From: an uncultured Candidatus Sumerlaeota bacterium
GTDB lineage: Bacteria; Sumerlaeota; Sumerlaeia; MWCT01; JAUWMI01
Assembly (NCBI GenBank): GCA_964454265.1
Contig: CAYVXD010000001.1
Location: 13,136 to 77,135 of the forward strand
Reading direction: 5' to 3'
Length of the DNA: 64,000 nucleotides
Part shown: piece by piece, positions 1 through 64,000 of the stretch
Layout of the letters: every line of letters begins with the position of its first letter
How positions within the stretch are numbered: position 1 is the first letter of the stretch
The notes under the pieces: generated by a model
The model's database searches: none
What the model saw: only the letters and a program-made list of their open reading frames with translations
Told to the model about the DNA's origin: nothing
Translations under genes and position numbers: made by a program

Positions 1-1
1 G

Positions 2-1333
2 CGCAACGCGGATCTCTATATTGAAGGGCCGGAAATCAAGGCCATTGGGCCGCAGCTACAGGTCAAGGCGGATGAGATTATTGATGCCAGCCATATGATT
101 GTGCTGCCCGGCCTAATCAATACGCACCATCATCTGTTTCAGACCCTCACTCGCAACATCCCACGCGTGCAGAATGTGACCCTCTTCGAGTGGCTCACCA
201 CGCTTTATCCTATCTGGCAGGAGCTCACGCCTGAGGCGGTTTACTGGAGCGCTTTGGCGGGTATGGGCGAGTTGCTGCTGACCGGGTGCACCACAACCAC
301 GGATCATCTCTACATCTTTCCGCGCGGCACGTCAGCAGAGCTGCTGGATGAAACCATTCGCGCGGCACGCGACATCGGCATGCGCTTTTACCCCACGCGG
401 GGCAGCATGTGTCGCGGCAAATCACAGGGTGGCCTGCCGCCTGATGACATTGTTCAGCAGCCCGACGAGATTCTCCGCGATAGCGAGCGCGTGATCCAGA
501 CCTATCACGACTCCCGGCGCTTCTCCATGTGTCAGATTGCTCTCTCGCCCTGTTCACCCTTTTCTGTAGATGAAGGGTTTTTGCGCGAGATCGCGCAGCT
601 CGCTCGCCAGCACGGAGTGCGTCTGCATACTCACATCGCGGAAACGCGCGATGAAGAAACCTACTGCCAGCAGGTCTACGGCAAGCGCCCACTGGCGTTT
701 TTGGAATCCGTTGGCTGGCTGGGTAGCGACGTGTGGCTTGCGCATGCGATTCATCTCGACGACGGTGAGCTTAGCCAGCTGGCTCAAACGCAGACTGGCG
801 TGGCTCATTGCCCGGTTTCCAACATGCGGCTGGCCTCAGGGGTTGCGCGTGTGCCTCGTATGCTGGAGCTCGACGTGCCAGTGGGATTGGCCAGTGATGG
901 CAGCGCGAGCAACGACAGCTCAGACATGCTCGGCGAAGTGCGTCAGTGCTTGCTTGTGCACCGCCTGAGCTCGGGTGTGGGTGCGATGTCGGCCGAGCAG
1001 GCATTGTGGCTTGCCACGCGCGGAGGGGCGCGGCTCTTCGGCCGCGACGACATTGGAAGCCTTGAGCTCGGCAAAGCGGCTGACTGCATTCTGATTGATC
1101 TGGACCAGATTGGCTTTGCAGGCGCACTTCACGATCCACTTGCCGCTGTGGTCTTTTGCGGCAGCTCCCACATTGTCCACACCGCTATTGTGAATGGCGA
1201 AATCGTGGTTCGTAAAGGCCGATTGACCCGAGTGGACGAACAAAGCATTGTGGAGAAGGTCAACAGCCTGGGCGGTGAGATGGTACGTCGCGCTACCAGG
1301 CGGACCGGCAATGATGTTTTGAAACATCGGTAG
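2..1333 (+). CDS. Amidohydrolase-family protein of the chlorohydrolase / 8-oxoguanine-deaminase / SsnA type; 5' end lies outside the window
   Basis: The reading frame is open from nt 2. The metal-binding motif PGLINTHHH sits near the N-terminus and HTHIAE and DGSASNDS motifs follow, which are typical of the TIM-barrel amidohydrolase superfamily (guanine/cytosine-deaminase-like). Confidence 0.7.
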   Translation, partial: RNADLYIEGPEIKAIGPQLQVKADEIIDASHMIVLPGLINTHHHLFQTLTRNIPRVQNVTLFEWLTTLYPIWQELTPEAVYWSALAGMGELLLTGCTTTTDHLYIFPRGTSAELLDETIRAARDIGMRFYPTRGSMCRGKSQGGLPPDDIVQQPDEILRDSERVIQTYHDSRRFSMCQIALSPCSPFSVDEGFLREIAQLARQHGVRLHTHIAETRDEETYCQQVYGKRPLAFLESVGWLGSDVWLAHAIHLDDGELSQLAQTQTGVAHCPVSNMRLASGVARVPRMLELDVPVGLASDGSASNDSSDMLGEVRQCLLVHRLSSGVGAMSAEQALWLATRGGARLFGRDDIGSLELGKAADCILIDLDQIGFAGALHDPLAAVVFCGSSHIVHTAIVNGEIVVRKGRLTRVDEQSIVEKVNSLGGEMVRRATRRTGNDVLKHR

Positions 1334-1548
1334 CCTCCATGTTGCTTTAATCTCCTTTGTTGGCTTCTCTTATGTAAATAATCCTTGCATTTGGGAGCGC
1401 CATTATTTTATAAACCCGTATAAGAGAAAATTTGAGCGGATCAAGTAGGGAATTTTAAGGAATCTGTATTAAGCCACACGTAGTTCGGATACTGCTCTGC
1501 AAATAGTAGTCAGAAGACTCTTGCACAGAGACGATACGGAATGAGACC

Positions 1549-2328
1549 ATGGCGATGTGGGCATCTGACAGGAGTAAAGGATATATGCGGTTCTGGACTC
1601 TGGGAGGAATCATGGTGCTTTCGTTTCTTCTTTCGCTATTTTCACGCTGTACCGGGCAACCACTGCCACCTAAAAAGGAAAAGCCAAGTGAGGAGTGGCT
1701 CATGACTAGTAGACAGGAGATGGTGGAGCGGCAGATTAAAGCCCGCGGCGTCTCGAACGAGGGCGTGCTCAAGGCCATGCTGAAGGTCGAGCGCCATAAA
1801 TACGTGCCGGACGAGTACCTGGCATACTCCTATTACGACGACCCGCTCCCGATTGGCGAGGGGCAGACTATTTCGCAGCCTTACATCGTTGCCCTGATGA
1901 CTGAACTTCTCGATGTCCAACCAGGGGATCGTGTGCTCGAGATCGGCACGGGATCCGGGTATCAAGCCGCTATTCTAGCAGAGCTTACTGAGCAGGTCTA
2001 TAGCATTGAGATTGTCCCGAAACTTGCCGAGACCGCAGCCGAGCGCTTGCGTAATCTGGGATACGATACCGTTGTGGTAAAATGCGGAGATGGGTATCAG
2101 GGATGGGAGGAACATGCGCCATTTGACGGCATCATTGTGACTGCCGCACCTGACCACGTGCCACAGCCCCTGATTGATCAGCTTAAGATGGGTGGCCGCC
2201 TGGTTATCCCGGTGGGCGAGCACTATCAGGAACTGGTGTTAATCATAAAAACAGACAAGGGAATCAAACGCAAGACAGTCATTCCTGTGCGCTTCGTACC
2301 AATGACCGGCGAAGCACAGGAGCGCTGA
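1549..2328 (+). CDS. pcm: Protein-L-isoaspartate O-methyltransferase; the N-terminus looks like a signal peptide (alternative start at M13, nt 1585)
   Basis: GQTISQPYIVALMTELLDVQPGDRVLEIGTGSGYQAAILAEL is the classic PCMT SAM-binding signature. The hydrophobic stretch MRFWTLGGIMVLSFLLSLF precedes the catalytic domain. Confidence 0.85.
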   Translation: MAMWASDRSKGYMRFWTLGGIMVLSFLLSLFSRCTGQPLPPKKEKPSEEWLMTSRQEMVERQIKARGVSNEGVLKAMLKVERHKYVPDEYLAYSYYDDPLPIGEGQTISQPYIVALMTELLDVQPGDRVLEIGTGSGYQAAILAELTEQVYSIEIVPKLAETAAERLRNLGYDTVVVKCGDGYQGWEEHAPFDGIIVTAAPDHVPQPLIDQLKMGGRLVIPVGEHYQELVLIIKTDKGIKRKTVIPVRFVPMTGEAQER

Positions 2329-2483
2329 GTTCCCTCAGGCTCGCAGAACCGAGGTCTCTGTTTGCCGATTTGAAAATTTGGCTTATGAGCCTCTGGCTCA
2401 CTGGCAGGAAGAAATACTGAAGCGCTTGAGCAAAACACCTCAAGCGCTTTTCTATATGACAAAGTATTGAGATCTTCTAAAAA

Positions 2484-2560
2484 TGGAGCGGGAGACGGGA
2501 TTCGAACCCGCGATCCTCAGCTTGGAAGGCTGATGTTCTAGCCAGCTGAACTACTCCCGC
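2484..2560 (-). tRNA. tRNA-Gly (anticodon UCC)
   Basis: The reverse complement folds as a cloverleaf: acceptor GCGGGAG/CTCCCGC, D arm GTTC-AGCTGGCTA-GAAC, anticodon arm TCAGC-CTTCCAA-GCTGA with TCC at positions 34-36, T arm GCGGG-TTCGAAT-CCCGT, discriminator T and an encoded CCA. Confidence 0.85.
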
Positions 2561-2944
2561 CCGAGGAAACGAAGTAGACATCTTCGCAACGAAAATTCTA
2601 TGCAAATCTGCCAGAAAAGTCTCCGGACTGTCAACGGAAAACATCTGCGTCAATACATGGCTAAAATGCTCAACACCTGAATACAGGGCAGTGCAGTTGC
2701 CCTCTAGATATGCTATTTGGATTTTACACAGCCGTAGAGCCTTGCTGGTGCGGAATCAGACGTCGGTTTGCCTGGGCGAGTGGTCGAAAAAGATATTGAA
2801 AGTCCGCCTGCAGGTTAGCATAATTCGGCTCACTTGTTGAGGAAAACGTGTGATTAGCCAAGCGTACCCGGTGGGCAGGTGGGTGTTTGAAAGATTCCAT
2901 CCGGTCTTTGCCGTCGGTATCTGTTCAAGGTCAAGGAGGTAGAG

Positions 2945-3940
2945 ATGAGATCGAGAATTTTGATAAGCGCTACATTGCTTAGTATGGTGGCACTATTTGT
3001 AGGCTGTGCGACCTACTTTCATTCGTTCGATCAGATTCCGGTTGAACAGTCTCGCTGGGCTATGCGCAGGGTGCAGCCCTCGCCTGATCTGGATGCGTTG
3101 GTCATGCGATGCGTAACCGAGAGCGTTCGTGAGATTGGCGAGGGCCACGTGACCACGGATACCGTATGGGCGACACTGATTGACCTGCGCGACCCACACT
3201 ACATGAGGCTCGGCCATTACCGCGGGGATGAACCCGTGTATCCCGCGAGTGTAATAAAAGTGGGTTATATGCTGGCGGTCTTTCATCAGGTACGCAACGG
3301 CATGCTGCCAATGTCGCGCGCCGTAAAAAAGGATCTCAAATTGATGATCAGCATCAGCGACAATGAGGCTACAAACCGCCTGCTGGATCGCCTGACCGGT
3401 ACAGAGTCAGGCCCGGAGCTCTCGCGTGAGGAATTTGCCAGCTTTCGCTACAAGCGCTACATCGTGGATCGCTACCTCAAGCACCTCGGTCTCCCCGGTA
3501 TCTTTGCGATTCAGAAAACCTGGTCAGAGGCACCGTTTGGACGTGATATCCAGCTTCTGGGGCGTTACACCGGAGATCACTACCAATATAGCAACAAGAT
3601 GACGACGAACGATACTGCAAGGTTGCTCTACCTTATTGCTGAAGAGCAGGTGGTGGATCGCCGTTCATGCCGAAAAATGCTGAACCTAATGCAGCGCAAT
3701 CCGCAGCGTGCCAAGCAGTGGCGGGTCAAACGCATTGCTGCAGGAGCGCCCAATTCTGCCAAAGTATGGAGCAAGGCGGGATGGACAGGCCTTGAGAATC
3801 ACGGTGCGGCAATTGTTGAACTGGCCGACGGAAGTCGGTTTATCCTTGTCGTCTTTACGCTTTATAAAGAGAAGGAGACCGACATTATCCAGCGAATCAC
3901 TGAAAAAGTAGTCGCGGTTCTCACAAGCTCGTCGGGATGA
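2945..3940 (+). CDS. Class A beta-lactamase-like serine hydrolase, secreted or lipoprotein
   Basis: Signal peptide with LFVGC. Class A-like motifs are present in the right order: S-V-I-K (SxxK), SISDNEATNRLL (SDN loop) and SKAGWTG (KTG-like). Confidence 0.5.
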   Translation: MRSRILISATLLSMVALFVGCATYFHSFDQIPVEQSRWAMRRVQPSPDLDALVMRCVTESVREIGEGHVTTDTVWATLIDLRDPHYMRLGHYRGDEPVYPASVIKVGYMLAVFHQVRNGMLPMSRAVKKDLKLMISISDNEATNRLLDRLTGTESGPELSREEFASFRYKRYIVDRYLKHLGLPGIFAIQKTWSEAPFGRDIQLLGRYTGDHYQYSNKMTTNDTARLLYLIAEEQVVDRRSCRKMLNLMQRNPQRAKQWRVKRIAAGAPNSAKVWSKAGWTGLENHGAAIVELADGSRFILVVFTLYKEKETDIIQRITEKVVAVLTSSSG

Positions 3941-4199
3941 TGCACGGCTCCTTTTGTACATGCACCAAAGCCAGCGCCCTCACCCACATGATGCCGCTTA
4001 CAATTTATATTTTCTTCCGTTACAAATCACTGCCTCGCGGCTGAGAAAACCTACCCTCATCACCCAAATCGCCGCATCACAGATGTCCTCTCAAATATTT
4101 GCGCAAGGAAAATGGGAAAGGTGCCGATAAGGATATTAGGTAGGGTCTTTGATTATATTTGCGAAAAGGAGCCCCTAGTCAGTTGCAGCACAGGCCCTA

Positions 4200-4245
4200 T
4201 TCCAATCTTTCTTGTTCCAATCTTTCTGGTTCAACCCTTTCTCGG
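4200..4245 (+). repeat. Three tandem imperfect 15-bp direct repeats (TTCCAATCTTTCTNG) upstream of the 4314 gene
   Basis: ttccaatctttcttg / ttccaatctttctgg / ttcaaccctttctcgg are read directly from the sequence. Confidence 0.6.
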
Positions 4246-4313
4246 TTGATTTTTCATCCACGCCCCTGTATGAAACAAAACCTTTCTCACTGAAAAAACC
4301 CAGGAGATAAAAA

Positions 4314-5612
4314 ATGAACGACTCTCTTACTGAGGAACTGCGCCAGCTGAATGCGGAACTCGACGGACTCTGGCTGCTACGGAAAATGGGTTTTACGGAC
4401 GAGGCGATGTATCAGGAGGGAAATATCATCCGCGTGTTTTGTCCGATTCACAAAGATCTGGTCCGCAAGTCGCTGATCGTTGACCTGGAGAAGAAGGAAT
4501 TCAGCTGTCAGTATGCGCAGTGCGATGCCCACGCCGGTGGGTTACTGGTGGAGTTTTACGCCCGGTTCATGGATATTGAGCTTGGCCAGGTGAGAGAGCA
4601 TCTCTTTGGAGAGGAAGCGCTGGATAAAGAGCTAATACAGAAAGCCGACACGTTGATTCAGGAAGGGAAATTGTACGAGGCGCTCCCGTTGTTGGAAAAG
4701 GCCCTGAAGATTAGTCCGCGAAACTGTATCACACGATGCAAACTGGCGGCGCTCTATCTGGAGCTCGGGAAGAGGCAACAGGGAATTCAAGAATACTTTA
4801 GAGCAGCAGAAGACTATGGTGTCCTGGGAGAACTCCAAAAGACGCTAGGCATCTATAATATTCTCATCATTCTTTCACCTGTGGATATTAAAGTGCACAA
4901 GCGTCTGGCGTATCTCTATTCACGGCTCGGTGAGTGCCATGAGGCCGTTGAACAGCTCAAGTGGGTCGTGAACAAGTTGCTCCAGGATAACCAGTTGAAA
5001 AAAGCCATGGAGGAATGCCAGGAGATGATTGCACTCGATCCCACTGAGCCTTCAAGTCATCAAATCCTGGCGCGCGTTCTTATTAAGAGCGGCCAGATGG
5101 TTGAAGGTGTAGCAGCGCTGGAGCTGTCGGGTAATTTATATTTGAAGCGCCGCGAAAAGACGGAAGCAGAAAATGTCGCACGCGAGGCGTTACGCTATGT
5201 CCCGAATAGTCCTGCTTTGCAGGATCTGCTGGCCCGGGCTCGTGCCAGCGAAGAGAGCGAGATTGCTAAGGATGTCGCTGAGATAGCCAAAGAAGCGGAG
5301 TTTGCCGAGTGGGTGAAGGGTCTGGAAGAATCTATCAGTATTGCCGCCCCAGTCCAGAAGCCCGATACTACTGAAATCTCAGCCACGGATCGTCGGGTGC
5401 AATTATGCAAGGAGAGCCTGAAGGGTCTTGATAAGCAGCATCTTGTCTCGCTCCACAAGCACCTGGTCAATATGTTTTCTGAAGTGAAACAGACATACGA
5501 GGGAGGGTTGCTAGAGAAGTGGGAACTAAAGATCGTCAAGGAGTTTTACAAAGCATTTTGTATTGCACTGGAGCAGTACAAAAAAGAACAAGGCATCACC
5601 ACGAATTTTTAA
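4314..5612 (+). CDS. Hypothetical protein with an N-terminal CHC2 (primase-type) zinc finger, central TPR repeats and an unknown C-terminal region
   Basis: FCPIHKDLVRKSLIVDLEKKEFSCQYAQCDAHAGGLLVEF resembles the DnaG CHC2 zinc-binding pattern (C-P-x-H ... C-x-x-C). TPR-like helices follow (LGKRQQGIQEYFRAAEDYG, YLYSRLGECHEAVEQ). A good RBS (aggagat) lies upstream. Confidence 0.5.
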   Translation: MNDSLTEELRQLNAELDGLWLLRKMGFTDEAMYQEGNIIRVFCPIHKDLVRKSLIVDLEKKEFSCQYAQCDAHAGGLLVEFYARFMDIELGQVREHLFGEEALDKELIQKADTLIQEGKLYEALPLLEKALKISPRNCITRCKLAALYLELGKRQQGIQEYFRAAEDYGVLGELQKTLGIYNILIILSPVDIKVHKRLAYLYSRLGECHEAVEQLKWVVNKLLQDNQLKKAMEECQEMIALDPTEPSSHQILARVLIKSGQMVEGVAALELSGNLYLKRREKTEAENVAREALRYVPNSPALQDLLARARASEESEIAKDVAEIAKEAEFAEWVKGLEESISIAAPVQKPDTTEISATDRRVQLCKESLKGLDKQHLVSLHKHLVNMFSEVKQTYEGGLLEKWELKIVKEFYKAFCIALEQYKKEQGITTNF

Positions 5613-5753
5613 TGCGCCATTTTATTACTCCCGCCCCATGTGATTCTCTCACAAGCATGCGACGTTTCAAAAGGGAAAACCCCAAGCCGGTCCCGATCCA
5701 ATTGACATTGAATGCAATGAAGCATTGTTGAACAACCTGGACCCATTGCCGAC

Positions 5754-7289
5754 TTAGCTATTCTTCAGGCTCTGGCTCAGGTCCAGCCACGTAGCTTCGC
5801 CATCTCGGGTCTTCTCGCGTAATGCTGTTCTCCAGCTCCCATTGTGACGAAGGGCAGCGAGGAGGAATTCCGATACAATGGGGCCGCCAAGCGAGAGCAG
5901 AGTTTGTGCAGCTGCCTGATGTGCACTTGGCATACTCAGCGTCACGTTGCTCAATCTACTCAGTTCGCGATGCAGCAGGCGTATGCGCTCTCGCAACGCC
6001 CGTATTCCCATCATTCCATCCTTGCTCAGTGGCGTACCAGGCTTCGGGATAAAGATACCGACGCTAATAGACATCGTGCCAATAATCATCTTTCTCTTGC
6101 TGGCGGCTGTAAAATGTTGGTGTAGCTGCTTAACCAGAGAGATAATGGAAAGGCACTGCTTGAGGCTTTCATTCGGAAGGCCAATGAGGAAGTAGAGCTT
6201 GACCGACGGGATTTCCTGCTCAATGGCTTTTCTGATGAGCTGGATAATTTGTTCGTCGGCAATGGGTTTGCCAAGCGATCGGCGTAGCGCCTCATCGCCA
6301 CTCTCCGGTGCAATGGTCAGAGTGCGCTGCTCACTCACGGCGAGAGTGCGGAGTATGGTCGGCCCGATGTCTGCTACGTGGAGTGAAGAGAACGACAGGC
6401 GCACGCCTTTGCTCAAGGCATAATCGCAGAGTGCTTCAATCTGCGGGTGTCGGCCAACCGCTGAGGATACAAGCCCAAATCGGTCTGTATATTGGCGATT
6501 CTGGTCAATGGTTGTCTGAATCTGCGCAAGCTCGTAGACGCGATAGGGGAGAGGGTAGTTTCCCGTGTAGCAGAACGTACATTTGTGCGGACAGCCGCGC
6601 GCGATTTCGATCAGGCACATGCTGGCAAATTCAGTATGCGGCGTAAAAATTACTGTCCTGCATGGTGGAGGAGTGAGGGGCGCAACGATATTGGGCTTTA
6701 GCTGATAGGCGGCGTTCGGCCCGGGCCGTTGGGTTAGCGCCTGCGCGACGAAAACGCCCGGAATCTTGACGATCTCGAGCAAAAACTTTGATTTTTCTCC
6801 CTCTGACGATTGATACGCATCAATAAGCTGATCAATAATCTCTTCGCCATCGCCCAGCACCACCGCGTCCAAAAAGGGGGCAATCGGATACGGATTCATG
6901 GTCATACTGATTCCACCCGCGATGATAATCGGATGGCGTCCGGTGCGCTCGCTTGCAAACAGGGGAATACGGGCGCGCTGGAGAACTTGCAGGAGATGCA
7001 GATAGTCAAGCTCAAAAGGAACCGAGAACGCGATAAGATTAAAGTCGGTCAGCGGTCGCTGACTTTCCACGCTGACCAGTGGATCGAAATTCCAGAACAC
7101 GCGCTCACAAACGCAATCCGATCGCCGATTCAGACGCTCGTATATGAAGTGCACGCCTAGATTAGACATGCCGACAGCGTAGGTGTGTGGATAGACAAGC
7201 GCTACTGCACATCCGATGCCGAACTGCTTGCGAATGGTGCCCAGCTCTGTTCGGAGTAAATGAGAAGGGTGTTGTGCGTTGAAAGGCAT
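5754..7289 (-). CDS. B12-binding-domain radical SAM protein
   Basis: CPHKCTFCYTG is the CxxxCxxC radical SAM cluster motif, and an N-terminal cobalamin-binding-like domain precedes it (COG1032-type architecture). Confidence 0.7.
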   Translation of the reverse strand: MPFNAQHPSHLLRTELGTIRKQFGIGCAVALVYPHTYAVGMSNLGVHFIYERLNRRSDCVCERVFWNFDPLVSVESQRPLTDFNLIAFSVPFELDYLHLLQVLQRARIPLFASERTGRHPIIIAGGISMTMNPYPIAPFLDAVVLGDGEEIIDQLIDAYQSSEGEKSKFLLEIVKIPGVFVAQALTQRPGPNAAYQLKPNIVAPLTPPPCRTVIFTPHTEFASMCLIEIARGCPHKCTFCYTGNYPLPYRVYELAQIQTTIDQNRQYTDRFGLVSSAVGRHPQIEALCDYALSKGVRLSFSSLHVADIGPTILRTLAVSEQRTLTIAPESGDEALRRSLGKPIADEQIIQLIRKAIEQEIPSVKLYFLIGLPNESLKQCLSIISLVKQLHQHFTAASKRKMIIGTMSISVGIFIPKPGTPLSKDGMMGIRALRERIRLLHRELSRLSNVTLSMPSAHQAAAQTLLSLGGPIVSEFLLAALRHNGSWRTALREKTRDGEATWLDLSQSLKNS

Positions 7290-7354
7290 AGCTCACAGGG
7301 GTCGTATAGAAAGCAGCAAACAATCGGGAGAGCCAGCGTATGGCGGAGCTTCGG

Positions 7355-8671
7355 CTAACGGCTTGAGGCAATCTGAATTGTCAGCTCGCCTGACTGTTTG
7401 GTCCGTGTATGCGAGGAATCAAGTACACTTTCGCCCATATAGGTAATATCAGTCGTTGGAAGGCGATTCCATTCGTTGCGAAAAAATGCTATGTCTGTCA
7501 GGTGAGCCGCAGCCTTCGCTCTGAATTTGATCTGTGCCAGAATTCCTGAAGGAAGCATTAGATTTTCGGAGAGCCCCATGCGGTAGTCAATAGTTCCTAG
7601 TTGATTGTCAACCGCGTTCTTTATGTGATAATCAAACGGGTAAATACGATGTGCGATGTAGTCGTTAATATTCACGCCACGGCGAATCCAGTTGCTCCGA
7701 TCCCAATCAACGACTTCCAGTTTTGTCGGGTCAAATTTGATTAAGAGGCGTACATTGTCAAACAAGATGGAGCTGGGATTGCCCAATTGTACATTAACAA
7801 TAAATTCTTCGCCTATATGCACTTGCTTTTTCTCGCTGGACAGGCGTAGATGGAGGACTCCCTCGCACTGTTCGATCTGCTCAGCCGAGACGCCATAATA
7901 GTTCTTGACACGCGGTATCTTCGCGAGCTGAGAATGTTCTTTCACAATCGTCACGCTGGCGGGAATGACTCCGTCGCTTGGATCGTAGGAAGTGCCAAGA
8001 TGGTCTTTGTCTTTGTAGGAGAGGAGGGTGCTTGGCTCATCGAACAAAAAGCTGATCGGCGAGTAGCTTACTTCATCCAAAGCGCGCCAAACAATTGTAA
8101 GCAGGGGACGAGCGCCCAGTGGCTGCGCGGTTACTAATTGACCGCCATAGATCAGCATGCCTGTGTCTTCTTCCGCAAGAAATGTCGGCGGGGATGCCAG
8201 CAGTGGCCGAAGGAAGGTGTCATACACTGTAATTGGCTCGATGTACTTGGAATCGTAGCGAATCGTCATCCGAACATAATCAATCGGCTGCTCGCCCTCG
8301 TTGATGATGCGCAAGTCTGTCGCGAACCGCTCACCGACCTTAACGAGCGTATCATACGGGTCGAAATAGAGAATAATTTCAGTGGCCTTTGTAGGCGGTG
8401 TGATCATAGGAGCCGGGGCTCTTGCCACGGGTCGAGATTCCGCAGCGGCGCGCTGTCGCGACTGTTCCGATTCACGCCGGCGTTGTTCCTCTTGCCTCTC
8501 CCGCCGTTCCTCGATTATTTTTCTCAGGCGTTCCTCTTGCCGCTTGATGCGCTCTTCCCGTGGCAGCCGTGACAGCTCTTCCGCCGTAATCGCATACCCT
8601 GGACAGACTTCAAAGTGCCAAACCAAAAGCACCATTAATCCGGTTACAATAATTGACCACACCTGTTTCAT
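7355..8671 (-). CDS. Hypothetical secreted protein with a coiled-coil Arg/Glu-rich N-terminus and two tandem beta-sandwich (cohesin-like) repeats
   Basis: Signal or TM segment, the RQEERLRKIIEERRERQEEQRRRESEQ segment, and two internally similar roughly 130-aa blocks (FATDLRIINEGEQPIDYVRMTIRYD versus FIVNVQLGNPSSILFDNVRLLIKFD). Confidence 0.4.
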   Translation of the reverse strand: MKQVWSIIVTGLMVLLVWHFEVCPGYAITAEELSRLPREERIKRQEERLRKIIEERRERQEEQRRRESEQSRQRAAAESRPVARAPAPMITPPTKATEIILYFDPYDTLVKVGERFATDLRIINEGEQPIDYVRMTIRYDSKYIEPITVYDTFLRPLLASPPTFLAEEDTGMLIYGGQLVTAQPLGARPLLTIVWRALDEVSYSPISFLFDEPSTLLSYKDKDHLGTSYDPSDGVIPASVTIVKEHSQLAKIPRVKNYYGVSAEQIEQCEGVLHLRLSSEKKQVHIGEEFIVNVQLGNPSSILFDNVRLLIKFDPTKLEVVDWDRSNWIRRGVNINDYIAHRIYPFDYHIKNAVDNQLGTIDYRMGLSENLMLPSGILAQIKFRAKAAAHLTDIAFFRNEWNRLPTTDITYMGESVLDSSHTRTKQSGELTIQIASSR

Positions 8672-8983
8672 ACTATCTCTATCTTCCTTCGCTGTCTGTA
8701 TTTTTGTTGCTTTTCTGTTTTATTTGCCTTAACTTCTATATGATACTATAAGCCGTTCGCTAGTCAAGCGAAATGCTACGTATATGAGAAGACACACTAT
8801 AGCCCATCTCAAATTTTCGCCAGAGAGCGAATGACGTCAATTATCAAAGGGGCCGCCTGCACGAATCGCAATATTATTAGAATCTCTCAATTCAGACCTC
8901 TAATGTCGGACAAAGGTAAGATTTCTCGCGCCGTGAATTGCACCGAAGGGAAGGTGCTCTTTCGGATTAGTGCCTGTGATGCG

Positions 8984-9469
8984 CTAGGGTACGGCGTTTA
9001 CCGGAATCACGGGGGTAATCTTACTTTTTTGTCCGGCATACGAAATTGATTCGATATAGTAAAAATAGGTCCTCCCCAGCTCAAGGGGCTTGTGAACATA
9101 TCGGTAATATTCTTTGTCTTTATTTGTGGCTGCAGGGATTATATCTGCGTTAACGCGTGTGAATGGCCCTTGGGCACTCTCACCACGATAAATATTAAAT
9201 CCGTAAACATCGGCACCATGCTCGGTTGGCCACTGAATGACTACCTGGCCCATTTTTGGTGAGCGAGGCAAAGTCGCTTGTTCTGTGCTGGGGGTGTGGC
9301 AAGCGCACACAATGCTCGCCAATATTCCTACGAGGTAGAGCACTCTCGCGCCGAACGTTGTCACTTTCGCCCTGGACAAAGTACATGGGCTTCGGCGCGA
9401 AATGAGCTCACGGCCACACGCGAATCGTTTGCCTCGTTTCCTGCTATATGTCTCAGCACTCATGCTCAT
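8984..9469 (-). CDS. Lipoprotein with an FN3-like beta-sandwich domain
   Basis: Hydrophobic signal ending in CAC after an internal Met start. The longer ORF would overlap the upstream TPR gene. The FN3-like stretch is QWPTEHGADVYGFNIYRGE...YFYYIESISYAGQKS. Confidence 0.4.
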   Translation of the reverse strand: MSMSAETYSRKRGKRFACGRELISRRSPCTLSRAKVTTFGARVLYLVGILASIVCACHTPSTEQATLPRSPKMGQVVIQWPTEHGADVYGFNIYRGESAQGPFTRVNADIIPAATNKDKEYYRYVHKPLELGRTYFYYIESISYAGQKSKITPVIPVNAVP

Positions 9470-9476
9470 CTTGTGG

Positions 9477-9965
9477 CTATTGTTCATCCGGCACTCCTTG
9501 CGTCCTGGCAAGAGCGGCATTAATGTCGCCAAGCAGTGCACGAATGTCTTTTGCTTCCTCAGGATCTTTGTTTATGGCGTTCTGCGCCAGAGCCTTTTCG
9601 CAAACCGTCTTGGCGTTAATGAACTCGCCTCGGTCATAATATACTTTGGCCAGCCTCCGGTAGAGTTTAAAATATGTTGGCACAGCTTTGATGCCCTGCC
9701 GATAGGTCTGAATCGTTGCCGTTGTATTTCCTGAGTCGGCGTAGGCGTCTGCCAATCGCACGTACGCGTGGCGATACTGAGGGTCGAGCTGAATAGTCTT
9801 TTTGAACGCCTGAATCGCCTCCGGGTATTCTCCCTCATACAGATATTGCTTACCCTGGCGGTAGGTTTTCTCCGCCGGACTCTTACATCCAGCCATCCAT
9901 ACAGAGCCAATACTGATCATAGCAAGCACTGCAATTACATATCGTCTTTTCCTCAGCCTGTTCAT
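9477..9965 (-). CDS. TPR-repeat lipoprotein
   Basis: Signal peptide with lipobox MAGCKS, followed by TPR helices (YPEAIQAFKKTIQLDPQY, YVRLADAYADSGN, FKLYRRLAKVYYDRGEF). Confidence 0.6.
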   Translation of the reverse strand: MNRLRKRRYVIAVLAMISIGSVWMAGCKSPAEKTYRQGKQYLYEGEYPEAIQAFKKTIQLDPQYRHAYVRLADAYADSGNTTATIQTYRQGIKAVPTYFKLYRRLAKVYYDRGEFINAKTVCEKALAQNAINKDPEEAKDIRALLGDINAALARTQGVPDEQ

Positions 9966-10084
9966 TTATTCCTCCTCTGGATTGCTGACATTGCTTTCGC
10001 CATCACATTTTTCTTTGCTGCAAAACCGAGCAAGCACCAGCACACTTTAGCATTGTTTGGACACTAAAGAGAGGCCGGGGCGCG

Positions 10085-13490
<3,406 letters not shown>

Positions 13491-13501
<11 letters not shown>

Positions 13502-14717
13502 ACTCGCGTCCGGTTAGCTTTTTTAGCATTTTAGCGGCTTGATTACGGATTACAGCGCTCTTGTTCTGCAGCGCTTTTTCCCACATGCGAATTTCCTCCA
13601 TATCCACGCCAGGAGGAGGCGAAGCGGAATCTGCTGGCTCTTCTGCATATGGTTCAACCGTTTCGGAAGAGAGGCCTTCGCTAACGTAAATCTTTTCGCC
13701 GATTTCCTCTTCTTTACTTTCTGCTTCTTGGAGAGCAAGTTCTTCTTCGCTCTCTTCTCGAACTACCTGTTGTGTCCTCACTTCGTCAGAGATGGGCTCC
13801 ATTTCTTGAGCGATCATCTCGCCTTCCGGCACTTTAGCGACTTCCATATCTTCATCCAGTCGTTCAAATCCCATCTGCAAATCCGGCTCAGGCTCATTGT
13901 CATGCTCGGTTTCCATTCCTTCGCCTACGCCAACCATTGCTTCTTCTTCAGACCCTGCGGCTTTTCCTTCGTAAACAAGCTCCTGCGGAACACGACCGGT
14001 GATTTTTGATACCTCTTCCTCTTCCAGATGGAAACTCAGCTGTGTTGTTCCAAACTGCAGCGTGTCATTATCAAACAGCTGTACCTCTTTGGTGTATTTC
14101 CCGTTGACCAGTGTACCTTTCCAGCTGCCCAAATCCTTTGCGAAAAAGCTCTTGCCTTGACGAATGATCACGGCGTGCCTCTTAGAGACAAACCAATCAT
14201 GCAGGCGAATATCGTTGTTGCTGGCACGCCCAATGTAGGTTTCGTACTTGTTAATCTTGAACTCCTGCTCCTTTTGCTTCCCTTTTATCACCGTCAAACA
14301 CCCTGTCGGTGCTTTATCAACGATCATGGTACGATCAGAACCGAATGCGTCGCTAATCACCTGCTCTTCGCTCAGGACCTTAGTGAGAAACTCCAGCGTA
14401 TGTTTGCCAATCGTAATGACGTCCTGATCCTGGATCTCGGTTTTCGTAACTCTCATGCCATTAACCAAGGTTCCATTTGCACTATTTAGATCTGTGAGGA
14501 TGTACTTGCCATCCTGGTTGCGAATGCGAGCGTGGTTCCTGGATACACTTAAATTTTCGATGACGATGTCATTATCACGCGACCGGCCGACGCTGATAAT
14601 GTCTTTGTCGAAACTGTAACGGTAAACAACATTGTCTCCGAGTTTCACGATTATTTCTGGCATGATTCTCAGCCCCCCCGCCTTGCATTGGAATTGTCCG
14701 CTAACTGCTAACTCCAA
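13491..14717 (-). CDS. Protein with two FHA domains and an acidic low-complexity C-terminal tail
   Basis: Two FHA signatures (ISVGRSRDNDIVIENLSVSRNHARI...NGTLVNG and TYIGRASNNDIRLHDWFVSKRHAVI...GTLVNG), then a Glu-rich tail. Confidence 0.75.
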
Positions 14718-14862
14718 ATACTTGAAAACATTACTGTAAGTTCTTATTCCTGAAGTCTATAGGCAAATCTTTCATGCCGGATTCCGTATACTCAAGGATT
14801 CTGGGAGAATGTATATATCGGAGTGCTCCAAAATACAACAAAAAAGTTTGCCCCAGGCTATC

Positions 14863-15942
14863 TTACGCTGTCCCGTGCCCGTGATGATCATACCGGTGCA
14901 GCAGAATGTCGGTTGCCACTATGTGGAATCCAAATTTCCCGTAGAGATTAAGGGCCGGATAGTTCGTATGGCTGGTGCGCAGTTCAACGTAATCGTATTG
15001 GCCGGCTAACTGTCTCAGACTTTGCGCCAAAATGGCTGTCCCGAAACCCTTACCCTGCTGCTCCTGATGTACCACCACAAAATCGAGGATGGCCACTCGG
15101 ACGCCGAGTTTCTCACACAGCTGCTCATTGGCCAGAAAGATCGCGAACCCGATAATCGTAGTATCATGGCATGCCACGAAAATATGTTTGCCCAGCTGGT
15201 CGCAGCACTTTTCCACCCAGGCGGCAAAGAGGCGGTTTGTCGCCTCAGTTGGCAGGACGGGGTCGCAGTAATAGTGATTATACTGATGCGACGTGGCTGC
15301 AATGCGCATCAGGGCATCCCTGTAGCGTGGCTCGTATGGGACAAGGTCAATCGCCGGCATCTCAGCAGGCTGCTCGCATGGCAACGCCACAGACATCTTG
15401 ACCGAGCAATCCACCAGATAAAATCCCTTCTGCTCGAAGAGATGAATATTGTCCCATTCGTTTGCATCGAATCGCAAGGCAAGATGAAGGATGCCCTGTT
15501 TACGGGCTGCTGCAAGGATAAATTCCAGCAAGGCGGGAGAAACTTCCTTTGGGTCGTGGTAACTGATAAAATAGCTGATCTTACCCATTGGCATATTGTA
15601 GATTTCGCTATGCCAGGGGTCGGGGATCAGACTGGCAAGTCCAAGAATTTCCTTACCGCGCACGGCAAGTACGCTTTGTACTAGCCGCGAATCCATGTGG
15701 CGCATAAAGTTCTCAAGCAGAAATTCGCTTAACAGCGCACGATCAAGCCCTTGCGCAGCCTGCTGGTATTGTTTGTAAGGAAAATTGGCAAATAGCGCCT
15801 GGATTGCAGCGCGATGCGTGGATAGCGGTTTGATGAGTTTGACCATTGCCTGAACACCGTATGCAATAGGCACGAGCAGATTTCTTTCCATACCTACATT
15901 TCGATGTCCTGGACGAACCGATAAACCGCCAAAAAAAATCAC
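14863..15942 (-). CDS. GNAT-family N-acetyltransferase, probably two GNAT-like halves
   Basis: The acetyl-CoA-binding motif VVVHQEQQGKGFGTAILAQSL and a second degenerate GNAT region are present. The start may be the internal Met at MERNLL. Confidence 0.55.
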   Translation of the reverse strand: MIFFGGLSVRPGHRNVGMERNLLVPIAYGVQAMVKLIKPLSTHRAAIQALFANFPYKQYQQAAQGLDRALLSEFLLENFMRHMDSRLVQSVLAVRGKEILGLASLIPDPWHSEIYNMPMGKISYFISYHDPKEVSPALLEFILAAARKQGILHLALRFDANEWDNIHLFEQKGFYLVDCSVKMSVALPCEQPAEMPAIDLVPYEPRYRDALMRIAATSHQYNHYYCDPVLPTEATNRLFAAWVEKCCDQLGKHIFVACHDTTIIGFAIFLANEQLCEKLGVRVAILDFVVVHQEQQGKGFGTAILAQSLRQLAGQYDYVELRTSHTNYPALNLYGKFGFHIVATDILLHRYDHHGHGTA

Positions 15943-15961
15943 GGTAACGGCCTCTTGATTG

Positions 15962-17119
15962 CTAGATCATGGCCTGTGGTTCAAACGCCTTCACATACTC
16001 TTCCAGTAAATAGCGGTCCGTCATCCCGGAGATGTAATCGCAGATCACACGCTTCAGCCCGTCTGTTGCAATGCGATCCTGATACTTGGTCGGTAATTGT
16101 TGTGGTGTTTCAACATAAGACAAAAAGAGCTTTTGGATAAATTTTTCCGCCTTGGTAGCCATACGCACGGTATGAGGATGTTGATAGACGTTCTTCATCA
16201 GAAAATCTTTCAGTGCCTGGTTCTTTTCAACCATTTCGGAGCTGAAGCTAGCGATCTTGTGGGACAGATTTTGCACGTCTTCGGCACACCGGATCTTATT
16301 CGCAGCAATATTTCTATCTGTTTGTTGCAGTGCATCAATAACCTGTATATCAATTATCTTGCCAATGGCGCGATATTTGACAAATTTGTCGCGTACGGTA
16401 TCAGAACTCTCCCTGCGCGCAACGGTGAAGATTTCCCAGCACCAGTCTACGGCTTCCAGATCATCTTCTTCTATGAGCCCTAGTTTTAAGGCGTCGTCAA
16501 GGTCGTGATTATTGTAAGCAATCTCATCGGCAATATCTACAATTTGCGCTTCAAGGGTAGGTGCGTGTTTTGGTCGAAACCGCGAGTCAATCTGTGGGGT
16601 GTCGTATGAGGTTGTATGTTTGATAATCCCTTCGCGCACCTCCCATGTCAGATTGAGCCCCTTAACGTCGCCGTACCGCTCCTCAAGGTACTCGACTACT
16701 CGCAGCCCCTGTTCATTGTGTTCGAAACCACCCTCTTCGTTCATTAACTGGGTCAGTGCACGTTCGCCAGAATGGCCGAAAGGGGTGTGACCCAGGTCAT
16801 GGGCCAGAGCAATTGCTTCGGCTAGATCAAAATTAAGTCGCAGATTGCGCGCCATGCTGCGCGCTATTTGCGCCACCTCGATAGTATGAGTCAGGCGGGT
16901 ACGATAGTAGTCGCCTTCATGTATTACAAAAACCTGAGTTTTGTATTCCAGCTTCCGAAAAGCGGTTGAATGGATGATGCGGTCGCGATCACGTTGGTAT
17001 TCTGTCCTCATGGAATCCGGAGAGATTGGATAATCACGGCCGCGCGTCTCGCTGCTTTTCATTGCATACGGAGCAAGCATCTCGCGCTCAATCTCTTCGA
17101 GATTTGCCTTTGTGTGCAT
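15962..17119 (-). CDS. dgt: dGTP triphosphohydrolase-like HD-domain phosphohydrolase
   Basis: HD motif region HTIEVAQIARSMA...AHDLGHTPFGH, the conserved LAPYA...SRGR N-terminus, and start chosen at MHTKANLEEIE. Confidence 0.8.
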   Translation of the reverse strand: MHTKANLEEIEREMLAPYAMKSSETRGRDYPISPDSMRTEYQRDRDRIIHSTAFRKLEYKTQVFVIHEGDYYRTRLTHTIEVAQIARSMARNLRLNFDLAEAIALAHDLGHTPFGHSGERALTQLMNEEGGFEHNEQGLRVVEYLEERYGDVKGLNLTWEVREGIIKHTTSYDTPQIDSRFRPKHAPTLEAQIVDIADEIAYNNHDLDDALKLGLIEEDDLEAVDWCWEIFTVARRESSDTVRDKFVKYRAIGKIIDIQVIDALQQTDRNIAANKIRCAEDVQNLSHKIASFSSEMVEKNQALKDFLMKNVYQHPHTVRMATKAEKFIQKLFLSYVETPQQLPTKYQDRIATDGLKRVICDYISGMTDRYLLEEYVKAFEPQAMI

Positions 17120-17270
17120 TTTCGTTCCCAGGTGAAAGATGGATAGTTGCTGGCGATTCGCTAGTTTCGGACTTATGTGTGATCGCCCCACACGGCGCCT
17201 GTCAACAGAGTAGCAAACAGGGCAATGCCGACGATTTGATCAGAGCCTAAAATTGCACGCTACGGCCTGA

Positions 17271-18266
17271 CTATTTTTTCTTCAGCCACATCATCATCGA
17301 GCGCAGCTGTTTTCCTACCTTCTCGATTGGATGCTCGAGGCCCTGGCGTCTGAGGGCATTGAACACCGGACGCCCTGCCTTGTTTTCCAGAATCCATTCG
17401 CGGGCAAATTCGCCGCTCTGAATTTCACACAGAATTTTCTTCATCTCCTGCTTCACGCTGTCGTTGATAATCCGAGGCCCTCGCGTCAGATCCCCGTATT
17501 CCGCTGTATCGCTGATCGAGTAGCGCATCATGGTAATGCCGTTTTCGTGAATCAAGTCAGTGATGAGTTTCAATTCGTGCAAACACTCAAAGTAGGCCAC
17601 CTCGGGTTGGTAGCCTGCAGCGACCAGCGTCTCAAAGCCAGCCAGGATTAAGGAGACCACTCCGCCGCAGAGAATCGTCTGCTCGCCAAACAGGTCGGTC
17701 TCTGTTTCTTCTTTGAATGTAGTCTCAATAACTCCGGCACGTGTCCCGCCAATGGCTTTGGCATGGGCGAGAGCAAGCTTCTTGGCCGTCTTTGTTGCAT
17801 CCTGAAACACAGCGATCAGACAGGGCACCCCATTGCCTTCTTGAAACACTCGTCGCACAATGTGCCCTGGCCCTTTCGGGGCAACCATATAGACATCAAT
17901 ATCCTTGGGTGGTTTGATACAGCCAAAATGTATATTGAAACCATGGGAAAAGGCGATGGCCTTTCCCTTCTTGAGATGAGGTCTGACAGATTGCTCATAA
18001 ATTGCTGCCTGCACGTCATCGGGTGCTAGAAATTGAATAATGTCAGCCTGGCGCGCTGCTTCTTCCGCAGAGATGGGCTTAAACTTGTCCTTCACCGCTT
18101 TTTGATAATTCGATGTTCCTTTGAGCTCGGCCACGATAACCCGAACTCCGCTGTCACGCATGTTTTGTGCTTGGGCGTGGCCCTGGCTACCATAGCCGAT
18201 CACCGCAACTGTCTTATTCTTCAACAGCTTCAGGTTAGCATCCTTTTCGTAGTAGATCTTTGCCAT
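17271..18266 (-). CDS. ilvC: Ketol-acid reductoisomerase
   Basis: [41 protein letters not shown] is the canonical IlvC N-terminus. Confidence 0.9.
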
Positions 18267-18316
18267 GCCTGTCCCTCCCTGTTTGCGCATAATTTTTCTT
18301 GGATACGTTCGGCCTG

Positions 18317-18793
18317 TCAGCCCCGCGTTATAGCGATCCGTCCGGTTCTGACCAATTCCTTGATGCCAAAAGGCTTCACCAGGTCAAGAAATGCTCCGAT
18401 TTTGTCCTGAGGCCCTGCGACTTCAGCTGTGAGTGTCTTCTGATTAACGTCAATAATCTTTGCCTTAAAGATTTCAATGATCTGTACGATCTCCCCACGT
18501 GTTTGTGAAGTACAATTGATCTTGACCAAAACTAGCTCACGGTCAAGATACTCGTCTTTCGTTATATCCTGTACCTTGATCACGTCTATCAGCTTGTTGA
18601 GCTGCTTGTTCACCTGCTCGATGATCTTGTCATCGCCAGTCACGATAATTGTCATGCGCGAAATTGTGGGATCTTGGGTCTCACCCACAGCTAGACTGTC
18701 TATATTAAACCCCCGGCTGCTGAACAGCCCCGCTATGTGCGACAATACCCCAAATCGGTTTTCTACCAAAACGGAAATGACGTGCTGCATCAA
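18317..18793 (-). CDS. ilvN: Acetolactate synthase small (regulatory) subunit
   Basis: [38 protein letters not shown] is the ACT-domain signature of IlvH/IlvN. It overlaps ilvB by 4 nt. Confidence 0.9.
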
Positions 18794-20502
18794 GCCATCC
18801 CTCCCATCATCTGGCGAACGCTGGCCCCAGCAGGAATCATGGGAAAAACGTTCTCTTCCTCCTCAACCATGCACTCGACAAACACCGTCCGTGGCGTCCG
18901 TAGAGCTTTGCGCAGAGCAGGAATCACCTCCGCCTTTTTTGTTACACGGATGCCCACCGCACCGTATGCCTCGGCAAGTTTAACAAAGTCGGGAACAAAC
19001 CTCGAACAGCCTGGCGGACAATCCTTGGTGGGCGCTAAGCAGGTGTACGAGTAGTTCTTGTTGTAAAAGAGCTGCTGCCACTGGCGCACCATACCCAGGT
19101 ACCGATTATTGATAATGATTACCTTCACCGGTAGTCCGTGCATCACGGCAGTGGCGAGCTCCTGGATATTCATCTGGATGCTCCCATCGCCCGCAATGTC
19201 AACGACCAGCCTGTCAGGATTGCCCACCTGCGCGCCAATTGCCGCCGGGAATCCATAGCCCATGGTGCCGAGCCCGCCTGAAGAGAGAAACGTGCGGGGC
19301 TTCGTATAGGTATAGTAGTGCGCCGCCCACATCTGGTGTTGTCCAACTTCAGTCGTGACGATGGCATTACCCTTGGTTAGCTTGTAGAGCTGATGAATCA
19401 CGTATTGCGGTCGCAGCTTATTGTCATTACGATACACTAGAGGATACTGTTTTTTCCATTTATTGATCTTCGCAATCCATTTTGGATTCTTCTTTGGCTT
19501 GATCCGCTTGATAATTTCTCGTAGCACTTCCTTGCAGTCGCCAACCACCGGGATTGACACTCTGATATTCTTGCTAATTGCCGATGGGTCAATGTCAATG
19601 TGTATTACATTGCCGTGTGCATTGGGTGCAAATTCGTCAATCTTACCAGTCACGCGATCATCGAACCGCGCACCCACGGCAATGATAAGATCCGTCTCGT
19701 GCATGGCGTAGTTAGCATACTGCGTACCGTGCATACCGAGCATCTTGAGTGCGAGGGGATGGTCCTCAGGAAACCCGCCTAATCCCAGGAGCGTAGTGGT
19801 GCAAGGGATGTTGCAGCGCTCGGCTAATTTAAGCACCTCTTTTGACGCACCGGAGATAATCACACCGCCACCGCAGTAAAGCAGCGGTTGCTTGGCCTGC
19901 TCAATTGCTTCCACTGCCTTCTTGATCATCAGGGGATGTCCTTTGTGAACTGGCTTGTAGCTGCGAATGTTCACGCTGTCAGGATACTTATAGTTGTCGC
20001 ACACTGCCTGCTGTACGTCCTTTGGCAGATCAATCAGCACTGGACCTGGCCGTCCTGTCCGCGCAATATAAAACGCTTCCTTGATGATTCGAGCAAGGTC
20101 ATTAACATTCTTCACCAGGTAGTTGTACTTTGTGACAGGACGCGAGATCCCAACCATATCTGCCTCCTGGAAGGCATCATTACCAATCATCGTAGTCGGC
20201 ACCTGGCCGGTGATCGCCACTATAGGCACCGAGTCCATGTAAGCGGTGGCCAGACCCGTGACCAAATTCGTCGCACCAGGCCCTGACGTCGCCATGCATA
20301 CTCCTGGGCGCCCGGTTGACCTGGCATAGCCATCCGCTGCATGCGCCGCACCCTGCTCGTGCCGTACGAGAATGAACCGCAACGGCGACTTATTCAGCCG
20401 ATCAAAGAGGTCAAGCACTGCCCCCCCAGGAAAACCAAAAATAATCTCAACGCCCTCCCTGATCAGCCCATCAACAACAATTTCGGCCCCTGTCATTTTC
20501 AT
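18790..20502 (-). CDS. ilvB: Acetolactate synthase large subunit (biosynthetic type)
   Basis: ThDP enzyme motifs ([35 protein letters not shown]) and the expected length of about 570 aa. Confidence 0.9.
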
Positions 20503-20742
20503 GGTGACTTACTCCATTGCAGGTGCAATTATTCGCCGCATTTCGTTGCGGCGTTTTCGTCCTGCTATTAGATAAAGACCATACGTTCACGGGCTGTGAA
20601 GTTCAAGAGGTTTTTTGTCTTGTCCGCAAGGGTTAAAATCATGGGAACACAATGGGAAGGAATACGTGACAGCTTATATCAGGCCCAACCCATTCGCCGC
20701 TGGAGTGTTTCGTCCTTGGTTGTGCGCCGGACCACGGCGATC

Positions 20743-22095
20743 TTACCGCTTCGGAGCGTCATTCATGGAGGGAGAAACTGGCGGATCAGCTGATGTCTCA
20801 TTGGCATCGCGCGACGGTCGCGTATCGTTAGTTTTTAATTCGAACAGCTCGCGTAACAGCTCACAATACGAAAATCCTTTTCCTGTGCTGGCATGCTGCT
20901 TCATCTTTGCAGTGGGGAGATGGCTAATTTTGTTAATCAAAGCCTTACTGAAATATTCAATTTGCCGCAGCTGTTCGGTGGTGAACCCGTGTGAATTCTT
21001 GACCGAGCGTTCAATCTCCAGTTGGCGTACATCATCAAGGTATGCTCGAAATGCACGTACGGTTGGCACAATGTCGCGTGACGCTATCCAGTGGAGAAAT
21101 TTTGTCACTTCGCCCTCAATGATTTGCTCGACCTTCTCAAGTCCACTCCGGCGCTCTTGCACGTTTTTCTCAACAATGTGCTCAAGATCGTCAATATTGT
21201 ACAGGTAAACGTTTTCAATGGTATTTACTTCAGGATCAATGTCGCGCGGAACAGCAATATCAATCAGGAAGAGCAAGCGGTTTCTGCGCTTTTGCATGAT
21301 TGTCTCAAGTGCGCTTTTCCTGATTAAGAAATGCGGCGACCGGGTGGAGCTGATCACAATGTCGCTGCGGACCAGAAACTCCAGCCCGGAGTCGAACTCC
21401 ACTGGAATGCCTCCCAGCTGGCTTGCCATAGCCACTGCACGCTCATACGTGCGATTTACCACAAAGAGATTTTCAACACCTGCGTGCTTGAGATGCTTCG
21501 CCGTTGTTTCGCTCATGTCGCCGCTGCCAACCACCACGGCATTTTTGCCCCCCAACGTCCCAAAGATTTTCCTGGCCAGTTCAACTGCCGCGTAAGGGAC
21601 TGAGACGGCACTTCTACTAATATTGGTTTCAGTGCGAACTTTTTTTCCCACCGCGATAGCCCGCGAAAATAGTGTATTAAAAACCAGCCCCGTCGTGCCG
21701 CAGTCCATTGCCTTGTGAAATGCCTCTTTCACCTGGCCAAGAATCTGCGGCTCACCCACGATCATCGAGTCCACACTTGAGGCCACGCGGAAGACGTGGC
21801 GAACTGCCTGATCACCTACAAAGCGATAGAGGTAATCGTGGTACGAGCCACGCCCCAGGCCAGACAACTCGCCAAAAAAGTCACACACATCCCCCCTTGT
21901 GCCCGATGCAACCTGCCTCTGCACTGTGTAGATCTCCACCCGATTGCAGGTCGAGAGCACCACGGCTTCATCAACTCCGTACCTCTGAACCAGTCCTCTC
22001 AGGGCCTCAGCGAGTGTCCGGTCAGAAATGGCGAATTTCTCCCGGATCTCTACCGGGGCCGTTTTGTGACTGAGTCCTAGAACCGACAACAGCAT
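20743..22095 (-). CDS. hemA: Glutamyl-tRNA reductase with a roughly 30-aa hydrophilic C-terminal extension
   Basis: LSVLGLSHKTAPVEIREKFA, LSTCNRVEIY and GSGDMSE (NADP binding) match HemA. Confidence 0.85.
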   Translation of the reverse strand: MLLSVLGLSHKTAPVEIREKFAISDRTLAEALRGLVQRYGVDEAVVLSTCNRVEIYTVQRQVASGTRGDVCDFFGELSGLGRGSYHDYLYRFVGDQAVRHVFRVASSVDSMIVGEPQILGQVKEAFHKAMDCGTTGLVFNTLFSRAIAVGKKVRTETNISRSAVSVPYAAVELARKIFGTLGGKNAVVVGSGDMSETTAKHLKHAGVENLFVVNRTYERAVAMASQLGGIPVEFDSGLEFLVRSDIVISSTRSPHFLIRKSALETIMQKRRNRLLFLIDIAVPRDIDPEVNTIENVYLYNIDDLEHIVEKNVQERRSGLEKVEQIIEGEVTKFLHWIASRDIVPTVRAFRAYLDDVRQLEIERSVKNSHGFTTEQLRQIEYFSKALINKISHLPTAKMKQHASTGKGFSYCELLRELFELKTNDTRPSRDANETSADPPVSPSMNDAPKR

Positions 22096-22131
22096 GACTT
22101 CGCAATTTACTCCGCGCAGTGTTTTACCGTG

Positions 22132-22959
22132 CTACTGATATCCATGGAATTTTGACACGCCTAAAAAGTTGCCCGAGACGTACGCAATGACAATAAGGAC
22201 GCACCCCGTTATTGCAACATAGCCAGTTCGCTTACCAATCCACCCGATACGCGTACGCAGGTGAAGATACACAACATAGTAGAGCCACAGCACCACCGAT
22301 GACAGGACTTTTGCATCCATATAGCTGAACATGGTACGCACTTGTTGGGCAAAAAGCCAGCCCGTCACAATTCCAAATGTCAGAAATAGAAAACCGAATG
22401 AAATGCAGCGATGTGTGTAATGATCCATTCGCATGAGCGGAGGAAACCGGTCAAACAGACGCAGATAGCTCTTGTTCTTCATCTGGTAATCCAGCGCAAT
22501 GTAAAGAATGCCAATGCCTGCGGCCAAGATAAACAAGGCATAACTTAACATAAAAAACGGAATGTGGAGCACAGCGAATGCACTCCGGAGATACGACTCG
22601 GCAGAGGGTGCCTTAACAAGTCTGTCAAACGAGAGCGACACAATGTTGAGTACGATAATGCACGGTGTGAGAATTGCTGCCAGGAGATCAAACCGCAGAA
22701 TGGCGATGGCGACCGCGTTGGTGGCTATAAGAAAGAACGAAAGCAGGAGTAAGGAAGCCTTCAGCGTCGCAGCAGGGAACGATCCAATCTGCAGTCCGCT
22801 CACAAGGACGCCAAGCCCCATACATCCTACGGCAACCCAGGCTGCCAGAATGCCAATTCGGTTTGGTGCTTCACCTTTCGTCCATAATAGGCGCAGCGTC
22901 GCAATGAACGTCACCACCAGACTAAACGTAGCGCAGATATACAGAATTGTATCTACCAT
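22132..22959 (-). CDS. Cytochrome c assembly-family (CcsA/HemX-like) integral membrane protein
   Basis: Polytopic membrane protein with a Trp-rich C-terminal half (WLFAQQ...WLYYVVYLHLRTRIGW). It sits immediately upstream of hemA, as hemX does in other bacteria. Confidence 0.5.
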   Translation of the reverse strand: MVDTILYICATFSLVVTFIATLRLLWTKGEAPNRIGILAAWVAVGCMGLGVLVSGLQIGSFPAATLKASLLLLSFFLIATNAVAIAILRFDLLAAILTPCIIVLNIVSLSFDRLVKAPSAESYLRSAFAVLHIPFFMLSYALFILAAGIGILYIALDYQMKNKSYLRLFDRFPPLMRMDHYTHRCISFGFLFLTFGIVTGWLFAQQVRTMFSYMDAKVLSSVVLWLYYVVYLHLRTRIGWIGKRTGYVAITGCVLIVIAYVSGNFLGVSKFHGYQ

Positions 22960-23591
22960 TCTCCCTCCAGAACTTTCAACGCCTCTTGTCTGGCTGCGGC
23001 TCTTCCCTGAGATCTGATCAAATAAGGAATATCCATATTCAGAATTTTGTTCAGAATAAGGGATTTCTTTTGAGGATCACTAATTTTTTCCAGGATGAGA
23101 TCACGCAGCTCGCCGAGCAGATCAACGTAATCGCCATATGTCTCGTCGAACAACCTCTCCAGGTTCTTGCGGATCCTCTTCGACAATGCTGGACATTTCC
23201 CATCGCTCGAGACTGCGACCTGGAATCCTCCCCGTTGCACCACTGCAGGAACAATAAAATTGCACAAATCCGGCGCGTCAACAACATTGACCAACAACCG
23301 GCGTCGCCTAGCTTCCACAGAGATTTCCCGGTTTAAATCCTCATCATCGGTCGCTACAAATACTAGATCAGCCCCATCAATATCGCCTGGCTGATAGCTC
23401 CGCTGGTGAAGAGTTATTTTCGCCCTTTTGGCGAGGTGCAAAAGCGCGGCGGTAACCTCTGGACTCACCACAGTTATCTGGGCATTGAACGGCAACAGAT
23501 TGTAGACTTTGCGTTCAGCAATCTTGCCGCCGCCAACAACCATACATTTAAGGGAGTCAAGTCCCAAGAGTATCGGATAATAGCGTGGCAT
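22953..23591 (-). CDS. sirC: Precorrin-2 dehydrogenase / sirohydrochlorin ferrochelatase (siroheme synthase N-terminal domain, SirC/Met8-like)
   Basis: The Rossmann motif LKCMVVGGGKIAERKV and a length of about 210 aa match CysG-N/SirC. It is co-oriented with hemA. Confidence 0.7.
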   Translation of the reverse strand: MPRYYPILLGLDSLKCMVVGGGKIAERKVYNLLPFNAQITVVSPEVTAALLHLAKRAKITLHQRSYQPGDIDGADLVFVATDDEDLNREISVEARRRRLLVNVVDAPDLCNFIVPAVVQRGGFQVAVSSDGKCPALSKRIRKNLERLFDETYGDYVDLLGELRDLILEKISDPQKKSLILNKILNMDIPYLIRSQGRAAARQEALKVLEGEW

Positions 23592-23780
23592 AGCAGAATG
23601 GAGTAAATCCTTTGAAATCTAAGTGATTGGCGTGCCTGAACTTACTGCAGGTGACTCTACAGAATTTGACTGTAATGTCAATAGTTTTCCTTGCTGTGAA
23701 CCTGCGGATGCTGTTCCCTGCGCTTGTCTGCTCCACCTGTGACACGCTCTACTGGTTACCCGCTTGTTTGTCTCTTCGTC

Positions 23781-23803
23781 GCCTCTCAGAGGCATGTTTT
23801 TTC
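23781..23803 (+). terminator. Intrinsic-terminator-like hairpin plus T-run on the plus strand, just upstream of the lysC promoter
   Basis: GCCTC-tca-GAGGC followed by atgTTTTTTc. Confidence 0.3.
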
Positions 23804-23816
23804 TCGTGATTTCTTC

Positions 23817-23845
23817 TTGACAAGCCTACTGAATCGCCATACAAA
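23817..23845 (+). promoter_or_regulatory. Sigma70-like promoter (TTGACA-N17-TACAAA) for lysC
   Basis: TTGACA at 23817-23822, a 17-nt spacer, then TACAAA. It lies about 70 nt upstream of the lysC start. Confidence 0.35.
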
Positions 23846-23917
23846 GAGAAGCTAATTTTTTATGCTGCCAGTCTGTGGTGAATTCTCTACAATGATCTTC
23901 ATGGGAGGCATTTCACA

Positions 23918-25138
23918 TTGGGTATTGTTGTGCAGAAATTTGGTGGGTCATCCGTGGCGGATGCCAAGAGAATCATAAGTGTAACTCGGAGGGTGATTGC
24001 TGAGAAGGATAAGGGAAACCGGGTAGTCGTCGTGGTCTCGGCCATGGGGAAAACAACCGACAATCTGCTGGCCCTGGCCTCGCAGATCACAGACAGGCCC
24101 GATCCGCGCGAGATTGATATGCTCATCTCAACTGGTGAGCAGATTTCCATCTCGTTGCTGGCAATTGCCATTCAATCCATGGGCTATCCGGCAATTTCGT
24201 TCACCGGTCCCCAGATCGGCATTTTGACTGATCAGATTCATCGCAAGGCAAAAATTGTTCACATTAACGACGAGAAGATCAAACGGGCACTGGAGGAGGG
24301 AAAGGTTGTCATCGTTGCCGGTTTTCAGGGGTGCACCCTGGAAAACGAGATCACCACACTGGGCAGGGGCGGCTCAGACACTACTGCCGTTGCCCTGGCG
24401 GCCGTGCTCGGGGCCGACGTGTGTGATATTTATACGGATGTTGACGGCGTTTATACCACCGACCCGCGCATCGTTAAGAATGCCCGCAAGCTCGACCGTA
24501 TCTCATACGACGAAATGTTGGAACTTGCCAGCCAGGGCGCCAAGGTGCTCTATTCTCGCGCCGTGGAATTTGCAAAGAAATACAATGTTCCGGTTCATGT
24601 ACGGTCTAGCTTTAATGACAACCCCGGCACCATGGTAGTGAAGGAGGAGAAAGATATGGAAGATATTGTTGTCAGCGGCGTGGCCTATAACCGCGACGAG
24701 GCAAAGATTTCCATACTCGGCGTGCCCGATCGGCCGGGAATTGCCGCTGAAATATTTGGCAGTCTGGGCGACGCCAATATCATCGTAGATATGATTATTC
24801 AGAACGTGGCCGAGAAGGCACTGAACGATATCTCCTTTACCGTTGGAAAGGATGACTTCAACGAAGCCCTTAATGTCGCCAAGCAGGAATGCAAACGCCT
24901 CAAGGCACGGGATGTCGTCTACGATACAGAGATCGCCAAAGTCTCGGTGGTCGGCGTTGGCATGAAAAGTCATTGTAGCGTGGCAGCCAAGATGTTCAGG
25001 GCTCTGGCAAAGAACAATATTAATATCGAGATGATCAGCACCTCGGAAATCAAAATCTCGTGCATCATCAATGGCAAAGATCTCGACAAGGCTGTGCAGG
25101 CGATTCACGACGAGTTTGAACTCGAGGTCGCAAAATAA
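23918..25138 (+). CDS. lysC: Aspartate kinase (monofunctional, with C-terminal ACT domains)
   Basis: MGIVVQKFGGSSVAD plus the AAK-fold motifs VVVVSAMGKTTD. Two ACT repeats follow. Confidence 0.9.
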   Translation: MGIVVQKFGGSSVADAKRIISVTRRVIAEKDKGNRVVVVVSAMGKTTDNLLALASQITDRPDPREIDMLISTGEQISISLLAIAIQSMGYPAISFTGPQIGILTDQIHRKAKIVHINDEKIKRALEEGKVVIVAGFQGCTLENEITTLGRGGSDTTAVALAAVLGADVCDIYTDVDGVYTTDPRIVKNARKLDRISYDEMLELASQGAKVLYSRAVEFAKKYNVPVHVRSSFNDNPGTMVVKEEKDMEDIVVSGVAYNRDEAKISILGVPDRPGIAAEIFGSLGDANIIVDMIIQNVAEKALNDISFTVGKDDFNEALNVAKQECKRLKARDVVYDTEIAKVSVVGVGMKSHCSVAAKMFRALAKNNINIEMISTSEIKISCIINGKDLDKAVQAIHDEFELEVAK

Positions 25139-26091
25139 TGCCCAAAAAGGGAAAGCCGGTTGATCTCAAGCGTGTCACGACGTACCCCATCCGTAGCCGC
25201 GTGAGTAAACTGGATCAGTCGTTGCTGGCACGGCTTCCCTCGCCCGATAAGCCTCTGGCCGAGTTTTTCCGCACCTGGCCAAAACTGCTAAAGGCCAAGG
25301 AATTCCTCCGCATCGCTGAGCGCATGGCCCATGCTCACCGGACCGACCGTGCTGTTGTTTGGATGATGGGCGCACATCCGATCAAGTGCGGCCTCTCGCC
25401 TCTGATTGTTGATCTGATTAAGCGTAAGGTCATCACCTGTGTTGCCATGAATGGCGGTGCTGCTATCCACGACTTCGAACTCGCCTTCTTCGGCCACACG
25501 AGCGAAGACGTCGACCGCGGCCTCGAAGACGGTTCCTTTGGCATGGCCCAGGAAACCGGTGAAGGCATGAACAACATCATCAACGAAGGCGTGCGCCGCG
25601 GTTACGGCATTGGCGAGGCACTTGGGCAGAGCATCCTGCGCCGTGGCGCTAAATTCCAGGAACTCAGCATCCTCTGCCAGGGTTTCAAAGACAACCTTCC
25701 GGTAACCGTCCACATTGCCTTGGGCACTGATATCATTCATCAGCATCCAAACGTGGATGGCGTGGCGCTTGGCAAGGGTGGTATTCTGGATTTTCGGATC
25801 CTGGCAGGTCAGCTGCCGGGCTTAAACGATGGTGGGGTAGTGATCAATTGCGGCTCGGCTGTGATTATGCCCGAGGTCTTCTTGAAGGCCCTGACAATCG
25901 CCCGCAACCTTGGCAATAAGGTAAAAGACTTCACCGCTGTGAACCTGGATATGATCGAGCACTACCGACCTATGGCTAATGTCCTCACCCGGCCAACCAG
26001 CCTTGGCGGCGAAGCCTATTCAATCGTAGGGCATCACGAGATCATACTTCCGCTTTTGTACTCAGCGATTCTCACTCAACTCAAGTCTTGA
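25138..26091 (+). CDS. Deoxyhypusine synthase-family (DHS-like) protein, putative
   Basis: MMGAHPIKCGLSPLIVDLIKRKVITCVAMNGGAAIHDFE resembles the DHS NAD-binding region (V..TTAGG.EED.I). A Gly-rich region matches later. The start ATG overlaps the lysC TAA as TAATG. Confidence 0.4.
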   Translation: MPKKGKPVDLKRVTTYPIRSRVSKLDQSLLARLPSPDKPLAEFFRTWPKLLKAKEFLRIAERMAHAHRTDRAVVWMMGAHPIKCGLSPLIVDLIKRKVITCVAMNGGAAIHDFELAFFGHTSEDVDRGLEDGSFGMAQETGEGMNNIINEGVRRGYGIGEALGQSILRRGAKFQELSILCQGFKDNLPVTVHIALGTDIIHQHPNVDGVALGKGGILDFRILAGQLPGLNDGGVVINCGSAVIMPEVFLKALTIARNLGNKVKDFTAVNLDMIEHYRPMANVLTRPTSLGGEAYSIVGHHEIILPLLYSAILTQLKS

Positions 26092-26336
26092 TATCCGATA
26101 CCCGTTCTGTGTACTGATTAGATGTGGATTAACACAGGCAGAGTAGTGGGAAATCACAGACTGGGTTATAACGGGCAGGCGTTCAGCAATACGCGAACTT
26201 GCGCTGCAGAGCCATCTTTGGCACTGCCCGTCCTTAGGAGCCGCAAAATTTGCCTTGCAAAAATCAACCGGAATTGTGATAGATAAATATGGAGTCGGTT
26301 GAGTATTATTAAATTTGTGCGCACGGGCTCGGCCTG

Positions 26337-27635
26337 ATGAACATTACGCTTCAATGCATTGATTGTGGAAAGCAGTACGATCCGCTGGAGCTTCGCTACA
26401 CGTGCGATTGCGGCGGCCTGCTCGACGCGATTCATGATCTCGACCGCCTGAAATCCTTGCCTCTTAAACAGCTCTTCGACGAGCGCTGGAACTCGCGCTC
26501 GTTTCCCTACAACTCCGGGGTCTGGCGCTATAGGGAACTCATTATTCCTGTTGATGATCAGTTCATAGTATCTAAACCGGAAGGGAACACCAATCTGTAT
26601 CCCGCCGGAAAGGCGGGTGAGTATGCTGGCCTGCGCCGCATGTTTCTCAAACATGAAGGTGAGAATCCCACCAGTTCATTTAAAGATCGTGGGATGACCT
26701 GCGGTATCACTATGGCACGGCTACTGCACGCCGACACTGTCGCCTGTGCCTCCACTGGCAACACCTCTGCCTCTATGACCGCCTACGCGGCCCTCGCTGG
26801 CATGCGGGCCATCATCTTCATCCCCGAAGGCAAGATCAGCTACGGCAAGCTAACCCAGGCCCTGGCGTACGGCGGGAAAACGTTCCAGATTCAGGGCAAT
26901 TTTGACGACGCCATGGCCCTCGTGGTGGAGGTCTGTAAGGAACTTAATATCTACCTTCTTAACTCCATCAACCCGTTCCGCATTGAAGGCCAGAAAGCAA
27001 TTGGCTTTGAGGTGCTTCAGCAGCTCAACTGGCAGATGCCAGACTGGTTCGTGCTGCCAGGGGGAAACCTGGGCAACAACAGTGCGCTGTCTAAAGGGCT
27101 GAAGGAGCTTTTCGACATTGGCCTTATTACTAAGATTCCGCGCATTGCTGTAATTCAGGCCGAAGGCGCCAACCCTCTTTACAAAATGTGGAAAGAGAAA
27201 ACTGCTTTCAAACCGGTCAGGCAACCCGAGACCATTGCAACCGCCATCAAAATCGGGAATCCCATCTCGTGGAAAAAGGCCATGCGAGGCATTGAGTGGA
27301 GCAACGGCGTTGTTGAGCAGGTCTCGGAGCAGGAAATCATGGATGCCAAAGCGTGGGTGGATGCCGTGGGAATTGGTGCTGAGCCTGCTTCTTGCTGCTC
27401 CATTGCTGGCGCTAAAAAGCTAGTTGAAAAGGGCGTGATCCATCCTGATGAACTGGTCATTGGTATTCTAACCGGTCATCTGCTCAAGGATCCTGAAGCC
27501 GTAATTCGCTACCACACGGGTGACCTCAAGTCGCTAGGGATTGAGTCGAGGTATGCGAATGCGCCGATTCGGATTGAACCTACACTTGATGCGGTGAGGG
27601 AGGCGCTCTATGAAGTACGTCGTGTTTCTCGCTGA
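26337..27635 (+). CDS. thrC: Threonine synthase
   Basis: N-terminal Cys4 zinc ribbon (CIDCGK...CDCGG), the PLP lysine motif SFKDRGM and the SINPFRIEGQK motif. Confidence 0.85.
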   Translation: MNITLQCIDCGKQYDPLELRYTCDCGGLLDAIHDLDRLKSLPLKQLFDERWNSRSFPYNSGVWRYRELIIPVDDQFIVSKPEGNTNLYPAGKAGEYAGLRRMFLKHEGENPTSSFKDRGMTCGITMARLLHADTVACASTGNTSASMTAYAALAGMRAIIFIPEGKISYGKLTQALAYGGKTFQIQGNFDDAMALVVEVCKELNIYLLNSINPFRIEGQKAIGFEVLQQLNWQMPDWFVLPGGNLGNNSALSKGLKELFDIGLITKIPRIAVIQAEGANPLYKMWKEKTAFKPVRQPETIATAIKIGNPISWKKAMRGIEWSNGVVEQVSEQEIMDAKAWVDAVGIGAEPASCCSIAGAKKLVEKGVIHPDELVIGILTGHLLKDPEAVIRYHTGDLKSLGIESRYANAPIRIEPTLDAVREALYEVRRVSR

Positions 27636-28815
27636 CGGAATGGCTGACGAGCCACTCCCGGAGCTCTCAAACAAAACACCACTTATGGTCGCTCGTACGC
27701 CTCACCTTGATCGCCTGGCGCGTAACGGCCGATGCGGAACACTCCTCACCTTGCCCGAAGGCTTTCCCACCAGCTCAGACGTTGCGAACCTCTCAGTGCT
27801 CGGCTACGACCTTGCATCCTGCTATACGGGTCGCGGCCCTCTTGAAGCAATCAGCCAGGGCATTAAACTCGGCCCTCATGATGTCGCATTCCGCTGTAAC
27901 CTGATCACTGCGAAGGACGGCGTCCTTGACGAATACTCGGGCGGGCACATCAGTAGCGAGGAAGCGTGCGAACTCATACATGCCCTGGACGAAAAATTTG
28001 GCACTCCCAAAATCCGCTTCCATCCGGGCGTTAGTTATCGGAACATTCTGATTCTTTCTGGCGAGGAGTTTTCTGACCAACTTGAATACCACAAGCCCGA
28101 TAGCTCCCACGGTATGGCGATTCGCTCGATCTTGCTTGCGCCGAAGGAGCCAGATGCGAAAGCGACCGCAGAGCTCCTCAATCAGATGACTCTCGATTCG
28201 GAAGATTTGCTCAGCAGCCATCCAGTTAACAAGAAACGCGTTTCCGAGGGAAAGAAACCTGCTAATATGATCTGGCTATGGAGCCCGGGTAAAAAGCCTG
28301 AGCTCGAAGCCTTTCACCGCAAGTACGGCCGCCACGGTGCCATTATCTCGGCCGTTGACGTCATCTTTGGCATTGGTATTGCTGCTGGCATGAAGATCAT
28401 CAAAGTGCCAGGCGCAACCGGCTATATTGATACGAATTACGAAGGGAAAGCTGATGCTGCGCTTAAGGCACTCCAACGCGTGGACTTTGTGTATGTGCAC
28501 GTTGAAGCGATTGACGAAGTCAGCCACCTTGGTAAGCTTGACCTTAAGCTGCAGGCGATCAAAGACTTCGACCGCCGAGTGTTAGGCCATTTCCTCGAAC
28601 GCTGCCCACCCGGTGTGACTGTTGCTGTTCTGCCCGACCATCCTGTGCCCCTCAAACTCCGCAAGCACACCCGCACACCCGTGCCATTTGCCATCTACAA
28701 ACCCGGAACAACGCCTGACATGGTTGCTGAGTTTAATGAGTATTCCTGCCACGAAGGGAGTCTCGGCGAGCTCAAAGGCGATGGCTTTATGAAAGCTCTC
28801 TTCCGTACCGCATGA
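27610..28815 (+). CDS. Cofactor-independent phosphoglycerate mutase-like (ApgM/alkaline-phosphatase superfamily) protein; proposed non-orthologous homoserine kinase
   Basis: MKYVVFLADGMADEPLPEL..KTPL is the ApgM-family N-terminus. The start overlaps the thrC end by 26 nt. This family is known to cluster with thrA/thrC in Bacteroides-type thr operons. Confidence 0.6.
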   Translation: MKYVVFLADGMADEPLPELSNKTPLMVARTPHLDRLARNGRCGTLLTLPEGFPTSSDVANLSVLGYDLASCYTGRGPLEAISQGIKLGPHDVAFRCNLITAKDGVLDEYSGGHISSEEACELIHALDEKFGTPKIRFHPGVSYRNILILSGEEFSDQLEYHKPDSSHGMAIRSILLAPKEPDAKATAELLNQMTLDSEDLLSSHPVNKKRVSEGKKPANMIWLWSPGKKPELEAFHRKYGRHGAIISAVDVIFGIGIAAGMKIIKVPGATGYIDTNYEGKADAALKALQRVDFVYVHVEAIDEVSHLGKLDLKLQAIKDFDRRVLGHFLERCPPGVTVAVLPDHPVPLKLRKHTRTPVPFAIYKPGTTPDMVAEFNEYSCHEGSLGELKGDGFMKALFRTA

Positions 28816-29122
28816 TGTTGACACCCGCCTTGTAAACCCTAGCGAACTCTGAAAATGACCTGATCTGAATCCTGCTGGCACGAAATAGAATTTATGGCGT
28901 AGCCACTGCTGGAACGACGAAATATTTTCTCCGAGCATCAGCTATCGTATCATAAAACTTCTATCAAGCGGACAGCAACCACAGCGAATTTTTCCAAGGA
29001 GCCCTTTATTCAAATTCCTGCCAGGTCTATAACCCTTTCCGGCCTTGCACCATGCCTGAACAAGGCAACTGTGCGGCAGTGTTTGGTCACCCCTCAAGCC
29101 GTCTGAGTGTAATGAAAAAGCA

Positions 29123-29151
29123 TTGACTTTTCATGGGGTTTCTCCTATCAA
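29123..29151 (+). promoter_or_regulatory. Sigma70-like promoter (TTGACT-N17-TATCAA) upstream of hisH
   Basis: TTGACT at 29123-29128, a 17-nt spacer, then TATCAA at 29146-29151. It is about 50 nt upstream of the hisH ATG. Confidence 0.35.
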
Positions 29152-29199
29152 GAGACTTCTTAAATTTCAGAGTTGATTTTTTTACCTTATGGCACTGAA

Positions 29200-29814
29200 A
29201 TGAGCATCGTTATTATAGATTATGGGATGGGGAATCTGCGCAGTGTGGAGAAGGCGTTTGTGCGCCTGGGGTTTACGGTGGAGATTACGTCTGACCCGGA
29301 CGCTATCAATCGCGCAGAAAAGATTGTAGTACCCGGTGTTGGCGCTTTTGGCGACGCCATGCGCGAGTTGCGCGAGCGCGGTCTAATCGAGCCTCTTCTG
29401 TGCGCAATCACTGATCAGCGTCCCTTTCTTGGCATCTGCCTTGGCTTGCAGGTGCTCTTTGAAGGAAGCGAAGAAGCCCCAAATGTCCCAGGACTTGGCG
29501 TGATCCCAGGTCTCGTGAAGCGCCTTCAGACCGACCTTAAGGTGCCCCATATGGGCTGGAATACGCTTCATGTTATTCGCCGTCCCCCGATCCTTGACGG
29601 CATTTCCGACAGCGCCTACGTCTATTTTGTCCATTCCTACTACGTTGAGCCGATGGATGGCTCCGTCACTGCAACCACAACAGACTATGGCATTTCGTTC
29701 ACCTCGATGATCTGGAGGGGCAACCTTTTTGCCACTCAGTTCCACCCCGAGAAGAGCCAGGCAGTGGGGTTAGAGATTCTAAAAAAGTTCGGAGAATATC
29801 GTGGCGAAACCTGA
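29200..29814 (+). CDS. hisH: Imidazole glycerol phosphate synthase glutamine amidotransferase subunit
   Basis: IVIIDYGMGNLRSV, the catalytic Cys region GICLGLQ and PHMGWN are HisH signatures (class I GATase). No hisF lies next to it. Confidence 0.75.
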   Translation: MSIVIIDYGMGNLRSVEKAFVRLGFTVEITSDPDAINRAEKIVVPGVGAFGDAMRELRERGLIEPLLCAITDQRPFLGICLGLQVLFEGSEEAPNVPGLGVIPGLVKRLQTDLKVPHMGWNTLHVIRRPPILDGISDSAYVYFVHSYYVEPMDGSVTATTTDYGISFTSMIWRGNLFATQFHPEKSQAVGLEILKKFGEYRGET

Positions 29815-30736
29815 TCAAACGGGCATCAGAATCAAAGTACCCGCATCTACCACAAATCTTGGGCCAGGCTATGATTGCCTAGGCCTTGCTCTGAAACTTT
29901 ACAATTATATTGAATTCGAGCGGCTGCCGCGCGGAAAAACGCAGCTCATCTGGCAAGGCGAACAAAATGACGCCATGCGTCCGCATGTTGAGAAGCTCGT
30001 ACTGCGAGCAGCAAGAGAGATATTTGATTTGTGCGGAGTTAGTGCTCCAGGCTTGAGAATTACCTTGAAGCTCAATATCCCCATTGCACGAGGGCTTGGC
30101 AGTAGTGCAACCGCCATTATCGCCGGCATGGTCGCAGCGAATGAATTATGTGGCAGTCGGATTTCCCGAGAAAAGCTTCTGGTACAGAGCGCAAAGTTTG
30201 AAGGGCATCCTGACAACGTCACGGCTTGCTTTCTGGGTGGTTTAACTGCTTCAACGTTTAGTGGAGATGGTCTTGCGATCAGGAAGTATCGACTCAGAAG
30301 TGCGCTCAAAGTGGTTGTTGTTGTCCCCTCCTATGGTCTGGAAACCAGAAAGGCGCGCGCGGTGATTCCGAAGCACGTGAAGCACCGTGACGCAGTGTTT
30401 AACCTCAGCCGCGTTCCTCTGGTGATTGATCGCCTGGTTACGGGCGAATTATCTGACCTTCAGCGCTTGATGCAGGATCGCCTCCACCAGCCTTATCGTA
30501 AACCGTTGATTAAAGGTTATGACCAGATTGTCAGAGCCGGCCTGAATGCAGGTGCGGGTGCAGTAGTACTCAGCGGCGCAGGCCCTTCCATGGTCGCTTT
30601 TTGCACCTCCAATGTTGAACAGGTTGCCACGTCCATGGGGGAGATTCTGAGCACCCTTAACATATCAAACTACGTCTTGATTCTCTCGCCGGATAATCGC
30701 GGAACCGTTGTCGAACACTTTGACCGTATCTCATAG
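29801..30736 (+). CDS. thrB: Homoserine kinase (GHMP kinase)
   Basis: KVPASTTNLGPGYDCLGLAL, the GHMP motif PIARGLGSSAT and the expected length of about 310 aa. Confidence 0.85.
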   Translation: MAKPDQTGIRIKVPASTTNLGPGYDCLGLALKLYNYIEFERLPRGKTQLIWQGEQNDAMRPHVEKLVLRAAREIFDLCGVSAPGLRITLKLNIPIARGLGSSATAIIAGMVAANELCGSRISREKLLVQSAKFEGHPDNVTACFLGGLTASTFSGDGLAIRKYRLRSALKVVVVVPSYGLETRKARAVIPKHVKHRDAVFNLSRVPLVIDRLVTGELSDLQRLMQDRLHQPYRKPLIKGYDQIVRAGLNAGAGAVVLSGAGPSMVAFCTSNVEQVATSMGEILSTLNISNYVLILSPDNRGTVVEHFDRIS

Positions 30737-30796
30737 ACTTTTTACATTATCAACTCCCTTCGAAACGTCAGTGGGGCAGGGCCTGGAGCATGTGTA

Positions 30797-32002
30797 ATGC
30801 CTGATCTGAAGGTAACATTTTGTGGCGTTCCTTTTGAGAATCCCTTTCTGCTTGCCGCAGCACCATCAACAGATGAGCTCGACATGGTGCGACGCGCTTA
30901 CGAGTCCGGATGGGCAGGCGCAGTATTAAAAACAACATCTGTGGTCGGTACGCGTGTACCCCTCAGGTACCCGCTCCTGGCTGCATCGGCCGACCCGAAT
31001 CGCAAGCTCTATGCCTTGGGCAACATTGATCTGATCTCGAAGTATCACGTTGACGTTGTGGCGGAGCGCATACAGACACTTGCTCGCGAATTCCCGGAGA
31101 AGGTCACAGTTCCCAGCATCATGGGCGCTACGCTGGAACAGTGGAAGACCCTGGTTCATATATGCGAGCAGGCAGGGGCCAGAGTCATTGAGTGCAGCGT
31201 CAGCTGTCCACAAGGCACGCTTGGATCAAAGCCCGGCTTGATGTTGGGCCAGGATGTTGGGTTGGTTGAGGAGATCACGCGCTTGCTCGTCAGCGCCGCC
31301 ACGGTCTCCCGTATTGTGGTGAAACTTACTCCACTCGTAGCTGATATTGTTGAAACTGCCCGTGCTGTGAAACGAGCAGGGGCACATGCGGTCTCCGCAA
31401 TCAACACCATACCATCTCTCATGGGTGTTGATCTCGAAACTCTGGTTCCTCAGCCTGATGTTGGCGGCAAATCTACTTACAGCGGGCTCTCGGGTCCGGC
31501 GATAAAACCCGTGATGCTTCGGGCTGTTGCAGAAATTGTGCGCCATACCGGCCTGGAGGTGACGGCTACCGGCGGGATTATGAGCTGGCGCGATAGCGTG
31601 GAATCATTGCTGGTTGGAGCTCGTACGGTGCAGCTCTGCACGGCAGTGATGCTGAATGGCTTCGGTGTTATCAATGAGTTGCGCGATGGCCTGCAGCGCT
31701 TTATGGAGGGCAAGGGATTCGAGCACGTAGAAGATGTCATTGGCCGGTCCCTCCCGCACATTGTCACCTTCGACGAGCTACCCGAGCAGTTTCACGTGCG
31801 AGCGCGGATTGATCTGACAAAATGTACCCGATGTGGCCGATGCTTTATTGCTTGTCGCGATGGCGGTCACGTGGCTGTTCGCATGGAAGCAGATAAACAA
31901 CCAAGCATTGACGACACACGATGCGTGGGGTGCGGCTTGTGCCAAATTGTCTGTCCGGTTGAGCGCTGTATCAGTATGGCTGCAATAGCGAAGTCCCCTT
32001 GA
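30797..32002 (+). CDS. Dihydroorotate/dihydropyrimidine dehydrogenase-family flavoprotein with two C-terminal 4Fe-4S ferredoxin motifs (PreA-like)
   Basis: DHOD-like TIM barrel (VPFENPFLLAAAP, KLTPL, TATGGI) plus CTRCGRCFIAC and CVGCGLCQIVCP cluster motifs. Length 401 aa, like E. coli PreA. Confidence 0.65.
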   Translation: MPDLKVTFCGVPFENPFLLAAAPSTDELDMVRRAYESGWAGAVLKTTSVVGTRVPLRYPLLAASADPNRKLYALGNIDLISKYHVDVVAERIQTLAREFPEKVTVPSIMGATLEQWKTLVHICEQAGARVIECSVSCPQGTLGSKPGLMLGQDVGLVEEITRLLVSAATVSRIVVKLTPLVADIVETARAVKRAGAHAVSAINTIPSLMGVDLETLVPQPDVGGKSTYSGLSGPAIKPVMLRAVAEIVRHTGLEVTATGGIMSWRDSVESLLVGARTVQLCTAVMLNGFGVINELRDGLQRFMEGKGFEHVEDVIGRSLPHIVTFDELPEQFHVRARIDLTKCTRCGRCFIACRDGGHVAVRMEADKQPSIDDTRCVGCGLCQIVCPVERCISMAAIAKSP

Positions 32003-32008
32003 GGAGGG

Positions 32009-33346
32009 TTGTGTGTGATTATTTACAATGCAACGGTCATCTCAGTCGGTGCAAAGCCACTGCTTATTCCGAATGGGGCTGTGTATGTTCGCGATGATCG
32101 GATTGTAGACGTAGGGAAGAGCTCTCGCATCATGAAGGCCTACAGGTCGGCGGGCTCTATTAATGCTAATGGTAAAGTGTTGATGCCAGGGTTGATTAAC
32201 AGCCATACGCATCTGTACAGCACATTTGCGCTGGGCATGCCATCAATTGGACAGCAACCTCGCAATTTCATGCAGACGCTGAGAAGAGTCTGGTGGCGTC
32301 TGGACAGGGCACTCTCTGAGGAAGCGATTCGGCTCAGCGCACTGCTTTCGCTGGCTCAGGCAATTCGTGCCGGCACCACTACGTTGATTGACCATCATTC
32401 GAGCCCCAACGCGATCCGCGGAAGCCTCGATTGCCTTAGCAACATTGTTGAACGTGTAGGCATTCGCGCATGTATGAGTTACGAGGTTTCGGATCGCGAC
32501 GGGAAACGCTGCACTCGCGAAGGAATTGAAGAAAACGTACGCTTCCTCCAGGCAATAAATCGTCGCTCATCTCTGGTGCGCGGCATGTTTGGTCTACATT
32601 CCTCGTTTACCCTGTCTGATGAGACGCTGCGCCGGTGTGTCACTGCAGCCCGAGCCGTTAATGCGGGATTTCATCTCCATTGTGCGGAATCTTTGACTGA
32701 CAATGAAGACAGCATGAAGAAATACGGAAAAGGTGTGGTAGAGCGACTGGCCAAAGTCAGCGTTCTGGGGCCTCAGACCATTCTGGCGCACTGCGTTCAT
32801 ATTTCTGATGCGCAAATCAGCCTCTTGGCCAAAACCCGCACAATGGTCGCTCACAACCCACGATCAAATATGAACAACGCGGTGGGCTGTGCTCCACTCA
32901 CGCACATGCTCAAGCGTGGCGTAACCGTGGGATTAGGAACCGACGGCATGTCGGAATCGATGTGGGACGAGCTGAAGACAGGCGTCTTGCTCCATAAACA
33001 CGTTGGCCGAGACGTGCGCGCAGGCACCAGTGGGATGATCACTGCACTGTTTCAAAACAATGCGCGCATAGCCAGCCAGATTTTTAACACAAAGATCGGC
33101 GTAATTGAAAAACGTGCAAAGGCCGATCTGATTCTGGTTGACTACTACATGCCAACGCCGCTAACCAAGGAAAACCTTGCGGCACACGTTCTCTTTGGCA
33201 TTGCAAATGCACCGGTTGATACCACAATTGTAAATGGTAAAATTCTCATGCGGAACAGGAAATTGCGCGGAATTGATGAGAGCAGGATTGCAACGCGCGG
33301 CCGAAAAATTGCCAGGCTGCTCTGGCGTCGCATGGTCTCTTCGTAG
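32009..33346 (+). CDS. SsnA-like amidohydrolase (chlorohydrolase/aminohydrolase family)
   Basis: VLMPGLINSHTHLYST is the metal-binding HxH motif, with later HLHCAES and GLGTDG motifs. Length 445 aa, like SsnA. Its stop codon is embedded in the palindrome at 33343-33370. Confidence 0.65.
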   Translation: MCVIIYNATVISVGAKPLLIPNGAVYVRDDRIVDVGKSSRIMKAYRSAGSINANGKVLMPGLINSHTHLYSTFALGMPSIGQQPRNFMQTLRRVWWRLDRALSEEAIRLSALLSLAQAIRAGTTTLIDHHSSPNAIRGSLDCLSNIVERVGIRACMSYEVSDRDGKRCTREGIEENVRFLQAINRRSSLVRGMFGLHSSFTLSDETLRRCVTAARAVNAGFHLHCAESLTDNEDSMKKYGKGVVERLAKVSVLGPQTILAHCVHISDAQISLLAKTRTMVAHNPRSNMNNAVGCAPLTHMLKRGVTVGLGTDGMSESMWDELKTGVLLHKHVGRDVRAGTSGMITALFQNNARIASQIFNTKIGVIEKRAKADLILVDYYMPTPLTKENLAAHVLFGIANAPVDTTIVNGKILMRNRKLRGIDESRIATRGRKIARLLWRRMVSS

Positions 33347-33370
33347 GGGCAATTCATGAATTGTCCCTAC
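33343..33370. repeat. REP-like 28-bp near-perfect palindrome, copy 1 (GTAGGGGCAATTCATGAATTGTCCCTAC)
   Basis: The two arms are reverse complements except for one position per arm. The sequence overlaps the TAG stop of the upstream gene. Confidence 0.8.
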
Positions 33371-33460
33371 ATTATTTATTGTATGCAAGAAAGGGAGAAG
33401 AGGCATCGGCATAAGGTTCTTGTATGTTACAAGGTTTTGCGATTTAATAATGTAATTTTT

Positions 33461-33489
33461 GTAGGGGCAGGTTTAAAACCTGCGCCTAC
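33461..33489. repeat. REP-like palindrome, copy 2 (GTAGGGGCAGGTTTAAAACCTGCGCCTAC)
   Basis: Same GTAGGGGC...GCCCCTAC-type arms with a different palindromic core. It has the same left flank, TTTTTGTAGGGG. Confidence 0.75.
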
Positions 33490-33534
33490 CGTGACAAAGA
33501 AGAGCAGAGTATTTCCCGGTAAGGAGTATTCCCC

Positions 33535-34557
33535 ATGGACATTGCCAATACAATTCTCGATACGACTGCCAATACCCCACTGGTACGGCTCAATCGCGTT
33601 AACGCAAACGTCGGGACAGAGATACTGGCTAAGATTGAATACTTCAGTCCAAGTGGAAGTGTTAAGGATCGCATCCTGCGGCACATCGTGGACGAAGCAG
33701 AAGGCACTGGGCAGCTGAAACCGGGGATGATTTTGATCGAAGCCACCACAGGTAACGCAGGGATTTCTACCGCCATGATCGCTGCAGTTAAAGGATATCA
33801 GGCAGTCATCTGTATGCCCGGCGGCATGAGTGAAGAGCGCAAGAAGATCATTCGCGCTTATGGTGCTACGATTGTTGAGACACCCGGAGGGGAGAGCGAC
33901 GTTGATCTCGTGATGAAGAAAGTCCGTGAAATTATGGCTGAAGCGCCAGGCCGCTACTGGGAAGTCGGCCAATTCACCAATCCGAATAACTGGCAGGCAC
34001 ATTATCACACCACAGGGCCGGAAATCTGGCGCCAGACCGGTGGACAGATTGATGCCTTCATAGCCGCCCAGGGAACCGGTGGTACGATAACCGGCGTAGC
34101 AAAGTATTTTCGCGAACAGAAGGCGCAGACGAAGTTCTATGCGATTGAGCCAGCCGAATGTCCTCTCCTGACTAAAAGCCAATGGGGATCGCATAAGATC
34201 GAGGGGATCGGCGATGGATTCATCCCTGAAACGCTCGATGTCAGCCTGCTGGATGGTGTGGTCACGACCACGAGCGAGGAAGCGATTAACATGGCCCGGC
34301 GGCTGGCGCGCGAAGAGGGGATTTTCTGTGGTATCTCGTCCGGGTGCAGCGTGGTTGGCGCGCTCAAGCTCGCCAGGCTTCATCCAGAGTACCGCCGTAT
34401 TGTTACGATGATCTGGGATAATGGGTTGCGCTATTTTTCAACGGAATTATGCGGTGAGCAGAAACAGCTCGATTCTCCAGAGCGGGAACACCCCATGGAC
34501 GCGCGTACGCAAGCATTGCTGAAAAAGTACCGGAGCCACTGGGAGGTGATCGAGTAG
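33535..34557 (+). CDS. Cysteine synthase-family (CysK/CysM-like) PLP-dependent enzyme
   Basis: PLVRLNRV...SGSVKDR (PLP lysine), TTGNAGIS, and a Gly-rich loop GTGGTITG. Confidence 0.75.
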   Translation: MDIANTILDTTANTPLVRLNRVNANVGTEILAKIEYFSPSGSVKDRILRHIVDEAEGTGQLKPGMILIEATTGNAGISTAMIAAVKGYQAVICMPGGMSEERKKIIRAYGATIVETPGGESDVDLVMKKVREIMAEAPGRYWEVGQFTNPNNWQAHYHTTGPEIWRQTGGQIDAFIAAQGTGGTITGVAKYFREQKAQTKFYAIEPAECPLLTKSQWGSHKIEGIGDGFIPETLDVSLLDGVVTTTSEEAINMARRLAREEGIFCGISSGCSVVGALKLARLHPEYRRIVTMIWDNGLRYFSTELCGEQKQLDSPEREHPMDARTQALLKKYRSHWEVIE

Positions 34558-35790
34558 GTGGAGACAGGTGGAATAAACCCAGCGATGATCCGCGAAAAGG
34601 CCGAGGCGTACCGCGAGGCGATGACCGGCTTTCTGCGCGAGCTCATTGCGATCCCCTCGCCAAGCGGCCAGGAAAAGCGAGTCATAGAGCGCGTGCGGCA
34701 GGAAATGCAACAGGCCGGCTTTGATGAAATTCTCATTGACGATTTCGGTACTATTGCCGGCCGCCTGGGGTCGCGTGGCCCCCACATCGTATTTGATAGC
34801 CACCTCGACACTGTCGGTGTCTCAGACCCCACCGCATGGGATTTCGATCCGTATAAGGGTAAGATCGAGCGCGATGCCGTGTGGGGAAGAGGCGCTGCTG
34901 ACAACAAAGCCGCTGCCGCAGCGCATCTTTACGCCGCCAAGATAATCAAGGAAATAGCCCGGACCCAGGAGCTGCCCTTCACACTGTTCGTCGTCGGCTC
35001 GGTGCAGGAAGAGGATTGCGATGGGCTTGCTCTGGGCCACCTGATCACTCAGACACTGAAGCGGGTGGATTGTGTGGTGCTGGGTGAATGCACTAACTGT
35101 CAGATTTATCGTGGACATCGTGGCCGTGCAGAACTACTGATCCAGACACGAGGTGTTGCATGTCATGCCAGCAATCCCGACCGTGGTGAAAACGCCATTT
35201 ACAAAATGGCTCCGCTGATTCGTGAACTAGAGCAATTGAATGCGGAACTTGGTACCGATCCCTTTCTAGGCAAAGGCAGCATTGCGGTAACCAAGATTGA
35301 GTGCGACACGGATTCTCTGAACTGTGTTCCTTCGGCTTGCCGTATCTTTGCAGATCGTCGCCTCACGCGCGACGACAGTAGGGGAGAGGTGATTGGACAA
35401 CTCAGGCGGCTACCTTCGGCTTCACAAGCGCACATTAGCATTCTGCGGCGTGCAATGACATCCTGGACCGGTAAGAATCTCGAGAAGGATCAGTACTTTC
35501 CGGCATGGGCGCTTGAGGAATCTCATGAGCTTGTTCAACAAGCTCGCAAGTCCTACGAAGGGCTTTTTGGCGAAGCTCCCCGCATTGGGAAATGGACGTT
35601 CAGTACGAATGGGGTGGCCACGATGGGCGAACTCGGCATCCCAACGATAGGATTTGGGCCCGGAGAAGAGCAGTTCAGTCACAGTACTCAGGATCATGTC
35701 CCAATTGATCATCTGACCCGAGCCGCAGCCTTTTACGCGGCATTTCCGTTCGTTTACTCGGGTGCCATTACTTACGGGTCAGAGAAATAA
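34558..35790 (+). CDS. M20-family metallohydrolase (YgeY / ArgE / DapE-like)
   Basis: M20 metal-binding motifs (HLDTV, GAADNK, EEDCDG) and a length of about 410 aa. Confidence 0.65.
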   Translation: METGGINPAMIREKAEAYREAMTGFLRELIAIPSPSGQEKRVIERVRQEMQQAGFDEILIDDFGTIAGRLGSRGPHIVFDSHLDTVGVSDPTAWDFDPYKGKIERDAVWGRGAADNKAAAAAHLYAAKIIKEIARTQELPFTLFVVGSVQEEDCDGLALGHLITQTLKRVDCVVLGECTNCQIYRGHRGRAELLIQTRGVACHASNPDRGENAIYKMAPLIRELEQLNAELGTDPFLGKGSIAVTKIECDTDSLNCVPSACRIFADRRLTRDDSRGEVIGQLRRLPSASQAHISILRRAMTSWTGKNLEKDQYFPAWALEESHELVQQARKSYEGLFGEAPRIGKWTFSTNGVATMGELGIPTIGFGPGEEQFSHSTQDHVPIDHLTRAAAFYAAFPFVYSGAITYGSEK

Positions 35791-35831
35791 AGATAATCAG
35801 GCCACAGCAAATTGTGAGATAGGGATTATAT

Positions 35832-36836
35832 ATGAACCAGGGATTAAAAGGTCGTGACTATATTACTACGCAGGAATGGACGCTCCAGGAGATGGAAGTT
35901 GCTTTAAGCCTGGCTACAGAGCTCAAGCAGATGAAGCGCCGAGGCATACCGCATCGTTATCTTGAGGGCAAGACGCTTTTCATGTTTTTTTTCGACAAGT
36001 CCACGCGAACGCGCAACTCATTCGAAGCGGGCATGACGCAACTCGGCGGCCACGCTCACTATATTGACGCAGAAACTTCCCAGATCGCGCATGGGGAGAG
36101 TCCAAAAGACACCGGCATCATTATGTCGCGTTACGGCCACGGTATTGCCATCCGTCATGATTTAGTCCCCGGTGAGGGGAATGCGTATATCCGCGAAGTC
36201 GCACGATGGGCCGACGTTCCGGTCTTGAACATGCAGTGTGATGTGGATCATCCCTGCCAGACTCTTGCTGATCTAATGACCCTACGCGAACAGCTCGGGC
36301 ACGATCTGCGTGACGTAAAAATTGCAGTTTCTTGGGCTTACGCGCCAAGCTACGCCAAGCCTCTCTCCGTGCCTCAGGGCCTAATCTTGCTACTGACTCG
36401 CTATGGCATGCATGTCACCCTGGCACATCCGCCTGAGTACAGTCTCATGCCTGAGATTGTCGAGCAGGCACGGCAGAATGCGCAGGCGAGTGGTGCGAAA
36501 TTCGAGATTGTTGACTCCATGGACGAGGCGTTTCGCAATGCAGCAGTGGTTTACCCCAAATCTTGGGGTGTGCTGGAGCTTTTCGGCCAGCCTGAGGAAT
36601 CGCTCAAATTGGCCCGGCAATATCAACACTGGATTTGTGACGAGCGGCGAATGGGTTTGACTGCTTCTATTAAGCATGCGTCAACAACTAGGTCATCGCT
36701 TTATATGCATTGTTTGCCCGCAGATCGTGGCCATGAAGTAACCGATTCAGTAATTGATGGCCCACACTCTGTGGTCTATGATCAGGCAGAAAACCGGCTC
36801 CATACGTGCAAGGCCTTAATGGCTCTGACAATGTGA
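35832..36836 (+). CDS. Aspartate/ornithine carbamoyltransferase-family protein, YgeW-like (substrate unknown)
   Basis: STRTR carbamoyl-phosphate motif, HPCQ and HCLP. The ornithine-binding DxxSMG region of true OTCs is absent. Confidence 0.55.
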   Translation: MNQGLKGRDYITTQEWTLQEMEVALSLATELKQMKRRGIPHRYLEGKTLFMFFFDKSTRTRNSFEAGMTQLGGHAHYIDAETSQIAHGESPKDTGIIMSRYGHGIAIRHDLVPGEGNAYIREVARWADVPVLNMQCDVDHPCQTLADLMTLREQLGHDLRDVKIAVSWAYAPSYAKPLSVPQGLILLLTRYGMHVTLAHPPEYSLMPEIVEQARQNAQASGAKFEIVDSMDEAFRNAAVVYPKSWGVLELFGQPEESLKLARQYQHWICDERRMGLTASIKHASTTRSSLYMHCLPADRGHEVTDSVIDGPHSVVYDQAENRLHTCKALMALTM

Positions 36837-36871
36837 ACGCCGGATAGTTCAAGGCGCGCTGGTGTTCTATA

Positions 36872-37675
36872 ATGCAGCAAGCAAAATTCTTCGAGAAGGT
36901 ACTTGATCTAATCCGGGCTGGCAAGCGTGGCGCTGTTGTAACAATTATCTCAACTGAAGGTTCAACGCCGCGCAAAGGGGGGGCCAAGATGCTTGTAAGC
37001 GAGGATCTCGAGCTGGTAGGAACCGTAGGTGGTGGGTGCGTCGAAGCAGAAATCATCGCCGCGGCCCGTACGTGTATGAGAAGCCAAAAGCTCGTGGTCA
37101 AGGAGTTCGATCTGACCCGGATTAACCGGGACGAAAATGATATGCTCTGTGGAGGGAGGCTGCGCGTGATGATTGAACCAATAACCCTCGACGATCAGCT
37201 CTTGATCTTTGGAGGCGGCCACGTGGCACTCGCTCTGTATCAGATTTGCCGGCTGCTCGATTTTCGCGTAACAGTCACGGATGACCGGCCGCAATTTGCA
37301 AATAAGAAGCGCTTTCCTGAAGCTGATCAGGTGTTCGCTGCACCCTACGACCAACAGTTTCAGTCGCTCTCCATCACGCCGAATACTTTCATCGTCATTG
37401 TCACCCGAGCCCACGCAGGCGATGAGATTTGTCTCAGACATGCGCTGAAATCACCTGCCTCGTATATTGGCCTCTTGGGAAGCCGCACCAAGTTTGCCCA
37501 GCTGAAAAAACGGCTGATAGATGCAGGTGTCCCACGTGCGCAGCTTAAGCGGATTCATTGCCCGATCGGGCTCGATATTGGAGCCGTTACGCCGGAAGAA
37601 ATTGCAGTAAGCATTGCCGCTGAGATTGTTCAGCATGGGGGGGCAATTCGTGCATCACGCGATAAAAAGAAATAG
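36872..37675 (+). CDS. XdhC/CoxI-family molybdenum-hydroxylase maturation protein
   Basis: Two-domain XdhC architecture (TIISTEGSTPRKGGAKM; LLIFGGGHVALAL Rossmann-like) and a length of about 265 aa. Confidence 0.6.
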   Translation: MQQAKFFEKVLDLIRAGKRGAVVTIISTEGSTPRKGGAKMLVSEDLELVGTVGGGCVEAEIIAAARTCMRSQKLVVKEFDLTRINRDENDMLCGGRLRVMIEPITLDDQLLIFGGGHVALALYQICRLLDFRVTVTDDRPQFANKKRFPEADQVFAAPYDQQFQSLSITPNTFIVIVTRAHAGDEICLRHALKSPASYIGLLGSRTKFAQLKKRLIDAGVPRAQLKRIHCPIGLDIGAVTPEEIAVSIAAEIVQHGGAIRASRDKKK

Positions 37676-37890
37676 GCATTGACTCTGCCAGAAAACTGCG
37701 GTAAAAAGTCTGATTGTATTGCTCTTCCGTAAGGGATTCGTAATGCCGAAAAGGCGTAATTCTCTGCATTTGAAATTGACTGCTTAGCAGCCAGGTGAAA
37801 GAGCAGTTTGCTCGGTTTGCTGCACTGAGCGCATGTGGGAATAATTCTGTTAAACGCACGTTGTTCTTATCCAGCAAAGGGGATGTTTCT

Positions 37891-38604
37891 GTGAAACTGC
37901 ACATTCATAATGTGATAGTAATCTGCGGTCTGCTGTGCGCCCTGAGCATTCCGGTTTGGGCTACTGATTCAGCAACAACCGCAACGTTGGAAAACGACCC
38001 GGAAGCTGTTGTCCTGTTGAAAAAACTGGAAGAGAAAAATGCGGATGTTGACACGATTATTGGACAATTCGACCAGGTAAAGCAATCCACCTTATTTCTC
38101 GAAGAGATTCAGTCACAGGGGAAATTTTATTTTCAGAAACCGGACAAGTTCCGTTGTGATTATTTGCCACCGAATGAGAGTGAGAACTTGATCGTAGGGA
38201 ATACGGCATGGCTCTACGTGCCGGAAATTAAGCAGGTGGAAAAGTACCAATTTTCTTCAGACGTAAATTCCGTGGAGCGATTAAACCGCATGCTGCTTGG
38301 CTTTGGGGTCTCCACGGCTGATGTGCTGGATGTATATCATGTGACTGTTCTCAAGGACGAGAGCTCGAAGGGCGTGACCGCACTCCGATTTACGCCTCTG
38401 AGGAAAGAACCTACTGTTGGATTCAACAAGGTCGTTATCTGGATTAATGAGAGGCATTTGTTGCCGGAAAAAATTGTTATTGATGAAGAGAGTGGTGACC
38501 AGACGATTATAACCATGACACAGATTCGTCTGAATAGAAAAATATCGGATAAGATCTTTCAGCCGGTCTTTCCTCCCGACGTCGAGATCGTCGAAATCTA
38601 TTAG
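37891..38604 (+). CDS. LolA-like outer-membrane lipoprotein carrier-family protein (GTG start)
   Basis: Signal peptide (ICGLLCALSIPVWA), then FxQ...GxFxFxKPxKFRxDY typical of the LolA/LolB fold. Confidence 0.5.
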   Translation: MKLHIHNVIVICGLLCALSIPVWATDSATTATLENDPEAVVLLKKLEEKNADVDTIIGQFDQVKQSTLFLEEIQSQGKFYFQKPDKFRCDYLPPNESENLIVGNTAWLYVPEIKQVEKYQFSSDVNSVERLNRMLLGFGVSTADVLDVYHVTVLKDESSKGVTALRFTPLRKEPTVGFNKVVIWINERHLLPEKIVIDEESGDQTIITMTQIRLNRKISDKIFQPVFPPDVEIVEIY

Positions 38605-38621
38605 GAGCGGATACTGCATTT

Positions 38622-39161
38622 ATGAAATCCTGGCTCTACTGCCTAAGGTGTGTTCTGGCGCTCTCGCTGGTACTGCTCGTCGCATGTACATCGGTTCCCC
38701 TGGAGAGAACGCTTCCTGAGGCCATAACGGCCATTGACGTGCCCATGTTTAAGAACTTAACCTACGAGCCAGGGATTGAGGAACTCATAACCAACTACAC
38801 GATAGAAAGTTTCCTGGCCGATGGTAGGCTGACCGTGGTTCAGAAAGGTGTGGCTGATGCGCGTGTGGAAGGAGCCGTCACCGCGTACACCGTGAGTGTT
38901 TCAAGCTTTGCTAGCGATGACTTTCCCATGATCAGCACTGCCGAGGCAACGGCAAAGGTGACAGTCTGGCAGCCTCAAAAGCCCGAGGCTCCCATCGCGG
39001 AATTCTCTGATATTCACGCATCTATTCCCTATGTTGCCGATCCTCGTTCCACCGTCTACGAGAATGTTGTCGAAGTGAAAAAACGCCTCTTCAGAACCCT
39101 GGCCTCTAATATCGTCACGATGGTGATGACAGGTCCGTATCCGTCTGAGGCGGAAAAGTGA
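38622..39161 (+). CDS. Small lipoprotein, possibly LptE-like
   Basis: Lipobox LLVAC and a size of about 180 aa. It sits adjacent to the LolA-like gene. The LptE assignment is tentative. Confidence 0.3.
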   Translation: MKSWLYCLRCVLALSLVLLVACTSVPLERTLPEAITAIDVPMFKNLTYEPGIEELITNYTIESFLADGRLTVVQKGVADARVEGAVTAYTVSVSSFASDDFPMISTAEATAKVTVWQPQKPEAPIAEFSDIHASIPYVADPRSTVYENVVEVKKRLFRTLASNIVTMVMTGPYPSEAEK

Positions 39162-39235
39162 TATAATCACCCCGGCTTGCAGGTTTGCTGCAAAGGCCAT
39201 TACGCCACAGAATTGCGCGGCACGGTAGATATCCC

Positions 39236-41245
39236 ATGCTTTTCGAACGGATTAAAAGCAACCGGCTTATCATCCTCTCGGTCGTTGTCTTCATTGTGAC
39301 CGGTGTGCTGATCTTGCTTCAGCTTGATCGGCAGTACTACCAGGTCAAGAAAAAACAAATTATTGTGGATAATTGGGAAAAATTCTTCCCCGTAGATCGC
39401 GAGGATCTGACCAGGGAATCCCGAGCAGTGATCTTGGCGACCGACCCGCGGTCTCAGGATCTGGCACGGCGGCCTCTCCGCCAGACATTCGAGGATATTG
39501 CTCATGGGCCGACCAGCGCCTACCGGATGGCCTTGCTCGACAAGAACAGTGAAGTTTTGCTAGAAGTAAAACAGGATAAGATTCGGCGCTATAATAACGC
39601 CAGAAATTCCCTGTTCCTGCGAGAGTTCTCAGGCGAAACCAGCCTTTTGATCTCCGATATTACCAGACACGTTATCGGCAAAGTCGTTGTGTCTTATACC
39701 ACACCGCTTGACAATCAGGAAATTATTGATCTCACCGCACGGTATAAATTCTATGCTCTCCTGATCATGGTGGGACTCATTATCATCTACGCCGCACTTC
39801 TAAAATTTTTGCTACTGCCAGTCAAACGGGTTATGGGACGCCTGGATTACGCCCTCAAGGCCTCGCCAGAAATTATTAAGCGCCCACGCTCGCGGCTCGA
39901 ACGCGTGTATAACAACCTGGCTCGAGATGCCCTGCTCACCGCTGCCAATCAACATATCAAGGGTTTCATTTCAACCAGCGCCACGCTGGATACCGCTGTC
40001 ATCCTGGCTCAGCTCCCAGCATTCATTCTCCGCCTATTCCGCTACGCAGGCATCTGGGTGTTTGAATTCAAGCGAGATCCCGAGAATCGCTATATCTTGG
40101 TCCATTCGTTTTCGGAAGGCGGGAAGGTTGCCCATAGTCTCACCCCGCGCGTGAAGGAAATTCTTGAGGAAACGCTCCGCACTACTTCCTCGGTTATGCT
40201 TGCGAGCAAGCTTGAGAAGGTAGTCATTCAGTGCCAGGATGGCGGCAAGCCATATTGCCTTTTTATTGATCTGATCAATGAGCGTGAGGAGTACGCTCTT
40301 GTGGACATCATAGCCATTCTGGCTGACGGTGTACCCGGTCGCGTGCCGGATAAGTGGCGGCTGGAGACGTTGGGCTTGCTTTGCGAGCAGGTCAAAACCG
40401 GCATCAAGACAATCGAGATGCAGCGCCAGATGATATTTCGCGAAAAGAGCGAGGCTAATATCAATCTGTCCCGTAATCTGGGCCACGATCTGACGAACAT
40501 TATTGCCACGAGCAAACTGGATTTGTTAACCGTGCGGGACTTTCTATCGCAGTCAGACCTCCCACCAGCGACTCAGGCCCAGGGCGTTCGGATCTTTCAG
40601 GAAGCACTACAGGACCTGCTCAATAATACTAAATTTCTTCAGGAACTTGTTGACATCTACCGCTCATTCAGTTTTATCAAGCGTCCTCGCTTTGAAGAGG
40701 TTAACCTGCACGATTTGCTTGACGACATCATTCGCGTGTTTCAACTCTCGATCTCGAGAAACATCACAGTTGAAATACGACCCCATCCCCAGCTGCCCCA
40801 CTGCCGCATCGAGCAACGTCTTGTGAAGCTCGCCATTTTCAACCTCCTGAGCAATGCCGTGGATGCAATAAAGCGGAAAGTTTCGACAGAGAGCCTGAGC
40901 GGCAACATTGTGATAACGACGAACTATCTTGAGGAATCTGATGAGCTTTCTATTTCCATCAGAGATACTGGAGATGGTATCCGCGACGACAAGGGCGAGC
41001 TCGCCTCACCCATCGAAATTGACAAAATTTTCTACATGGGCTATTCGACCAAGCGGAATGAAGAAGGAGAGGGCCTTGGGCTGAATTGGGTCTGGACGAT
41101 TATCAGCGAATTCCACAAAGGTCGCGTTATTGCGCGGAATTGCCCCGACGGAGGTGCGGAATTCACTATCTACCTTCGGCGCCAGATAGATCTGCAAGAA
41201 GAGCAAAAGCCAACCCAGGACGTATCAGGAAAGTCTAAGAAATAG
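39236..41245 (+). CDS. Sensor histidine kinase (two TM segments, HisKA-HATPase core)
   Basis: H-box LGHDLTNII, an N-box region and the G1/G2 motifs (DTGDGI..., GEGLGLNW). Confidence 0.8.
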   Translation: MLFERIKSNRLIILSVVVFIVTGVLILLQLDRQYYQVKKKQIIVDNWEKFFPVDREDLTRESRAVILATDPRSQDLARRPLRQTFEDIAHGPTSAYRMALLDKNSEVLLEVKQDKIRRYNNARNSLFLREFSGETSLLISDITRHVIGKVVVSYTTPLDNQEIIDLTARYKFYALLIMVGLIIIYAALLKFLLLPVKRVMGRLDYALKASPEIIKRPRSRLERVYNNLARDALLTAANQHIKGFISTSATLDTAVILAQLPAFILRLFRYAGIWVFEFKRDPENRYILVHSFSEGGKVAHSLTPRVKEILEETLRTTSSVMLASKLEKVVIQCQDGGKPYCLFIDLINEREEYALVDIIAILADGVPGRVPDKWRLETLGLLCEQVKTGIKTIEMQRQMIFREKSEANINLSRNLGHDLTNIIATSKLDLLTVRDFLSQSDLPPATQAQGVRIFQEALQDLLNNTKFLQELVDIYRSFSFIKRPRFEEVNLHDLLDDIIRVFQLSISRNITVEIRPHPQLPHCRIEQRLVKLAIFNLLSNAVDAIKRKVSTESLSGNIVITTNYLEESDELSISIRDTGDGIRDDKGELASPIEIDKIFYMGYSTKRNEEGEGLGLNWVWTIISEFHKGRVIARNCPDGGAEFTIYLRRQIDLQEEQKPTQDVSGKSKK

Positions 41246-41396
41246 GAGAGTCTTCGGGAGAGACAAATGGGGCGTTACGAAGTAGGGCTGATTGAAAAGC
41301 GTACAATGGCAGCGAGCGAAGCGGCCACCCGTAGCATGGAGAGTAACATGCCTTGCGCAGCATGGAATTGTTTAAAAGAAATGGAGAGGTATTTGC

Positions 41397-42683
41397 ATGG
41401 CGTCAAAAATTAAAGTCCTAATTGTTGATGACAATAAGAGCTATCGTGATGCGTTCAGGCGAAATCTCTCAATGCATAACTATGAGATTTGTGAGGCGGA
41501 AAATGCAGACGAGGCACTTCAGGTATTAAAAGAAGAGAGTCCTGACGTCATGGTTACTGATTTGCGCATGCGTACTCGTACGGAAGGGCTAGACCTGATC
41601 AAGCAGGCGCGCGATCTGTCGCCGATGCTTCCCGTGGTCATGATTTCCGCAGTCGGCACATTCGAAGAAGGGGCAATTGCCACAAAGCTGGGTGCCGCTG
41701 ACGTAATCAGCAAAAGCCGGATCGAAGAGGAAATCGTACAACTTTATCGCAGTATTGACACCGCACACGAAGAGTACAAGGCGAACATGGGATTGCTGAA
41801 AACCATTGAGGAAGCGCGCAAGGTGGCTGGTGAATCTGACGCAGCAGATTTCTCTTCAAAGCTGAAGGCTATCTTACAGCAGGACGATGTTGATCCGTAC
41901 GTAAAGGGTGAGGCGTACGACGCGCTTCTGAGTTTGGATGCATTTGGCATTCGTGAGGCGTCACACGACCAGCTGGCGAGGATGGTGGCGGAGGCCGCCG
42001 ACGAGTCAGCCTTGTTCAAAGCGATTGACGAGGAGCTGCAAACTCTGGTGCCGGTAATCGAGAGTTTTGAGCCGGATTCGCGGGAAGCGCTTCGCACTGC
42101 AGAATACTTCTATCGTAAGCACCAAAAAGGAATTACTGAGGTGGACTTCTCACGCAACATCGGCTTCTCCTATTGCTTCGCGGTGGAAAACGAAGCCAAA
42201 GCCCGTCTGCGCAAAAAGCTTGCCCGCTTTCTCGGCTCGCGCAACACCTACGACACGGTTAACCAGATGCTCGAACCCAGGACGCGACATCTCAATCTCT
42301 TCTTTCATCAGTATTTGTTACGTCTCCAACAGGGCCGCGAATTTGATTTTACAATTGATAATGTTAAGCAGACGTTTCATCGCATCTTGGAACATGAAAA
42401 CCGCTACAAACCCGACGGATTGAAGGCCCTGGGTATCATCATCATCTGCTTTGGCCGGGATTACGAGTTCAAGACGCCCCATGGCAAGGTCGCTGTTAGC
42501 AATCCGCTCAATCTCAAAGGCCTGAAGGACGAAGATGAAGTTCTCACGTTTGCCCAGCTTCTGGTCAGTCTGCAACACTCACGCAATCCTTATATTCATC
42601 CTGAAATCAGTGAAATGCAGAAGGTATCAAAGTTGCGCGATACCACCATGAAATGTCTTCAATATATTTGCCAGCTTGTATGA
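41397..42683 (+). CDS. Response regulator with an uncharacterised roughly 300-aa C-terminal output domain
   Basis: REC domain (VLIVDDN ... VMVTDLRMRT ... VVMISA with an implied K). No HTH, AAA+, GGDEF or HD-GYP motif is recognisable in the C-terminal part. The sequence ends with RNPYIH (Rx4H). Confidence 0.7.
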   Translation: MASKIKVLIVDDNKSYRDAFRRNLSMHNYEICEAENADEALQVLKEESPDVMVTDLRMRTRTEGLDLIKQARDLSPMLPVVMISAVGTFEEGAIATKLGAADVISKSRIEEEIVQLYRSIDTAHEEYKANMGLLKTIEEARKVAGESDAADFSSKLKAILQQDDVDPYVKGEAYDALLSLDAFGIREASHDQLARMVAEAADESALFKAIDEELQTLVPVIESFEPDSREALRTAEYFYRKHQKGITEVDFSRNIGFSYCFAVENEAKARLRKKLARFLGSRNTYDTVNQMLEPRTRHLNLFFHQYLLRLQQGREFDFTIDNVKQTFHRILEHENRYKPDGLKALGIIIICFGRDYEFKTPHGKVAVSNPLNLKGLKDEDEVLTFAQLLVSLQHSRNPYIHPEISEMQKVSKLRDTTMKCLQYICQLV

Positions 42684-42749
42684 TTACGAAGAGTTGGTAA
42701 GGCAGGAGAATAGAATCTACGCGTAATAATGGCGCGAATAGCTGCTCGC

Positions 42750-42797
42750 AGCGGTTTTCCATATCTGTACTAGGTCGGAAGCCGCTTTGTTTTTTTG
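42750..42797 (+). terminator. Intrinsic terminator after the response-regulator gene
   Basis: AGCGG..TTCC / GGAAGCCGCT stem followed by TTGTTTTTTT. Confidence 0.45.
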
Positions 42798-42809
42798 TAC
42801 AGTGCAAAC

Positions 42810-44153
42810 TTACAGTAGCTGTCTTACCCGTCGGTAGAGCTCGCGCGCCCGCGTTTGTGTAGTTGCTTCAACAAAAAGCCGCAATACCGGTTCGGTGCCT
42901 GACGGCCGCAGATGGACCCAGGAATCCGAGAATTCCAACTTTAGTCCGTCTAATCGGCTGCGCTTTCGCGGCGATGGAAACTCTCGCTCTACTGCAGCAA
43001 ACAATTCCTCACTATCTCTGTGATCCAAACGCAGCTTCCGTTTAATCAATGCATAGTCTGGAATGCTGGCATTTAGTGTGGCAATGGTCTGATTCGTCTC
43101 AGCCATAGCCTGCAGGATGAACGCCATGCCCGTGGTGGCGTCACGGCCGGGATGAATAGCGGGAATGATTACGCCCCCATTGCCTTCTCCACCGATTTTG
43201 CCATGTACGGCGCGCAATTTCTGCACCACATGAGCTTCGCCAATTGGGGTGCGAAAGACGCGAACATTATACCGGCGCGCCAGGTCGTCAATTGCACGGG
43301 TGGTTGACAGGTTAACCACAACCGGGCTCCGCGTCTTGCTGAGAAAATGAGCAACCACGAGGGCAAGCGTCCGTTCATCCCCGAGCGGACGGCCTTTGGC
43401 GTCAACAATTGCCAGCCGATCAGCGTCAGGATCCAGTGCAAACCCAACATCCGCGCGCCAACGCACAGTAGCCCGGCTCAGCTGACCCAGGTTTTGCGCC
43501 AGTGGCTCGGGCTCGTGAGGGAATACTGCGTCGGTATCTGTGTTAATTGCCTTCACGCGGCAGCCCAGTTTGCGAAGCAGCAGTGGCGCAATTACCGAAC
43601 CAGCGGCATTACAGCAATCCACCACCACACGAAAACGGCAGCGGCGTATGCGCTGCACAGCCACAGCTCTGAGCACTTTCTTAACGTGCCGTTCAACCGC
43701 ATTCGCATAGAGCCTTACTTCGCCCAGATCATGCAGCTTCGCACGAATGAACCGCTGCTGTGTATAATAGCGTAGCAGGCGACGATGCTGCCTGCGGTAG
43801 AGAAATTCTCCACTAGCATTAAAAAACTTCAGCGCGTTCCACTCCGCTGGATTGTGACTCGCCGTGATAGCAATGCCTCCGTCGCTACGGAGCTCGCGCA
43901 CCATCATGCCAATAGTGGGCGTCGGGCATATGCCCAGATCCATTATCGTATAGCCGCATGACATAAGTCCGCCAAAGACCAGCTGCCGAAGCATCTCGCG
44001 CGACAACCGACTATCTGTTCCTACTACAATCTTATTTCCGCGCAGCATAGTGGCATATGCCAGAACGTAGCGCAGGAAATCCTCGGGCACCAGTGACTCT
44101 CCGATAATCCCCCGGATTCCCGCAACACTGATCATGGGCTGTGACGTGGCCAT
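42810..44153 (-). CDS. Phosphoglucosamine mutase / phosphomannomutase family (alpha-D-phosphohexomutase)
   Basis: Active-site Ser loop ITASHNP and the sugar-binding GEGNGG loop. Confidence 0.8.
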   Translation of the reverse strand: MATSQPMISVAGIRGIIGESLVPEDFLRYVLAYATMLRGNKIVVGTDSRLSREMLRQLVFGGLMSCGYTIMDLGICPTPTIGMMVRELRSDGGIAITASHNPAEWNALKFFNASGEFLYRRQHRRLLRYYTQQRFIRAKLHDLGEVRLYANAVERHVKKVLRAVAVQRIRRCRFRVVVDCCNAAGSVIAPLLLRKLGCRVKAINTDTDAVFPHEPEPLAQNLGQLSRATVRWRADVGFALDPDADRLAIVDAKGRPLGDERTLALVVAHFLSKTRSPVVVNLSTTRAIDDLARRYNVRVFRTPIGEAHVVQKLRAVHGKIGGEGNGGVIIPAIHPGRDATTGMAFILQAMAETNQTIATLNASIPDYALIKRKLRLDHRDSEELFAAVEREFPSPRKRSRLDGLKLEFSDSWVHLRPSGTEPVLRLFVEATTQTRARELYRRVRQLL

Positions 44154-44270
44154 GGAACTGCCTCCACTGTTGGGGCCGACGCACAAAAACAGTCGGCTGT
44201 GCTTTCCTCTTTTCTTTGTGCTGAATGCTCTTGAACTGACAGATGTACTTAATTAAAAACTGCAGAAAGG

Positions 44271-44286
44271 AATTTGCAAGCAAATT
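44271..44286. promoter_or_regulatory. Palindrome AATTTGCAAGCAAATT upstream of the phosphohexomutase gene (candidate operator)
   Basis: It shares the ATTTGCAAG half-site with the palindrome upstream of the ROK-nagB operon. Confidence 0.3.
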
Positions 44287-44371
44287 TGTTCACGCTTTTG
44301 CTCAAAGGCTGGGGCCGGCTGGCCTGATGAAAACCCCGGCTTGGTGATGGTAGAGCGAAGCCCAGTAGGCG

Positions 44372-45826
44372 CTAAACTGACTTGCGCATACTGGCAGGGA
44401 GAATTTTAATCTGTTCACGATACTTGGCTACAGTTCGGCGGGCAATCTGAATACCCCGCTCCCGCAGTAACTCAGCCAAACGTTGGTCGCTATATGGTTT
44501 TGCTGAATTCTCATCGTTAATTAATTGGCTGAGCTGCTCTTTGACACTCATGGATGATGCAGTTTCTCCGTCCTGACGTTTCAGGCCGCTGGAGAAGAAA
44601 AACTTGAGCTCGAACGTGCCTCGTGGCGTCTCTACGTACTTGTTCGTCGTCACTCGTGCTACAGTGGATTCATGCATGCCCACTGCCTCAGCGATTTCGC
44701 GCAAGGTGAGTGGCTTAAGGTGTTCAATTCCCTTTTTCAGAAAATCCTTTTGGTGGGTCATGATCGCTTCTGTGACCTTCAAGATCGTGTTCTTGCGTCT
44801 TTCGATATTTCGGATCAGCCAGACCGCAGCTTTATACTTCTCCTGGGCATATTCCTTCTCTTCTGGTGCAAAGCGGTTGTTTCCAGAGAGCAACTTGCGG
44901 TAGAATGTACTAACCTTAAGGTGGGTTGATGACCCTTCGTTCAAATAGTAGACGTAGCGGTCGTCTATTTTTTTAACAACCACATCGGGGGTAATGTAGT
45001 TAGGTTGCTCCTTCGTCTTGACTTGTCCGGGTTTTGGCTCAAGGCCAGCAATCGTGTGAAACGCCTGGACAATTCTATCCTCTGTTGTGCCAATGGCTCG
45101 TGCAATCTCCGGGAATTTCTTACGCTGGAGAAGGGCAAAATGTTCGTCAAGAAGCTGGTAGGGGAGCGGATCCTTGATACCCTTGTCAATCAGCTGGAGC
45201 CGCAGACATTCTTGCAAATCCCGTGCTCCAACGCCCACAGGATCAAACGTCTGGATCGTGCTCAGAATCTCCTCAACCTTGCTCGGTTCCACGCCGAGCT
45301 CGCGCGCCACTGCGTCTGTTGTTATTTCCAGATATCCATTGTCATTAGTATTGCCGATCAGATACGCCCCAATCTCAAAGTCTTTTCCCTCCAGGCCTGA
45401 GGTCCGCAGCTGCCACATCAAATACTCGTAAAGGCTGGTACGCGACGGGGTAAATTCGGTAAAATCCTTCTGCTCTTCGTCCTCAGCCGGAAAATAGACC
45501 TTGTTTTCTGCGTGCTCGTAGTATTCGTCCCAATTCACATCTACCGCTTGAAATGGTTCGTTCTGTTCCGTGCTGGCCGACTCAGATTGCTTCGTATCTA
45601 ACTGCTCTTGAGAGGTCGCAAGGGGGGGATTCTGGTCAGACGATTGCTCGGTTGAATCCTCTTCGTCTGTGGCTAGCTCCAGGAAGGGATTCTCCATCAT
45701 TTCCTGCCGCGCCAGCTGCTCGAGCTGCATAGAAGTCAGCTGCAGCAGCTGAATTGACTGCTGCATCAGTGGAGTCATCACCAGCTTTTGCGTTTGCTTG
45801 AGAACTTGATTCAGCGACAGCGGCAT
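44372..45826 (-). CDS. rpoN: RNA polymerase sigma-54 factor
   Basis: N-terminal Gln/Leu-rich activator-interacting region, and the C-terminal RpoN box ARRTVAKYRE with an HTH. Confidence 0.9.
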   Translation of the reverse strand: MPLSLNQVLKQTQKLVMTPLMQQSIQLLQLTSMQLEQLARQEMMENPFLELATDEEDSTEQSSDQNPPLATSQEQLDTKQSESASTEQNEPFQAVDVNWDEYYEHAENKVYFPAEDEEQKDFTEFTPSRTSLYEYLMWQLRTSGLEGKDFEIGAYLIGNTNDNGYLEITTDAVARELGVEPSKVEEILSTIQTFDPVGVGARDLQECLRLQLIDKGIKDPLPYQLLDEHFALLQRKKFPEIARAIGTTEDRIVQAFHTIAGLEPKPGQVKTKEQPNYITPDVVVKKIDDRYVYYLNEGSSTHLKVSTFYRKLLSGNNRFAPEEKEYAQEKYKAAVWLIRNIERRKNTILKVTEAIMTHQKDFLKKGIEHLKPLTLREIAEAVGMHESTVARVTTNKYVETPRGTFELKFFFSSGLKRQDGETASSMSVKEQLSQLINDENSAKPYSDQRLAELLRERGIQIARRTVAKYREQIKILPASMRKSV

Positions 45827-46108
45827 GGATCTGATGCCTCAGAAGAAATAGACAAGCAGACAACAGTAGCCTTCCAGAAATGAAATGTGTAAAAACAGGC
45901 CTTTTACTGACTTTTCTACTTAATATGATATGATCAGGAACATTTCGTGTCAACAGGAATTGAAAATCCTAAATTCCCCTGTTTGTGGAACTGTCACTTT
46001 CAGCTTGAAATCGTGTTATTTACGTGCTTAGATTTTGTTACTATAAAGGCTTATTCGCGAAAAGACATTTTTCACCTTTGCTGAACGAGAGAAACATCAC
46101 TTTTTTTG

Positions 46109-46137
46109 TTGACAAGACCACGAAGTTGCGATTTATA
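46109..46137 (+). promoter_or_regulatory. Sigma70-like promoter (TTGACA-N17-TTTATA)
   Basis: Read directly from the sequence. It is about 80 nt upstream of the 46215 ATG, which has an AGGAG RBS. Confidence 0.4.
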
Positions 46138-46214
46138 TTCTCCTTTGAAGTCCTATATTGTGTGGATATGAGAGTGCAACAAAAGGGTGCAAGTATGAAA
46201 CAAGGAGATTCACT

Positions 46215-47249
46215 ATGTTTGTAGGTAAGCAGTTTCTTCGTATGATTCTGTGCGCAGGGGTCTTCCTCATTTCCTGCCTGTGCGTTTATGCACAGGAGGT
46301 CATTATAGAGACACGCCCCGGCGGCCAGAATGTCGAGTGGTATAATGAAGTATCAGGGAAATGGACTGATAGTGTTGGGAAGAGCATAGCAAAAGGGTTG
46401 ACACCAAAGATTGGCTCCCGATTTACTAACTGGGAAGATGCAGAATCCTCTGCGGCTCGTTTTATACCGAACCTACCTGCTGCAGGCTTCTATGAGGTCT
46501 TCGTCACATGGCCTCTACAGGGCAATGCCCGACGGGTGAAGTACATTATTCACCATGCTGATGGCGATTCTATTGTTTATATGAACCAGGATGGGTGGGG
46601 CGTTCTGACGCGCGGCGCAGGAAACGGAAATATGTGGCATTCGCTGGGAACGTATCGATTTAATGCAGGACAAAGGGGCTATATTGAGATTGCAGACGAA
46701 GAAACTCAGGGAAAGCCAGACAGCCGGAACTGGGGCCGTGCATATGCTGATGCTGCAAGATTCGTCTTTGTTTCTTCCGCTCGACCGGTTGCCACCATGC
46801 CGCCCCCATCGCCTACTTTTGCCCCAGTCATACGTGCTACACCTGTAAGAACTCCCGTTCCCATTGTGACAATAGCACCAACACCGATTCTTGCTGTGCA
46901 GCCCACAATTTCAGAAGATTCGATCCAGTGGGTCACGGATATCTATAAGGCGCAGCGCAGGGCCCGGGCTGAAAATCGTAAGATCATGCTTTATTTTTAC
47001 TCCGATAAGAGCCGATATTATCAAAAATACGAAACCGAGACGTTGAGCGAGGGCGTTGTTGTTCAATTTCTGAATAAAAATTATGTCTCCGTTAAATTCG
47101 ACTTTTTGCGATTTTCTTCCGAAGCCTTCAGCCTTGGTGCCTATAAAGCCCCTACCTTCATTTTCTACGATCCAAACGGAAACCCAAAAGGAAAGATTGA
47201 CACCTTTCTTCCGGCCCAGGAGTTCCTCGACACCATTCGGCTGTTTTGA
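46215..47249 (+). CDS. Hypothetical secreted protein with a C-terminal thioredoxin-like fold lacking CxxC
   Basis: Signal peptide MFVGKQFLRMILCAGVFLISCLCVYAQ. The C-terminal IMLYFYSDKSRYYQK...FIFYDPNG resembles a thioredoxin-fold scaffold without catalytic cysteines. Confidence 0.4.
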   Translation: MFVGKQFLRMILCAGVFLISCLCVYAQEVIIETRPGGQNVEWYNEVSGKWTDSVGKSIAKGLTPKIGSRFTNWEDAESSAARFIPNLPAAGFYEVFVTWPLQGNARRVKYIIHHADGDSIVYMNQDGWGVLTRGAGNGNMWHSLGTYRFNAGQRGYIEIADEETQGKPDSRNWGRAYADAARFVFVSSARPVATMPPPSPTFAPVIRATPVRTPVPIVTIAPTPILAVQPTISEDSIQWVTDIYKAQRRARAENRKIMLYFYSDKSRYYQKYETETLSEGVVVQFLNKNYVSVKFDFLRFSSEAFSLGAYKAPTFIFYDPNGNPKGKIDTFLPAQEFLDTIRLF

Positions 47250-47447
47250 CGCCTATTATGGCTGGCCCTCGCATAATCCCCTTTACTTACTGTATTCCGA
47301 GTGTTGTCTTAATGGCGTGCGTTTATAGTCTTGAACGGACAAGCACTGAACTTGAGTCTCCTCTTTAGGCTCCTCTTATAATACCTTACCTGTAATCTTT
47401 CCGGTTGCGCATTTAAATTATGAACATTTGATATTTCAAAACTTAGG

Positions 47448-47469
47448 CTTGCAAATGTGAATTTGCAAG
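47448..47469. promoter_or_regulatory. Perfect 9-4-9 palindrome CTTGCAAAT-gtga-ATTTGCAAG (candidate ROK/NagC-type operator)
   Basis: Read directly from the sequence. It is located upstream of the ROK regulator-nagB operon. Confidence 0.35.
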
Positions 47470-47559
47470 CATTGAAATGCATCTATACCTCATGCACATA
47501 GTCACCTTTTTGTTTTTGTTTAAAGTCTGTACAGGCTGGTTAGAAAGAAAAGATTTTTC

Positions 47560-47588
47560 TTGACAAGTGGGAGCAAGTTAATTTTATA
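47560..47588 (+). promoter_or_regulatory. Sigma70-like promoter (TTGACA-N17-TTTATA) for the ROK-nagB operon
   Basis: Same architecture as the 46109 promoter. It is about 75 nt upstream of the ROK gene start. Confidence 0.4.
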
Positions 47589-47663
47589 TTTTACAAAACA
47601 TGGGTTAGTGGCGCCACATTATGGCTGGTTTCTATTAGAATTCTTTAATAGTCTGCTTTTAAA

Positions 47664-48866
47664 ATGGTGCATAAACGTACAGATTCCGTACTATTTAACA
47701 TTTGGAAAGAGGGTCCGATTTCGCGCGGCAATCTTTCCAATTTGATAAATCTCAACTTGCCAACAATATCCTACCTGGTAAACGAGTTGCTTCGCTCAGG
47801 AGAGATCATCGAGGTCGGCTTCGCGCTCTCCACTGGTGGCCGCAAGGCTCAACTTCTGGATGTGAATCCCAATTTTGGCCGTGCAGTGGCACTAGAATTC
47901 TCCTCGAAAGGAATCATGTCGGCCACCGCAGACTTGAAGGGCCGCATCCATAACGAAAAATTTGATGCCTTTTCACCGCGTGACGGTAAGAATCGCGCGA
48001 TTGAACAAATCTACCAGGCAATTGGGCACCAGATAAGTTATATTCGCAGGGATGAGAAGCAGGAGGCCAAAAAGATTGGCGTTGGAATCTCCGGCTTAGT
48101 AGATGAGGATCGGGGCATCTCCGTTGGATTTCCACGCTTCGACGAGTGGGTTGAAGTACCATTAAAGCAACTCCTTGAGAAGAAGTTCGGCATATCCACC
48201 ATTATGGAAAATCATATCTGCGCTACGACCCTTGCTGAGAATATTTTTGGAAAATACAAGGAATTCCGTAACATTCTGTATGTTCACCTCGGCCCAGGGC
48301 TGGGGTTGGGAATTATTATAAATGGGGATGTCTATAAAGGTTCGAAATTTAATGTGGGTGAATTCGGCCATACTACGATCGTTGAAAATGGCCCAATCTG
48401 CTACTGTGGCAACTACGGATGTCTCGAGACGCTCGCATCGGATTATGCCGTGATTGGCCAAGCCGAGGCGGCCCTGCGTGAAGGTGTCAACTCGCGTATC
48501 AGTGACTTCATGGGGAAAGATAAGAACCTCACGGCGCAGGCGATTTTCTCTGCCGCGGCCAGCGGAGATCGTCTGGCCTATCAAATAGTCGAGAGAGCAG
48601 GCCAGTATCTCGGCACTGGCATTGCCAACTTGATTAACATTTTGGCGCCAGAGGTGTTGATTTTCGGAGGGACCATGGCTGAAGCCGGGGATGGGCTCTT
48701 GATTCAGCCCATTTGTCGCACGCTTAAATCCAAAGCCTTACAGCGCCTCGGAAAGGACATTCAGATTAAACTGTCGAGCTTTGGGAAGCAGGAAGGAATT
48801 ATTGGGGCGGCCACACTCGCCCTTTATCATTATTACAGCAATCGCCAAAGCAAGGAGGTAAGTTAA
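47664..48866 (+). CDS. ROK-family transcriptional regulator (NagC/Mlc/XylR-like)
   Basis: N-terminal winged HTH (ISRGNLSNLINLNLPTISYLVNELL) and a ROK sugar-kinase-like domain with the Zn motif CYCGNYGCLE. Confidence 0.8.
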   Translation: MVHKRTDSVLFNIWKEGPISRGNLSNLINLNLPTISYLVNELLRSGEIIEVGFALSTGGRKAQLLDVNPNFGRAVALEFSSKGIMSATADLKGRIHNEKFDAFSPRDGKNRAIEQIYQAIGHQISYIRRDEKQEAKKIGVGISGLVDEDRGISVGFPRFDEWVEVPLKQLLEKKFGISTIMENHICATTLAENIFGKYKEFRNILYVHLGPGLGLGIIINGDVYKGSKFNVGEFGHTTIVENGPICYCGNYGCLETLASDYAVIGQAEAALREGVNSRISDFMGKDKNLTAQAIFSAAASGDRLAYQIVERAGQYLGTGIANLINILAPEVLIFGGTMAEAGDGLLIQPICRTLKSKALQRLGKDIQIKLSSFGKQEGIIGAATLALYHYYSNRQSKEVS

Positions 48867-49645
48867 TGGAGATCATTATTAGCAAGGACTATGACGAATT
48901 GAGTAGAACGGCAGCCGGGATTATACGCGATCAGGTCACAGCAAAGCCCAGTTCCGTTCTTGGTCTTGCGACCGGCGGCACTCCGATTGGAACGTACAAG
49001 GAACTGATCCGAATGCATGAGAAGGAAGGGCTGGACTTTTCGAAAGTTACCACGTTTAACCTCGATGAGTACGTCGGATTAGAGCCTACTCATGAGCAGA
49101 GTTACCATTATTTTATGCACGAGAATCTGTTCAATCACATCAATGTGAATCCAGAGAATATTCATGTCCCCAGTGGCGTGGCACGTGATTTTGAAAGTTA
49201 CTGTCAGTCGTATGAGGAAGGAATAAAGGGCGCGGGCGGCATTGATTTGCAGCTGCTGGGAATTGGTGGCGATGGCCACATTGCATTTAATGAGCCCGGT
49301 ACATCACTCGCCTCACGAACTCACATAGACACCTTGGACGAGCAGACCATCAAGGATAACGCCCGTTTTTTCGACAAGCCAGAGGATGTACCGCGCTTTG
49401 CAATTACCATGGGTGTTGGTACGATCCTTGATGTAAAGGCCATTCTGCTGATTGCCAATGGAGAGAAAAAAGCCGATGTCGTTGCCGCTTTTATTGAAGG
49501 GCCGATCACATCCCAGGTGACCTCGAGCGCCTTGCAACTTCATCCGCGCGTGACCGTGGTGCTGGATGAGCCTGCTGCTTCCAAGCTGCAAAGGATTGAT
49601 TACTATAAGTGGGTATATGCGAACAAATCCAAACTTGCAAAATAG
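48866..49645 (+). CDS. nagB: Glucosamine-6-phosphate deaminase
   Basis: LGLATGGTPIGTYKELI and GIGGDGHIAFNEPG are NagB signatures. Confidence 0.85.
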   Translation: MEIIISKDYDELSRTAAGIIRDQVTAKPSSVLGLATGGTPIGTYKELIRMHEKEGLDFSKVTTFNLDEYVGLEPTHEQSYHYFMHENLFNHINVNPENIHVPSGVARDFESYCQSYEEGIKGAGGIDLQLLGIGGDGHIAFNEPGTSLASRTHIDTLDEQTIKDNARFFDKPEDVPRFAITMGVGTILDVKAILLIANGEKKADVVAAFIEGPITSQVTSSALQLHPRVTVVLDEPAASKLQRIDYYKWVYANKSKLAK

Positions 49646-49677
49646 CATAACATCAAGTGCAATGCAGGAATTTCCGG

Positions 49678-49710
49678 GGGCAGCACGTGGGGCATGCTCC
49701 CTTTGTTTTT
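49678..49710 (+). terminator. Possible intrinsic terminator after nagB (imperfect stem plus TTTGTTTTT)
   Basis: GGG(c)AGC...GCTCCC stem followed by a T-run. Confidence 0.3.
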
Positions 49711-49793
49711 GCGATAGCTCGCTTGGTTGATTTTTCGGACGGGTGTAGGAGTGATGAACTCCCCAGGCCAGACTTGAGAAAGAGGAGTGGGTT

Positions 49794-51713
49794 ATGAAGA
49801 GTGTAGCACAGCTTGTTGGCAACGTGCTTGAGGTCTCTGAGGTTGTAGCTGCGGTGAAGGCTGTGAAAGGAAAGCGCCACAGGAGCGTTCTATTTGGCGA
49901 CGCAGTTCGTCCATTAACAAAAGAGGAGATTGATGTCCTGAATTCGCAGGGTAACTATGCGCAGGATTGGACCCAGGTTTTAGTGAGCAAAGAGTTTAAC
50001 ATTCACCGCATCTTCAACTGCAATTTCTTTGGAACATGCGTCCTCGGGAATTATACGGCTCACGAGATTGCAGTAGCACCTGGCGTAAAACTGCCCAGTG
50101 GCCTCTACCAGAGCACAATCATAAATGCGGAAATCGGGAATAACGCGTTGGTGATGAACGTCGGCTATCTGGCCAACCATGTTGTCCATGATGAAGCTAT
50201 TGTCGTGAATGTGCAATCGCTTTGCGCAGAGGAGGGAACCAGTTTTGGTAATGGCACGGAGCTTCCAATTGCGATCGAGAGCGGTGGACGTGAAGTCCTG
50301 ACTTATGCCGACATCACCATTGCTGTTGCAGAGCGGGTCGCCACGTCGCGGAGCGACAAGGCTTTTCTTGATGCTTATGCTGACTTCGTCAAACAGTACG
50401 TTGAGGCAGTGACATGTAACAAGGGGATTGTGCAGCGCCGGGCCATAGTGCGCAATAGCGCTACTGTCTGCAATACTTTTATCGGTGCAGGCGCTGAAAT
50501 TGACAATGCCACGTGCGTCAGCAACTGTACGATCCTGAGTAATGAGGACGAGAAGACGCGAATTACGGATGGTGCCTATGTGGTCAACAGCCTATTGCAG
50601 TGGGGCTCAGACGTAACTTCCATGGCGATTGTAGATACCTCGGTGCTGACGGAGCATTCGCATGTTGCGAGGCATGGCAAAGTGACGCAGTCAATCATTG
50701 GGCCGAACAGCGGAATTGCCGAAGGCGAAGTTACCGCATCTCTGGTAGGCCCCTTTGTAGGGTTTCATCACCAGGCGCTCTTGATTGCCGCGTTCTGGCC
50801 GGAAGGCAAGGGGAACGTTGGCTATGGCGCCAACGTTGGTAGCAACCATACGTCCAAAGCGCCGGATCAGGAGATCTGGTGCGGAGAGGGGACATTCTTC
50901 GGTCTGGGAACCAACATTAAGTTTCCCTCTGATTTTACTAAAGCGCCCTACTCCATAATCGCCACGGCAGTAAACGCCTTACCGCAGCGCATAGAGTTTC
51001 CCTTTTCGCTTATCAACTCGCCAGCTGCCATGTATCCCGGTATATCGCCTGCGTTTGACGAGATCATGCCGGGATGGGTGTTGTCGGATAATATTTTTAT
51101 GATTAAGCGTAACGAAGGTAAGTACATGAAGCGCAATAAGGCCAGGCGGAGCACATTCGTGTTCGAGGTTTTTCGCCCGGACATTGTTGATCTGATGATC
51201 GAGGGACGTGCCCGGTTGCAAAATGTGAAGCAGAAGAAAGATCTATACACTAGCAGAGACATTAAAGGTCTGGGCAAGAACTACCTCCTTGAAGCAAACC
51301 GGGTGAGTGGCATTGATGCCTACACGTTTTATATTCAATATTACGCCTTACTCGGACTGAAGAAACGCGTTGCTGAGATTCTTTCGCGGGGCGACAAAGC
51401 CGGCGTTGCTCAGCTGCTCTCCACGCCCTCCGATGACGCGCGCTGGGAGCATGAGCGCAAGATCTTACAACGCGAGCTGCCTTCGAATGACGTTGCCGCG
51501 AATCTTCAGCTGCTGGTAACAATGCAAGAGAAGATTGCAAAAGATGTACAAATCTCGAAGGAGAAAGATGATAAGCGGGGTACCCGCATCATTGCGGATT
51601 ATGCCGAGGCGCATGCGCCGGCTTCAGAAGATAGCTTTGTAAAAGAAACATGGAAAGTTACCGAAGAGCTGAAGAAGGAAGTCGAACGTATGGTCGCGCA
51701 GCTTGCTGCCTGA
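49794..51713 (+). CDS. Hypothetical protein, probably a left-handed beta-helix-containing DUF4954-like family member
   Basis: Roughly 640 aa with hexapeptide-like repeats rich in N/V/G/T. This family is often adjacent to nagB in Bacteroidota-type genomes. The assignment is from memory only. Confidence 0.35.
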   Translation: MKSVAQLVGNVLEVSEVVAAVKAVKGKRHRSVLFGDAVRPLTKEEIDVLNSQGNYAQDWTQVLVSKEFNIHRIFNCNFFGTCVLGNYTAHEIAVAPGVKLPSGLYQSTIINAEIGNNALVMNVGYLANHVVHDEAIVVNVQSLCAEEGTSFGNGTELPIAIESGGREVLTYADITIAVAERVATSRSDKAFLDAYADFVKQYVEAVTCNKGIVQRRAIVRNSATVCNTFIGAGAEIDNATCVSNCTILSNEDEKTRITDGAYVVNSLLQWGSDVTSMAIVDTSVLTEHSHVARHGKVTQSIIGPNSGIAEGEVTASLVGPFVGFHHQALLIAAFWPEGKGNVGYGANVGSNHTSKAPDQEIWCGEGTFFGLGTNIKFPSDFTKAPYSIIATAVNALPQRIEFPFSLINSPAAMYPGISPAFDEIMPGWVLSDNIFMIKRNEGKYMKRNKARRSTFVFEVFRPDIVDLMIEGRARLQNVKQKKDLYTSRDIKGLGKNYLLEANRVSGIDAYTFYIQYYALLGLKKRVAEILSRGDKAGVAQLLSTPSDDARWEHERKILQRELPSNDVAANLQLLVTMQEKIAKDVQISKEKDDKRGTRIIADYAEAHAPASEDSFVKETWKVTEELKKEVERMVAQLAA

Positions 51714-51853
51714 TCTGCTATACTGCCTGATAAGAGGCAGCACCGGGATCGGTTGTGCACTAGTGCATGGCCAAGGTTGTTCTGACGGATACGTGCCCGC
51801 CAGTGGCACATAGTCGGGAAAGCATCGTCCTGCATTAAAAGGCGAAAGATTTT

Positions 51854-51881
51854 GTAGGGGCAATTCATGAATTGCCCCTAC
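51854..51881. repeat. REP-like palindrome, copy 3 (GTAGGGGCAATTCATGAATTGCCCCTAC, perfect)
   Basis: Perfect 28-bp palindrome. The core is identical to copy 1 and it has the same TTTTGTAGGGG left flank and CTACAT right flank. Confidence 0.85.
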
Positions 51882-51959
51882 ATGCCTTATTGCAAAGTTG
51901 GGGCTGTACTAGCATCACCACAGTAGTTATGGTGTATATACATTGCAGGCTCTAAGTGT

Positions 51960-52060
51960 AGCGCCGCCGTCCCGGTCCGCCTCAGGCGGATCGTGAAGGC
52001 GTCTCGCCTTCACACCCGGAGGGCAGGATGCCCTCGATACAGTTCGCCGCGGCGAACGCT
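51960..52060 (+). other. GC-rich structured noncoding block: three tandem triloop hairpins closed by a long-range stem
   Basis: CCGCC-tca-GGCGG, GAAGGCG-tct-CGCCTTC and GAGGGCA-gga-TGCCCTC, enclosed by GTAGCGCCGCCG...CGCCGCGGCGAACGCTAC pairing. Confidence 0.4.
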
Positions 52061-52173
52061 ACCCATCAAAACAACGTAGACGGACTACCAGGCTGAAACA
52101 TCAGTTTTCCTGGCGGAAGGAATGCAATTGTTGGCGCTTAGAGCCATGCAGGCAAAGGACGAAGTGAAGAGCA

Positions 52174-52632
52174 ATGGAAATTGATGTAAGAAATAAGTCA
52201 AAAGCCAACCTGATTACGACCTACCGATTGAAAAAGATCACATCTCGGGTAGTAGGGACCCTACTGCACAAGAACGGTTTGCCTGATGGCGAAGTGAGCG
52301 TGGTGTACGTAGATGATTCCGAAATTGAAGCCCTGAATGCGCGGTATCGCCGTGTTCGAAAGCCAACGGATGTCCTGGCGTTTCCCATGCGGACCGGGAA
52401 ATTTGCCTCGATTCATCCCGCGCTGCTTGGTGATATTGCGATCTCTGTTCCAAGTGCGCGTAGACAGGCAGATCAGCTGGGACATCCTCTGGAACGAGAG
52501 CTTGCAGTTTTGCTCATTCACGGCTTCTGTCACCTGCTGGGATACAAGCATGAGACCAAAGCGGATGCCAAACGTATGAAAGCGCTAGAAGCGCAACTTC
52601 TCGCCCATATGGAAGAAGAGAATCTCTTATAG
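52174..52632 (+). CDS. ybeY: rRNA maturation endoribonuclease YbeY
   Basis: HGFCHLLGYKHE is the zinc-binding H3 motif. Length about 150 aa. Confidence 0.85.
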   Translation: MEIDVRNKSKANLITTYRLKKITSRVVGTLLHKNGLPDGEVSVVYVDDSEIEALNARYRRVRKPTDVLAFPMRTGKFASIHPALLGDIAISVPSARRQADQLGHPLERELAVLLIHGFCHLLGYKHETKADAKRMKALEAQLLAHMEEENLL

Positions 52633-52744
52633 TTGTAGGGCCTTTCAAGCACGCATTGTCAATCCTCCCGTTCTGATACCAAGCGTATTGTTTCCAGACA
52701 CCGCGTAAGTGGTTTTGCGGCGCAGGATCGGTGATTGTTGTTTC

Positions 52745-53641
52745 ATGGATGAAACCTTTAAATCCGGTTATATATCACTTATTGGTAAGCCGAACGTTGG
52801 CAAGTCAACGCTACTCAATCGCCTGGTCGGCGAGAAAATGGCGATTGTGTCGGAAAAGCCGCAAACCACGCGCGACAAAATTCTCGGAATTCTTACCACA
52901 AACCACTACCAGTTGATCTTTGTGGATACGCCAGGGGTCATTGTTCCTCGTGATACGTTTAATCAGTGCCTCGTGAATCGGGCGCTGAGCGCGCTGGAGG
53001 AAGTGGATCTGGTCTATTTCCTCATCGAAGCGAACGATCCAACCCCGGCACCTGAAGGGCTTGAGGCGGCCTTTGAGAAGATTTCCTGCCCGAAGTTTCT
53101 CGTGCTCAATAAAGTGGATCGCATTGCAATCCCGTTTGACGTCGCGGACTACCAATTCCCCATTGACTGTCGTCTCTATGCGGAGATTATTCCAATTTCT
53201 GCCTTGGAGAATTATAACATTGACCTTTTGATAAACAAGACGCTTGAGTACATACCGGTTGGGCCGCTTTACTACGATGCCGACCAGCTCTGTGACCGCG
53301 ATCAGCGGTTCCTGGTTGCTGAAATTGTGCGCGAAAAGGTCTTTAATCTCACCGGTCAAGAGATTCCTTACGCAGTGGCCACAGAGGTTGACGAGTTTAA
53401 AGAGCGAGAAGCCGAGAAATATTTTATTCGCATTATGATTTATGTTGAACACGACTCGCAGAAAGGAATAATTATCGGAAAAGGCGGACGGCTCATCAAG
53501 CGGATCGGCCAGCTGGCTCGTGAAGAGATTGAACAGTTACTTGGCGTACCCGTGTACCTCGAGCTTCGTGTGAAACTGCGCAAGAACTGGCGAAAGAACG
53601 AGCATGAGCTGCGCCGTCTTGGGTATCTGACCAGGAAGTAA
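52745..53641 (+). CDS. era: GTPase Era
   Basis: GKPNVGKSTLLN (G1), DTPG (G3) and NKVD (G4) motifs plus a C-terminal KH domain. Confidence 0.9.
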   Translation: MDETFKSGYISLIGKPNVGKSTLLNRLVGEKMAIVSEKPQTTRDKILGILTTNHYQLIFVDTPGVIVPRDTFNQCLVNRALSALEEVDLVYFLIEANDPTPAPEGLEAAFEKISCPKFLVLNKVDRIAIPFDVADYQFPIDCRLYAEIIPISALENYNIDLLINKTLEYIPVGPLYYDADQLCDRDQRFLVAEIVREKVFNLTGQEIPYAVATEVDEFKEREAEKYFIRIMIYVEHDSQKGIIIGKGGRLIKRIGQLAREEIEQLLGVPVYLELRVKLRKNWRKNEHELRRLGYLTRK

Positions 53642-53748
53642 AAGAAATTGATCTTGATTGGACGCGTTCAGGGATCAAAGGCAACATAATCATATCAGGA
53701 GCGCTACCCTTTAAGATAAAGGATAAAGGATGAAGGAGTAACTTTACG

Positions 53749-55281
53749 ATGAAGATTGTGACTGCAGATGAAATGCGAAACATTGATCGCATAACCATCG
53801 AGAAACGCGGCATTCCTGGTTTGACACTCATGGAACGAGCAGGAGCTGCAGTTGCTGAGGTAGTACAGGACTATTTCGAGCCGACGCGCGTGGCCGTGGT
53901 GACAGGAAAAGGCAATAACGCCGGCGATGGCTTTGTGGTGGCCCGGCTTCTTCATGAAAAAGGCATTCCCGTTAAGGTAGTTTTGCTCGGCGATCCCGAC
54001 GAGCTCACAGGGGATGCACGCGAGACGTATCAGTTACTTCCCGACAGTGTCTCTCGCCAGCGCGTTCAGGACATTCAGACGCTCAAAGAGCAGATTCAAG
54101 ATACCGACTGCCTGGTGGATGCAATTCTGGGCACCGGCGTCAAGGGGCTAGTAACGGGTTTCCTGGCTGAGGCTATTACGGCGATAAACGAGGCGGGCAA
54201 GCGCGTCGTTTCCGTGGATATTCCCTCGGGCATGCAGGCAGATGAAACGTGGAGTGGAGGGGTCTGTATCAAAGCGGATCATACTGTGACAATGGGTCTC
54301 CCGAAGATTAGTATGGTTATCCACCCCGGGGTCGAATACGCAGGGAGAGTAACGGTTGCCTCGCTCGGTTTTCCGTCCGACCTGCTTCATGCCAAAGAGA
54401 TTCATAATAACCTGGTGACTGCTGATTTTGTAAAACGTTGCCTTCCGCCACGGCCTGCCAATAGCAATAAGAAAATCTTTGGCTATCTCCTGATCGTGGC
54501 AGGATCTGTAGGTATGACCGGGGCGGCGGTGCTGGCCGCCCGGGCGGCCGCACGCTCTGGCGCTGGCCTGATCTATGTTGCTATCCCCGAGAAGCTGAAC
54601 GCCATTCTTGAAAGTCACCTAATAGACGAGATTACCGTTCCGCTTCCGTCCAGCACCGGCTTGTTTCTGGACGCTAAGTCCCTTGACCGCATTCTGGAAT
54701 TTCAGGAGCGCGTTGACGCCATTGCACTTGGGCCAGGGGTAGGACAAGAGCCTGGGACTCAGAATCTCGTTCGCGAGCTGGTGACTCGCCTGGAAAAACC
54801 CCTGGTGATTGACGCTGATGGCTTGAATGCTCTGGCAGGACACCTGGATTTGCTCAACAAGCGCAAGCATCCCACGATTCTGACACCACATCCAGGTGAG
54901 ATGGCACGATTACAAAACACCACTGCCGCAGAGGTTCAGCGCCAGCGACTCCACACTGCCCGCTCCTTTGTCTCTCAGCGGAACGTCCACCTGATTCTCA
55001 AAGGCGCACGTAGCGTGATTGCTGATCCATCAGGTGAGCTCTACGTGAATCCTACGGGTAATTCAGGACTGGCCAAAGGCGGGAGTGGTGACGTGCTTAC
55101 TGGTCTGTTGGTCGGCTTCTTGGCTCAAGGACTCAACCCGCTTCAGTCTGCCATTTGTGCAACGTACATCCACGGATTTGCCGGCGATCTGGCTGCCAGG
55201 GCGATAGGGGAGAGGGCTATGATCCCGAGCGATATGATCAGCCACATTGCCTCAGCTTTCCGCGCCTTCCAGGGCTCGTAA
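53749..55281 (+). CDS. nnr: Bifunctional NAD(P)H-hydrate epimerase / ADP-dependent dehydratase
   Basis: YjeF-N domain (GKGNNAGDG) followed by a carbohydrate-kinase-like C-terminal domain (GPG...GSGDVLTG). Confidence 0.85.
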   Translation: MKIVTADEMRNIDRITIEKRGIPGLTLMERAGAAVAEVVQDYFEPTRVAVVTGKGNNAGDGFVVARLLHEKGIPVKVVLLGDPDELTGDARETYQLLPDSVSRQRVQDIQTLKEQIQDTDCLVDAILGTGVKGLVTGFLAEAITAINEAGKRVVSVDIPSGMQADETWSGGVCIKADHTVTMGLPKISMVIHPGVEYAGRVTVASLGFPSDLLHAKEIHNNLVTADFVKRCLPPRPANSNKKIFGYLLIVAGSVGMTGAAVLAARAAARSGAGLIYVAIPEKLNAILESHLIDEITVPLPSSTGLFLDAKSLDRILEFQERVDAIALGPGVGQEPGTQNLVRELVTRLEKPLVIDADGLNALAGHLDLLNKRKHPTILTPHPGEMARLQNTTAAEVQRQRLHTARSFVSQRNVHLILKGARSVIADPSGELYVNPTGNSGLAKGGSGDVLTGLLVGFLAQGLNPLQSAICATYIHGFAGDLAARAIGERAMIPSDMISHIASAFRAFQGS

Positions 55282-55305
55282 CCACGCTTTATAGAGAGGA
55301 TGCTT

Positions 55306-55333
55306 GTGGGGGCGGTTCGCGAACCGCCCCTAC
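55306..55333. repeat. REP-like palindrome, copy 4 (GTGGGGGCGGTTCGCGAACCGCCCCTAC)
   Basis: A 28-bp palindrome between convergent genes (nnr and the Cys-rich gene). Same arm family, different palindromic core. Confidence 0.75.
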
Positions 55334-55349
55334 TCAATGCATGACCCGT

Positions 55350-56699
55350 TTAATAATATTCCCAATCGAGGACGCCTGTTGGAGGGGCTACAAAGAATTC
55401 ATCCAAACGCTGAGTGAATTCCCCAGAGTCGCAGAAAATGTCAATTAGCTGCTCAACTGTTCTTTTTCCTGAATTTAGTTCCTCCTCCCAATAGGAGATC
55501 TCATCGGCATTTGGAAAGCGCCCTAGCAACCCGCGATACAGGCATATTACCTGATGCCTGTTCGTAGGGTTCTTGCTCGTGTACTCATCTGAACTAAACA
55601 ATATATTCGCCATGTCCTTAGCCCCTCCTCTCTTGTCGGAGGTTCCTTTGAACATGTCATCCCAGACTTCCAGTGCCCCGCCATCCACCAGTCTTTCCAA
55701 AATCCCCATATACATCGTGGCAATAAAATTGCGGGCTGGATCACCCTCGTGACCAGGGAAGAGGCCATTTATAAGATACATAAATTCATTTGAACTTATA
55801 AAAATAGAAATTGCCTCAGAGCGGCTCCACGACCCATTGAGCCAGGCGCTAACTTCCTCATCGCTCGCCTCGCGTCGCAAAAGCACACAATAGCAATCCC
55901 TGATAAATTCTTCCTCCTGACTTGGGTTCTGCTTTTCCGGGTTTAGACTATCATATTCCTCAGACGAGAAGAATTGCCAACCTATATCGCCAGCAATAAA
56001 ATGAACTCCTATGTCGAGATCGAGCGCATCGTTGAAATAGCTTTCCCAGACATTCACCTCGCCAGGTTCAGGGTCGCGGTTTAGCACCGCACTGCAGAAG
56101 TGGGTAATAAGGTCTCCCGCATCATCAATAATCACCTTGCACTTCCCATTGCAACAGCCAGCAGAGCCACATTCTCGAACTTTTTCTTCCTCTGTATAAG
56201 TATAGTGGAAGCAGTCACCCCCTGAACATCCTCTATCATGGCATACCCTTTTACGATATATCTCACCATCCTTACAGTAGTAGCTCCAGGGCTCGCAGTA
56301 ATCTGTCCCGCAATCTTGTATTACCCATAATGGCGCAGAATACAATAGACAATAACAAGGCCACCATGGCCACCAGCCGCATTGACATGTGTAAGTACAG
56401 CAAATTCCATATACCTTTCCCTCTTCGCAATAACGATGGCATTCGCTGAAACATTGTTCGCCGGAATTATAACAATTATAATATTCATATGGCGGATATT
56501 CACTACATCCAGATAGATTTGGGTAAAATTCATATGCACTATAATAGGATGCAGTTCCTTGCCATCCACTAAGATCTGAATCACACGATGAGCAAGGCAT
56601 GCTAGAACCGGAAATCTCCTGGGCAGCCCCACTCGAATAAAAAATCAGGGGAGAGAGCAAAGTAATTAAGGATATAAAAATAATCTTTTTGTTAAGCAT
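55350..56699 (-). CDS. Secreted protein with an extremely Cys/Tyr/Trp-rich N-terminal half and C-terminal DUF4214-like repeats
   Basis: Signal peptide. About 40 Cys in the first roughly 200 aa (CCTYTCQCGWWPWWPCYC...). Three repeats follow with the F..Y..LLgR..d..g...W pattern (for example QVICLYRGLLGRFPNADEISYWEEEL). Codon usage is A+T-richer than in neighbouring genes. Confidence 0.5.
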   Translation of the reverse strand: MLNKKIIFISLITLLSPLIFYSSGAAQEISGSSMPCSSCDSDLSGWQGTASYYSAYEFYPNLSGCSEYPPYEYYNCYNSGEQCFSECHRYCEEGKVYGICCTYTCQCGWWPWWPCYCLLYSAPLWVIQDCGTDYCEPWSYYCKDGEIYRKRVCHDRGCSGGDCFHYTYTEEEKVRECGSAGCCNGKCKVIIDDAGDLITHFCSAVLNRDPEPGEVNVWESYFNDALDLDIGVHFIAGDIGWQFFSSEEYDSLNPEKQNPSQEEEFIRDCYCVLLRREASDEEVSAWLNGSWSRSEAISIFISSNEFMYLINGLFPGHEGDPARNFIATMYMGILERLVDGGALEVWDDMFKGTSDKRGGAKDMANILFSSDEYTSKNPTNRHQVICLYRGLLGRFPNADEISYWEEELNSGKRTVEQLIDIFCDSGEFTQRLDEFFVAPPTGVLDWEYY

Positions 56700-57102
56700 T
56701 TTTCTTACCCCCTCAAACTAATAGTTCTGGATTCCACAATCCGAACACTATGCCTTATTATTTATCAAACGGCCGGTTTTTAATACTGTTAAAAATGTGA
56801 CACAATAAGGTAAGCGTCGTCAAGGATAAACGACAATGATATAAATAACCAAAGATTCGTCAGCCCGGAGTGAAGAGGCTGAAGCAGGATGGTGTGTGGG
56901 AGTTAGTTTTGGCTGAGACAGGTTTACAAGGCTTACTTATGCGGTAACTAAGCAGGCTCCGGTTCCTTATGACGGGTGTGTACGAGCGGGATTAGTCTGA
57001 GACCGCCTGGGGCGGACGAAGAATCTTGAATAAAAAAACTTTCGTCATCGTCTTCATAAGAATATGTACTCAGCGGAACACCGCACTATTGCTGCCGTAC
57101 CC

Positions 57103-58491
57103 CTACGGCAGGCGATTCTGCTCGATGCGTTCGTTGACGGTGAGAACTGTTTTGAGATCATCGAGCAGCACGAGAAAACTCTCCTCCGCACCAGCAACTG
57201 CATCTTTTTCGTATTGCCACTCGGTAGTGGCTTTGCCGATGAGCTGGTGGCACAGCGCCTCGAAGCCGATGGAATGACCGGCAACTAAAGGAGGCGTAAT
57301 AAAATGAATCTCAGCAAGCCGGTTCTCGGGTTTAACAGCAACAATGATGTTGAAAGTCATATTGCCTCGCCCCAACTCGTGCGCCACGTAGAATGCCCGC
57401 GCCATCTGGCGAGTACCCTTATACAGGTCGTAGAAATATACGTCCTTATTCTCACGGGCCAACGCAGGAATAGGATTTCTCCGCCGCACCAGCTCCGAAC
57501 GATCATGATCAACAGAAAGATCCCGTAGCATTTCCACACGCGGCAGGATTTTGCCGATCGTAGGTAAGGGGGGTAGGGGAGACTTTGCAGAAGGGGCGGT
57601 TTCCATCAAAAGCGGAAGGAGCTCTCGCTTCCTGGGCGGAGGTGAGAAAGGCACAATGGCGTGCGAGTATGTGCGAATCTGTAGCTGTGTCGGATCGAGC
57701 TCGACCGTCAGCACGCCTATGCCGTTGGCGTTTCCGCTTGGCGCGATGAGCGCTTTGTTAACCTGTCTGGCTGAGCCAGGCGAATTGCCGCCGCGCTCAA
57801 GAATGATGTCAACTTCTGGCACCTGCTGCGCAAGAGTATTATTCTCCTTGGCCGGCAGATCCGAGAGTACCAGGCACAGCTCAGGGAATTCCTTCGTCCA
57901 TGCAATGCCCGCCTTCACATGGTCAACCTCCGCGCTTGTGCTGTATTTCTTCAACAGATCGCGAAGCGCCCGGATATGTTGCATAGTAGTCACACCGAAA
58001 ATTCGGAGGCGAAGATTATCCAGCTGTGTGGTGGCGGACAGAAGCGTGAGACGAGCGGCTGTTTTGCGGTTTTGAATATTCGAGACAAAATAAGGTGACG
58101 ACTGCTCGCCCTGCCATTTCTGAATCTTGTGCTCGTCTACTATCAGCTCGGGCGACGCAACATTCACTGCGGTGTAACCAACTTCTCCAAAAAGGCGGAC
58201 AGGCCGCGGCACGTAGGTTGTTTCGGCAATGACGGATGGGCCAATGAAATTGCCAGTATCAATGAGCATGACCGGATATTTAGCGCTTCGCTTCTCCTTT
58301 TTAATCTGCTTCTCGATCTCTTGCACGGTCTTTGCATCACGTGCACCGAGCTGGGGATAGTAGATCTCGCTCAGATCACCTGTCGAAAGCAACGTAAACT
58401 TCCGCGTGGGACTCTCTGATTTACCCCATGCAAGGCTAAGCATTGCGATTCCCAGAAAAATGGCCCCTATGTAGATTACATTTTTTCGCAT
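57103..58491 (-). CDS. Secreted 5'-nucleotidase / calcineurin-like phosphoesterase-like protein with degenerate metal-binding motifs
   Basis: Signal peptide. MLIDTGNFIGPS resembles the GD motif region of UshA-like enzymes, with D replaced by N. IFGVTT resembles the IGIIGLTT motif. Confidence 0.3.
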   Translation of the reverse strand: MRKNVIYIGAIFLGIAMLSLAWGKSESPTRKFTLLSTGDLSEIYYPQLGARDAKTVQEIEKQIKKEKRSAKYPVMLIDTGNFIGPSVIAETTYVPRPVRLFGEVGYTAVNVASPELIVDEHKIQKWQGEQSSPYFVSNIQNRKTAARLTLLSATTQLDNLRLRIFGVTTMQHIRALRDLLKKYSTSAEVDHVKAGIAWTKEFPELCLVLSDLPAKENNTLAQQVPEVDIILERGGNSPGSARQVNKALIAPSGNANGIGVLTVELDPTQLQIRTYSHAIVPFSPPPRKRELLPLLMETAPSAKSPLPPLPTIGKILPRVEMLRDLSVDHDRSELVRRRNPIPALARENKDVYFYDLYKGTRQMARAFYVAHELGRGNMTFNIIVAVKPENRLAEIHFITPPLVAGHSIGFEALCHQLIGKATTEWQYEKDAVAGAEESFLVLLDDLKTVLTVNERIEQNRLP

Positions 58492-58554
58492 TTTATCTCA
58501 CTCCGTCTGCGGCCTGCAGAGGCGCAGGCATCTAGATTTCTATGGTGCTGACCT

Positions 58555-59496
58555 TCATTGACATCTTCCTTGTTGCTTCAGAAATGTTAGGCCTTGTTCT
58601 GGTGTGCGAAAATGCATGTCGAGCAGTTGTTTCGCTCGAGTATTGTCCAACGAGACGTCGCGTGGCCGGTAGGCGAGGACTGGCACCTCTGAGAGCGATA
58701 CGGCCTGAACTGCCTCGTGGGAGTACCCGAAAACCTGGGCATAGATCGTGCCAAATTCGTAGCGCGACAGCCGCTTGCCCCCGCTGAGGTGTAAGACCCC
58801 ACAGTAGTCAACTTCCCCAGACCCGCGGTCCTTTGACCCCAACAGCCTCCTCAATGCCTCGACAATATCATCTACCAGAATAGGCGTGCGATACTCATCC
58901 GTGAAAAGCCTGGGTTTGCCGCTTCGCAGACTTTCCTCAAGCCATCCCAGAAACGAATGATGTGCTGGCGAAGGATTGCCGTACATCAGAGCCGCGCGGG
59001 CGATCACCGCCCTGTCGCCCAGCGACTGAACAAGCTGTTCACCCTCCCATTTCGTTTGTGCGTAATAGTTTCGTGGATTCGCCGCATCATCTTCAGTATA
59101 CGATCCCTTTTCACCGTCAAATACCAGATCAGTGGAGATAAAGATAAAGCGCGTTCTGCTAAGTGGTTTGACTGCTTCGACCAGATTTTCCGTGCCTGTG
59201 ACGTTCGTCTGATAAGCGAGATCTTTTTCTTTCTCACAGAGGTCTGGGCTGCTTAGTGCTGCCGTATGGATGATGACGTCAGGGGAGAGGCTTTGACAGA
59301 GTCTTACCACTTCCTCCTTAGATTGAATGTCGCACGTGACCGTTCGGATGGGCGGCTGTCCATTCGCACAGTAAGTACGGGAGGCCACAGGAGACCGATA
59401 TAGCGTTACCACACATTCGTGCTCCTCCCGCAGGCCTATGGCAAGATTCCAGCCAAGCAGCCCTGCCCCACCAGTGATGAGAACCCGTTTGCCCAC
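58555..59496 (-). CDS. NAD(P)-dependent SDR of the dTDP-4-dehydrorhamnose reductase (RmlD)-like family
   Basis: ITGGAGLLG Rossmann motif and YAQTK (YxxxK). Length about 310 aa. Confidence 0.6.
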   Translation of the reverse strand: MGKRVLITGGAGLLGWNLAIGLREEHECVVTLYRSPVASRTYCANGQPPIRTVTCDIQSKEEVVRLCQSLSPDVIIHTAALSSPDLCEKEKDLAYQTNVTGTENLVEAVKPLSRTRFIFISTDLVFDGEKGSYTEDDAANPRNYYAQTKWEGEQLVQSLGDRAVIARAALMYGNPSPAHHSFLGWLEESLRSGKPRLFTDEYRTPILVDDIVEALRRLLGSKDRGSGEVDYCGVLHLSGGKRLSRYEFGTIYAQVFGYSHEAVQAVSLSEVPVLAYRPRDVSLDNTRAKQLLDMHFRTPEQGLTFLKQQGRCQ

Positions 59497-59537
59497 CCTG
59501 AATGCCTATGATGCCCCTCTTTTTCGCGGTTGCCCTC

Positions 59538-60455
59538 TCACAGCTTATCGAGTTTATCAACCGCTGTTTTTAGCCGTTTGATATTGGTGTGAATGTAAAT
59601 GGCTGTACTGGTAATGTTCGAATGCCCCAGCAGGCGCTGAATTTCCAGGATGTCTACATCATCTGAGTGCAGCAGAGTTGCAAAAGTGTGGCGCAGCTTA
59701 TGGGGACTGATCCTTGCCCGCTTAATACCGGCCTTCAGCGCATATTTCTTAAGCTTCTTATCTATAGTTCTGGGAAAGAGCCGCTTCTTGAACCTGTTAA
59801 GAAAAAGCGCAGGGTTCTCGGTATACGGACGCATTTCGAGATACGCCTGCAGTGCCTGCACGGCAGTTGCATTCAACGGCATCACGCGCTCCTTCGCCCC
59901 CTTGCCAAGCACGCGCATGGTTCCGCCAAGTGCGGCGGGTGTGGATCCAGCCTGTAAATTTACGTCATCCACATCTAACGAGGCAAGTTCTTGCAACCGG
60001 ATGCCTGTCATAGCCAGCAAAACAAGGATGGCTTGGTCGCGCTTGTCTCTCCAGGTTTTGTTTTCCGGAGCCATGAGTAGACGCTTGAGCTCTTCTGCCG
60101 TTAGATAGATTGGCAGCTTCTTAGCCAACCTTGGGGTTCGAATAATAAGCATCGGATTTGTTTTAAGATATTCCTGTTCGGTAAGAAATCTAAAGAATGA
60201 ACGCAAGGAGGCAATTCGTCTCGCCAGGCTGGTGCTCCGATAGTTTCTCTCGGTCTGAAGCTTCGACAGGTACTCCCGGATGTCTTCAGTAAAGATACGG
60301 GGGAGAGTTGGCAACATGCGGAAATGCTGTTCCAGGAAGATGCGGAACTTGTCGAGATCATACTGGTAGGCGCGGATAGTACGCGGCGATAGGTTTCGTT
60401 CGACCCGCAAGTACCTGAGGTATTCATCCACGGCTTCTGGTAAGGAGCGCGTCAT
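59538..60455 (-). CDS. Tyrosine site-specific recombinase, XerC/XerD-type
   Basis: N-terminal core-binding domain (YLRYLRVERNLSPRTIRAYQYDL) and the catalytic R...HxxR...Y signature (HKLRHTFATLL ... GHSNITSTAIYIHT). Confidence 0.8.
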   Translation of the reverse strand: MTRSLPEAVDEYLRYLRVERNLSPRTIRAYQYDLDKFRIFLEQHFRMLPTLPRIFTEDIREYLSKLQTERNYRSTSLARRIASLRSFFRFLTEQEYLKTNPMLIIRTPRLAKKLPIYLTAEELKRLLMAPENKTWRDKRDQAILVLLAMTGIRLQELASLDVDDVNLQAGSTPAALGGTMRVLGKGAKERVMPLNATAVQALQAYLEMRPYTENPALFLNRFKKRLFPRTIDKKLKKYALKAGIKRARISPHKLRHTFATLLHSDDVDILEIQRLLGHSNITSTAIYIHTNIKRLKTAVDKLDKL

Positions 60456-60979
60456 TTCAAATCTGCCTTATGGGTCGGCTTCGAAAAATTAGCCTCACTT
60501 GTACATCTGCGGCGTATCGGTTCACTCTTTTAGTATTGTTAGCCTTGAGCTGTCAATCTTCAAAGTTAATCCGCCTCAGGCGGATAAATGCGCCTGTGGC
60601 TCATATAAAGGAATGGCAGCCAGGTATAATGGTTTGGTTAAGGGGCGTTGGAACCGTTTGGCCCTTTCGGGCATGGATGGGGGCCTGTGTGGCAACAGGC
60701 GGGTATGCAAGGGTGAAATGCCAGTCGGAAAAGTAGGGTTCTTGGAGCATGAAATGAGCGTTGGCAAGAATAAAGGCACAAAAGGCCGCAAAATACTGAT
60801 GTTTAAGGACTTATATAATTCCCCAGAAGGGCTTTAAAGATTTATTTAATGCCCTTCTGCATAATTCCTTTTTTCTGCAGGTCTTTTACTCTCGTTCTTA
60901 TAGACTTAGATAAAAAAACCAAATATAAATCTTTACGGCGAAAGTATAATTTAAGAACTTTAAATGCTTTCCGGTGATT

Positions 60980-60999
60980 AAAAAAATGGCCGCCGGCCA
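60980..60999 (-). terminator. Possible minus-strand intrinsic terminator (short GC hairpin TGGCCGCCGGCCA followed by 7 U) downstream of the 61105 gene
   Basis: On the minus strand the hairpin is followed by TTTTTTT. It is about 110 nt past the stop codon. Confidence 0.3.
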
Positions 61000-61104
61000 C
61001 TTTAAGTTTTTGCATCTAATGTTTTTTATATCAACGGTGTGCAATCAGGAATCGTAGAAAAAAACTCTCAGTTGCCTTTCGCAGATGTGTGGGGATCCAT
61101 CCCC

Positions 61105-61629
61105 CTAGGGTGAATTGGATAATTCCTCTTCCAGGTATGAATCAATTGCCTTCTTGGCCTCCGCAATTTCCTCATCCGTAATAGAGATTGGAGCAACAAA
61201 GACTTCTTCGCCTGTGCGTGTGTCTTCGAAAACCAGTGAATCCTCCCCTGTAGCGATCGGTCTTGTCTCCAGCCATTTGAAGACCTTATATTTCATAAGA
61301 AGGTGTGCGAGGAGGTAAAGTTGGGTAGCATTGGCGGGATTGTGCTGATTGTGAAGCGCCATGAAAAGGCGCAGGAGCATATCATTGCGCTCCCGGCGAT
61401 TGATTTTTTGATCCGCTGGCGGCGCGATGCGCTTCGTAAGCCAATATGAAAAGAACTGTTTATCCTGCAGCCGATTCCAGCACGTATGGCAGTAGTCCTT
61501 GCGAATAGGCTCGGGATAGACTTCTGTCAATACCGAGGGGTGATGTGCATCATCAGTAAGCGATGCGCCGCAAATCGTACACGTGTTTTCCGGCTTTCTT
61601 ATATCAAAATACGTATGCTTGTCACTCAT
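61105..61629 (-). CDS. Hypothetical protein with an N-terminal Cys4-type zinc ribbon
   Basis: CTIC...(about 25 aa)...CHTC arrangement, with an acidic C-terminus. Confidence 0.4.
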   Translation of the reverse strand: MSDKHTYFDIRKPENTCTICGASLTDDAHHPSVLTEVYPEPIRKDYCHTCWNRLQDKQFFSYWLTKRIAPPADQKINRRERNDMLLRLFMALHNQHNPANATQLYLLAHLLMKYKVFKWLETRPIATGEDSLVFEDTRTGEEVFVAPISITDEEIAEAKKAIDSYLEEELSNSP

Positions 61630-61637
61630 CAGGCCTC

Positions 61638-62555
61638 CTATCTTTGGTTCGGATTCAAAGTTTGAGTAGTCAACCGAAGGAGAAAGAGTTCAAACATTAC
61701 TTGAAGGTCTGGTACGTATCTATCCTGCTGTACCGGATATAGCGTGGTATTCAGGCGCACGAGGTATTTGAGGGCATAGCTGAGTTGAGTAGTTGAGTAT
61801 AGCAAAGCTGCGTCCTGAAACTTCTTCCGGCGATAAGAGTGCTGCTGGAGAATATTGCCCTGAAACTCCTTCGGGAACAATATTTCCTTGAGTCGCTTGT
61901 CGGTAGCAAACGTGCTTTCCTTTGCATTAAGGATTTTCGCCTGGAGAAGTAGGTGTATGTCATTTAGAACAGTGCGAAAAATACTTTGCCGGGCCTTCTC
62001 GTGGCTTGTGAACCATTGGCGGAACACTTTGATACATTGCGAGGTATTTTGCGTGAGGAGAGCGTCAGTCAAGCGATAGGCCAATGGTTTGTCGCTCATC
62101 TCTTGCACGACGCCGGTTTTTTTTAAAAGCGCGTAGAGTGGGGATTTCTTGCTTACGCTGCGGCGTTTTGCTTGATCTTCAACAGCCACCAGAATGAGAA
62201 CATTTGGCACATGCTGAAATGGTCCACTTACGAAATCGAGCAAATACTGCATGGAGGTGTTTTTCTTCTTATCATTGGTGCTGTCGGCGCCCTTCCGAGG
62301 TTTCCGATGATACAGCTCGGAAAGATTATACACCACAACGACGCGCTTCGTGTCTGGAAGCAAGGAAGGCATCGAGAGTTCTGAAATCAGATCAGCCACA
62401 ACTGAGTCGAGCGATACGGTCCATCGCGGCGCGGTTGGAGAGAATTCGATATAGTTATGAGAGCGAAGCTCCGGGCTGAGATGCTTGCTAATCAGCGCCA
62501 GCTTGGCATCGTTAATACGCGCTTCGTTGTCACCATGAAGAAGGTAAATCTCGCT
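61638..62555 (-). CDS. holA: DNA polymerase III delta subunit (probable), started at the internal MSEIYLLHG
   Basis: Length about 305 aa from MSEIYLLHGDNE, which is a typical HolA N-terminus. The ATG overlaps the upstream stop as ATGA. The full ORF extends 30 codons further. Confidence 0.45.
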   Translation of the reverse strand, partial: SEIYLLHGDNEARINDAKLALISKHLSPELRSHNYIEFSPTAPRWTVSLDSVVADLISELSMPSLLPDTKRVVVVYNLSELYHRKPRKGADSTNDKKKNTSMQYLLDFVSGPFQHVPNVLILVAVEDQAKRRSVSKKSPLYALLKKTGVVQEMSDKPLAYRLTDALLTQNTSQCIKVFRQWFTSHEKARQSIFRTVLNDIHLLLQAKILNAKESTFATDKRLKEILFPKEFQGNILQQHSYRRKKFQDAALLYSTTQLSYALKYLVRLNTTLYPVQQDRYVPDLQVMFELFLLRLTTQTLNPNQR

Positions 62556-63097
62556 CATGTCTGCCGTATCTGCGCCTTGTATGTTTCGCGGAGTGTATTG
62601 AAGAACTCCAGGGTATGTGGCTCCTGGTAGTCTGGATAGGTCCACGGCAACGGCTGGAACCCGCCGTGCTTTCTCTTGTACGTCAATGTAACTTCTCCAA
62701 AGATGCCTTTGCTCAGGTAGAGCCGGTGATCGTAGTCCTTTGTCGTGGCCAGCACCACCTTGGAGAGCGTCAGGTAGCCGGGATCAATATTGACGCGCCG
62801 CTTCTGAGTGTCGGGATCGCAAAAGAGCTTCTCAACTCTATTTGTATGTAGTTTTACCTCCGGAAGCTCGTCCATGTGCATGAGAGTCGCGCATGAGACA
62901 TAACGGCGCAGAATCTTCTCCCCCATCTCGTCGCTATAATATGCCGTATGCGTGAAGGGAAAGATGGCGCTTCGAAGATCAATCGCTCCAAAATCAACGA
63001 CCAGGCGCTTCTCCACGATCTCAAAGAGCTCCTCGCCGGCTACGAGGAGTCCAAAAAAGAGTTTGACGTCTGGCAGCTCTTTCTTCGCCTCACCCAT
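62555..63097 (-). CDS. Hypothetical protein, DUF4416-like (tentative)
   Basis: A 180-aa ORF with good coding character. No recognised catalytic motif. Confidence 0.35.
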   Translation of the reverse strand: MGEAKKELPDVKLFFGLLVAGEELFEIVEKRLVVDFGAIDLRSAIFPFTHTAYYSDEMGEKILRRYVSCATLMHMDELPEVKLHTNRVEKLFCDPDTQKRRVNIDPGYLTLSKVVLATTKDYDHRLYLSKGIFGEVTLTYKRKHGGFQPLPWTYPDYQEPHTLEFFNTLRETYKAQIRQT

Positions 63098-64000
63098 GGG
63101 CTTGCGAATCGCCCTCCGTATCGTCCTGCGTTATGCGGCCCTTGATCAGCGATGGTGGCGTTACCTGCTCGGAACCGATAGTGACGGCTTCTTGCAGCAT
63201 CGGAGCGATCTGTTCAATATCTGCTTCCCTACGGGCAAACATGTCGAACAAAGGTTCGCCTGCCTGTACACGGTCGCCTATCTTCTTGTGCATCATCAGG
63301 CCCACGCCATGATCTATAGGATCCTCATAGCGCTTCCGCCCGGCCCCGAGAAGCATTGAGGCCTTGCCAATGCGTTTTGTATTGTATGCGTGGATGAAGC
63401 CATCCTTGCTGGCCAGGATTTCGCCACGTTTCGGCGCAATTTCGAGCAACGCCTCATTGTCAACAACTCGCGGATTGCCCTTTTGTGCCGTCACCAGCTC
63501 AATGAATTTATCCAACGCCTTGCCGGTGTGCAATAGTTTTTCCAACCGTGCGCGCGCATCTTCGACTGACTCTGCTGCCTGGCCGAGAATAAGCATGTGC
63601 GCGCCGAGCGTCAGACAGATCTCATGCAAATCGCTCTCAGCATCAGGCGCTTTCAGCGCGGCGATAGCCTCGCGCACCTCCAGGGCGTTGCCTATGCAGG
63701 TGCCCAGCGGCTGGTTCATGTCAGTAATAAGGGCAATGACGTCCTTGCCGAGTTCGCGACCCACCCCCACGAGAGTTCGCGCCAGCCGGGTTGCATCATT
63801 ATGGTTGTTCATAAATGCGCCGTTTCCGGTTTTAACGTCCATGACAAAGGCGTCGGCGCCCGAAGCAACCTTTTTGCTCATAATACTTGCCGCGATGAGC
63901 GGAATACTTTCAATAGTTCCTGTCACATCGCGCAGAGCGTAAATCTTCTTGTCAGCCGGCACGAACTGCGCCGATGCCCCAATAAGGGCCACACCGATGG
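63090..64000 (-). CDS. deoA: Pyrimidine-nucleoside / thymidine phosphorylase, C-terminal approximately 300 aa; N-terminus lies beyond the window
   Basis: SIPLIAASIMSKK and TGNGAFM are thymidine-phosphorylase family motifs. The frame is open to the window edge. Confidence 0.75.
   Translation of the reverse strand, partial: IGVALIGASAQFVPADKKIYALRDVTGTIESIPLIAASIMSKKVASGADAFVMDVKTGNGAFMNNHNDATRLARTLVGVGRELGKDVIALITDMNQPLGTCIGNALEVREAIAALKAPDAESDLHEICLTLGAHMLILGQAAESVEDARARLEKLLHTGKALDKFIELVTAQKGNPRVVDNEALLEIAPKRGEILASKDGFIHAYNTKRIGKASMLLGAGRKRYEDPIDHGVGLMMHKKIGDRVQAGEPLFDMFARREADIEQIAPMLQEAVTIGSEQVTPPSLIKGRITQDDTEGDSQAHG

Follow-up and report, generated by a model that had tools for sequence, protein, structure and literature searches.

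The characterised proteins with a deoxyhypusine synthase (DHS)-like Rossmann fold, DHS itself and the ornithine cyclodeaminases, both use 'borrowed-hydride' chemistry with a tightly bound nicotinamide-type cofactor; in human DHS, Lys329 is the catalytic lysine that forms the enzyme-imine intermediate. The TIGR00300 ornithine cyclodeaminase (PDB 3c2q) is named as nickel-pincer-nucleotide-dependent. HldD (RfaD/GmhD; TIGR02197), the NADP-dependent ADP-L-glycero-D-manno-heptose 6-epimerase, likewise passes a hydride transiently to its bound nicotinamide cofactor. ADP-heptose is an essential precursor of the lipopolysaccharide (LPS) core, a target for antibiotic adjuvants and the ligand recognised by ALPK1, a human innate sensor. 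The hldD gene is commonly encoded apart from other heptose genes, and in E. coli it sits with waaFC.

The type member of the GSU2086 family is encoded between hldE and gmhA in Geobacter sulfurreducens, and transposon sequencing (Tn-seq) gave it an electrode defect of -3.2, similar to the -3.1 and -3.7 of its neighbours (PMC5585712), a phenotype that could reflect a polar effect on gmhA. A single Tn-seq table was the only occurrence of 'GSU2086' that we found in the literature. In A. muciniphila the KEGG annotation gives GmhA, HldE and GmhB and leaves HldD unmentioned (PMC9427033), and papers on Akkermansia LOS report heptose without its C6 configuration. Literature searches found no paper that connects heptose or ADP-heptose with 'deoxyhypusine synthase(-like)'; the papers retrieved for gmhA and hldE together with deoxyhypusine were on heptose only, and none contains the last word.

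The locus described here lies in a 64-kb stretch of DNA from an uncultured Candidatus Sumerlaeota bacterium (the window), in which the gene for a GSU2086-family protein, here called X, overlaps lysC. The positions of these and the adjacent genes are shown in Table 1. The aspartate kinase assignment made in the initial annotation is solid, and the TAATG overlap that it reported with the downstream reading frame is confirmed in the sequence (25136-25140).

Table 1. Features of the lysC-X locus, with positions numbered from the first nucleotide of the window.
Feature	Position	Strand	Evidence
lysC, monofunctional aspartate kinase, 406 aa, TTG start, two ACT domains	23918..25138	+	NF005155 619 bits; TIGR00656 458 bits; Pfam AA_kinase + ACT_9 x2
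lysC/X junction: SD-like GAGG, lysC stop, X start	25124..25140	+	sequence read directly
X, GSU2086-family protein, 317 aa, DHS/ornithine-cyclodeaminase-like Rossmann fold; candidate heptose-pathway enzyme	25138..26091	+	
thrC, threonine synthase	26337..27635	+	TIGR00260 281 bits
apgM-like metalloenzyme ('proposed homoserine kinase')	27610..28815	+	TIGR02535 500 bits; NF003242 508 bits

Positions 25120-25140 read ...ctcGAGGtcgcaaaaTAATGccc, so that the lysC TAA (25136-25138) and the X ATG (25138-25140) have one base in common, and a Shine-Dalgarno-like GAGG (25124-25127) lies 10 nt ahead of the ATG. The TTG start of lysC is itself preceded by GGGAGG at a spacing of 9 nt. At least eight more pairs of neighbouring genes on one strand have overlaps of 1-26 nt in the window's open reading frame listing (for example 47664-48866/48866-49645 and 18317-18793/18790-20502), and by itself the lysC-X overlap is an ordinary arrangement; X may be translationally coupled to lysC. 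The thrC gene begins 245 nt 3' of X and is itself overlapped by 26 nt by the apgM-like gene; thrC and X are possibly on one transcript. The 26091-26337 interval has no terminator-like site on its + strand, and a promoter and terminator scan of 23400-30900 returned counts no higher than those in shuffled sequence and thus gave nothing usable. No lysine, SAM or other riboswitch was found ahead of lysC, an Rfam scan of the whole window returning only a tRNA (2487-2560). In tblastn screens of related loci thrC was not seen beside X, its position being taken by a cluster-39 protein (loci L001 and L003) or a CarboxypepD_reg protein (L083), and thrC is outside the conserved lysC-X pair.

Judged by its sequence, X is clearly a member, and an ordinary one, of the GSU2086 family, which is widespread and uncharacterised. 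It matches the NCBIfam model NF052581 ("GSU2086 family protein") with 402.3 bits (E 1.5e-120; cut-off 250) over nearly its full length, residues 7-309 corresponding to model positions 1-300 of 301, and every family-invariant residue is found in it. The start codon is consistent with the homologues, as the family alignment opens at residues 1-7. More than 8000 homologues exist, nearly all of them named 'hypothetical', and 3360 cluster representatives (50% identity) match at E<=1e-3. About 60 positions are invariant in the family, and many of these are charged or polar and sited at strand-end loops. The invariant histidines include H80, H111, H201 and H299, which could alternatively mark a metal site with different chemistry.

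The initial annotation had called X DHS-like from a motif resemblance, and this stands at the level of the superfamily although not for the DHS family itself. The motif VAMNGGAAIHDFE falls within residues 54-119, the sole stretch of X that matches Pfam DS (PF01916), with a score of 14.8 bits (E 0.017) against a gathering threshold of 27. Where DHS and homospermidine synthase have EED, X has HD-x-E. Thr287 of X falls opposite the catalytic Lys329 when the family profile is aligned by hhalign with a single human DHS sequence (identical to 1rlz_A), an alignment of very low probability that is indicative only. With its score below the DS cut-off and apparently no counterpart of the catalytic lysine, X was rejected as a deoxyhypusine or homospermidine synthase.

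The nearest structural and sequence relatives are instead the C-terminal ornithine-cyclodeaminase domain of AgrE/ArgZ (PF21570; PDB 6lrf, 6juy) and 3c2q/TIGR00300, rather than DHS. Even to these nearest relatives X is only 13-16% identical, and it scores under both cut-offs (24.1 versus 27 bits for PF21570, 12.7 versus 410.8 bits for TIGR00300), albeit with some close homologues narrowly exceeding the former. A motif A-x-H-D-x-E...G-x-T-S is common to X, 3c2q and Sll1336, whereas 3c2q has no match to H80 and other residues invariant in the family of X. X has the DHS-like Rossmann fold with a putative dinucleotide site at the strand ends, and from this fold it may be expected to bind a nicotinamide-type cofactor. 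The GSU2086 family forms a third branch of the superfamily of DHS-like Rossmann proteins, the other two being DHS and the ornithine cyclodeaminases (AgrE/TIGR00300).

The genes that surround X in other genomes point to the chemistry of LPS core sugars. Among 98 operonic neighbours at 80 species-representative loci there are 19 PfkB kinases, 15 KdsB, 11 SIS_2/GmhA, six GT9 and four Wzy_C proteins, and only two AA_kinase proteins. Confirmed identities among the neighbour representatives are rfaE_dom_I (362 bits, exceeding its cut-off), KdsB, KdsA, KdsC, heptosyltransferase II and a KdsD-like isomerase of the KpsF/GutQ family; the representative assigned to GmhA has its best match to GmhA with a score below the equivalog cut-offs. 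A homologue of the HldE kinase (heptose-7-phosphate kinase) is present in 48 of 164 related loci, and in almost all of the loci listed it starts 10-60 nt past the X stop. GmhB follows X in five of the 164 (one of them Akkermansia-labelled), HldC is present in three, and X adjoins gmhA, gmhB, hldC, kdsABCD or GT9 heptosyltransferase genes in other loci. This ADP-heptose, Kdo and heptosyltransferase operon setting spans at least 10 phylum-level labels. The window differs from it, and from the hldE-gmhA setting of GSU2086, in that tblastn with the neighbour-cluster representatives and with E. coli GmhB, HldD, HldE, WaaC and WaaF found no heptose or Kdo gene (gmhA, hldA/E, gmhB, kds, GT9) anywhere in its 64 kb.

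Domain fusions tie X to the same enzymes (GmhA, HldA, HldE, HldC and GmhB-like domains), its fusion partners being exclusively heptose-pathway or phosphatase domains. The fusions are X+rfaE_dom_II (P0130, P0137, P0141, P0179, P0252), GmhA+X (P0149, P0227), X+kinase (P0201), X+HldE (P0207), GmhB-like HAD+X (P0233) and DUF89 phosphatase+HldC+X (P0159); several of them recur, in clusters of 13, 19, 5 and 3 members, and the contigs reach 112 kb. Since the conserved neighbours and fusion partners are nucleotide-heptose enzymes (GmhA, HldA/HldE, GmhB, HldC), Kdo genes and GT9 proteins, GSU2086-family proteins including X most likely work in the synthesis of the inner-core heptose of LPS.

One canonical ADP-heptose enzyme is missing from this pattern. 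HldD was not seen beside X in any of the 164 loci (flanks up to ~6 kb; 8 kb for L081-L084), where the sole SDR match, in L083, scores 140 bits against a TIGR02197 cut-off of 274.6, and no X-HldD fusion was ever found. Its absence from the flanks is weak evidence, because hldD is so often located away from other heptose genes. HldD has an SDR fold and X a DHS-like one, and the two show no sequence similarity; the likeness proposed here is one of functional analogy only.

The link to lysC has a much narrower distribution. The lysC gene lies directly upstream of the X homologue in seven of the 164 loci, with a 4-nt, ATGA-type overlap in L001 and L081-L084 and a 17-nt gap in L003 by ORF calls made here, and the other flanks vary among the seven. 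Together with the window, all eight lysC-linked X proteins (8/8) fall in one exclusive neighbour-joining clade, apparently of Sumerlaeota, and the link is missing from the remaining 157 loci, one Sumerlaeota genome among them. The pairing of lysC with a DHS-like gene is therefore not unique to this genome, but it is conserved inside one clade only, and X itself belongs to a named family other than the one proposed. Within that single lineage the pairing is beyond chance: the lysC-X pair has been kept although both of its flanks were rearranged. Two of the relatives (L083 and L084) have asd two genes upstream and dapB nearby, so that with the survival of the pair some functional tie of X to the aspartate pathway may exist; L081, the closest long relative (69% identical), has a gmhA-like gene 4 kb downstream of lysC-X.

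The lysC-X overlap conserved in the clade, and asd and dapB in L083/L084, would also fit the proposal in the initial annotation that X is a DHS- or homospermidine-synthase-like aminobutyl (or aminopropyl-carboxy) transferase, coupled to lysC and leading from aspartate semialdehyde to an unusual polyamine or diamine. We consider this highly improbable. Besides the failed PF01916 match and the Thr287 alignment, itself of low confidence, the nearest outgroups of the lysC-linked clade are heptose-linked, at distances no greater than those between clade members, and orthologues of about equal distance are embedded in operons of, or fused to, ADP-heptose enzymes. Neither an eIF5A context nor any polyamine gene was identified among the neighbours examined, and the operons and fusions seen across the family speak against the aspartate-semialdehyde route, which is not supported. 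A cyclodeaminase or dehydrogenase of amino acids, resembling the AgrE C-terminal domain and TIGR00300 and with a substrate from the aspartate family, for example lysine or diaminobutyrate, is very unlikely too; the shared HD-x-E...G-x-TS motif and the lysC, asd and dapB genes of the clade are in its favour, but the identities and profile scores given above are low, the setting across the family is one of sugar-nucleotide metabolism and not of arginine, ornithine or other amino acids, and the fusions lack any amino-acid enzyme. As X elsewhere sits among or is fused to ADP-heptose enzymes, the lysC link is peculiar to one lineage and is no evidence for a new polyamine pathway: the operon had a single origin, in a Sumerlaeota-like lineage, and does not indicate that X and lysC share an aspartate-semialdehyde pathway. 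The overlap would give co-expression, possibly with translational coupling.

Our preferred reading, to which we give a probability of about 70%, is that X is a cofactor-dependent heptose-pathway enzyme of the GSU2086 family, with a non-orthologous C6 epimerase as the leading candidate and a lineage-specific lysC overlap. Given the borrowed-hydride chemistry of its relatives, and that HldD alone is never beside or fused to X, a cofactor-dependent oxidation and re-reduction is most likely. X would oxidise and then re-reduce ADP-heptose or a heptose phosphate, as a fifth enzyme of nucleotide-heptose synthesis for the LPS core; the epimerase assignment comes by elimination and by mechanistic analogy. 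Extended to the whole family, the proposal of an unrecognised fifth nucleotide-heptose enzyme on a DHS/ornithine-cyclodeaminase fold, most likely replacing HldD and converting D,D- and L,D-heptose into each other through a transient transfer of hydride, and maybe using the nickel-pincer cofactor in place of NAD(P) in some lineages, is tentative. For X, a nickel-pincer cofactor is a low-probability option. LarB (296 bits) is encoded four to five genes upstream of gmhA-X in two related Binatia loci only; searches of the window and of other related loci did not find it. The neighbouring ORFs c40 and c53 are AIRS-like and HD-domain proteins and not LarC or LarE.

The same context and fusions would also accommodate a role in the heptose pathway other than epimerisation, as an isomerase or mutase of heptose phosphate, a proof-reading hydrolase, an enzyme forming a modified heptose, or a non-catalytic ADP-heptose-binding scaffold or regulator built on a former NAD site. 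ADP-heptose resembles the ADP-ribose moiety bound by the DHS-like fold, the invariant residues, rich in histidine, suggest a metal, and a tandem X-X protein whose second copy is degenerate fits an oligomer with regulatory subunits. The tandem arrangement also suggests that X forms a dimer. We regard these roles as unlikely, since each other canonical step already has an enzyme beside X in some lineage; the strand-end loops at which the charged and polar invariants lie form the cofactor site in DHS, which argues for catalysis rather than scaffolding.

With the polyamine pathway unsupported, the lysC pairing is not worth pursuing as a novel pathway that starts from aspartate semialdehyde. What X exposes is a large, catalogued and uncharacterised enzyme family, with over 3000 clusters (50% identity) in many phyla, tied tightly to ADP-heptose synthesis by operons and fusions. 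If the heptose-pathway reading is correct, these proteins would be part of the production of the LPS core and of ADP-heptose, the ALPK1 agonist, in Akkermansia, Geobacter, Nitrospira, Omnitrophota, Planctomycetota and many uncultured phyla. Because ADP-heptose matters for LPS, as a drug target and for ALPK1 signalling, an enzyme of its pathway in Akkermansia-like gut bacteria and environmental phyla would be of interest to LPS biochemists.

The aspartate kinase gene lysC and the 317-aa GSU2086-family frame that follows it (X, a name also used for its homologues) meet at GAGGtcgcaaaaTAATG, where, by direct reading, the last A of the lysC TAA (25136-25138) doubles as the first base of the X ATG (25138-25140); GAGG lies 10 nt 5′ of this ATG. 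The initial annotation had described this overlapping pair, and both the junction sequence and the lysC profile scores bear it out; judged from its sequence, the first frame is an aspartate kinase beyond doubt. The TAATG is in itself not unusual, because stop/start overlaps are frequent among the ORFs of the window. An Rfam scan of the whole window gave no riboswitch around lysC-X, and scans for terminators and promoters gave no convincing signal there. The sole match at the Rfam gathering threshold in the 64 kb is a tRNA gene. On the opposite strand, upstream of lysC, lie a cysG N-domain, a ccsB-like gene and hemA, and past these a 570-aa frame that from its translation is presumably ilvB. 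The threonine cluster contains two candidate homoserine kinases, apgM-like and GHMP-type, with hisH between them, an apparent redundancy.

Features of the window and of related loci (L numbers) bearing X homologues
Feature	Position	Strand	Evidence or arrangement
tRNA gene	2487-2560	-	Rfam
lysC, aspartate kinase, 406 aa	23918-25138	+	NF005155 619 bits; TIGR00656 458 bits; AA_kinase and two ACT domains
X, 317 aa	25138-26091	+	NF052581
thrC	26337-27635		downstream of X
apgM-like 'proposed homoserine kinase'	27610-28815		TIGR02535 500 bits; NF003242 (cofactor-independent phosphoglycerate mutase) 508 bits
hisH			between apgM-like gene and thrB
thrB, canonical GHMP homoserine kinase	29801-30736		TIGR00191 253 bits
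asd operon (GCA_026416205.1)	L083:5246-8960		asd - Rieske [2Fe-2S] protein - lysC - X
larB, Binatia	L020:233-982		NF033503
larB, Binatia	L056:1356-2105		NF033503
X operon, contig labelled Akkermansia muciniphila	L068:6001-8405		X - monofunctional heptose-7-P kinase - gmhB

X had also been called similar to deoxyhypusine synthase (DHS), which holds for the fold but not for membership of the DHS or homospermidine synthase family. Both Pfam matches, spanning residues ~54-173, fall below the 27-bit cut-offs (PF21570 ArgZ-like_C_2nd, 24.1 bits; PF01916 DS, 14.8 bits), whereas NF052581, 'GSU2086 family protein', matches over the full length at 402 bits (cut-off 250). Given an alignment of 40 sequences, AlphaFold2 models X with confidence (pLDDT 90.2, pTM 0.86), and a profile search of PDB sequences yields weak matches to 3c2q (E 0.019), Sll1336, Alr4995 and a DHS. 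Common to X, 3c2q and Sll1336 is the motif A-x-H-D-x-E-x-A-x-[FY]-G-x-T-S, in whose place DHS has GGVEEDLI. We take 3c2q to be a member of TIGR00300, currently named nickel-pincer-nucleotide-dependent ornithine cyclodeaminase (OCD) in NCBIfam. X is thus a third branch of the DHS-like fold, somewhat nearer to the cyclodeaminases than to DHS. Its family is catalogued but uncharacterised, and the window gene is a new, ordinary member of it. There are more than 8000 matches in 90% clusters, nearly all named 'hypothetical'; among representatives at 50% identity, an exhaustive HMM search counted 3360 with E<=1e-3 and 990 with E<=1e-30.

The pairing of lysC with a DHS-like gene had been read as a pathway drawing on aspartate semialdehyde, of polyamine type. 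This reading is disfavoured, because X does not belong to the DHS family, the catalytic lysine apparently has no counterpart in it and the gene order is confined to one clade. When the family was aligned by hhalign with human DHS (sequence identical to PDB 1rlz_A), Thr287 fell opposite the catalytic Lys329, in a low-probability alignment. The gene order was compared across 164 loci (80 from species-representative genomes, 80 from metagenomes and four around closer homologues), and lysC is directly upstream of X in seven (L001, L003 and L081-L085). The two genes overlap by 4 nt in L001 and L081-L084, and in L003 our ORF calls leave 17 nt between them. The link is absent from the other 157, the Sumerlaeota genome L002 among them. 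The seven resemble the window proteins at 54-69% (X) and 71-80% (LysC) identity, and with the window they form one exclusive clade in a neighbour-joining tree of all X sequences; its named members are Sumerlaeota, with one labelled Hydrogenedentota. The X sequences of this clade are no more diverged than heptose-linked ones, the nearest outgroups lying at distances of 0.44-0.47 and the deepest clade members at 0.45. The flanks vary among the clade members: the window has thrC-apgM, L001, L003 and L083 have a CarboxypepD_reg protein, and L081 has a gene on the opposite strand. The pair is thus an operon feature that arose once and is stably kept in a single lineage, and in itself it is of modest interest. 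L084 shares the asd operon of L083, with dapB 7 kb downstream; X of this type is 54% identical to that of the window, and a small Rieske protein thus lies within an aspartate-pathway operon.

Elsewhere, operons and gene fusions link the family to nucleotide-heptose synthesis across phyla. Clustering the ORFs of the 80 genome loci and profile-scanning the representatives gave as recurrent neighbours a heptose-7-phosphate kinase (rfaE_dom_I, 362 bits), KdsA, KdsB, KdsC, a KpsF/GutQ-family (KdsD-like) isomerase, GT9 heptosyltransferases, GT4 glycosyltransferases, GmhA (best match, under equivalog cut-offs) and, weakly matched, an O-antigen-ligase-like protein. By Pfam domain, the 98 neighbours in operonic position include PfkB 19 times, CTP_transf_3/KdsB 15, SIS_2 11, GT9 6, Wzy_C 4 and AA_kinase 2. 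With E. coli heptose-pathway proteins as queries, 48 of the 164 loci contain an HldE-kinase homologue, starting 10-60 nt 3′ of the X stop in almost all rows listed; GmhB follows in five, one of them Akkermansia-labelled (X-hldA-gmhB), and three have a heptose adenylyltransferase domain. The E. coli query found no ADP-heptose 6-epimerase (HldD) in the 164 loci. The one SDR match, in L083, was rejected as HldD, being TviC/GalE-like with 140 bits against the 274.6-bit cut-off of the heptose-epimerase model. The Geobacter type gene GSU2086 lies between hldE and gmhA and has a Tn-seq phenotype like that of both neighbours (PMC5585712).

Several of the best 150 X representatives exceed 400 aa, and Pfam and NCBIfam scans identified their partners: rfaE_dom_II following X (P0130, 199 bits, above cut-off; also P0137, P0141, P0179 and P0252), GmhA before (P0149) or after it (P0227), a kinase (P0201) or complete HldE (P0207) following X, and, preceding X, a GmhB-like HAD-IIIA domain (P0233) or a DUF89 damage-control phosphatase with an HldC-like adenylyltransferase (P0159, 826 aa). 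HldD is thus the one canonical ADP-heptose enzyme without a fusion to X. With clusters of up to 19 members, contigs of up to 112 kb and several sources, these are not assembly accidents. The P0159 cluster (e.g. HIG96611.1) has 19 members, some labelled Woesearchaeota archaeon, which suggests that the DUF89 phosphatase may replace GmhB and that the pathway also occurs outside classical diderm bacteria. P0121 (679 aa) is a tandem X-X whose second copy has degenerated, losing residues invariant in the family (H111 to Q; TSED to GTEE). This agrees with an oligomer like that of DHS, with sites at the interfaces, and recalls trypanosome deoxyhypusine synthase, a heteromer of a catalytic subunit and a dead paralogue.

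About 60 positions of X are invariant, mostly in strand-end loops that in DHS are the NAD-binding place, and their placement argues for a catalytic protein. By analogy with DHS and OCD, X would probably carry out a transient oxidation with a bound cofactor of the nicotinamide type, and its step would probably be C6 epimerisation of (ADP-)heptose, the one without an assigned enzyme in these clusters. Two related Binatia genomes encode LarB (296 bits), a nickel-pincer cofactor biosynthesis protein, on the gmhA-X strand and four to five genes ahead of that pair, with an AIRS-like protein just upstream of LarB, and archease and an HD-domain protein between LarB and gmhA. This is notable because characterised relatives of X include the nickel-pincer-dependent cyclodeaminase, whose cofactor is a cited claim in PMC13524815; on these grounds a nickel-pincer variant is kept, as an improbable one. 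The literature searched gave no experimental work on the GSU2086 family, so any function more specific than 'heptose pathway' is offered as a hypothesis.

The family makes a good candidate for an ADP-heptose biosynthetic enzyme, either a missing one or an alternative to a known one. A published study of A. muciniphila lists only GmhA, HldE (Amuc_0415) and GmhB as annotated ADP-heptose genes (PMC9427033), and the LOS of this species contains heptose, which is compatible with C6 epimerisation by X, though not decisive. Given that list and the gene order in L068, the ADP-heptose locus of Akkermansia, a medically relevant gut genus, contains in X a gene that has not been studied.

Follow-up and report, generated by a model that had tools for sequence, protein, structure and literature searches.

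The window that we analysed is a stretch of 64,000 nt from the metagenome-assembled genome of an uncultured Candidatus Sumerlaeota bacterium, in which an ordinary ThrB and a phosphoglycerate mutase (PGM)-like alternative homoserine kinase, HomK (also called ThrB2), are kept within 1 kb of each other (Table 1). The stop codon of homK and the start codon of thrB are 985 nt apart. An initial annotation had described the gene overlaps, the coexistence with ThrB and the lack of hisF and hisA at this locus, and all of these hold when read from the sequence and from profile matches.

Table 1. Features of the threonine cluster (window coordinates; scores against profile cutoffs where available)
Feature	Position	Strand	Description
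lysC	23918..25138	+	aspartate kinase (monofunctional), opens the upstream unit; NF005155 619 bits, TIGR00656 458 bits
GSU2086-family gene	25138..26091	+	function unassigned; NF052581 402 bits (cutoff 250)
thrC	26337..27635	+	threonine synthase, PALP domain; TIGR00260 281 bits (cutoff 167)
thrC/homK junction	27596..27635	+	homK ATG 27610; thrC TGA 27633-27635; read from sequence
homK	27610..28815	+	ApgM-like phosphotransferase (ThrB2 / TIGR02535); TIGR02535 500.5 bits (cutoff 446)
homK-hisH spacer	28816..29199	+	384 nt; promoter-like TTGACT (29123-29128), 17 nt, TATCAA (29146-29151)
hisH	29200..29814	+	IGP synthase glutaminase subunit; TIGR01855 244 bits (cutoff 105)
hisH/thrB junction	29791..29814	+	thrB GTG 29801; hisH TGA 29812-29814
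thrB	29801..30736	+	canonical GHMP homoserine kinase; TIGR00191 253 bits (cutoff 168)

Five other assemblies carry lysC-X-thrC-homK-hisH-thrB as well, at four loci (L001, L002, L086, L087) and in part at a fifth (L097), and the arrangement is therefore not an assembly artefact. None of the cluster genes is a GC3 outlier. LysC keeps its position in L001, L086 and L087. The second gene, whose start overlaps the lysC stop codon by one base, is flanked by lysC and thrC in L001, L002, L086 and L087 as well; its Geobacter namesake GSU2086 is part of an hldE-GSU2086-gmhA operon (PMC5585712). ThrC carries the PLP-lysine motif SFKDRG at residues 114-119. Among the 53 open reading frames of at least 100 aa in the 64-kb window, 50 of which were scanned, we found no hisF, hisA, hom or asd.

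Direct reading of the junctions confirms that homK starts within the 3' end of thrC, with an overlap of 26 nt and a strong Shine-Dalgarno sequence, GAGGGAGG (27596-27603), placed 6 nt 5' of its ATG. It likewise bears out the 14-nt overlap of hisH and thrB (29801-29814), where a GGAG (29791-29794) lies 6 nt ahead of the thrB GTG. Such short overlaps are frequent in bacterial operons and are thus unremarkable by themselves. Both are reproduced by independent gene calls in L086 and L087 and are retained down to 82-91% protein identity, which indicates that they are real. The open reading frame of hisH extends to a TTG at 29173, but the HisH profile begins at residue 12 of that frame and a 100% identical protein from an independent gene call (P0121) has 204 aa; we therefore place the start at the ATG at 29200. 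The GTG start of thrB agrees with the length of P0241 (311 aa, 100% identical).

ThrB is, as the initial annotation had it, a textbook homoserine kinase encoded about 1 kb downstream of the ApgM-like gene. The homoserine-kinase N-terminal motif and the three GHMP motifs are intact (residues 14-25, PASTTNLGPGYD; GLGSSA at 98-103; GAGPS at 259-263), each of its seven relatives of solved structure is a homoserine kinase (5WAT ranks first, 5e-45), and it is 37-45% identical to the ThrBs of thrC-thrB-lysC operons. It is possible to imagine that this kinase acts on another substrate, such as the 4-hydroxythreonine that E. coli ThrB accepts, or has a role linked to HisH, leaving HomK alone to feed ThrC; the partnership of thrB with hisH, and not with thr genes, in three genomic contexts would fit such a role. 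The solved relatives, the operon homologues and the intact motifs speak against this, as does its score well above the TIGR00191 cutoff while the next GHMP model, ispE, reaches 69 of the 286 bits set as its cutoff, and we regard a different substrate as quite improbable.

The product of homK matches TIGR02535 over its full length and above the trusted cutoff (446.3 bits), but falls below the cutoff of the archaeal ApgM model PRK04024 (336 against 489 bits). Two solved mutases behave in the opposite manner (2ZKT: PRK04024 585, TIGR02535 318; 3KD8: 523 and 273), which places the protein in the HomK family and not with the archaeal mutases. The suggestion of the initial annotation, that this gene belongs to an iPGM-like family proposed to replace ThrB, was thus well founded, as TIGR02535 is the ThrB2 or HomK family, for which this replacement has since been demonstrated.

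To compare residues, 119 TIGR02535-type sequences were aligned with the two solved mutases. Ser56 and the metal ligands Asp9, Asp302, His306, Asp343, His344 and His353 are invariant throughout. This retention of the catalytic serine and metal ligands, which the initial annotation had named together with clustering with glycolytic ApgM as a check on its proposal, is superfamily-wide, yet the protein does not cluster with glycolytic ApgM. Position 299 is the sole column in which the Lys of the mutases becomes Glu (codon 28504-28506 in the window), and where the mutases have His60, Arg110, His143, His164 and Arg224, these sequences carry Asn, Ser, Tyr, Asp and Trp. In BT2402 of Bacteroides thetaiotaomicron, Glu299 has been named as the residue separating HomK from mutases with Lys (GapMind 2026, 10.1101/2024.10.14.618325). 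We equate the two Glu299 residues on the grounds of the identical Asp9 and Ser56 numbering and of the sole Lys/Glu column. The published BT2402 ligand numbers D274, H278 and H325 have no simple mapping onto the window HomK.

BT2402 and DET_RS08350 of Dehalococcoides mccartyi rescue an E. coli thrB::kan mutant (GapMind 2026, 10.1101/2024.10.14.618325); the rescue by BT2402 was weak (OD +0.14 after 47 h), and an earlier attempt failed (PMC7311316). The window HomK shares with this family Ser56, the metal ligands, Glu at position 299 and a place inside a threonine or aspartate-family operon. For the Sumerlaeota HomK, L-homoserine is the predicted and probable substrate.

The gene might instead encode a glycolytic cofactor-independent PGM, with ThrB as the sole homoserine kinase and the adjacency to thrC carrying no pathway meaning. 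Its top NCBIfam match is indeed NF003242, 'cofactor-independent phosphoglycerate mutase' (508 bits), the NCBI pipeline gives it this name, and every named homologue bears it. Moreover, a canonical ThrB is already there, homologues stand without thr or asp neighbours in 78 Lentisphaerota/Kiritimatiellota (PVC-group) loci and in other Sumerlaeota, and at 3 of these loci the second gene upstream encodes an enolase. However, NF003242 and TIGR02535 give the same proteins almost equal scores, so that the mutase name labels these proteins without testing what they do. The protein does share with archaeal ApgM (2ZKT, 3KD8/3IDD; SSO0417) the fold family (Pfam PhosphMutase and Metalloenzyme), the catalytic serine and the two-metal site, but the Glu in place of Lys299 and the loss of five more cationic pocket residues should be unfavourable for a doubly anionic substrate. 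A mutase role, which would also leave the conserved translational coupling to thrC unexplained and sits poorly with the failed ApgM equivalog and the rescue of thrB mutants by members of the same family, is in our view unlikely.

Another hydroxy-amino acid could also be the substrate, for example L-threonine, converted to L-threonine-O-3-phosphate for the aminopropanol arm of cobalamin, while ThrB makes O-phosphohomoserine. This would account for the retention of both genes and for the PVC-group homologues that lack thr context, and coupling to thrC suits a user of the ThrC product as well as a maker of its substrate. A threonine kinase role has been proposed for members of the family whose genes neighbour cobD or corrinoid genes (PMC4285132; 10.1101/2024.10.14.618325 Appendix 3), among them Dehre_1608 ('CbiU') and cobD-linked homologues, which belong to the same superfamily branch and also have Glu at the position that sets specificity. 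Their genes are part of corrinoid or cobD operons, whereas the window homK stands behind thrC and no cobalamin gene was identified in the window. The Pfam-annotated loci likewise showed neither cobD nor a corrinoid gene beside homK, and none was conspicuous in the most frequent neighbour clusters of the remaining loci. The cobD-linked proteins are nearer to TIGR00306 than to TIGR02535 (10.1101/2024.10.14.618325); the window HomK, by contrast, clears the trusted cutoff of TIGR02535, where its score is higher than with TIGR00306. As the upstream lysC also points to the homoserine branch, we consider a threonine kinase rather unlikely.

The genomic context backs a homoserine role in this clade only. 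In relatives of 62-68% identity (L081-L085, L095, L096) homK is solitary, and since these are the nearest outgroups its coupling to thrC is recent. Among 79 diverse thrB loci, thrB directly follows thrC in 20; behind thrC, HomK occupies the usual slot of the kinase. The initial annotation had compared the arrangement with Bacteroides-type operons, and this stands only loosely. In Bacteroidetes thrB2 accompanies thrC and an Asd-Hom fusion gene (PMC9026213), whereas in the window homK comes after thrC and overlaps it, and a monofunctional lysC and a gene of no known function lie upstream.

HisH is most similar among solved structures to the HisH proteins 4GUD and 1KA9. Like these and 1GPW it is an equivalog-level match with an intact Cys80 (GICLG)-His182-Glu184 triad and HMGWN at 117-121, and it shares 62% identity with a planctomycete HisH whose gene adjoins a His_biosynth gene. 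Unlike in those systems, hisF and hisA are not beside it; in this lineage hisH and thrB are a conserved pair. The pair is kept in three contexts, two of which (L091/L092 and L094) have neither thrC nor homK nearby; the spacer between the two genes is 25 nt in L091 and 12 nt in L094. The description of hisH as inserted between homK and thrB has therefore to be reversed: the part that came in was the thrC-homK operon, which now lies next to hisH-thrB. Among 79 more distant thrB loci neither hisH nor homK lies beside thrB.

The same annotation had suggested that HisH, as part of the threonine cluster, may provide ammonia for a different synthase and not for HisF. The 64 kb free of hisF and hisA and the persistence of the pair through three contexts are in line with this. 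However, hisH stands alone in five contexts of the lineage, and without thrB (L088, L089) its neighbour is lolA or preA; in the assembly that comprises L089 and L096, preA follows with no thrB between. There is thus no recurring partner, and no candidate ammonia-accepting synthase recurs beside hisH across these contexts. In many phyla his genes are commonly dispersed, and the threonine pathway has no amide-transfer step. With a score over double the equivalog cutoff for HisH and its triad kept, this is an ordinary stand-alone hisH, and a threonine-linked amidotransferase is very improbable.

Within the homK-hisH spacer, the block AAAAGCATTGAC is kept in L086 while the remaining spacer has diverged, and a TTGAC motif occurs about 55-90 nt 5' of hisH in L088, L089, L091 and L094. 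The spacer gave no Rfam match, and a promoter consensus scan of it was not above chance. A second transcription unit probably starts here, from a putative promoter recognised by consensus match, and this would give the cluster a two-promoter structure.

We propose, with a confidence only a little past even, that the locus consists of two neighbouring amino-acid units providing two routes to O-phosphohomoserine, caught in an intermediate state of ThrB/HomK displacement. The first unit would comprise lysC, the GSU2086-family gene, thrC and homK. Here HomK, an alkaline-phosphatase-superfamily phosphotransferase, would use a phospho-serine intermediate (Ser56 and two metal ions) to transfer phosphate onto L-homoserine, and translational coupling would link it to ThrC, which consumes the resulting O-phospho-L-homoserine. 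The second unit would comprise hisH and thrB, with its own promoter about 50-75 nt 5' of hisH, and perhaps extend into preA; ThrB is the standard ATP-dependent homoserine kinase, and HisH the standard IGP synthase glutaminase subunit of a lineage with scattered his genes. Threonine synthesis needs no HomK while ThrB is present. The two enzymes are probably redundant and do not divide the labour between them.

Coexistence of the two is a minority pattern. A genome usually has either ThrB or ThrB2: of 300 gut genomes with ThrB2, 278 lack thrB and 22 also carry it (PMC9026213). In work cited in 10.1101/2024.10.14.618325, Pseudomonas aeruginosa likewise combines an ATP-dependent ThrB with an ATP-independent phosphotransferase, ThrH, able to make the same product in one genome; ThrH (phosphoserine:homoserine phosphotransferase) is, however, an unrelated HAD-family enzyme, and thrB and thrH are unclustered there. 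Compared with canonical thrC-thrB(-lysC) operons (5WAT, 1FWK), the window ThrB is a normal member with lysC and thrC as usual partners, but its gene is parted from thrC by homK and hisH and coupled to hisH. The locus is thus not a new system; the family and the parts are known, and the lineage (Sumerlaeota) and the arrangement are new. By synteny, hisH-thrB is an old pair of the lineage, and homK a resident gene whose move to the thrC 3' end is confined to this clade of genus or family rank. With thrB kept, the clade would thus stand partway through a non-orthologous displacement between ThrB and HomK.

The window, from a Candidatus Sumerlaeota MAG, carries a block of six same-strand genes, lysC-X-thrC-homK-hisH-thrB, in which X is a GSU2086-family gene and homK is the ApgM-like gene (coordinates in the table). 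thrC and homK overlap by 26 nt, with GAGGGAGG placed 6 nt upstream of the homK ATG, and hisH and thrB overlap by 14 nt, with GGAG 6 nt upstream of the thrB GTG. Both overlaps had been read from the sequence in the initial annotation, together with a canonical thrB near the ApgM-like gene and a hisH that has neither hisF nor hisA as neighbour, and these four observations were all borne out: thrB lies 985 nt downstream of homK, and none of the 53 ORFs of 100 aa or longer called in the 64-kb window, 50 of which were scanned, is hisF, hisA, hom or asd. The hisH and thrB starts are backed by independent gene calls on identical proteins (protein records P0121 and P0241).

Coordinates of the genes in and around the lysC-thrB block (window positions)
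Feature	Position	Strand	Remarks
8-oxoguanine-deaminase-like gene	95-1333	+	at window start
ilvB-ilvN-ilvC	17271-20502	-	divergent from lysC
hemA, CcsB-like gene, siroheme synthase N-terminal domain gene	20743-23591	-	divergent from lysC
lysC	23918-25138	+	
GSU2086-family gene	25138-26091	+	
thrC	26337-27635	+	
homK (ApgM-like gene)	27610-28815	+	
hisH	29200-29814	+	start ATG 29200
thrB	29801-30736	+	start GTG 29801
preA-ssnA-cysK-like-ygeY-OTCase-like-xdhC	30797-37675	+	PreA-like dihydropyrimidine dehydrogenase subunit, SsnA, CysK-like, YgeY, carbamoyltransferase-like, XdhC

The block also occurs in loci L001, L002, L086 and L087 of other assemblies, and partially in L097. L001 (JAUWMI010000008.1) is 97% identical to the window at the protein level. 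Independent gene calls in L086 and L087 give the same two overlaps of 26 nt and 14 nt; there, the block proteins are 80-91% identical to those of the window, and the genes 3' of thrB differ, with DUF3604 replacing preA. Recurrence with the same overlaps but with other downstream genes therefore shows that the block is a real unit rather than an assembly artefact. The GC3 z-scores of the cluster genes range from -1.3 to +2.0, so that base composition gives no sign that thrB or homK was acquired horizontally in recent times.

HomK belongs to family TIGR02535 (ThrB2), whose model is named 'proposed homoserine kinase'. We placed it by HMM scores, with the solved archaeal ApgM mutases 2ZKT and 3KD8 as controls, and by an analysis of residue columns, in place of a tree. 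HomK scores 500.5 bits on TIGR02535 (cutoff 446.3), with residues 1-398 matching profile positions 1-396 of 397, and less on the general apgM model TIGR00306 (480.7 bits). On the archaeal mutase equivalog PRK04024 (NF003104) it reaches 335.6 bits, under the cutoff of 489. The two controls behave in the opposite way, scoring 585 (2ZKT) and 523 (3KD8) bits on PRK04024 and 318 and 273 bits on TIGR02535.

When 119 TIGR02535-type sequences were aligned with the two mutases, Ser56, Asp9, Asp302, His306, Asp343, His344 and His353 were invariant throughout. Position 299 is the sole column with Lys in both mutases and Glu in all other sequences, the window protein having Glu299 within HVEAID, and the replacements from mutase to HomK are K299E, H60N, R110S, H143Y, H164D and R224W. 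The invariant Ser and ligands, taken with the replaced cationic residues, show that HomK has kept the phosphotransfer machinery while positive charge has gone from the pocket. A protein with mutase catalytic residues that groups with ApgM, the outcome that the initial annotation had set against a threonine role, is not what we find: the Ser and the metal ligands are kept, but the PRK04024 cutoff is missed. The reading of HomK as a glycolytic mutase is therefore disfavoured by both the residue and the HMM evidence, and HomK differs from archaeal ApgM in lacking the cationic pocket residues, Lys299 included.

Members of the HomK (ThrB2, TIGR02535) family rescue an E. coli thrB::kan mutant, as was found with BT2402 of Bacteroides thetaiotaomicron and DET_RS08350 of Dehalococcoides mccartyi (GapMind 2026, bioRxiv 10.1101/2024.10.14.618325); the same study proposes Glu299 of BT2402, Lys in mutases, as the likely specificity residue, and describes the phosphate donor as still unknown. 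We equate the window Glu299 with that of BT2402 by the shared numbering of Asp9 and Ser56, not by direct alignment. The window protein thus has in common with this family the catalytic Ser, the metal ligands, Glu299 and linkage to threonine and aspartate-family genes, here the 26-nt overlap with thrC and lysC upstream. It departs from the typical, though not strictly defining, HomK genome, which has no thrB. A second rival accepts HomK as a phosphotransferase of this kind and gives it another hydroxy-amino acid as substrate, such as L-threonine; a substrate of that type has been proposed for Dehre_1608 (PMC4285132), and we give this rival a low probability.

ThrB and HisH are ordinary members of their families, judged from their sequences. 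ThrB scores 253 bits on TIGR00191, the GHMP thrB equivalog (cutoff 168), carries all GHMP motifs (PASTTNLGPGYD, GLGSSA and GAGPS), and its solved relatives are all homoserine kinases. HisH scores 244 bits on TIGR01855 (cutoff 105), and the top matches of known structure are likewise HisH; like HisH of imidazole glycerol phosphate synthase it combines an equivalog score with the Cys-His-Glu triad (Cys80, His182 and Glu184). A non-canonical role for either protein is unlikely.

The initial annotation had described hisH as inserted into a threonine cluster, and this view did not hold. Within the lineage hisH stands alone in five contexts: 5' of thrB in the window clade; 5' of thrB in L091/L092 (ThrB 56% identical, 25-nt spacer); 5' of thrB in L094 (ThrB 53% identical, 12-nt spacer); directly 5' of lolA-lptE-kinase-regulator in L088; and directly 5' of preA in L089. 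Since hisH is found by itself in all these contexts, it is not an insertion here, and neither thrC nor homK lies near the outgroup hisH-thrB pairs of L091/L092 and L094. The hisH-thrB pair is an older association. A planctomycete HisH (62% identity) adjoins a His_biosynth gene. In L088 (3224-4768) hisH is followed directly by lolA-lptE-histidine kinase-response regulator, a set that in the window begins at 37795, after the 8-kb block from thrB to xdhC (compared region 29814-37795), and in L089 (6001-7826) preA follows directly; the stretch that separates hisH from lolA looks like a hotspot for the gain or loss of genes. In a Sumerlaeaceae MAG (L093, 7039-8960) a thrB homologue of 44% identity overlaps the end of the PRPP synthetase gene (prs) by 4 nt, a further non-threonine partner of thrB in the phylum.

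The history of homK looks different. No record identical to the HomK protein was found, and its relatives were collected by homology. Its homologues among the matches listed (120 proteins and 80 genome loci) are all of Sumerlaeota or PVC type, at 53% identity or more, and no threonine-linked HomK of Bacteroidota or Bacillota is among them. The nearest outgroups (62-68% identity; L081-L085, L095 and L096) are solitary genes in unrelated contexts, no threonine neighbour was found in 78 further loci, and homK lies behind thrC only in a clade of at least 85% identity. Neighbour clustering of 55 Lentisphaerota/Kiritimatiellota (PVC-group) homologues gave no conserved threonine, aspartate or glycolysis partner. 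In 3 of about 55 PVC-group loci, L066 included, the second gene upstream of the TIGR02535-type gene, on the same strand, encodes enolase; it is the only glycolysis-related neighbour seen there, and its proximity may reflect chance or shared ancestry.

In 79 more distant thrB loci, thrC is directly upstream in 20 and lysC directly downstream in 15, and neither hisH nor homK adjoins thrB in any. By this comparison HomK in the window holds the slot usual for ThrB. Co-occurrence of the two was followed by accession, and the accessions came from different assemblies; the only same-assembly link found was that of L096 (solitary HomK) and L089 (hisH-preA with no thrB between), both in GCA_964526215.1, which fits turnover of ThrB and HomK within the phylum.

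The likeliest organization is one of two transcription units, lysC-X-thrC-homK and hisH-thrB. The window and L086 have diverged in the 384-nt spacer 5' of hisH, but AAAAGCATTGAC is kept; it includes a -35-like TTGAC, with a -10-like hexamer 17 nt further on, and TTGAC lies upstream of every outgroup hisH. This putative promoter, TTGACT-17-TATCAA, was found by hand and the argument for it is its conservation; a promoter and terminator consensus scan gave nothing above shuffled expectation. Searching 23500-31000 against Rfam, with E allowed up to 1, gave no match, and an attenuator or riboswitch was accordingly set aside for the two intergenic gaps. The gap at 26092-26336, between the GSU2086-family gene and thrC, is 245 nt long in the window and 465 nt in L086; it has no Rfam match and might contain an internal promoter or some other regulatory element.

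Several features of the surroundings are noted here. The GSU2086-family gene, which overlaps the lysC stop codon by a single base at its start, is kept between lysC and thrC in L001, L002, L086 and L087. Its product scores 402 bits on NF052581; it has no relative of known structure among the matches, and an AlphaFold model from the single sequence was uninformative (pLDDT 34). The Geobacter namesake GSU2086 lies in the heptose operon hldE-GSU2086-gmhA (PMC5585712), and no evidence supports a role as an alternative homoserine dehydrogenase. The thrC product has an N-terminal Cys-rich, zinc-ribbon-like motif (CIDCG...CDCGG, residues 7-27) and a 45-residue C-terminal tail (388-432) past the TIGR00260 profile, the final 8 codons of which overlap homK. 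The genes downstream of thrB are typical of selenium-dependent purine or pyrimidine catabolism; their CysK-like PLP enzyme is a borderline assignment (357 bits, cutoff 351). The position of the siroheme gene is kept in L086.

The best-supported explanation is that the locus encodes two routes to O-phosphohomoserine. In one, HomK would act as a phosphotransferase coupled to ThrC; in the other, ATP-dependent ThrB would be co-transcribed with a housekeeping hisH. Coexistence has precedents: of 300 ThrB2-carrying gut genomes, 22 also have thrB (PMC9026213), and Pseudomonas aeruginosa has ThrB together with ThrH (cited in GapMind 2026, 10.1101/2024.10.14.618325). HomK proteins of Sumerlaeota and the related Lentisphaerota/Kiritimatiellota (PVC group) are solitary in most genomes, and HomK coexists with ThrB here. 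We give a low probability to the idea that these proteins are not plain ThrB substitutes and that in this clade HomK was recruited beside thrC for a distinct reaction, dividing labour with ThrB. [quoted passage not shown]

All parts of the two-route locus belong to described families; the novelty lies in the lineage, in a homK that overlaps thrC while thrB is close by, and in the conserved pairing of hisH with thrB. Only recently was HomK (ThrB2) confirmed to stand in for homoserine kinase (GapMind 2026, 10.1101/2024.10.14.618325), and a lineage with a thrC-coupled HomK side by side with ThrB represents a natural halfway stage of non-orthologous gene displacement. The set appears to be incomplete in close relatives, and the locus is for that reason a convenient comparison system for HomK: both genes can be studied in the same background, with the timing of expression of each, as can the question of whether an ATP-independent route pays in an anaerobic fermenter. 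Labels of 'cofactor-independent phosphoglycerate mutase' in Sumerlaeota and PVC-group MAGs probably mask a threonine-pathway enzyme, and such mislabelling bears on the calls made for glycolysis and for auxotrophy when metabolism is reconstructed.

Follow-up and report, generated by a model that had tools for sequence, protein, structure and literature searches.

What does the compact six-gene block in this window (the whole 64-kb stretch of DNA analysed) do, and on which compound does it act? The first-pass annotation offered two descriptions, an accessory neighbourhood of the SsnA/YgeW/YgeY type or a reductive catabolic pathway for a heterocycle, and held that the substrates were still unknown. 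That last statement is outdated: two papers from 2025 show that the ygeW-ssnA genes of E. coli degrade urate reductively, via 2,8-dioxopurine, ureidomethylhydantoin, 2,3-diureidopropionate and 2,3-diaminopropionate to pyruvate, on the basis of stepwise assays of the homologues from E. coli and Clostridium (PMC12507026; bioRxiv 10.1101/2025.04.24.650524). Because this work assigns the ygeW-ssnA genes to reductive catabolism, the two descriptions amount to the same thing. We consider it probable that ssnA, the cysK-like gene, ygeY, the carbamoyltransferase (CT) gene and xdhC, probably together with the preA-like gene, form a reduced, environmental version of the anaerobic pathway that degrades urate reductively through 2,8-dioxopurine.

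A conserved block of six genes

Six open reading frames on the + strand occupy positions 30797-37675 (Table 1), and the family searches match the six co-oriented genes recognized there before. Their description as tightly spaced holds for the gaps of 0-41 bp, but not for the 188-bp gap with palindromes after ssnA (in order, the gaps are 6, 188, 0, 41 and 35 bp). Four of the six proteins (PreA-like, SsnA, CysK-like and YgeY) pass curated NCBIfam cut-offs, SsnA and YgeY those of equivalog models. The identical gene order is found in five contigs from relatives, with proteins 74-97% identical, and is kept in one of them in which the upstream gene is a different one (PdxJ); hence, the arrangement is not due to chance.

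Table 1. Features of the block and of the left edge of the window
Feature	Position	Strand	Basis
8-oxoguanine deaminase, 5' end cut by window edge	2..1333	+	NF006055
PreA-like reductase	30797..32002	+	NF006183, motifs
SsnA amidohydrolase	32009..33346	+	NF005540, TIGR03314
Two REP-like palindromes	33343..33489	.	Terminator-like scan
CysK-like PLP enzyme, CysK fold	33535..34557	+	TIGR01139
YgeY-family M20 hydrolase	34558..35790	+	NF009555, TIGR03526
Short YgeW-like carbamoyltransferase (CT), 334 aa	35832..36836	+	Nearest model YgeW NF005538, below cut-off
XdhC/CoxI-type molybdenum-cofactor insertion chaperone	36872..37675	+	Pfam XdhC_CoxI and XdhC_C

The palindromes in the ssnA/cysK-like gap lie at 33343-33370 and 33461-33489 (GTAGGGGCA...CCCTAC). 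The first has a 12-bp stem and overlaps the ssnA stop codon in the terminator-like scan; a third copy is present at 51854-51881, and three of the relatives retain one palindrome at the ssnA stop, without a T-tract. The palindromes have no match in Rfam, and they may terminate transcription in part or influence RNA stability. The strong hairpin between ssnA and the cysK-like gene counts against the urate reading.

SsnA and YgeY belong to the families of the assayed enzymes

SsnA scores 547 bits against NF005540 (cut-off 444) and 536 bits against TIGR03314 (cut-off 455), and residues 66-68 form an HxH motif. Its sequence identity is 35% to E. coli SsnA and 37-48% to SsnA of environmental clusters (44-48% in those with CysK-like and ThrC-like enzymes). 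The possibility, raised earlier as one that would overturn the assignment, that this protein is a generic cytosine deaminase is thus countered by the SsnA equivalog models that it passes. E. coli SsnA converts dihydro-2,8-dioxopurine to ureidomethylhydantoin (PMC12507026); by orthology, the function carried over to the window SsnA would be that of an amidohydrolase opening the reduced pyrimidine ring.

YgeY is 45% identical to its E. coli counterpart and scores 478 bits against NF009555 (cut-off 321) and 466 bits against TIGR03526, but 120 bits against ArgE. Given the function established for YgeY in 2025 (PMC12507026; bioRxiv 10.1101/2025.04.24.650524), its orthologue in the window is predicted to remove the remaining ureido group by hydrolysis, yielding 2,3-diaminopropionate. 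The NCBIfam search proposed in the first-pass annotation therefore places SsnA and YgeY above equivalog cut-offs; for CT and XdhC the YgeW and XdhC models are best or near matches, but their cut-offs are not reached.

A stand-alone PreA-like reductase

The first gene of the block encodes a PreA/PydA-type FMN reductase (434 bits against NF006183, cut-off 335) with a DHO_dh domain, SCPQG at residues 136-140 and two [4Fe-4S] motifs, CxxCxxCxxxC, at residues 343-353 and 376-386. Its identity to E. coli PreA is 36%, and that to the PreT-paired PreA of a Zixibacteria purine supercluster 49%. A BLAST comparison of the 64-kb window with the proteins of the E. coli cluster revealed no PreT or FAD/NAD(P)H partner for it. 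In C. difficile, a stand-alone PreA/PydA-type reductase of PF01180, UacX, adjoins and couples to SsnA (PMC12507026), and the PreA-like protein, 6 bp upstream of ssnA, is a candidate ring reductase for 2,8-dioxopurine. Whether it belongs to the block is doubtful, and it could instead be a resident gene, because its nearest outside homologues (61-64% identical, on Sumerlaeota-type contigs) form HisH-PreA pairs with no SsnA cluster nearby.

That these closest homologues lie outside purine clusters, and that the NCBIfam PreA model is passed, would also suit reductive uracil or thymine catabolism, with PreA as dihydropyrimidine dehydrogenase, SsnA as dihydropyrimidinase and the M20 protein as beta-ureidopropionase. 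M20 beta-alanine synthases do exist. We nevertheless find this very unlikely: the equivalog models that SsnA and YgeY pass are their own and not those of dihydropyrimidinase and beta-ureidopropionase, PreT is absent, CT and the PLP enzyme would have no role, and homologous clusters hold XDH, purine deaminases and YgfK.

CT is a member of a short sister family of YgeW

The best NCBIfam model for CT is YgeW (NF005538), with 257 bits against a cut-off of 453; ornithine carbamoyltransferase (OTC) and AOTC models give 248 (cut-off 281) and 243 (cut-off 288), so that no NCBIfam model is passed. YgeW is likewise the best PDB match (3Q98, 227 bits). CT is 40% identical to E. coli YgeW, shares STRTR, SQIAHGE, PLSVPQG, YPKSW and HCLP with it and is its sister in an NJ tree, but is 62 residues shorter; motif comparison finds neither the ornithine motif DxxxSMG of OTC nor the YgeW insertions in CT. 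Members of the family from many environmental phyla share about 70% identity and are embedded in purine clusters. We conclude from sequence comparison that CT is a member of a short sister family of YgeW and lies outside the YgeW family by the HMM cut-off. The earlier label of a YgeW-like carbamoyltransferase stands as a statement of likeness in HMM, PDB, motif and tree comparisons, not of family membership. By analogy, CT may phosphorolyse one ureido group of 2,3-diureidopropionate, releasing carbamoyl phosphate.

Could the block instead be ordinary amino-acid biosynthesis, with ArgF, ArgE and CysK extending the threonine/histidine gene run that lies upstream (aspartate kinase, thrC, thrB, hisH)? 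Homologues are annotated at source as "ornithine carbamoyltransferase" and "cysteine synthase A", and the CysK model is just passed. Yet a true ArgF, the second assignment that would have told against the first-pass annotation, is not what CT resembles: it falls below the ArgF model and has KSWGVLE where OTC has DxWxSMG. The M20 protein strongly prefers YgeY to ArgE, and CT homologues sit in XDH/HyuA/SsnA/YqeA clusters in many phyla. Biosynthesis is, in our judgement, highly improbable.

The CysK-like enzyme represents a distinct subfamily

The only PLP enzyme in the block passes the cysteine synthase model TIGR01139 marginally (357.1 bits, cut-off 350.95). Its identity to E. coli CysK is 46%; YgeX aligns to it with only 27% identity over 163 residues, and SbnA scores 209 against a cut-off of 350. 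Its AF2 model (pLDDT 90) matches M. tuberculosis CysK1 in fold (TM score 0.86). The protein keeps the PLP lysine, in SVKDR (residues 42-46), together with the GTGGT phosphate loop, the ISSG serine and the Asn loop. The subfamily differs from CysK in TTGNAG (CysK: TSGNTG) and in GIGDGF with an invariant Asp (CysK: GIGAGF), and also has EPAECP, a deletion of 6 residues and, at residues 306-340, a conserved C-terminal tail of 35 residues that is covered by no solved CysK structure. With its own invariant residues and tail, it is a distinct subfamily at the sequence level.

In at least 10 species, orthologues (57-65% identical) are flanked by SsnA, YgeY and CT or adjoin them, and the subfamily recurs in this setting in several phyla. 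When metagenome loci of at least 8 kb were centred on the CysK-like gene, 21 of 36 contained purine-cluster genes and 15 did not. YgeX was the best match in none of 161 related loci. A CysK-like enzyme in place of YgeX, earlier called unusual, is so with respect to E. coli but is met again in many lineages from the environment, frequently alongside a ThrC-like PLP enzyme. The fold and PLP-site features are common to CysK/CysM, SbnA, the O-ureidoserine synthase DcsD and beta-cyanoalanine synthase; unlike O-acetylserine sulfhydrylases, the CysK-like enzyme sits in a catabolic purine context. It might act at the diaminopropionate or ureido-alanine stage and so replace YgeX, which is the least certain of our assignments.

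XdhC and the genes absent from the window

XdhC matches Pfam XdhC_CoxI (82 bits) and XdhC_C (162 bits), narrowly misses TIGR02964 (150.7 against 161.6) and NF045664 (296.9 against 350) and aligns with part of YqeB at 34% identity. In six related loci, YgeY or CT is flanked by a gene of the XdhC type. The presence of XdhC implies an XDH-family molybdenum enzyme encoded outside the window. Indeed, searches of the 64 kb with Pfam, NCBIfam and BLAST against the E. coli cluster found no molybdenum hydroxylase subunit, selD or carbamate kinase, as had been noted before, and no HyuA or PreT; YqeB, YqeC, XdhD/YgfM, YgfK, YgeX and purine transporters are also absent from the window. Given that three of the seven canonical enzymes (the XdhD-type molybdenum enzyme, HyuA and YgeX) and carbamate kinase are missing, the pathway cannot run on the genes of the block alone.

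The chaperone, and the NCBIfam names of SsnA and YgeY, which still refer to "selenium metabolism", recall the older reading of Haft and Self, in which such genes serve to assist or mature a selenium-dependent molybdenum hydroxylase and have no part in catabolism themselves. For this block we find it barely credible: YqeB, YqeC and SelD are absent from the window, XdhC matches generic XdhC models only, and the reading is already largely refuted by the catalytic steps now assigned to the E. coli homologues (PMC12507026; bioRxiv 10.1101/2025.04.24.650524).

At the left edge of the window, 29 kb from the block, the 8-oxoguanine deaminase scores 593 bits against NF006055 (cut-off 532; profile positions 59-453), in a reading frame open as far as base 2. 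Its family adjoins SsnA in five related loci. It is possibly a feeder enzyme (8-oxoguanine to urate) and is best taken as context rather than as an established part of the system.

Related loci point to purines

In 80 genome loci of the CT family from many phyla, the neighbours include YgeY (43, within +/-10 kb and mostly just upstream of CT), XDH subunits (about 24), HyuA (21), SsnA (18), PreA (11), YgfK (9) and the carbamate kinase YqeA (9), and likewise 8-oxoguanine deaminase and a xanthine/uracil permease. The Zixibacteria supercluster, on one contig (L021 and L093), holds CT, mocA, two XDH sets, the permease, PreT, PreA, adenine deaminase, SsnA, ThrC-like and CysK-like enzymes, YgeY and XdhC. 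This cluster, those of Terriglobia (L033, L054 and others) and four from metagenomes resemble the block in having the short CT (56-73% identical), the CysK-like enzyme (57-65%), YgeY and XdhC. Unlike the window, they usually add XdhD/YgfM or XdhABC, together with one of YgfK, PreT+PreA or FMN_dh, as well as carbamate kinase, a ThrC-like PLP enzyme and purine deaminases. Among the clusters compared, the window block is the most reduced.

The survey also bears on whether the block acts on another, though related, ureido or N-heterocyclic compound, or runs an end-game needing neither HyuA nor YgeX. SsnA, the CysK-like (elsewhere ThrC-like) enzyme, YgeY and CT would then be a branch of their own, for example one in which the C3 unit leaves as cysteine or another beta-substituted alanine. 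HyuA and SsnA share +/-10 kb in a single locus (HyuA only, 17; SsnA only, 36), and the near-exclusion extends to HyuA and the ThrC-like enzyme. SsnA, ThrC-like and CysK-like enzymes recur together without CT or YgeY within 9 kb in two loci, and the lack of YgeX and the distinct CysK-like subfamily fit as well. However, the exclusion may be an artefact that arises when superclusters are viewed through flanks of 10 kb, as the shared contig of L021 and L093 suggests; the CysK-like enzyme and HyuA coexist in some loci (L031, L064, L066); and the clusters very often hold XdhD/YgfM, YgfK, YqeA and deaminases for 8-oxoguanine and adenine, which point to purines or urate. A separate branch thus seems unlikely to us.

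A proposed pathway

For reductive urate degradation, the reading we prefer, urate, coming for instance from 8-oxoguanine via the deaminase, would be dehydroxylated to 2,8-dioxopurine by an XdhD-type molybdenum enzyme encoded outside the window, its molybdenum cofactor inserted by the XdhC of the block. Judging by its architecture and the UacX precedent, the stand-alone PreA-like FMN/2x[4Fe-4S] protein may then reduce the C5=C6 bond, presumably with a ferredoxin-type electron donor, since there is no PreT or NAD(P)H module. SsnA, by orthology to the assayed enzyme, would hydrolyse the reduced pyrimidine ring to ureidomethylhydantoin, the hydantoin ring of which must open to 2,3-diureidopropionate, a step with no HyuA in the window. 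Family likeness and conserved context suggest phosphorolysis of one ureido group by CT; as no carbamate kinase is nearby, the carbamoyl phosphate would yield ATP via a kinase encoded elsewhere or feed arginine or pyrimidine synthesis. YgeY would hydrolyse the other ureido group. Lastly, and least certainly, the CysK-like enzyme might catalyse beta-elimination of the nitrogen substituent by way of an aminoacrylate intermediate, to form pyruvate and ammonia, or cysteine with sulfide as the acceptor.

Several points tell against the urate reading: the enzymes missing from the window, the failure of CT to pass any curated model, the 15 of 36 CysK-like loci in which purine genes are lacking, the HisH pairing of the nearest PreA-like homologues and the hairpin after ssnA. 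In HMM and fold comparisons, moreover, the CysK-like enzyme comes close to a canonical cysteine synthase. L-amino acids are the substrates of CysK enzymes, which argues against this one acting on D-(R) intermediates. The intermediates of the published pathway are D-(R)-configured (bioRxiv 10.1101/2025.04.24.650524).

Comparison with known systems

The Pyd pathway (PydA/PreAT, PydB, PydC) and the block have reductive dearomatization, ring hydrolysis and ureido cleavage in common, and the PreA-like protein passes the PreA HMM; unlike the Pyd pathway, the block has no PreT, an SsnA that is not a dihydropyrimidinase, and an extra carbamoyltransferase and PLP enzyme.

SsnA, YgeY, YgeW and YqeB of the E. 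coli ygeW-ssnA cluster have counterparts in the SsnA, the YgeY, the YgeW-like CT and the XdhC-family chaperone of the block, and both follow the same logic: reduce, open the ring, take off two carbamoyl groups and finish with a PLP step. The four-step order of reductase, ring-opening amidohydrolase, transcarbamylase and M20 hydrolase perceived in the first-pass annotation accordingly matches the 2025 E. coli and Clostridium biochemistry. XdhD/YgfM, YgfK, HyuA, YqeA, YgeX, YqeB/YqeC and purine transporters belong to the E. coli cluster and not to the window; the block has a stand-alone PreA-type reductase and, instead of a diaminopropionate ammonia-lyase, a PLP enzyme of the CysK fold.

In architecture, the PreA-like protein is likened to C. 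difficile UacX (Q181U4), both being FMN and [4Fe-4S] proteins of the DHO_dh type that adjoin SsnA, lack an FAD/NAD(P)H domain and presumably use a ferredoxin-type donor. C. difficile keeps XdhD, HyuA and YgeX, and has the hydrolase UacY in place of carbamoyltransferase and kinase, whereas the window retains the carbamoyltransferase. The pathway itself was thus solved in gut bacteria in 2025; what this locus most likely adds is a cut-down environmental version with a CysK-like last enzyme.

The six-gene block and the known pathway

The six-gene block, which encodes PreA-like, SsnA, CysK-like, YgeY, carbamoyltransferase (CT) and XdhC proteins, is best read as a trimmed reductive urate pathway. 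All six ORFs of the first-pass annotation were recovered at 30797-37675, separated by gaps of 6, 188, 0, 41 and 35 bp, within a run of plus-strand genes that continues without interruption from 23918 to 42683. Family searches and BLAST with the E. coli cluster proteins also bore out its list of absentees: no molybdenum-hydroxylase subunit, selD or carbamate kinase lies in the 64-kb window, and BLAST found no HyuA, YgfK, PreT, YgfT or YqeC there either. By family searches, the remaining genes outside the block are housekeeping genes. An 8-oxoguanine deaminase gene, cut at its 5' end by the window start, lies 29 kb away from the block; its family directly adjoins SsnA in other phyla, and the gene fits a urate-feeding role.

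Upstream of the block, the same gene run encodes a 'proposed homoserine kinase' of the ApgM type as well as ThrB, the classical homoserine kinase; the ApgM-type family is usually invoked where a genome has no thrB. A GSU2086-family protein, without a Pfam domain, is encoded between aspartate kinase and thrC, and the start of its gene overlaps the aspartate kinase stop by 1 bp.

Features of the window and of homologous loci gathered for comparison (L-numbers); coordinates are those of the respective sequence
Feature	Sequence	Coordinates	Strand	Remark
8-oxoguanine deaminase	window	2-1333	+	NF006055, 593 bits (cut-off 532); frame open to base 2
GSU2086-family protein	window	25138-26091	+	NF052581, 402 bits
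Upstream thrC	window	26337-27635
ApgM-type protein	window	27610-28815		TIGR02535, 500 bits
HisH-PreA-like pair	window	29173-32002		thrB between
ThrB	window	29801-30736		TIGR00191, 253 bits
PreA-like	window	30797-32002	+
SsnA	window	32009-33346	+
Palindrome	window	33343-33370		strong hairpin; overlaps ssnA stop codon
Palindrome	window	33461-33489		in 188-bp gap
CysK-like	window	33535-34557	+
YgeY	window	34558-35790	+
CT	window	35832-36836	+
XdhC	window	36872-37675	+
Palindrome	window	51854-51881
ThrC-like	L005	10992-12230
ThrC-like	L087	6463-7728
ThrC-like	L091	10149-11387
ThrC-like	L093	7737-8984
HisH-PreA-like pair	L174	8378-10203
HisH-PreA-like pair	L175	2619-4483
HisH-PreA-like pair	L176	8387-10206
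CysK-like and gamma-glutamyltranspeptidase	L090	9001-11630
Amidohydro_3 protein	L091	6966-8672	-	568 aa
PF01070 protein	L146	8841-9908		442 bits
PF01070 protein	L162	1756-2835		422 bits

The reductive urate route was solved by two 2025 studies on gut bacteria (PMC12507026; bioRxiv 10.1101/2025.04.24.650524). Urate is reduced by XdhD to 2,8-dioxopurine. Further along the route, HyuA opens the hydantoin and so yields 2,3-diureidopropionate, one of whose ureido groups is phosphorolysed by YgeW to carbamoyl phosphate, from which ATP is gained via YqeA, while the other is hydrolysed by YgeY; YgeX then turns 2,3-diaminopropionate into pyruvate, and the only disagreement between the two studies concerns the ureido group used by YgeW (PMC12507026; bioRxiv 10.1101/2025.04.24.650524). 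Ring reduction is carried out by YgfK or, in C. difficile, by the stand-alone PydA-type PF01180 enzyme UacX, and E. coli SsnA is the only SsnA shown to hydrolyse reduced 2,8-dioxopurine, giving ureidomethylhydantoin (PMC12507026). The substrates of SsnA, YgeW and YgeY, which the first-pass annotation had called unknown, have thus been assigned (PMC12507026; bioRxiv 10.1101/2025.04.24.650524). The four-step catabolic logic that it had proposed matches this biochemistry and is therefore correct, and the two titles that it had offered as alternatives, an accessory gene neighbourhood or a reductive catabolic pathway, describe one and the same system.

SsnA, YgeY and XdhC

SsnA passes its curated equivalog and subfamily cut-offs (NF005540, 547 bits against 444; TIGR03314, 536 against 455.5), carries the metal-binding HxH motif of amidohydrolases as HTH at residues 66-68, and is genomically linked to the nearby YgeY, CT, PreA-like and XdhC genes. 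YgeY passes NF009555 (478 bits against 321) and TIGR03526 (466 against 321.5), and falls far under the cut-offs of the ArgE and DapE models. XdhC contains the XdhC_CoxI N-domain (PF02625, 82 bits) and the XdhC_C Rossmann domain (PF13478, 162 bits). Of the families to which these genes had been provisionally assigned, SsnA and YgeY are upheld by NCBIfam models, whereas XdhC narrowly misses the equivalog cut-offs and CT fails the YgeW models.

Two other readings bear on these results. Catabolism of pyrimidines by the block leaves CT and the PLP enzyme without explanation, and is at odds with the fact that SsnA and YgeY match their own equivalog models. The reading of the block as accessory to a selenium-cofactor trait has been superseded by the 2025 biochemistry; the sole link to YqeB (541 aa) in the window is a 34% local match from the 267-aa XdhC, and YqeC and SelD have no matches there.

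The carbamoyltransferase

CT (334 aa) passes no NCBIfam model. It scores 257 bits against 453 on the YgeW model NF005538, 237 against 500 on TIGR03316 (YgeW), 243 against 288 on the acetylornithine carbamoyltransferase (AOTC) model and 248.5 against 280.85 on TIGR00658 (OTC, the ornithine carbamoyltransferases ArgF/ArgI). It is 40% identical to E. coli YgeW and 30% to ArgI, and its closest solved structure is YgeW 3Q98. The motifs STRTR, HPxQ, SQIAHGE, the proline-rich SY.KPLSVPQG, YPKSW and HCLP are common to CT and YgeW at equivalent positions, while an alignment with 3Q98 shows that three YgeW insertions are missing from CT, YgeW having about 396 aa. The first-pass annotation had named placement in a true ArgF clade, with conserved ornithine-binding residues, as the result that would speak against its assignment. 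What we find is the reverse: the DxxxSMG (DxWxSMG) loop is absent, with YPKSWGVLE where P. furiosus OTC has YTDVWASMG, and in a rough neighbour-joining tree (no bootstrap, AOTC and SOTC not included) the CT family is sister to YgeW and apart from the OTCs. The AF2 model (mean pLDDT 68.7, residues 44-113 below 50, shallow alignment) is too poor for reading a trefoil knot. An exact-sequence look-up with the window CT gave zero matches.

The CT family is 65-75% identical across Eisenbacteria, Zixibacteria, Calditrichota, KSB1, Sumerlaeota, Ignavibacteria, Acidobacteriota and Proteobacteria. Among 80 genome loci, one per species with flanks of up to 10 kb, its partners are YgeY (43 loci), xanthine dehydrogenase (XDH) subunits (about 24), HyuA (21), ThrC-like PLP enzyme (about 21), SsnA (18), PreA-like (11), CysK-like (10), YgfK (9), carbamate kinase (9) and 8-oxoguanine deaminase (7). 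Judging from its motifs, its affinity to YgeW and these partners, we conclude that CT is by sequence the counterpart of YgeW in an environmental version of the purine pathway and, despite its usual annotation, not an enzyme of arginine biosynthesis. A biosynthetic, reverse reading of CT, amidohydrolase and DHOD-like reductase along pyrimidine-like lines was rejected, given that related clusters hold carbamate kinase, XDH and purine deaminases.

CysK-like and ThrC-like PLP enzymes

By HMM, sequence and predicted fold, the CysK-like protein is a CysK; it is 46% identical to E. coli CysK and passes TIGR01139 marginally (357.1 bits against 350.95), a cut-off that its orthologue in L087 (318) fails. 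With E. coli YgeX it shares 27% identity over 163 residues only, and the YgeX model NF006058 is not among the best 25 of its 35 NCBIfam matches. SVKDR with the PLP lysine, the GTGGT phosphate loop and ISSG are all retained. The Asn loop reads TTGNAG (subfamily pattern (S/T)TGN(A/T)G) against TSGNTG of CysK, and the subfamily has an invariant Asp in EGIGDGF (GIGAGF in CysK), an invariant Cys in EPAECP, a 6-residue deletion and a conserved 35-residue C-terminal extension, ...PER(E/D)HP.D..T...L.KYQ..WE(V/I)I(E/D). The AF2 model folds this extension with confidence (pLDDT 85-94) into a helix and a terminal strand; Foldseek searches with the model returned the CysK fold only and matched the tail in no solved CysK. 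Family searches found no cysE within the window.

In at least 10 species, orthologues that are 57-65% identical have YgeY, CT or SsnA as neighbours. Among 36 metagenome loci of at least 8 kb centred on the CysK-like gene, 21 contain purine-cluster genes and 15 do not. The recurrent metagenome order is XdhD(/YgfM), reductase, CysK-like, ThrC-like, SsnA, (YgfK), YgeY, YqeA, CT, and a Zixibacteria contig (L021 and L093) carries the whole set, in the order CT, mocA, two XDH sets, permease, PreT, PreA, adenine deaminase, SsnA, ThrC-like, CysK-like, YgeY and XdhC. YgeX is the best match in none of 161 related loci. Given this absence and the recurrent neighbours of CysK-like, its presence in place of YgeX is a feature that recurs in a whole class of clusters; the replacement had been noted correctly at first pass, and it is unusual only by comparison with E. 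coli. The conserved context, together with the motifs and cut-offs, contradicts a reading of the block as ArgF/ArgE/CysK amino-acid biosynthesis, which fails.

In one locus, L090, a CysK-like member (65% identical) lies directly upstream of gamma-glutamyltranspeptidase, far from purine genes, with a urease operon at a distance of 6 kb; members of the subfamily thus also occur outside purine clusters. Apart from this gamma-glutamyltranspeptidase neighbour, the 15 loci without purine genes showed no clear partner when searched for a second conserved context with a simple ORF caller, unreliable on these high-GC contigs.

Where such clusters have a second PLP enzyme, it is threonine-synthase-like (NF006050, 250-303 bits). 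This ThrC-like enzyme lies near SsnA in 28 of the 37 SsnA loci that span 8 kb or more, with 44% identity between the one pair of proteins compared directly. It is not known to have been described as belonging to the urate pathway, and a literature search found no link between ssnA and cysteine synthase. A published neighbourhood analysis scored 'YgeX' as Pfam PF00291 alone, which would merge the CysK-like, ThrC-like and YgeX enzyme types. The upstream thrC of the window was rejected as a ThrC-like partner, being 30-33% identical to the two ThrC-like copies compared, scoring better on the canonical thrC model, and sitting with aspartate kinase and thrB. In L091, which has neither CT nor YgeY, an Amidohydro_3 protein (the Pfam family of UacY, a protein of the C. 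difficile pathway variant) adjoins CysK-like, ThrC-like and SsnA, and may be a UacY-type substitute for the carbamoyltransferase.

The PreA-like reductase and the 5' boundary

PreA-like passes NF006183 (434 bits against 335) and has an FMN DHO_dh domain, the SCPxG active-site motif and two [4Fe-4S] motifs (residues 343-353 and 376-386). No homologue of PreT (GltD-like, FAD/NAD), YgfT or YgfK was found in the window, in its relatives L001-L004 or in L174-L176. UacX of C. difficile (Q181U4) has the same FMN and Fe-S architecture without an FAD domain, and its gene lies beside ssnA, as does that of PreA-like. The PreA-like/ssnA pair is kept in an 80-87% relative (L003) despite a different upstream gene.

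The closest homologues of PreA-like outside the genus (61-64% identical) occur paired with HisH, the stop codon of one gene overlapping the start codon of the other, on Sumerlaeota-type contigs with no SsnA cluster within 9 kb, and the window HisH is an orthologue of the HisH in those pairs. PreA-like may therefore be an old resident gene beside which the ssnA-to-xdhC block sits, and we keep it in the pathway model with lower confidence. In L146 and L162, whose clusters lack YgfK, PreA and F420 reductase, a gene of the PF01070 FMN-dependent alpha-hydroxyacid-dehydrogenase family lies between XdhD and CysK-like; its product is a candidate for a further type of 2,8-dioxopurine reductase.

Palindromes and transcription signals

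A small family of palindromes of the form GTAGGGGCA-(loop)-TGCCCCTAC occurs in intergenic DNA of the window. Relatives have a single copy, which is located at the ssnA stop and lacks a T-tract, and the window's extra copy lies on an insertion of roughly 110 bp. These appear to be REP-like elements, which may attenuate read-through. Rfam models matched no riboswitch or leader between 28.5 and 39.5 kb, sigma-54 promoter patterns gave 48 matches against 40 expected and none in the relevant intergenic regions, and sigma-70 and terminator scans stayed at background level except for the hairpin at 33343.

Proposed steps

In the proposed scheme, PreA-like would reduce 2,8-dioxopurine with a ferredoxin-type donor, SsnA would by orthology open the ring, CT would release carbamoyl phosphate, as its family likeness and context suggest, and YgeY, again by orthology, would release diaminopropionate. 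CysK-like might then remove the beta-nitrogen substituent via an aminoacrylate intermediate, and XdhC would serve the maturation of a Mo enzyme encoded elsewhere. The block is not a complete urate-pathway cluster: SsnA and YgeY are family members, the reductase and CT are placed by likeness only, and the 64 kb contain neither the Mo enzyme nor HyuA nor YgeX. The lack of an XdhD-type enzyme, HyuA or carbamate kinase over this length is a weak point of the scheme, as are the 15 of 36 CysK-like-centred loci in which no purine genes occur. HyuA and SsnA are almost mutually exclusive in 10-kb neighbourhoods, which may be a sampling artefact or a sign of a HyuA-independent branch. CysK enzymes act on L-substrates. 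The intermediates of the published pathway are D-configured (bioRxiv 10.1101/2025.04.24.650524), a weak point for the role of CysK-like. That the block serves another substrate or has another end-game is, in our estimate, improbable.

It is unlikely, albeit conceivable, that the SsnA-linked CysK-like enzyme, elsewhere with its ThrC-like partner, represents a new end of anaerobic purine degradation without HyuA and YgeX. If so, CysK-like would act on the C-beta-N bond of diaminopropionate or ureido-alanine, either cleaving or exchanging it, and the purine C3 unit would exit as cysteine (with sulfide) or another beta-substituted alanine, not as pyruvate. The conserved tail would be a docking C-terminal tail, alongside the invariant GIGDGF Asp, and among free-living phyla of sediment and soil this branch would predominate over other forms of the pathway, so far missed by identity-threshold surveys.

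Comparison with known systems

One survey found the reductive urate route enriched in Bacillota and host-associated habitats, with identity thresholds of at least 63% for YgeW and at least 50% for YgeX (bioRxiv 10.1101/2025.04.24.650524). The window variant would fail these thresholds. A divergent form, with a short YgeW-like CT, CysK-like and/or ThrC-like for YgeX, and several alternative ring reductases, is present in the gathered loci of Sumerlaeota, Zixibacteria, Calditrichota, KSB1, Ignavibacteria, Acidobacteriota and others, which suggests that sediments and soils commonly host anaerobic mineralisation of purines by this route. Thousands of 'ornithine carbamoyltransferase' and 'cysteine synthase A' entries are probably purine-catabolic enzymes. 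The last steps without HyuA and YgeX offer cheap and concrete enzyme targets, the CysK-like subfamily foremost.

Taken together, these results support the catabolic interpretation of the first-pass annotation. Three points stand out, namely a family of short YgeW-like carbamoyltransferases, a CysK-like subfamily linked to SsnA, and the fact that HyuA and YgeX are both missing without explanation. Measured against the systems described in 2025, the pathway is known in kind, and the form that it takes in the window is a new and reduced variant.

What the first reader, a model, noticed from the sequence alone, without database searches (positions are those of the whole stretch)
33343..55333. Family of about 28-bp REP-like palindromes (TTTTGTAGGGGCA-palindromic core-TGCCCCTACA) at four or more intergenic sites
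Copies lie at 33343-33370, 33461-33489, 51854-51881 and 55306-55333. All share the arms GT(A/G)GGGGC...GCCCCTAC.

Copies 1 and 3 have the identical core ATTCATGAAT. Copies 2 and 4 have different cores (TTTAAA, TTCGCGAA) that are themselves palindromic. This preserves the hairpin through compensatory change, which argues for selection on structure (RNA hairpin or a dimeric-protein site) rather than chance.

Every copy sits just 3' of a gene end, and copy 1 contains the TAG stop of the ssnA-like gene. Copy 4 lies between convergent genes. A bidirectional terminator or mRNA-stabilising role is plausible. Possible degenerate members with a GGGCA...TGCCC core occur at 2685-2703 and 52021-52039.

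Such families often mark REP/MITE elements recognised by a REP-associated tyrosine transposase, and none is seen in this window.
Basis: seen in the sequence. Interest (0 to 1): 0.6.

Follow-up and report, generated by a model that had tools for sequence, protein, structure and literature searches.

The report
Double-foot REP palindromes of RAYT transposases

Summary
All four palindromes exist exactly where stated: GT[A/G]GGGGC + a 12-13-nt palindromic core + GCCCCTAC, each with at most one mismatch. They are far beyond chance.

The same frame (GTAGGGGC-N12-GCCCCTAC) occurs in more than 20 bacterial phyla. Of 131 hits in reference genomes, 90 have a perfectly palindromic core. 97 distinct cores show massive covariation (88% paired against 48% in shuffles, 0/500 shuffles as high).

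Family members are strongly extragenic and lie mostly after genes. Their GTAG foot often supplies a TAG stop codon, as copy 1 does.

The family is tied to one clade of RAYT/TnpA-REP tyrosine transposases. The palindrome sits inside those genes, between the HUH and Tyr motifs, and identical copies flank them.

This is already described: "double-foot" REPs of TnpA-REP subclass 2.4 (Quentin et al. 2018), which equals RAYT Group 4 (Bertels et al. 2017).

No RAYT gene lies in the window, and the rest of the genome could not be fetched. Close relatives differ at two of the sites, which shows turnover.

A terminator role is not supported in general, because 3 of 4 copies lack a U-tract. An mRNA 3'-hairpin role is plausible but untested. 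The two "degenerate members" are not members.

Verdict: new member of a known kind, low interest.

The parts
33343..33370 (.). REP copy 1 (core AATTCATGAATT; right arm GTCCCTAC gives a G:U pair on the + strand). Its GTAG foot supplies the TAG stop (33344-33346) of the ssnA-type gene 32009-33346.
   Evidence: RNA hairpin -15.8 kcal/mol on +. The left foot and the stop are conserved in relatives L246, L247 and L249, where the element's centre carries a 19-20-bp insert.
33461..33489 (.). REP copy 2 (29 bp, 13-nt core AGGTTTAAAACCT, one arm mismatch). With copy 1 it forms a BIME-like pair of two different cores 90 bp apart. It lies 45 nt upstream of the PALP-enzyme gene (33535-34557).
   Evidence: -19.2 kcal/mol. 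It is absent from the 82-83-bp orthologous spacer of relatives L246, L247 and L249. Similar mixed-core pairs occur in L172, L192, L215, L221 and L225.
51854..51881 (.). REP copy 3, a perfect 28-bp palindrome (30 bp with the flanking T/A), core AATTCATGAATT. It lies 140 nt after the DUF4954 gene (49794-51713) and 292 nt before ybeY.
   Evidence: -18.5 kcal/mol. The identical 28-mer is found in Nostoc, Pseudanabaena, Tychonema, Patescibacteria, Nitrospirae and Omnitrophota loci.
55306..55333 (.). REP copy 4 (GTGG foot on the left, core GGTTCGCGAACC), between the convergent yjeF/nnr-type gene (53749-55281, +) and the DUF4214 gene (55350-56699, -).
   Evidence: -22.0 kcal/mol on +. The same core is found in Nitrospinota, Dehalococcoidia, Cyanobacteriota and other loci, and inside a RAYT gene in L218. 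The orthologous spacer in relative L244 holds a different family member, GTAGGGGCGACCCGCTGGGTCGCCCCTAC.

Best explanation
**What they are.** The four palindromes are 'double-foot' GTAG-type repetitive extragenic palindromes (REPs). Each is a 28-29-bp element with a 5' GT[A/G]G foot, its mirror C[T/C]AC at the 3' end, a G/C-rich basal stem (GGGC/GCCC) and a variable inner stem.

**How they most likely spread (inferred).** By analogy with E. coli TnpA-REP, the element extrudes as a hairpin on single-stranded DNA. A RAYT / TnpA-REP HUH-Y1 enzyme of subclass 2.4 (RAYT Group 4) recognises it through the GTAG foot and the stem, then cuts and rejoins it. This seeds copies mainly in spacers downstream of genes and next to existing copies. 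The enzyme would be encoded elsewhere in this genome or has been lost.

**What they may do once in place (inferred).** The copies are co-transcribed with the upstream gene. They form stable 12-bp-stem RNA hairpins (-16 to -22 kcal/mol) that could protect the 3' ends of upstream mRNA segments. This is a side effect, not a classical intrinsic terminator.

**Shown here:** the family, its covariation, its extragenic bias, its physical link to RAYT genes in other genomes, and turnover between close relatives.

**Inferred:** RAYT-catalysed mobilisation in this organism, and any effect at the RNA level.
For: **Anatomy.** The elements match the double-foot description.

**A real family**
- The pattern GTAGGGGC-N6-16-GCCCCTAC in viral contigs peaks sharply at 28 bp: 51 of 127 hits.
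- In reference genomes, 90 of 131 hits have perfectly palindromic 12-nt cores and 32 more have one mismatched pair. The chance rate for a perfect core is 1/4096.
- The hits span more than 20 phyla.

**Covariation**
- Across 97 distinct cores, the four inner-stem pairs are Watson-Crick in 88-96%, using all four pair types.
- The formal count gives 88.3% paired against 48.2% in shuffles (0/500 as high), a covariation score of 1.018 against 0.249, and 30-44% for slid controls.

**Location.** For 223 members against random positions in the same loci:
- Inside a crude ORF: 30% against 83%.
- Between tandem genes: 36% against 8.5%.
- Between convergent genes: 19% against 2.4%.
- Between divergent genes: 7% against 3.2%.
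- Many overlap a stop codon by the TAG of the foot.

**RAYT link**
- E. coli RayT and a clade HMM find four RAYT ORFs in the pattern-selected loci. Each has the palindrome inside the ORF, between NHxH and WQRNYYEH.
- NCBIfam's best hit for two of them is REP_Tyr_transpos, E = 1.6e-19.
- Among 120 homologues, 74 encode xRG-xxxx-APT. A few instead encode VGA-xxxx-PL, the other reading frame of the same palindrome, so it is the DNA that is conserved.
- Internal and extragenic copies are identical in L143 (3 of 3), L252 (7 identical, flanking the gene on both sides) and L253 (2 of 2).

**Literature**
- Quentin et al. 2018 (PMC6006769) describe exactly this for subclass 2.4: double-foot REPs, REPs inserted in tnpA-REP between HuH and Y, and motifs NH[IFV]H / WQ / YIxNNP, which match.
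- Di Nocera et al. 2013 (PMC3733652) describe the after-gene bias and the TAG stops donated by GTAG feet.

**Turnover**
- Copy 2 is absent from relatives whose SsnA is 88-93% identical.
- The copy-4 spacer holds a different member in a relative with ~93% DNA identity.
Against: - No RAYT gene lies in the 64-kb window. The rest of the genome could not be retrieved. So a cognate enzyme and a high genomic copy number are unverified for this organism.
- Three different cores occur among four copies. Strict cognate pairing would then need several RAYTs, relaxed specificity, or old inactive copies.
- The 17-21-kb orthologous regions of close relatives carry only one degenerate copy, so the density may be modest.
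- Dyad symmetry extends through the 4-nt 'loop' (68-70% complementary against 25% by chance). Hairpin selection alone does not explain this.
- No experiment on any subclass 2.4 enzyme was found in the papers read. The mechanism is extrapolated from E. coli TnpA-REP.
Confidence: 0.8

Rival explanations
1. They are locally evolved RNA elements: intrinsic (possibly bidirectional) terminators or mRNA-stabilising 3' hairpins selected in place, not mobile DNA.
For: - All four lie after gene ends, and their hairpins are stable, -16 to -22 kcal/mol.
- Copy 1 passes a lax terminator scan with the tail ATTATTTATT.
- The single mismatches of copies 1 and 4 are G:U-compatible on the mRNA-sense strand.
- In tandem contexts elsewhere, stem transitions are G:T on the sense strand in 7 cases against 2. 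This is not significant.
Against: - Three of four copies have no U-tract on either strand.
- Identical 28-mers occur at unrelated loci and in distant phyla.
- The conserved GTAG/CTAC feet have no role in termination.
- The same sequence sits inside and around RAYT genes.
- Copies come and go between close relatives.
- An RNA effect can still exist as a secondary consequence.
Confidence: 0.1
2. They are double-stranded binding sites for a dimeric protein (a regulator, a nucleoid protein, or a restriction-modification-related factor) that reads a two-fold symmetric site.
For: - Symmetry runs through the central 4 nt, with pairs 5-8 and 6-7 complementary in 68-70% of distinct cores against 25% by chance.
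- The centres resemble short restriction-type palindromes such as CATG, CGCG, GGCC and TGCA.
- Some RAYT genes of this clade sit within type I R-M operons.
Against: - The inner 12 nt are hypervariable (97 cores) and only the outer 8 nt are fixed, which is unlike an operator.
- Sites avoid promoters and divergent spacers and prefer 3' ends.
- The central positions are the least symmetric and decay first. This fits a loop that was symmetric at birth, not one under selection.
Confidence: 0.05
3. Chance palindromes, or an assembly or compositional artefact.
For: The 8-mer GTAGGGGC with one mismatch is only modestly enriched in the window: 47 hits against 32.6 expected.
Against: - Four near-perfect 28-29-mers share their arms.
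- The same frame appears in hundreds of independent assemblies, with 90 of 131 cores perfectly palindromic.
- Copy 1's foot is conserved in three independent assemblies of relatives.
Confidence: 0.01

Closest known systems
'Double-foot' REP sequences associated with TnpA-REP subclass 2.4 (Quentin et al. 2018, BMC Genomics 19:475, PMC6006769), equal to RAYT Group 4 (Bertels, Gallie & Rainey 2017, PMC5581495)
   Same: - 5' GT[AG]G plus 3' C[TC]AC feet, three G-C pairs at the stem base, and about 28 bp in length.
- The REP is inserted in frame inside the transposase gene, between HuH and Y, in a hypervariable linker.
- Enzyme motifs NH[IFV]H / WQ / YIxNNP, about 190 aa.
- Scattered distribution over Cyanobacteria, Bacteroidetes and many other phyla.
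   Different: - Nothing essential differs.
- Here the host is an uncultured lineage whose best named relatives are Candidatus Sumerlaeota MAGs, at 57-62% LigA identity.
- The cognate RAYT was not seen.
- Three cores coexist within 22 kb.
- The sample here extends the range to more than 20 phyla and shows identical 28-mers shared across phyla.
Classical GTAG REPs / BIMEs of E. coli and Pseudomonas with RAYT Groups 2-3 (Nunvar 2010, PMC2817692; Bertels & Rainey 2011 REPINs, PMC3116915; Di Nocera 2013, PMC3733652; Messing 2012, PMC3479197)
   Same: - A GTAG/GTGG foot, a GC-rich imperfect or perfect hairpin, and 20-40 bp in length.
- Extragenic location, mostly between unidirectional and convergent genes.
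- The foot can donate a TAG stop.
- Pairs of different REP types lie close together, as in BIMEs.
   Different: - Classical REPs have a single unpaired 5' foot and are asymmetric. They often carry bulges and work as inverted doublets (REPINs).
- Here the foot is mirrored and paired, so each element is a complete dyad and orientation is undefined.
- The associated enzyme belongs to a different RAYT clade: E. coli RayT matches it only at E = 4e-6 to 3e-3.
IS200/IS605 subterminal hairpins recognised by TnpA (Y1 HUH transposases)
   Same: An HUH-Y1 enzyme acts on hairpins in single-stranded DNA. Pfam Y1_Tnp matches the enzyme weakly.
   Different: No transposase-carrying element is bounded by two different hairpins, and there is no tnpB. 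The palindromes are free-standing 28-mers.
Rho-independent terminators
   Same: A GC-rich hairpin just after stop codons.
   Different: There is no U-tract in 3 of 4 copies. The feet are conserved, and the sequences are identical at unrelated loci and across phyla.

Membership tests
GTAG-type REP, double-foot class (TnpA-REP subclass 2.4 / RAYT Group 4 system) | 5' GT[AG]G tetranucleotide at the foot of the hairpin | tested here: met
   GTAG in copies 1-3 and GTGG in copy 4.
GTAG-type REP, double-foot class (TnpA-REP subclass 2.4 / RAYT Group 4 system) | Reverse-complement foot C[TC]AC at the 3' end ('double foot') | tested here: met
   CTAC ends all four copies. Definition from PMC6006769.
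GTAG-type REP, double-foot class (TnpA-REP subclass 2.4 / RAYT Group 4 system) | Short (20-40 bp) hairpin with a G/C-rich basal stem, kept by compensatory change | tested here: met
   - 28-29 bp, with a GGGC/GCCC base and a 12-bp stem.
- Covariation over 97 cores: 88.3% paired against 48.2% in shuffles, 0/500 as high.
GTAG-type REP, double-foot class (TnpA-REP subclass 2.4 / RAYT Group 4 system) | Extragenic, preferentially after unidirectional or convergent genes | tested here: met
   - 4 of 4 in the window.
- Among 223 family members, tandem spacers are enriched about 4-fold, convergent about 8-fold and divergent about 2-fold. 30% lie inside a crude ORF against 83% of random positions.
GTAG-type REP, double-foot class (TnpA-REP subclass 2.4 / RAYT Group 4 system) | Many dispersed copies in the same genome | not testable with these tools
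   Only 64 kb is available, giving 4 copies or about 1 per 16 kb. The source contig and genome could not be fetched. Relatives' 17-21-kb regions hold only one degenerate copy.
GTAG-type REP, double-foot class (TnpA-REP subclass 2.4 / RAYT Group 4 system) | A cognate RAYT gene in the same genome, flanked by the REP and/or containing it | not testable with these tools
   - No RAYT is in the window.
- For the family as a whole the feature is met. The palindrome lies inside RAYT ORFs in L143, L156, L208 and L218 and in 74 of 120 homologues. Identical flanking copies occur in L143, L252 and L253.
- The core of window copy 4 is the internal core of the L218 RAYT.
GTAG-type REP, double-foot class (TnpA-REP subclass 2.4 / RAYT Group 4 system) | Associated enzyme has the subclass 2.4 signature (NH[IFV]H, WQ, YIxNNP, about 194 aa, variable insert between beta3 and alphaC) | tested here: met
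   - 114 of 120 homologues have NH[IMLFV]H, 116 have WQ[RK].., and 112 have Y[IV]xxNP.
- The median length is 191 aa, with a hypervariable linker.
- The NCBIfam REP_Tyr_transpos hit (E = 1.6e-19) is below the equivalog cutoff of 80 bits.
GTAG-type REP, double-foot class (TnpA-REP subclass 2.4 / RAYT Group 4 system) | Mobility or turnover: presence/absence differences between close relatives | tested here: met
   - Copy 2 and its 90-bp spacer are absent from L246, L247 and L249.
- The copy-1 element is centrally disrupted in those relatives.
- A different family member occupies the copy-4 spacer in L244.
- The direction of change (gain or loss) is not resolved.
Rho-independent terminator | GC-rich hairpin followed directly by a U-tract on the transcribed strand | tested here: not met
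   Only copy 1 has a T-rich tail. Copies 2-4 have none on either strand.
REPIN (inverted REP doublet) | Two copies of the same REP in inverted orientation, separated by a short spacer and forming a long hairpin | tested here: not met
   Copies 1 and 2 are 90 bp apart but have different cores. Each element is itself a full dyad.

The most novel reading that the evidence does not exclude
The REP copy embedded in the subclass 2.4 RAYT gene may not be a tolerated insertion. It may be the master copy from which genomic copies are made.
- New copies would be born as perfect dyads by a fold-back or template-switch step on single-stranded DNA. This would explain why even the 4-nt loop is palindromic in about 70% of cores, why internal and extragenic copies are identical within a genome, and why the linker shows half-palindrome tandem duplications.
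- The whole enzyme-plus-internal-REP module would spread horizontally. This would explain identical 28-mers in unrelated phyla.
- The window's copies would then be products of RAYT genes encoding VGAIHELPL-type or RGGSRTAPT-type linkers elsewhere in the genome.
Probability: 0.12. Interest if true: 0.6.

Novelty: new member of a known kind. Interest (0 to 1): 0.25.

Why it matters
For this window the finding mainly improves annotation. Four intergenic hairpins, one of which supplies a stop codon, are REP elements rather than terminators or operators. They mark spacers that turn over quickly between close relatives.

More broadly, the sample gathered here shows that the double-foot REP frame is shared across more than 20 phyla, including identical 28-mers. 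It also shows that the dyad symmetry runs through the loop, and that the cognate RAYT nearly always carries the element in its own coding sequence. These points sharpen an existing description (Quentin et al. 2018) but do not open a new category. No enzyme of this RAYT clade appears to have been tested biochemically in the papers read.

Tried and rejected
- **Raw-motif literature search.** A search for 'GTAGGGGC' returned only unrelated primer hits.
- **Rfam.** The whole window at gathering threshold gave only tRNA-Gly. An E-value scan of 51850-52200 gave nothing credible.
- **RAYT in the window.** E. coli RayT by phmmer against the window and the viral loci found nothing. The clade HMM also found no RAYT in the window.
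- **Source contig.** Exact-protein look-ups failed for DUF4954, LigA and a 174-aa ORF. The cluster look-up gave no names. So genome-wide copy number and the resident RAYT stay unknown.
- **Metagenome scan.** The scan with Era returned only two loci, one of them useful.
- **RNA-level selection test.** G:U against A:C mismatches on the sense strand came out 7 against 2, which is not significant.
- **Terminator reading.** Rejected as a general property.
Rejected: they have no feet and only short stems.
- **REPIN doublet reading for copies 1 and 2.** Rejected because their cores differ.
- **Collection scans.** The genome and viral scans stopped at a limit of 120 rows. Abundance and taxonomic proportions therefore cannot be estimated from them.

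Full report
**1. Observation**

Reading the window confirms all four elements at the stated coordinates:
- 33343-33370: GTAGGGGCAATTCATGAATTGTCCCTAC
- 33461-33489: GTAGGGGCAGGTTTAAAACCTGCGCCTAC
- 51854-51881: GTAGGGGCAATTCATGAATTGCCCCTAC
- 55306-55333: GTGGGGGCGGTTCGCGAACCGCCCCTAC

An independent inverted-repeat search ranks them among the best short palindromes of the window. A relaxed scan for the same architecture finds no further member. Each copy has at most one mismatch in 14 arm positions.

Gene context, from ORFs and Pfam:
- Copy 1 overlaps the TAG stop of an SsnA-type amidohydrolase gene.
- Copy 2 lies in the same spacer, 45 nt before a PLP-enzyme gene.
- Copy 3 lies 140 nt after a DUF4954 gene.
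- Copy 4 lies between convergent yjeF/nnr-type and DUF4214 genes.

The two 'possible degenerate members' (2685-2703 and 52021-52039) are ordinary short GC hairpins without GTAG/CTAC feet. They do not belong to the family.

**2. The family outside the window**

The pattern GTAGGGGC-N6-16-GCCCCTAC in IMG/VR contigs gave 127 sites. There is a sharp peak at 28 bp (51 sites), and the cores are mostly perfectly palindromic.

Of its 131 sites, 90 have a perfectly palindromic 12-nt core and 32 have one mismatched pair. The chance rate for a perfect core is 1 in 4096.

The hosts span Cyanobacteriota, Chloroflexota, Bacteroidota, Gemmatimonadota, Binatia, Desulfobacterota, Nitrospinota, Nitrospirota, Omnitrophota, Acidobacteriota, Planctomycetota, Patescibacteria, Firmicutes, Proteobacteria, Myxococcota, Latescibacterota, Atribacterota, Calditrichota and others.

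The exact 28-mer of copy 3 recurs in Nostoc, Pseudanabaena, Tychonema, a Patescibacteria MAG, a Nitrospirae MAG and Omnitrophota MAGs. The core of copy 4 recurs in Nitrospinota, Dehalococcoidia, Cyanobacteriota and Deltaproteobacteria MAGs.

**3. Structure**

The hits were selected only on the outer 8+8 nt, so the inner 12 nt give an unbiased test.
- Over 97 distinct cores, the four inner-stem pairs are Watson-Crick in 88-96%, with all four pair types.
- The formal count gives 88.3% paired cells against 48.2% in shuffles (0/500 as high). The covariation score is 1.018 against 0.249. Slid-partner controls give 30-44%.

One thing goes beyond a hairpin model. The central four nucleotides, which would form the loop, are also complementary in 68-70% of distinct cores, against 25% by chance. 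This suggests that copies are born as perfect dyads and decay first in the loop.

As RNA, the window copies fold to -15.8 to -22.0 kcal/mol on the + strand.

**4. Position**

With a crude ORF-based gene call on all loci, 223 family members were compared with random positions in the same loci:

| Location | Family members | Random positions |
|---|---|---|
| Inside an ORF | 30% | 83% |
| Between tandem genes | 36% | 8.5% |
| Between convergent genes | 19% | 2.4% |
| Between divergent genes | 7% | 3.2% |

In tandem spacers the elements lie closer to the upstream stop (median 32 nt) than to the next start (median 70 nt). Eleven overlap the stop codon through the TAG of their foot, as copy 1 does.

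Close pairs of two different cores, like copies 1 and 2, recur in L172, L192, L215, L221 and L225. This resembles BIME clusters.

**5. Link to a transposase**

Searching the pattern-selected loci with E. coli RayT (taken from NC_000913) found four RAYT-like ORFs. A clade HMM found the same four and none in the window.

In every one of them the palindrome lies inside the ORF, between the HUH strand (MPNHxHG) and the Tyr helix (WQRNYYEHIIR), and is read as xRG-xxxx-APT. NCBIfam's best match for two of them is REP-associated tyrosine transposase, at E = 1.6e-19 and below the equivalog cutoff. Pfam Y1_Tnp matches weakly.

Among the best 120:
- 74 encode RG-xxxx-APT exactly.
- Several instead encode VGA-xxxx-PL, which is the same palindrome in the other reading frame. 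The DNA element is therefore what is conserved, not a peptide.
- Many have partial tandem duplications of half-palindromes.

Within a genome, the internal and extragenic copies are identical:
- L143: three copies.
- L252: a RAYT flanked on both sides, with seven identical 28-mers in 8 kb.
- L253: two copies.

The L218 RAYT carries the core of window copy 4.

**6. What is already known**

Quentin et al. 2018 (PMC6006769) define TnpA-REP subclass 2.4 by:
- motifs NH[IFV]H, WQ and YIxNNP;
- a length of about 194 aa;
- a hypervariable insert between beta3 and alphaC;
- 'double foot' REPs (5' GT[AG]G and 3' C[TC]AC);
- distribution in Cyanobacteria, Bacteroidetes and various phyla.

They equate this subclass with RAYT Group 4 of Bertels et al. 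2017 (PMC5581495). The enzymes found here fit: NH[IMLFV]H in 114 of 120, WQ in 116, Y[IV]xxNP in 112, and a median length of 191 aa.

Di Nocera et al. 2013 (PMC3733652) had already reported GTAG REPs in Cyanobacteria, Chloroflexi and PVC bacteria, their location after unidirectional and convergent genes, and TAG stops donated by the foot.

The classical single-foot REPs of Nunvar et al. 2010 are related but differ in anatomy.

**7. Turnover between relatives**

*The ssnA spacer.* SsnA orthologues at 88-93% identity lie in fully syntenic contigs. Their ssnA-ygeX spacer is 82-83 bp, against 188 bp in the window. The left foot and the TAG stop are conserved. The relatives' element carries a 19-20-bp insert in its centre, and copy 2 with its 90-bp spacer is missing.

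*The copy-4 spacer.* A metagenome contig with ~93% DNA identity (L244) has a 326-bp spacer where the window has 76 bp. It holds a different family member, GTAGGGGCGACCCGCTGGGTCGCCCCTAC.

These spacers are therefore repeatedly re-occupied or rearranged, as expected for REPs. The direction of each change is not resolved.

**8. Mechanism and limits**

The best-supported reading is that these are REP copies made or maintained by a subclass 2.4 RAYT acting on single-stranded hairpins. This is extrapolated from work on E. coli TnpA-REP (PMC3479197 and PMC8266576, as listed).

A possible secondary effect is the stabilisation of upstream mRNA segments within operons. This draws on established knowledge of E. 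coli intercistronic REPs and was not tested here.

Classical termination is not supported. Only copy 1 has a T-rich tail.

The test for strand asymmetry of G:U mismatches was inconclusive, at 7 against 2.

No RAYT gene is in the window. The source genome could not be fetched, so copy number and the resident enzyme remain open.

The best named relatives of the host are Candidatus Sumerlaeota MAGs, at 57-62% LigA identity.

**9. Verdict**
- The REP/RAYT interpretation is supported.
- The family is already described.
- Novelty: new member of a known kind.
- Interest: low, about 0.25.
- Residual novelty lies in the loop-level dyad symmetry, the sharing of identical 28-mers across phyla, and the possibility that the gene-internal copy is a master copy. 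These are speculative.

Noticed in passing
window 52638-52727: An 89-90-bp segment between the ybeY stop and the era start is absent from metagenome contig L001, which is otherwise 100% identical over 680 + 332 bp. The junction is TTGTA|GGGCC...CAGGA|TCGG and begins at a GTAG-like foot (GTAGGGCC). The segment is unique in the window and in all loci. It is a strain-level indel of unknown origin.
   Followed up: partly
window ~51940-52110 (upstream of ybeY, 52174): A run of four GC-rich hairpins (ccgcctcaggcgg, gaaggcgtctcgccttc, gggcaggatgccc, gttcgccgcggcgaac) is 100% conserved in L001. There is no Rfam match at gathering threshold, and only a chance-level hit in an E-value scan. It could be an undescribed leader or small RNA.
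   Followed up: partly
L250 10001-10570; L253 10001-10597; L251 10001-10591: RAYT genes of this clade sit inside defence loci. In Meiothermus ruber (L250) and in L253 the gene lies between hsdS and hsdR of a type I R-M operon, with overlapping start and stop codons. In an Atribacteria genome (L251) it lies beside SNF2-helicase, DUF1156-methylase, DUF499 and toxin-antitoxin genes. L250 and L251 have the internal palindrome but no extragenic copy within 10 kb on either side.
   Followed up: no
L250 ~10270-10320; proteins P0012, P0013, P0015, P0016, P0055, P0058: The RAYT linker often holds tandem partial duplications of a half-palindrome. An example in M. ruber is TGTAGGGGCACGTTGCATGGTAGGGGCACGTTGCAACGTGCCCCTAC. 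Peptide examples are GRDTMHCKDTMRCKGTMHRAPT and RAPTTTPHRAPTTTPHRAPT. This points to slippage or processing at the hairpin inside the gene.
   Followed up: no
L246 11330-11415, L247 7025-7110, L249 11330-11416 (orthologues of window 33343-33534): In relatives, the REP at the ssnA stop is split by a 19-20-bp insert in its centre: GTAGGGGCAATTCATGA-CTTGTGCGCCCGCGGCGT-AATTGCCCTAC. The TAG stop in the foot is conserved, so this copy predates the divergence of these lineages.
   Followed up: partly
L008, L015, L032, L086 (IMG/VR contigs): Contigs classed as viral each carry five copies of the GATTCATGAATC-core palindrome within 7-14 kb. Either the classification is wrong or phage and prophage DNA is colonised by the same REPs.
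   Followed up: no
L244 540-830: The era-yjeF spacer of the ~93%-identity relative holds about 170 bp of other hairpin repeats (tcatcctgagtccgccgtggcggacgaaggatc ... atcctgagcggagtcgaagggctcagaatgac). These are absent from the window and look like a different miniature repeat family.
   Followed up: no
L252 10528-10555 and 11150-11177: A second, related palindrome type (GTAGGGGTTTGAAATTTTGAACCCCTAC) overlaps the RAYT stop region and recurs 600 bp downstream, alongside the main ACGATGCATCGT-core family.
   Followed up: no
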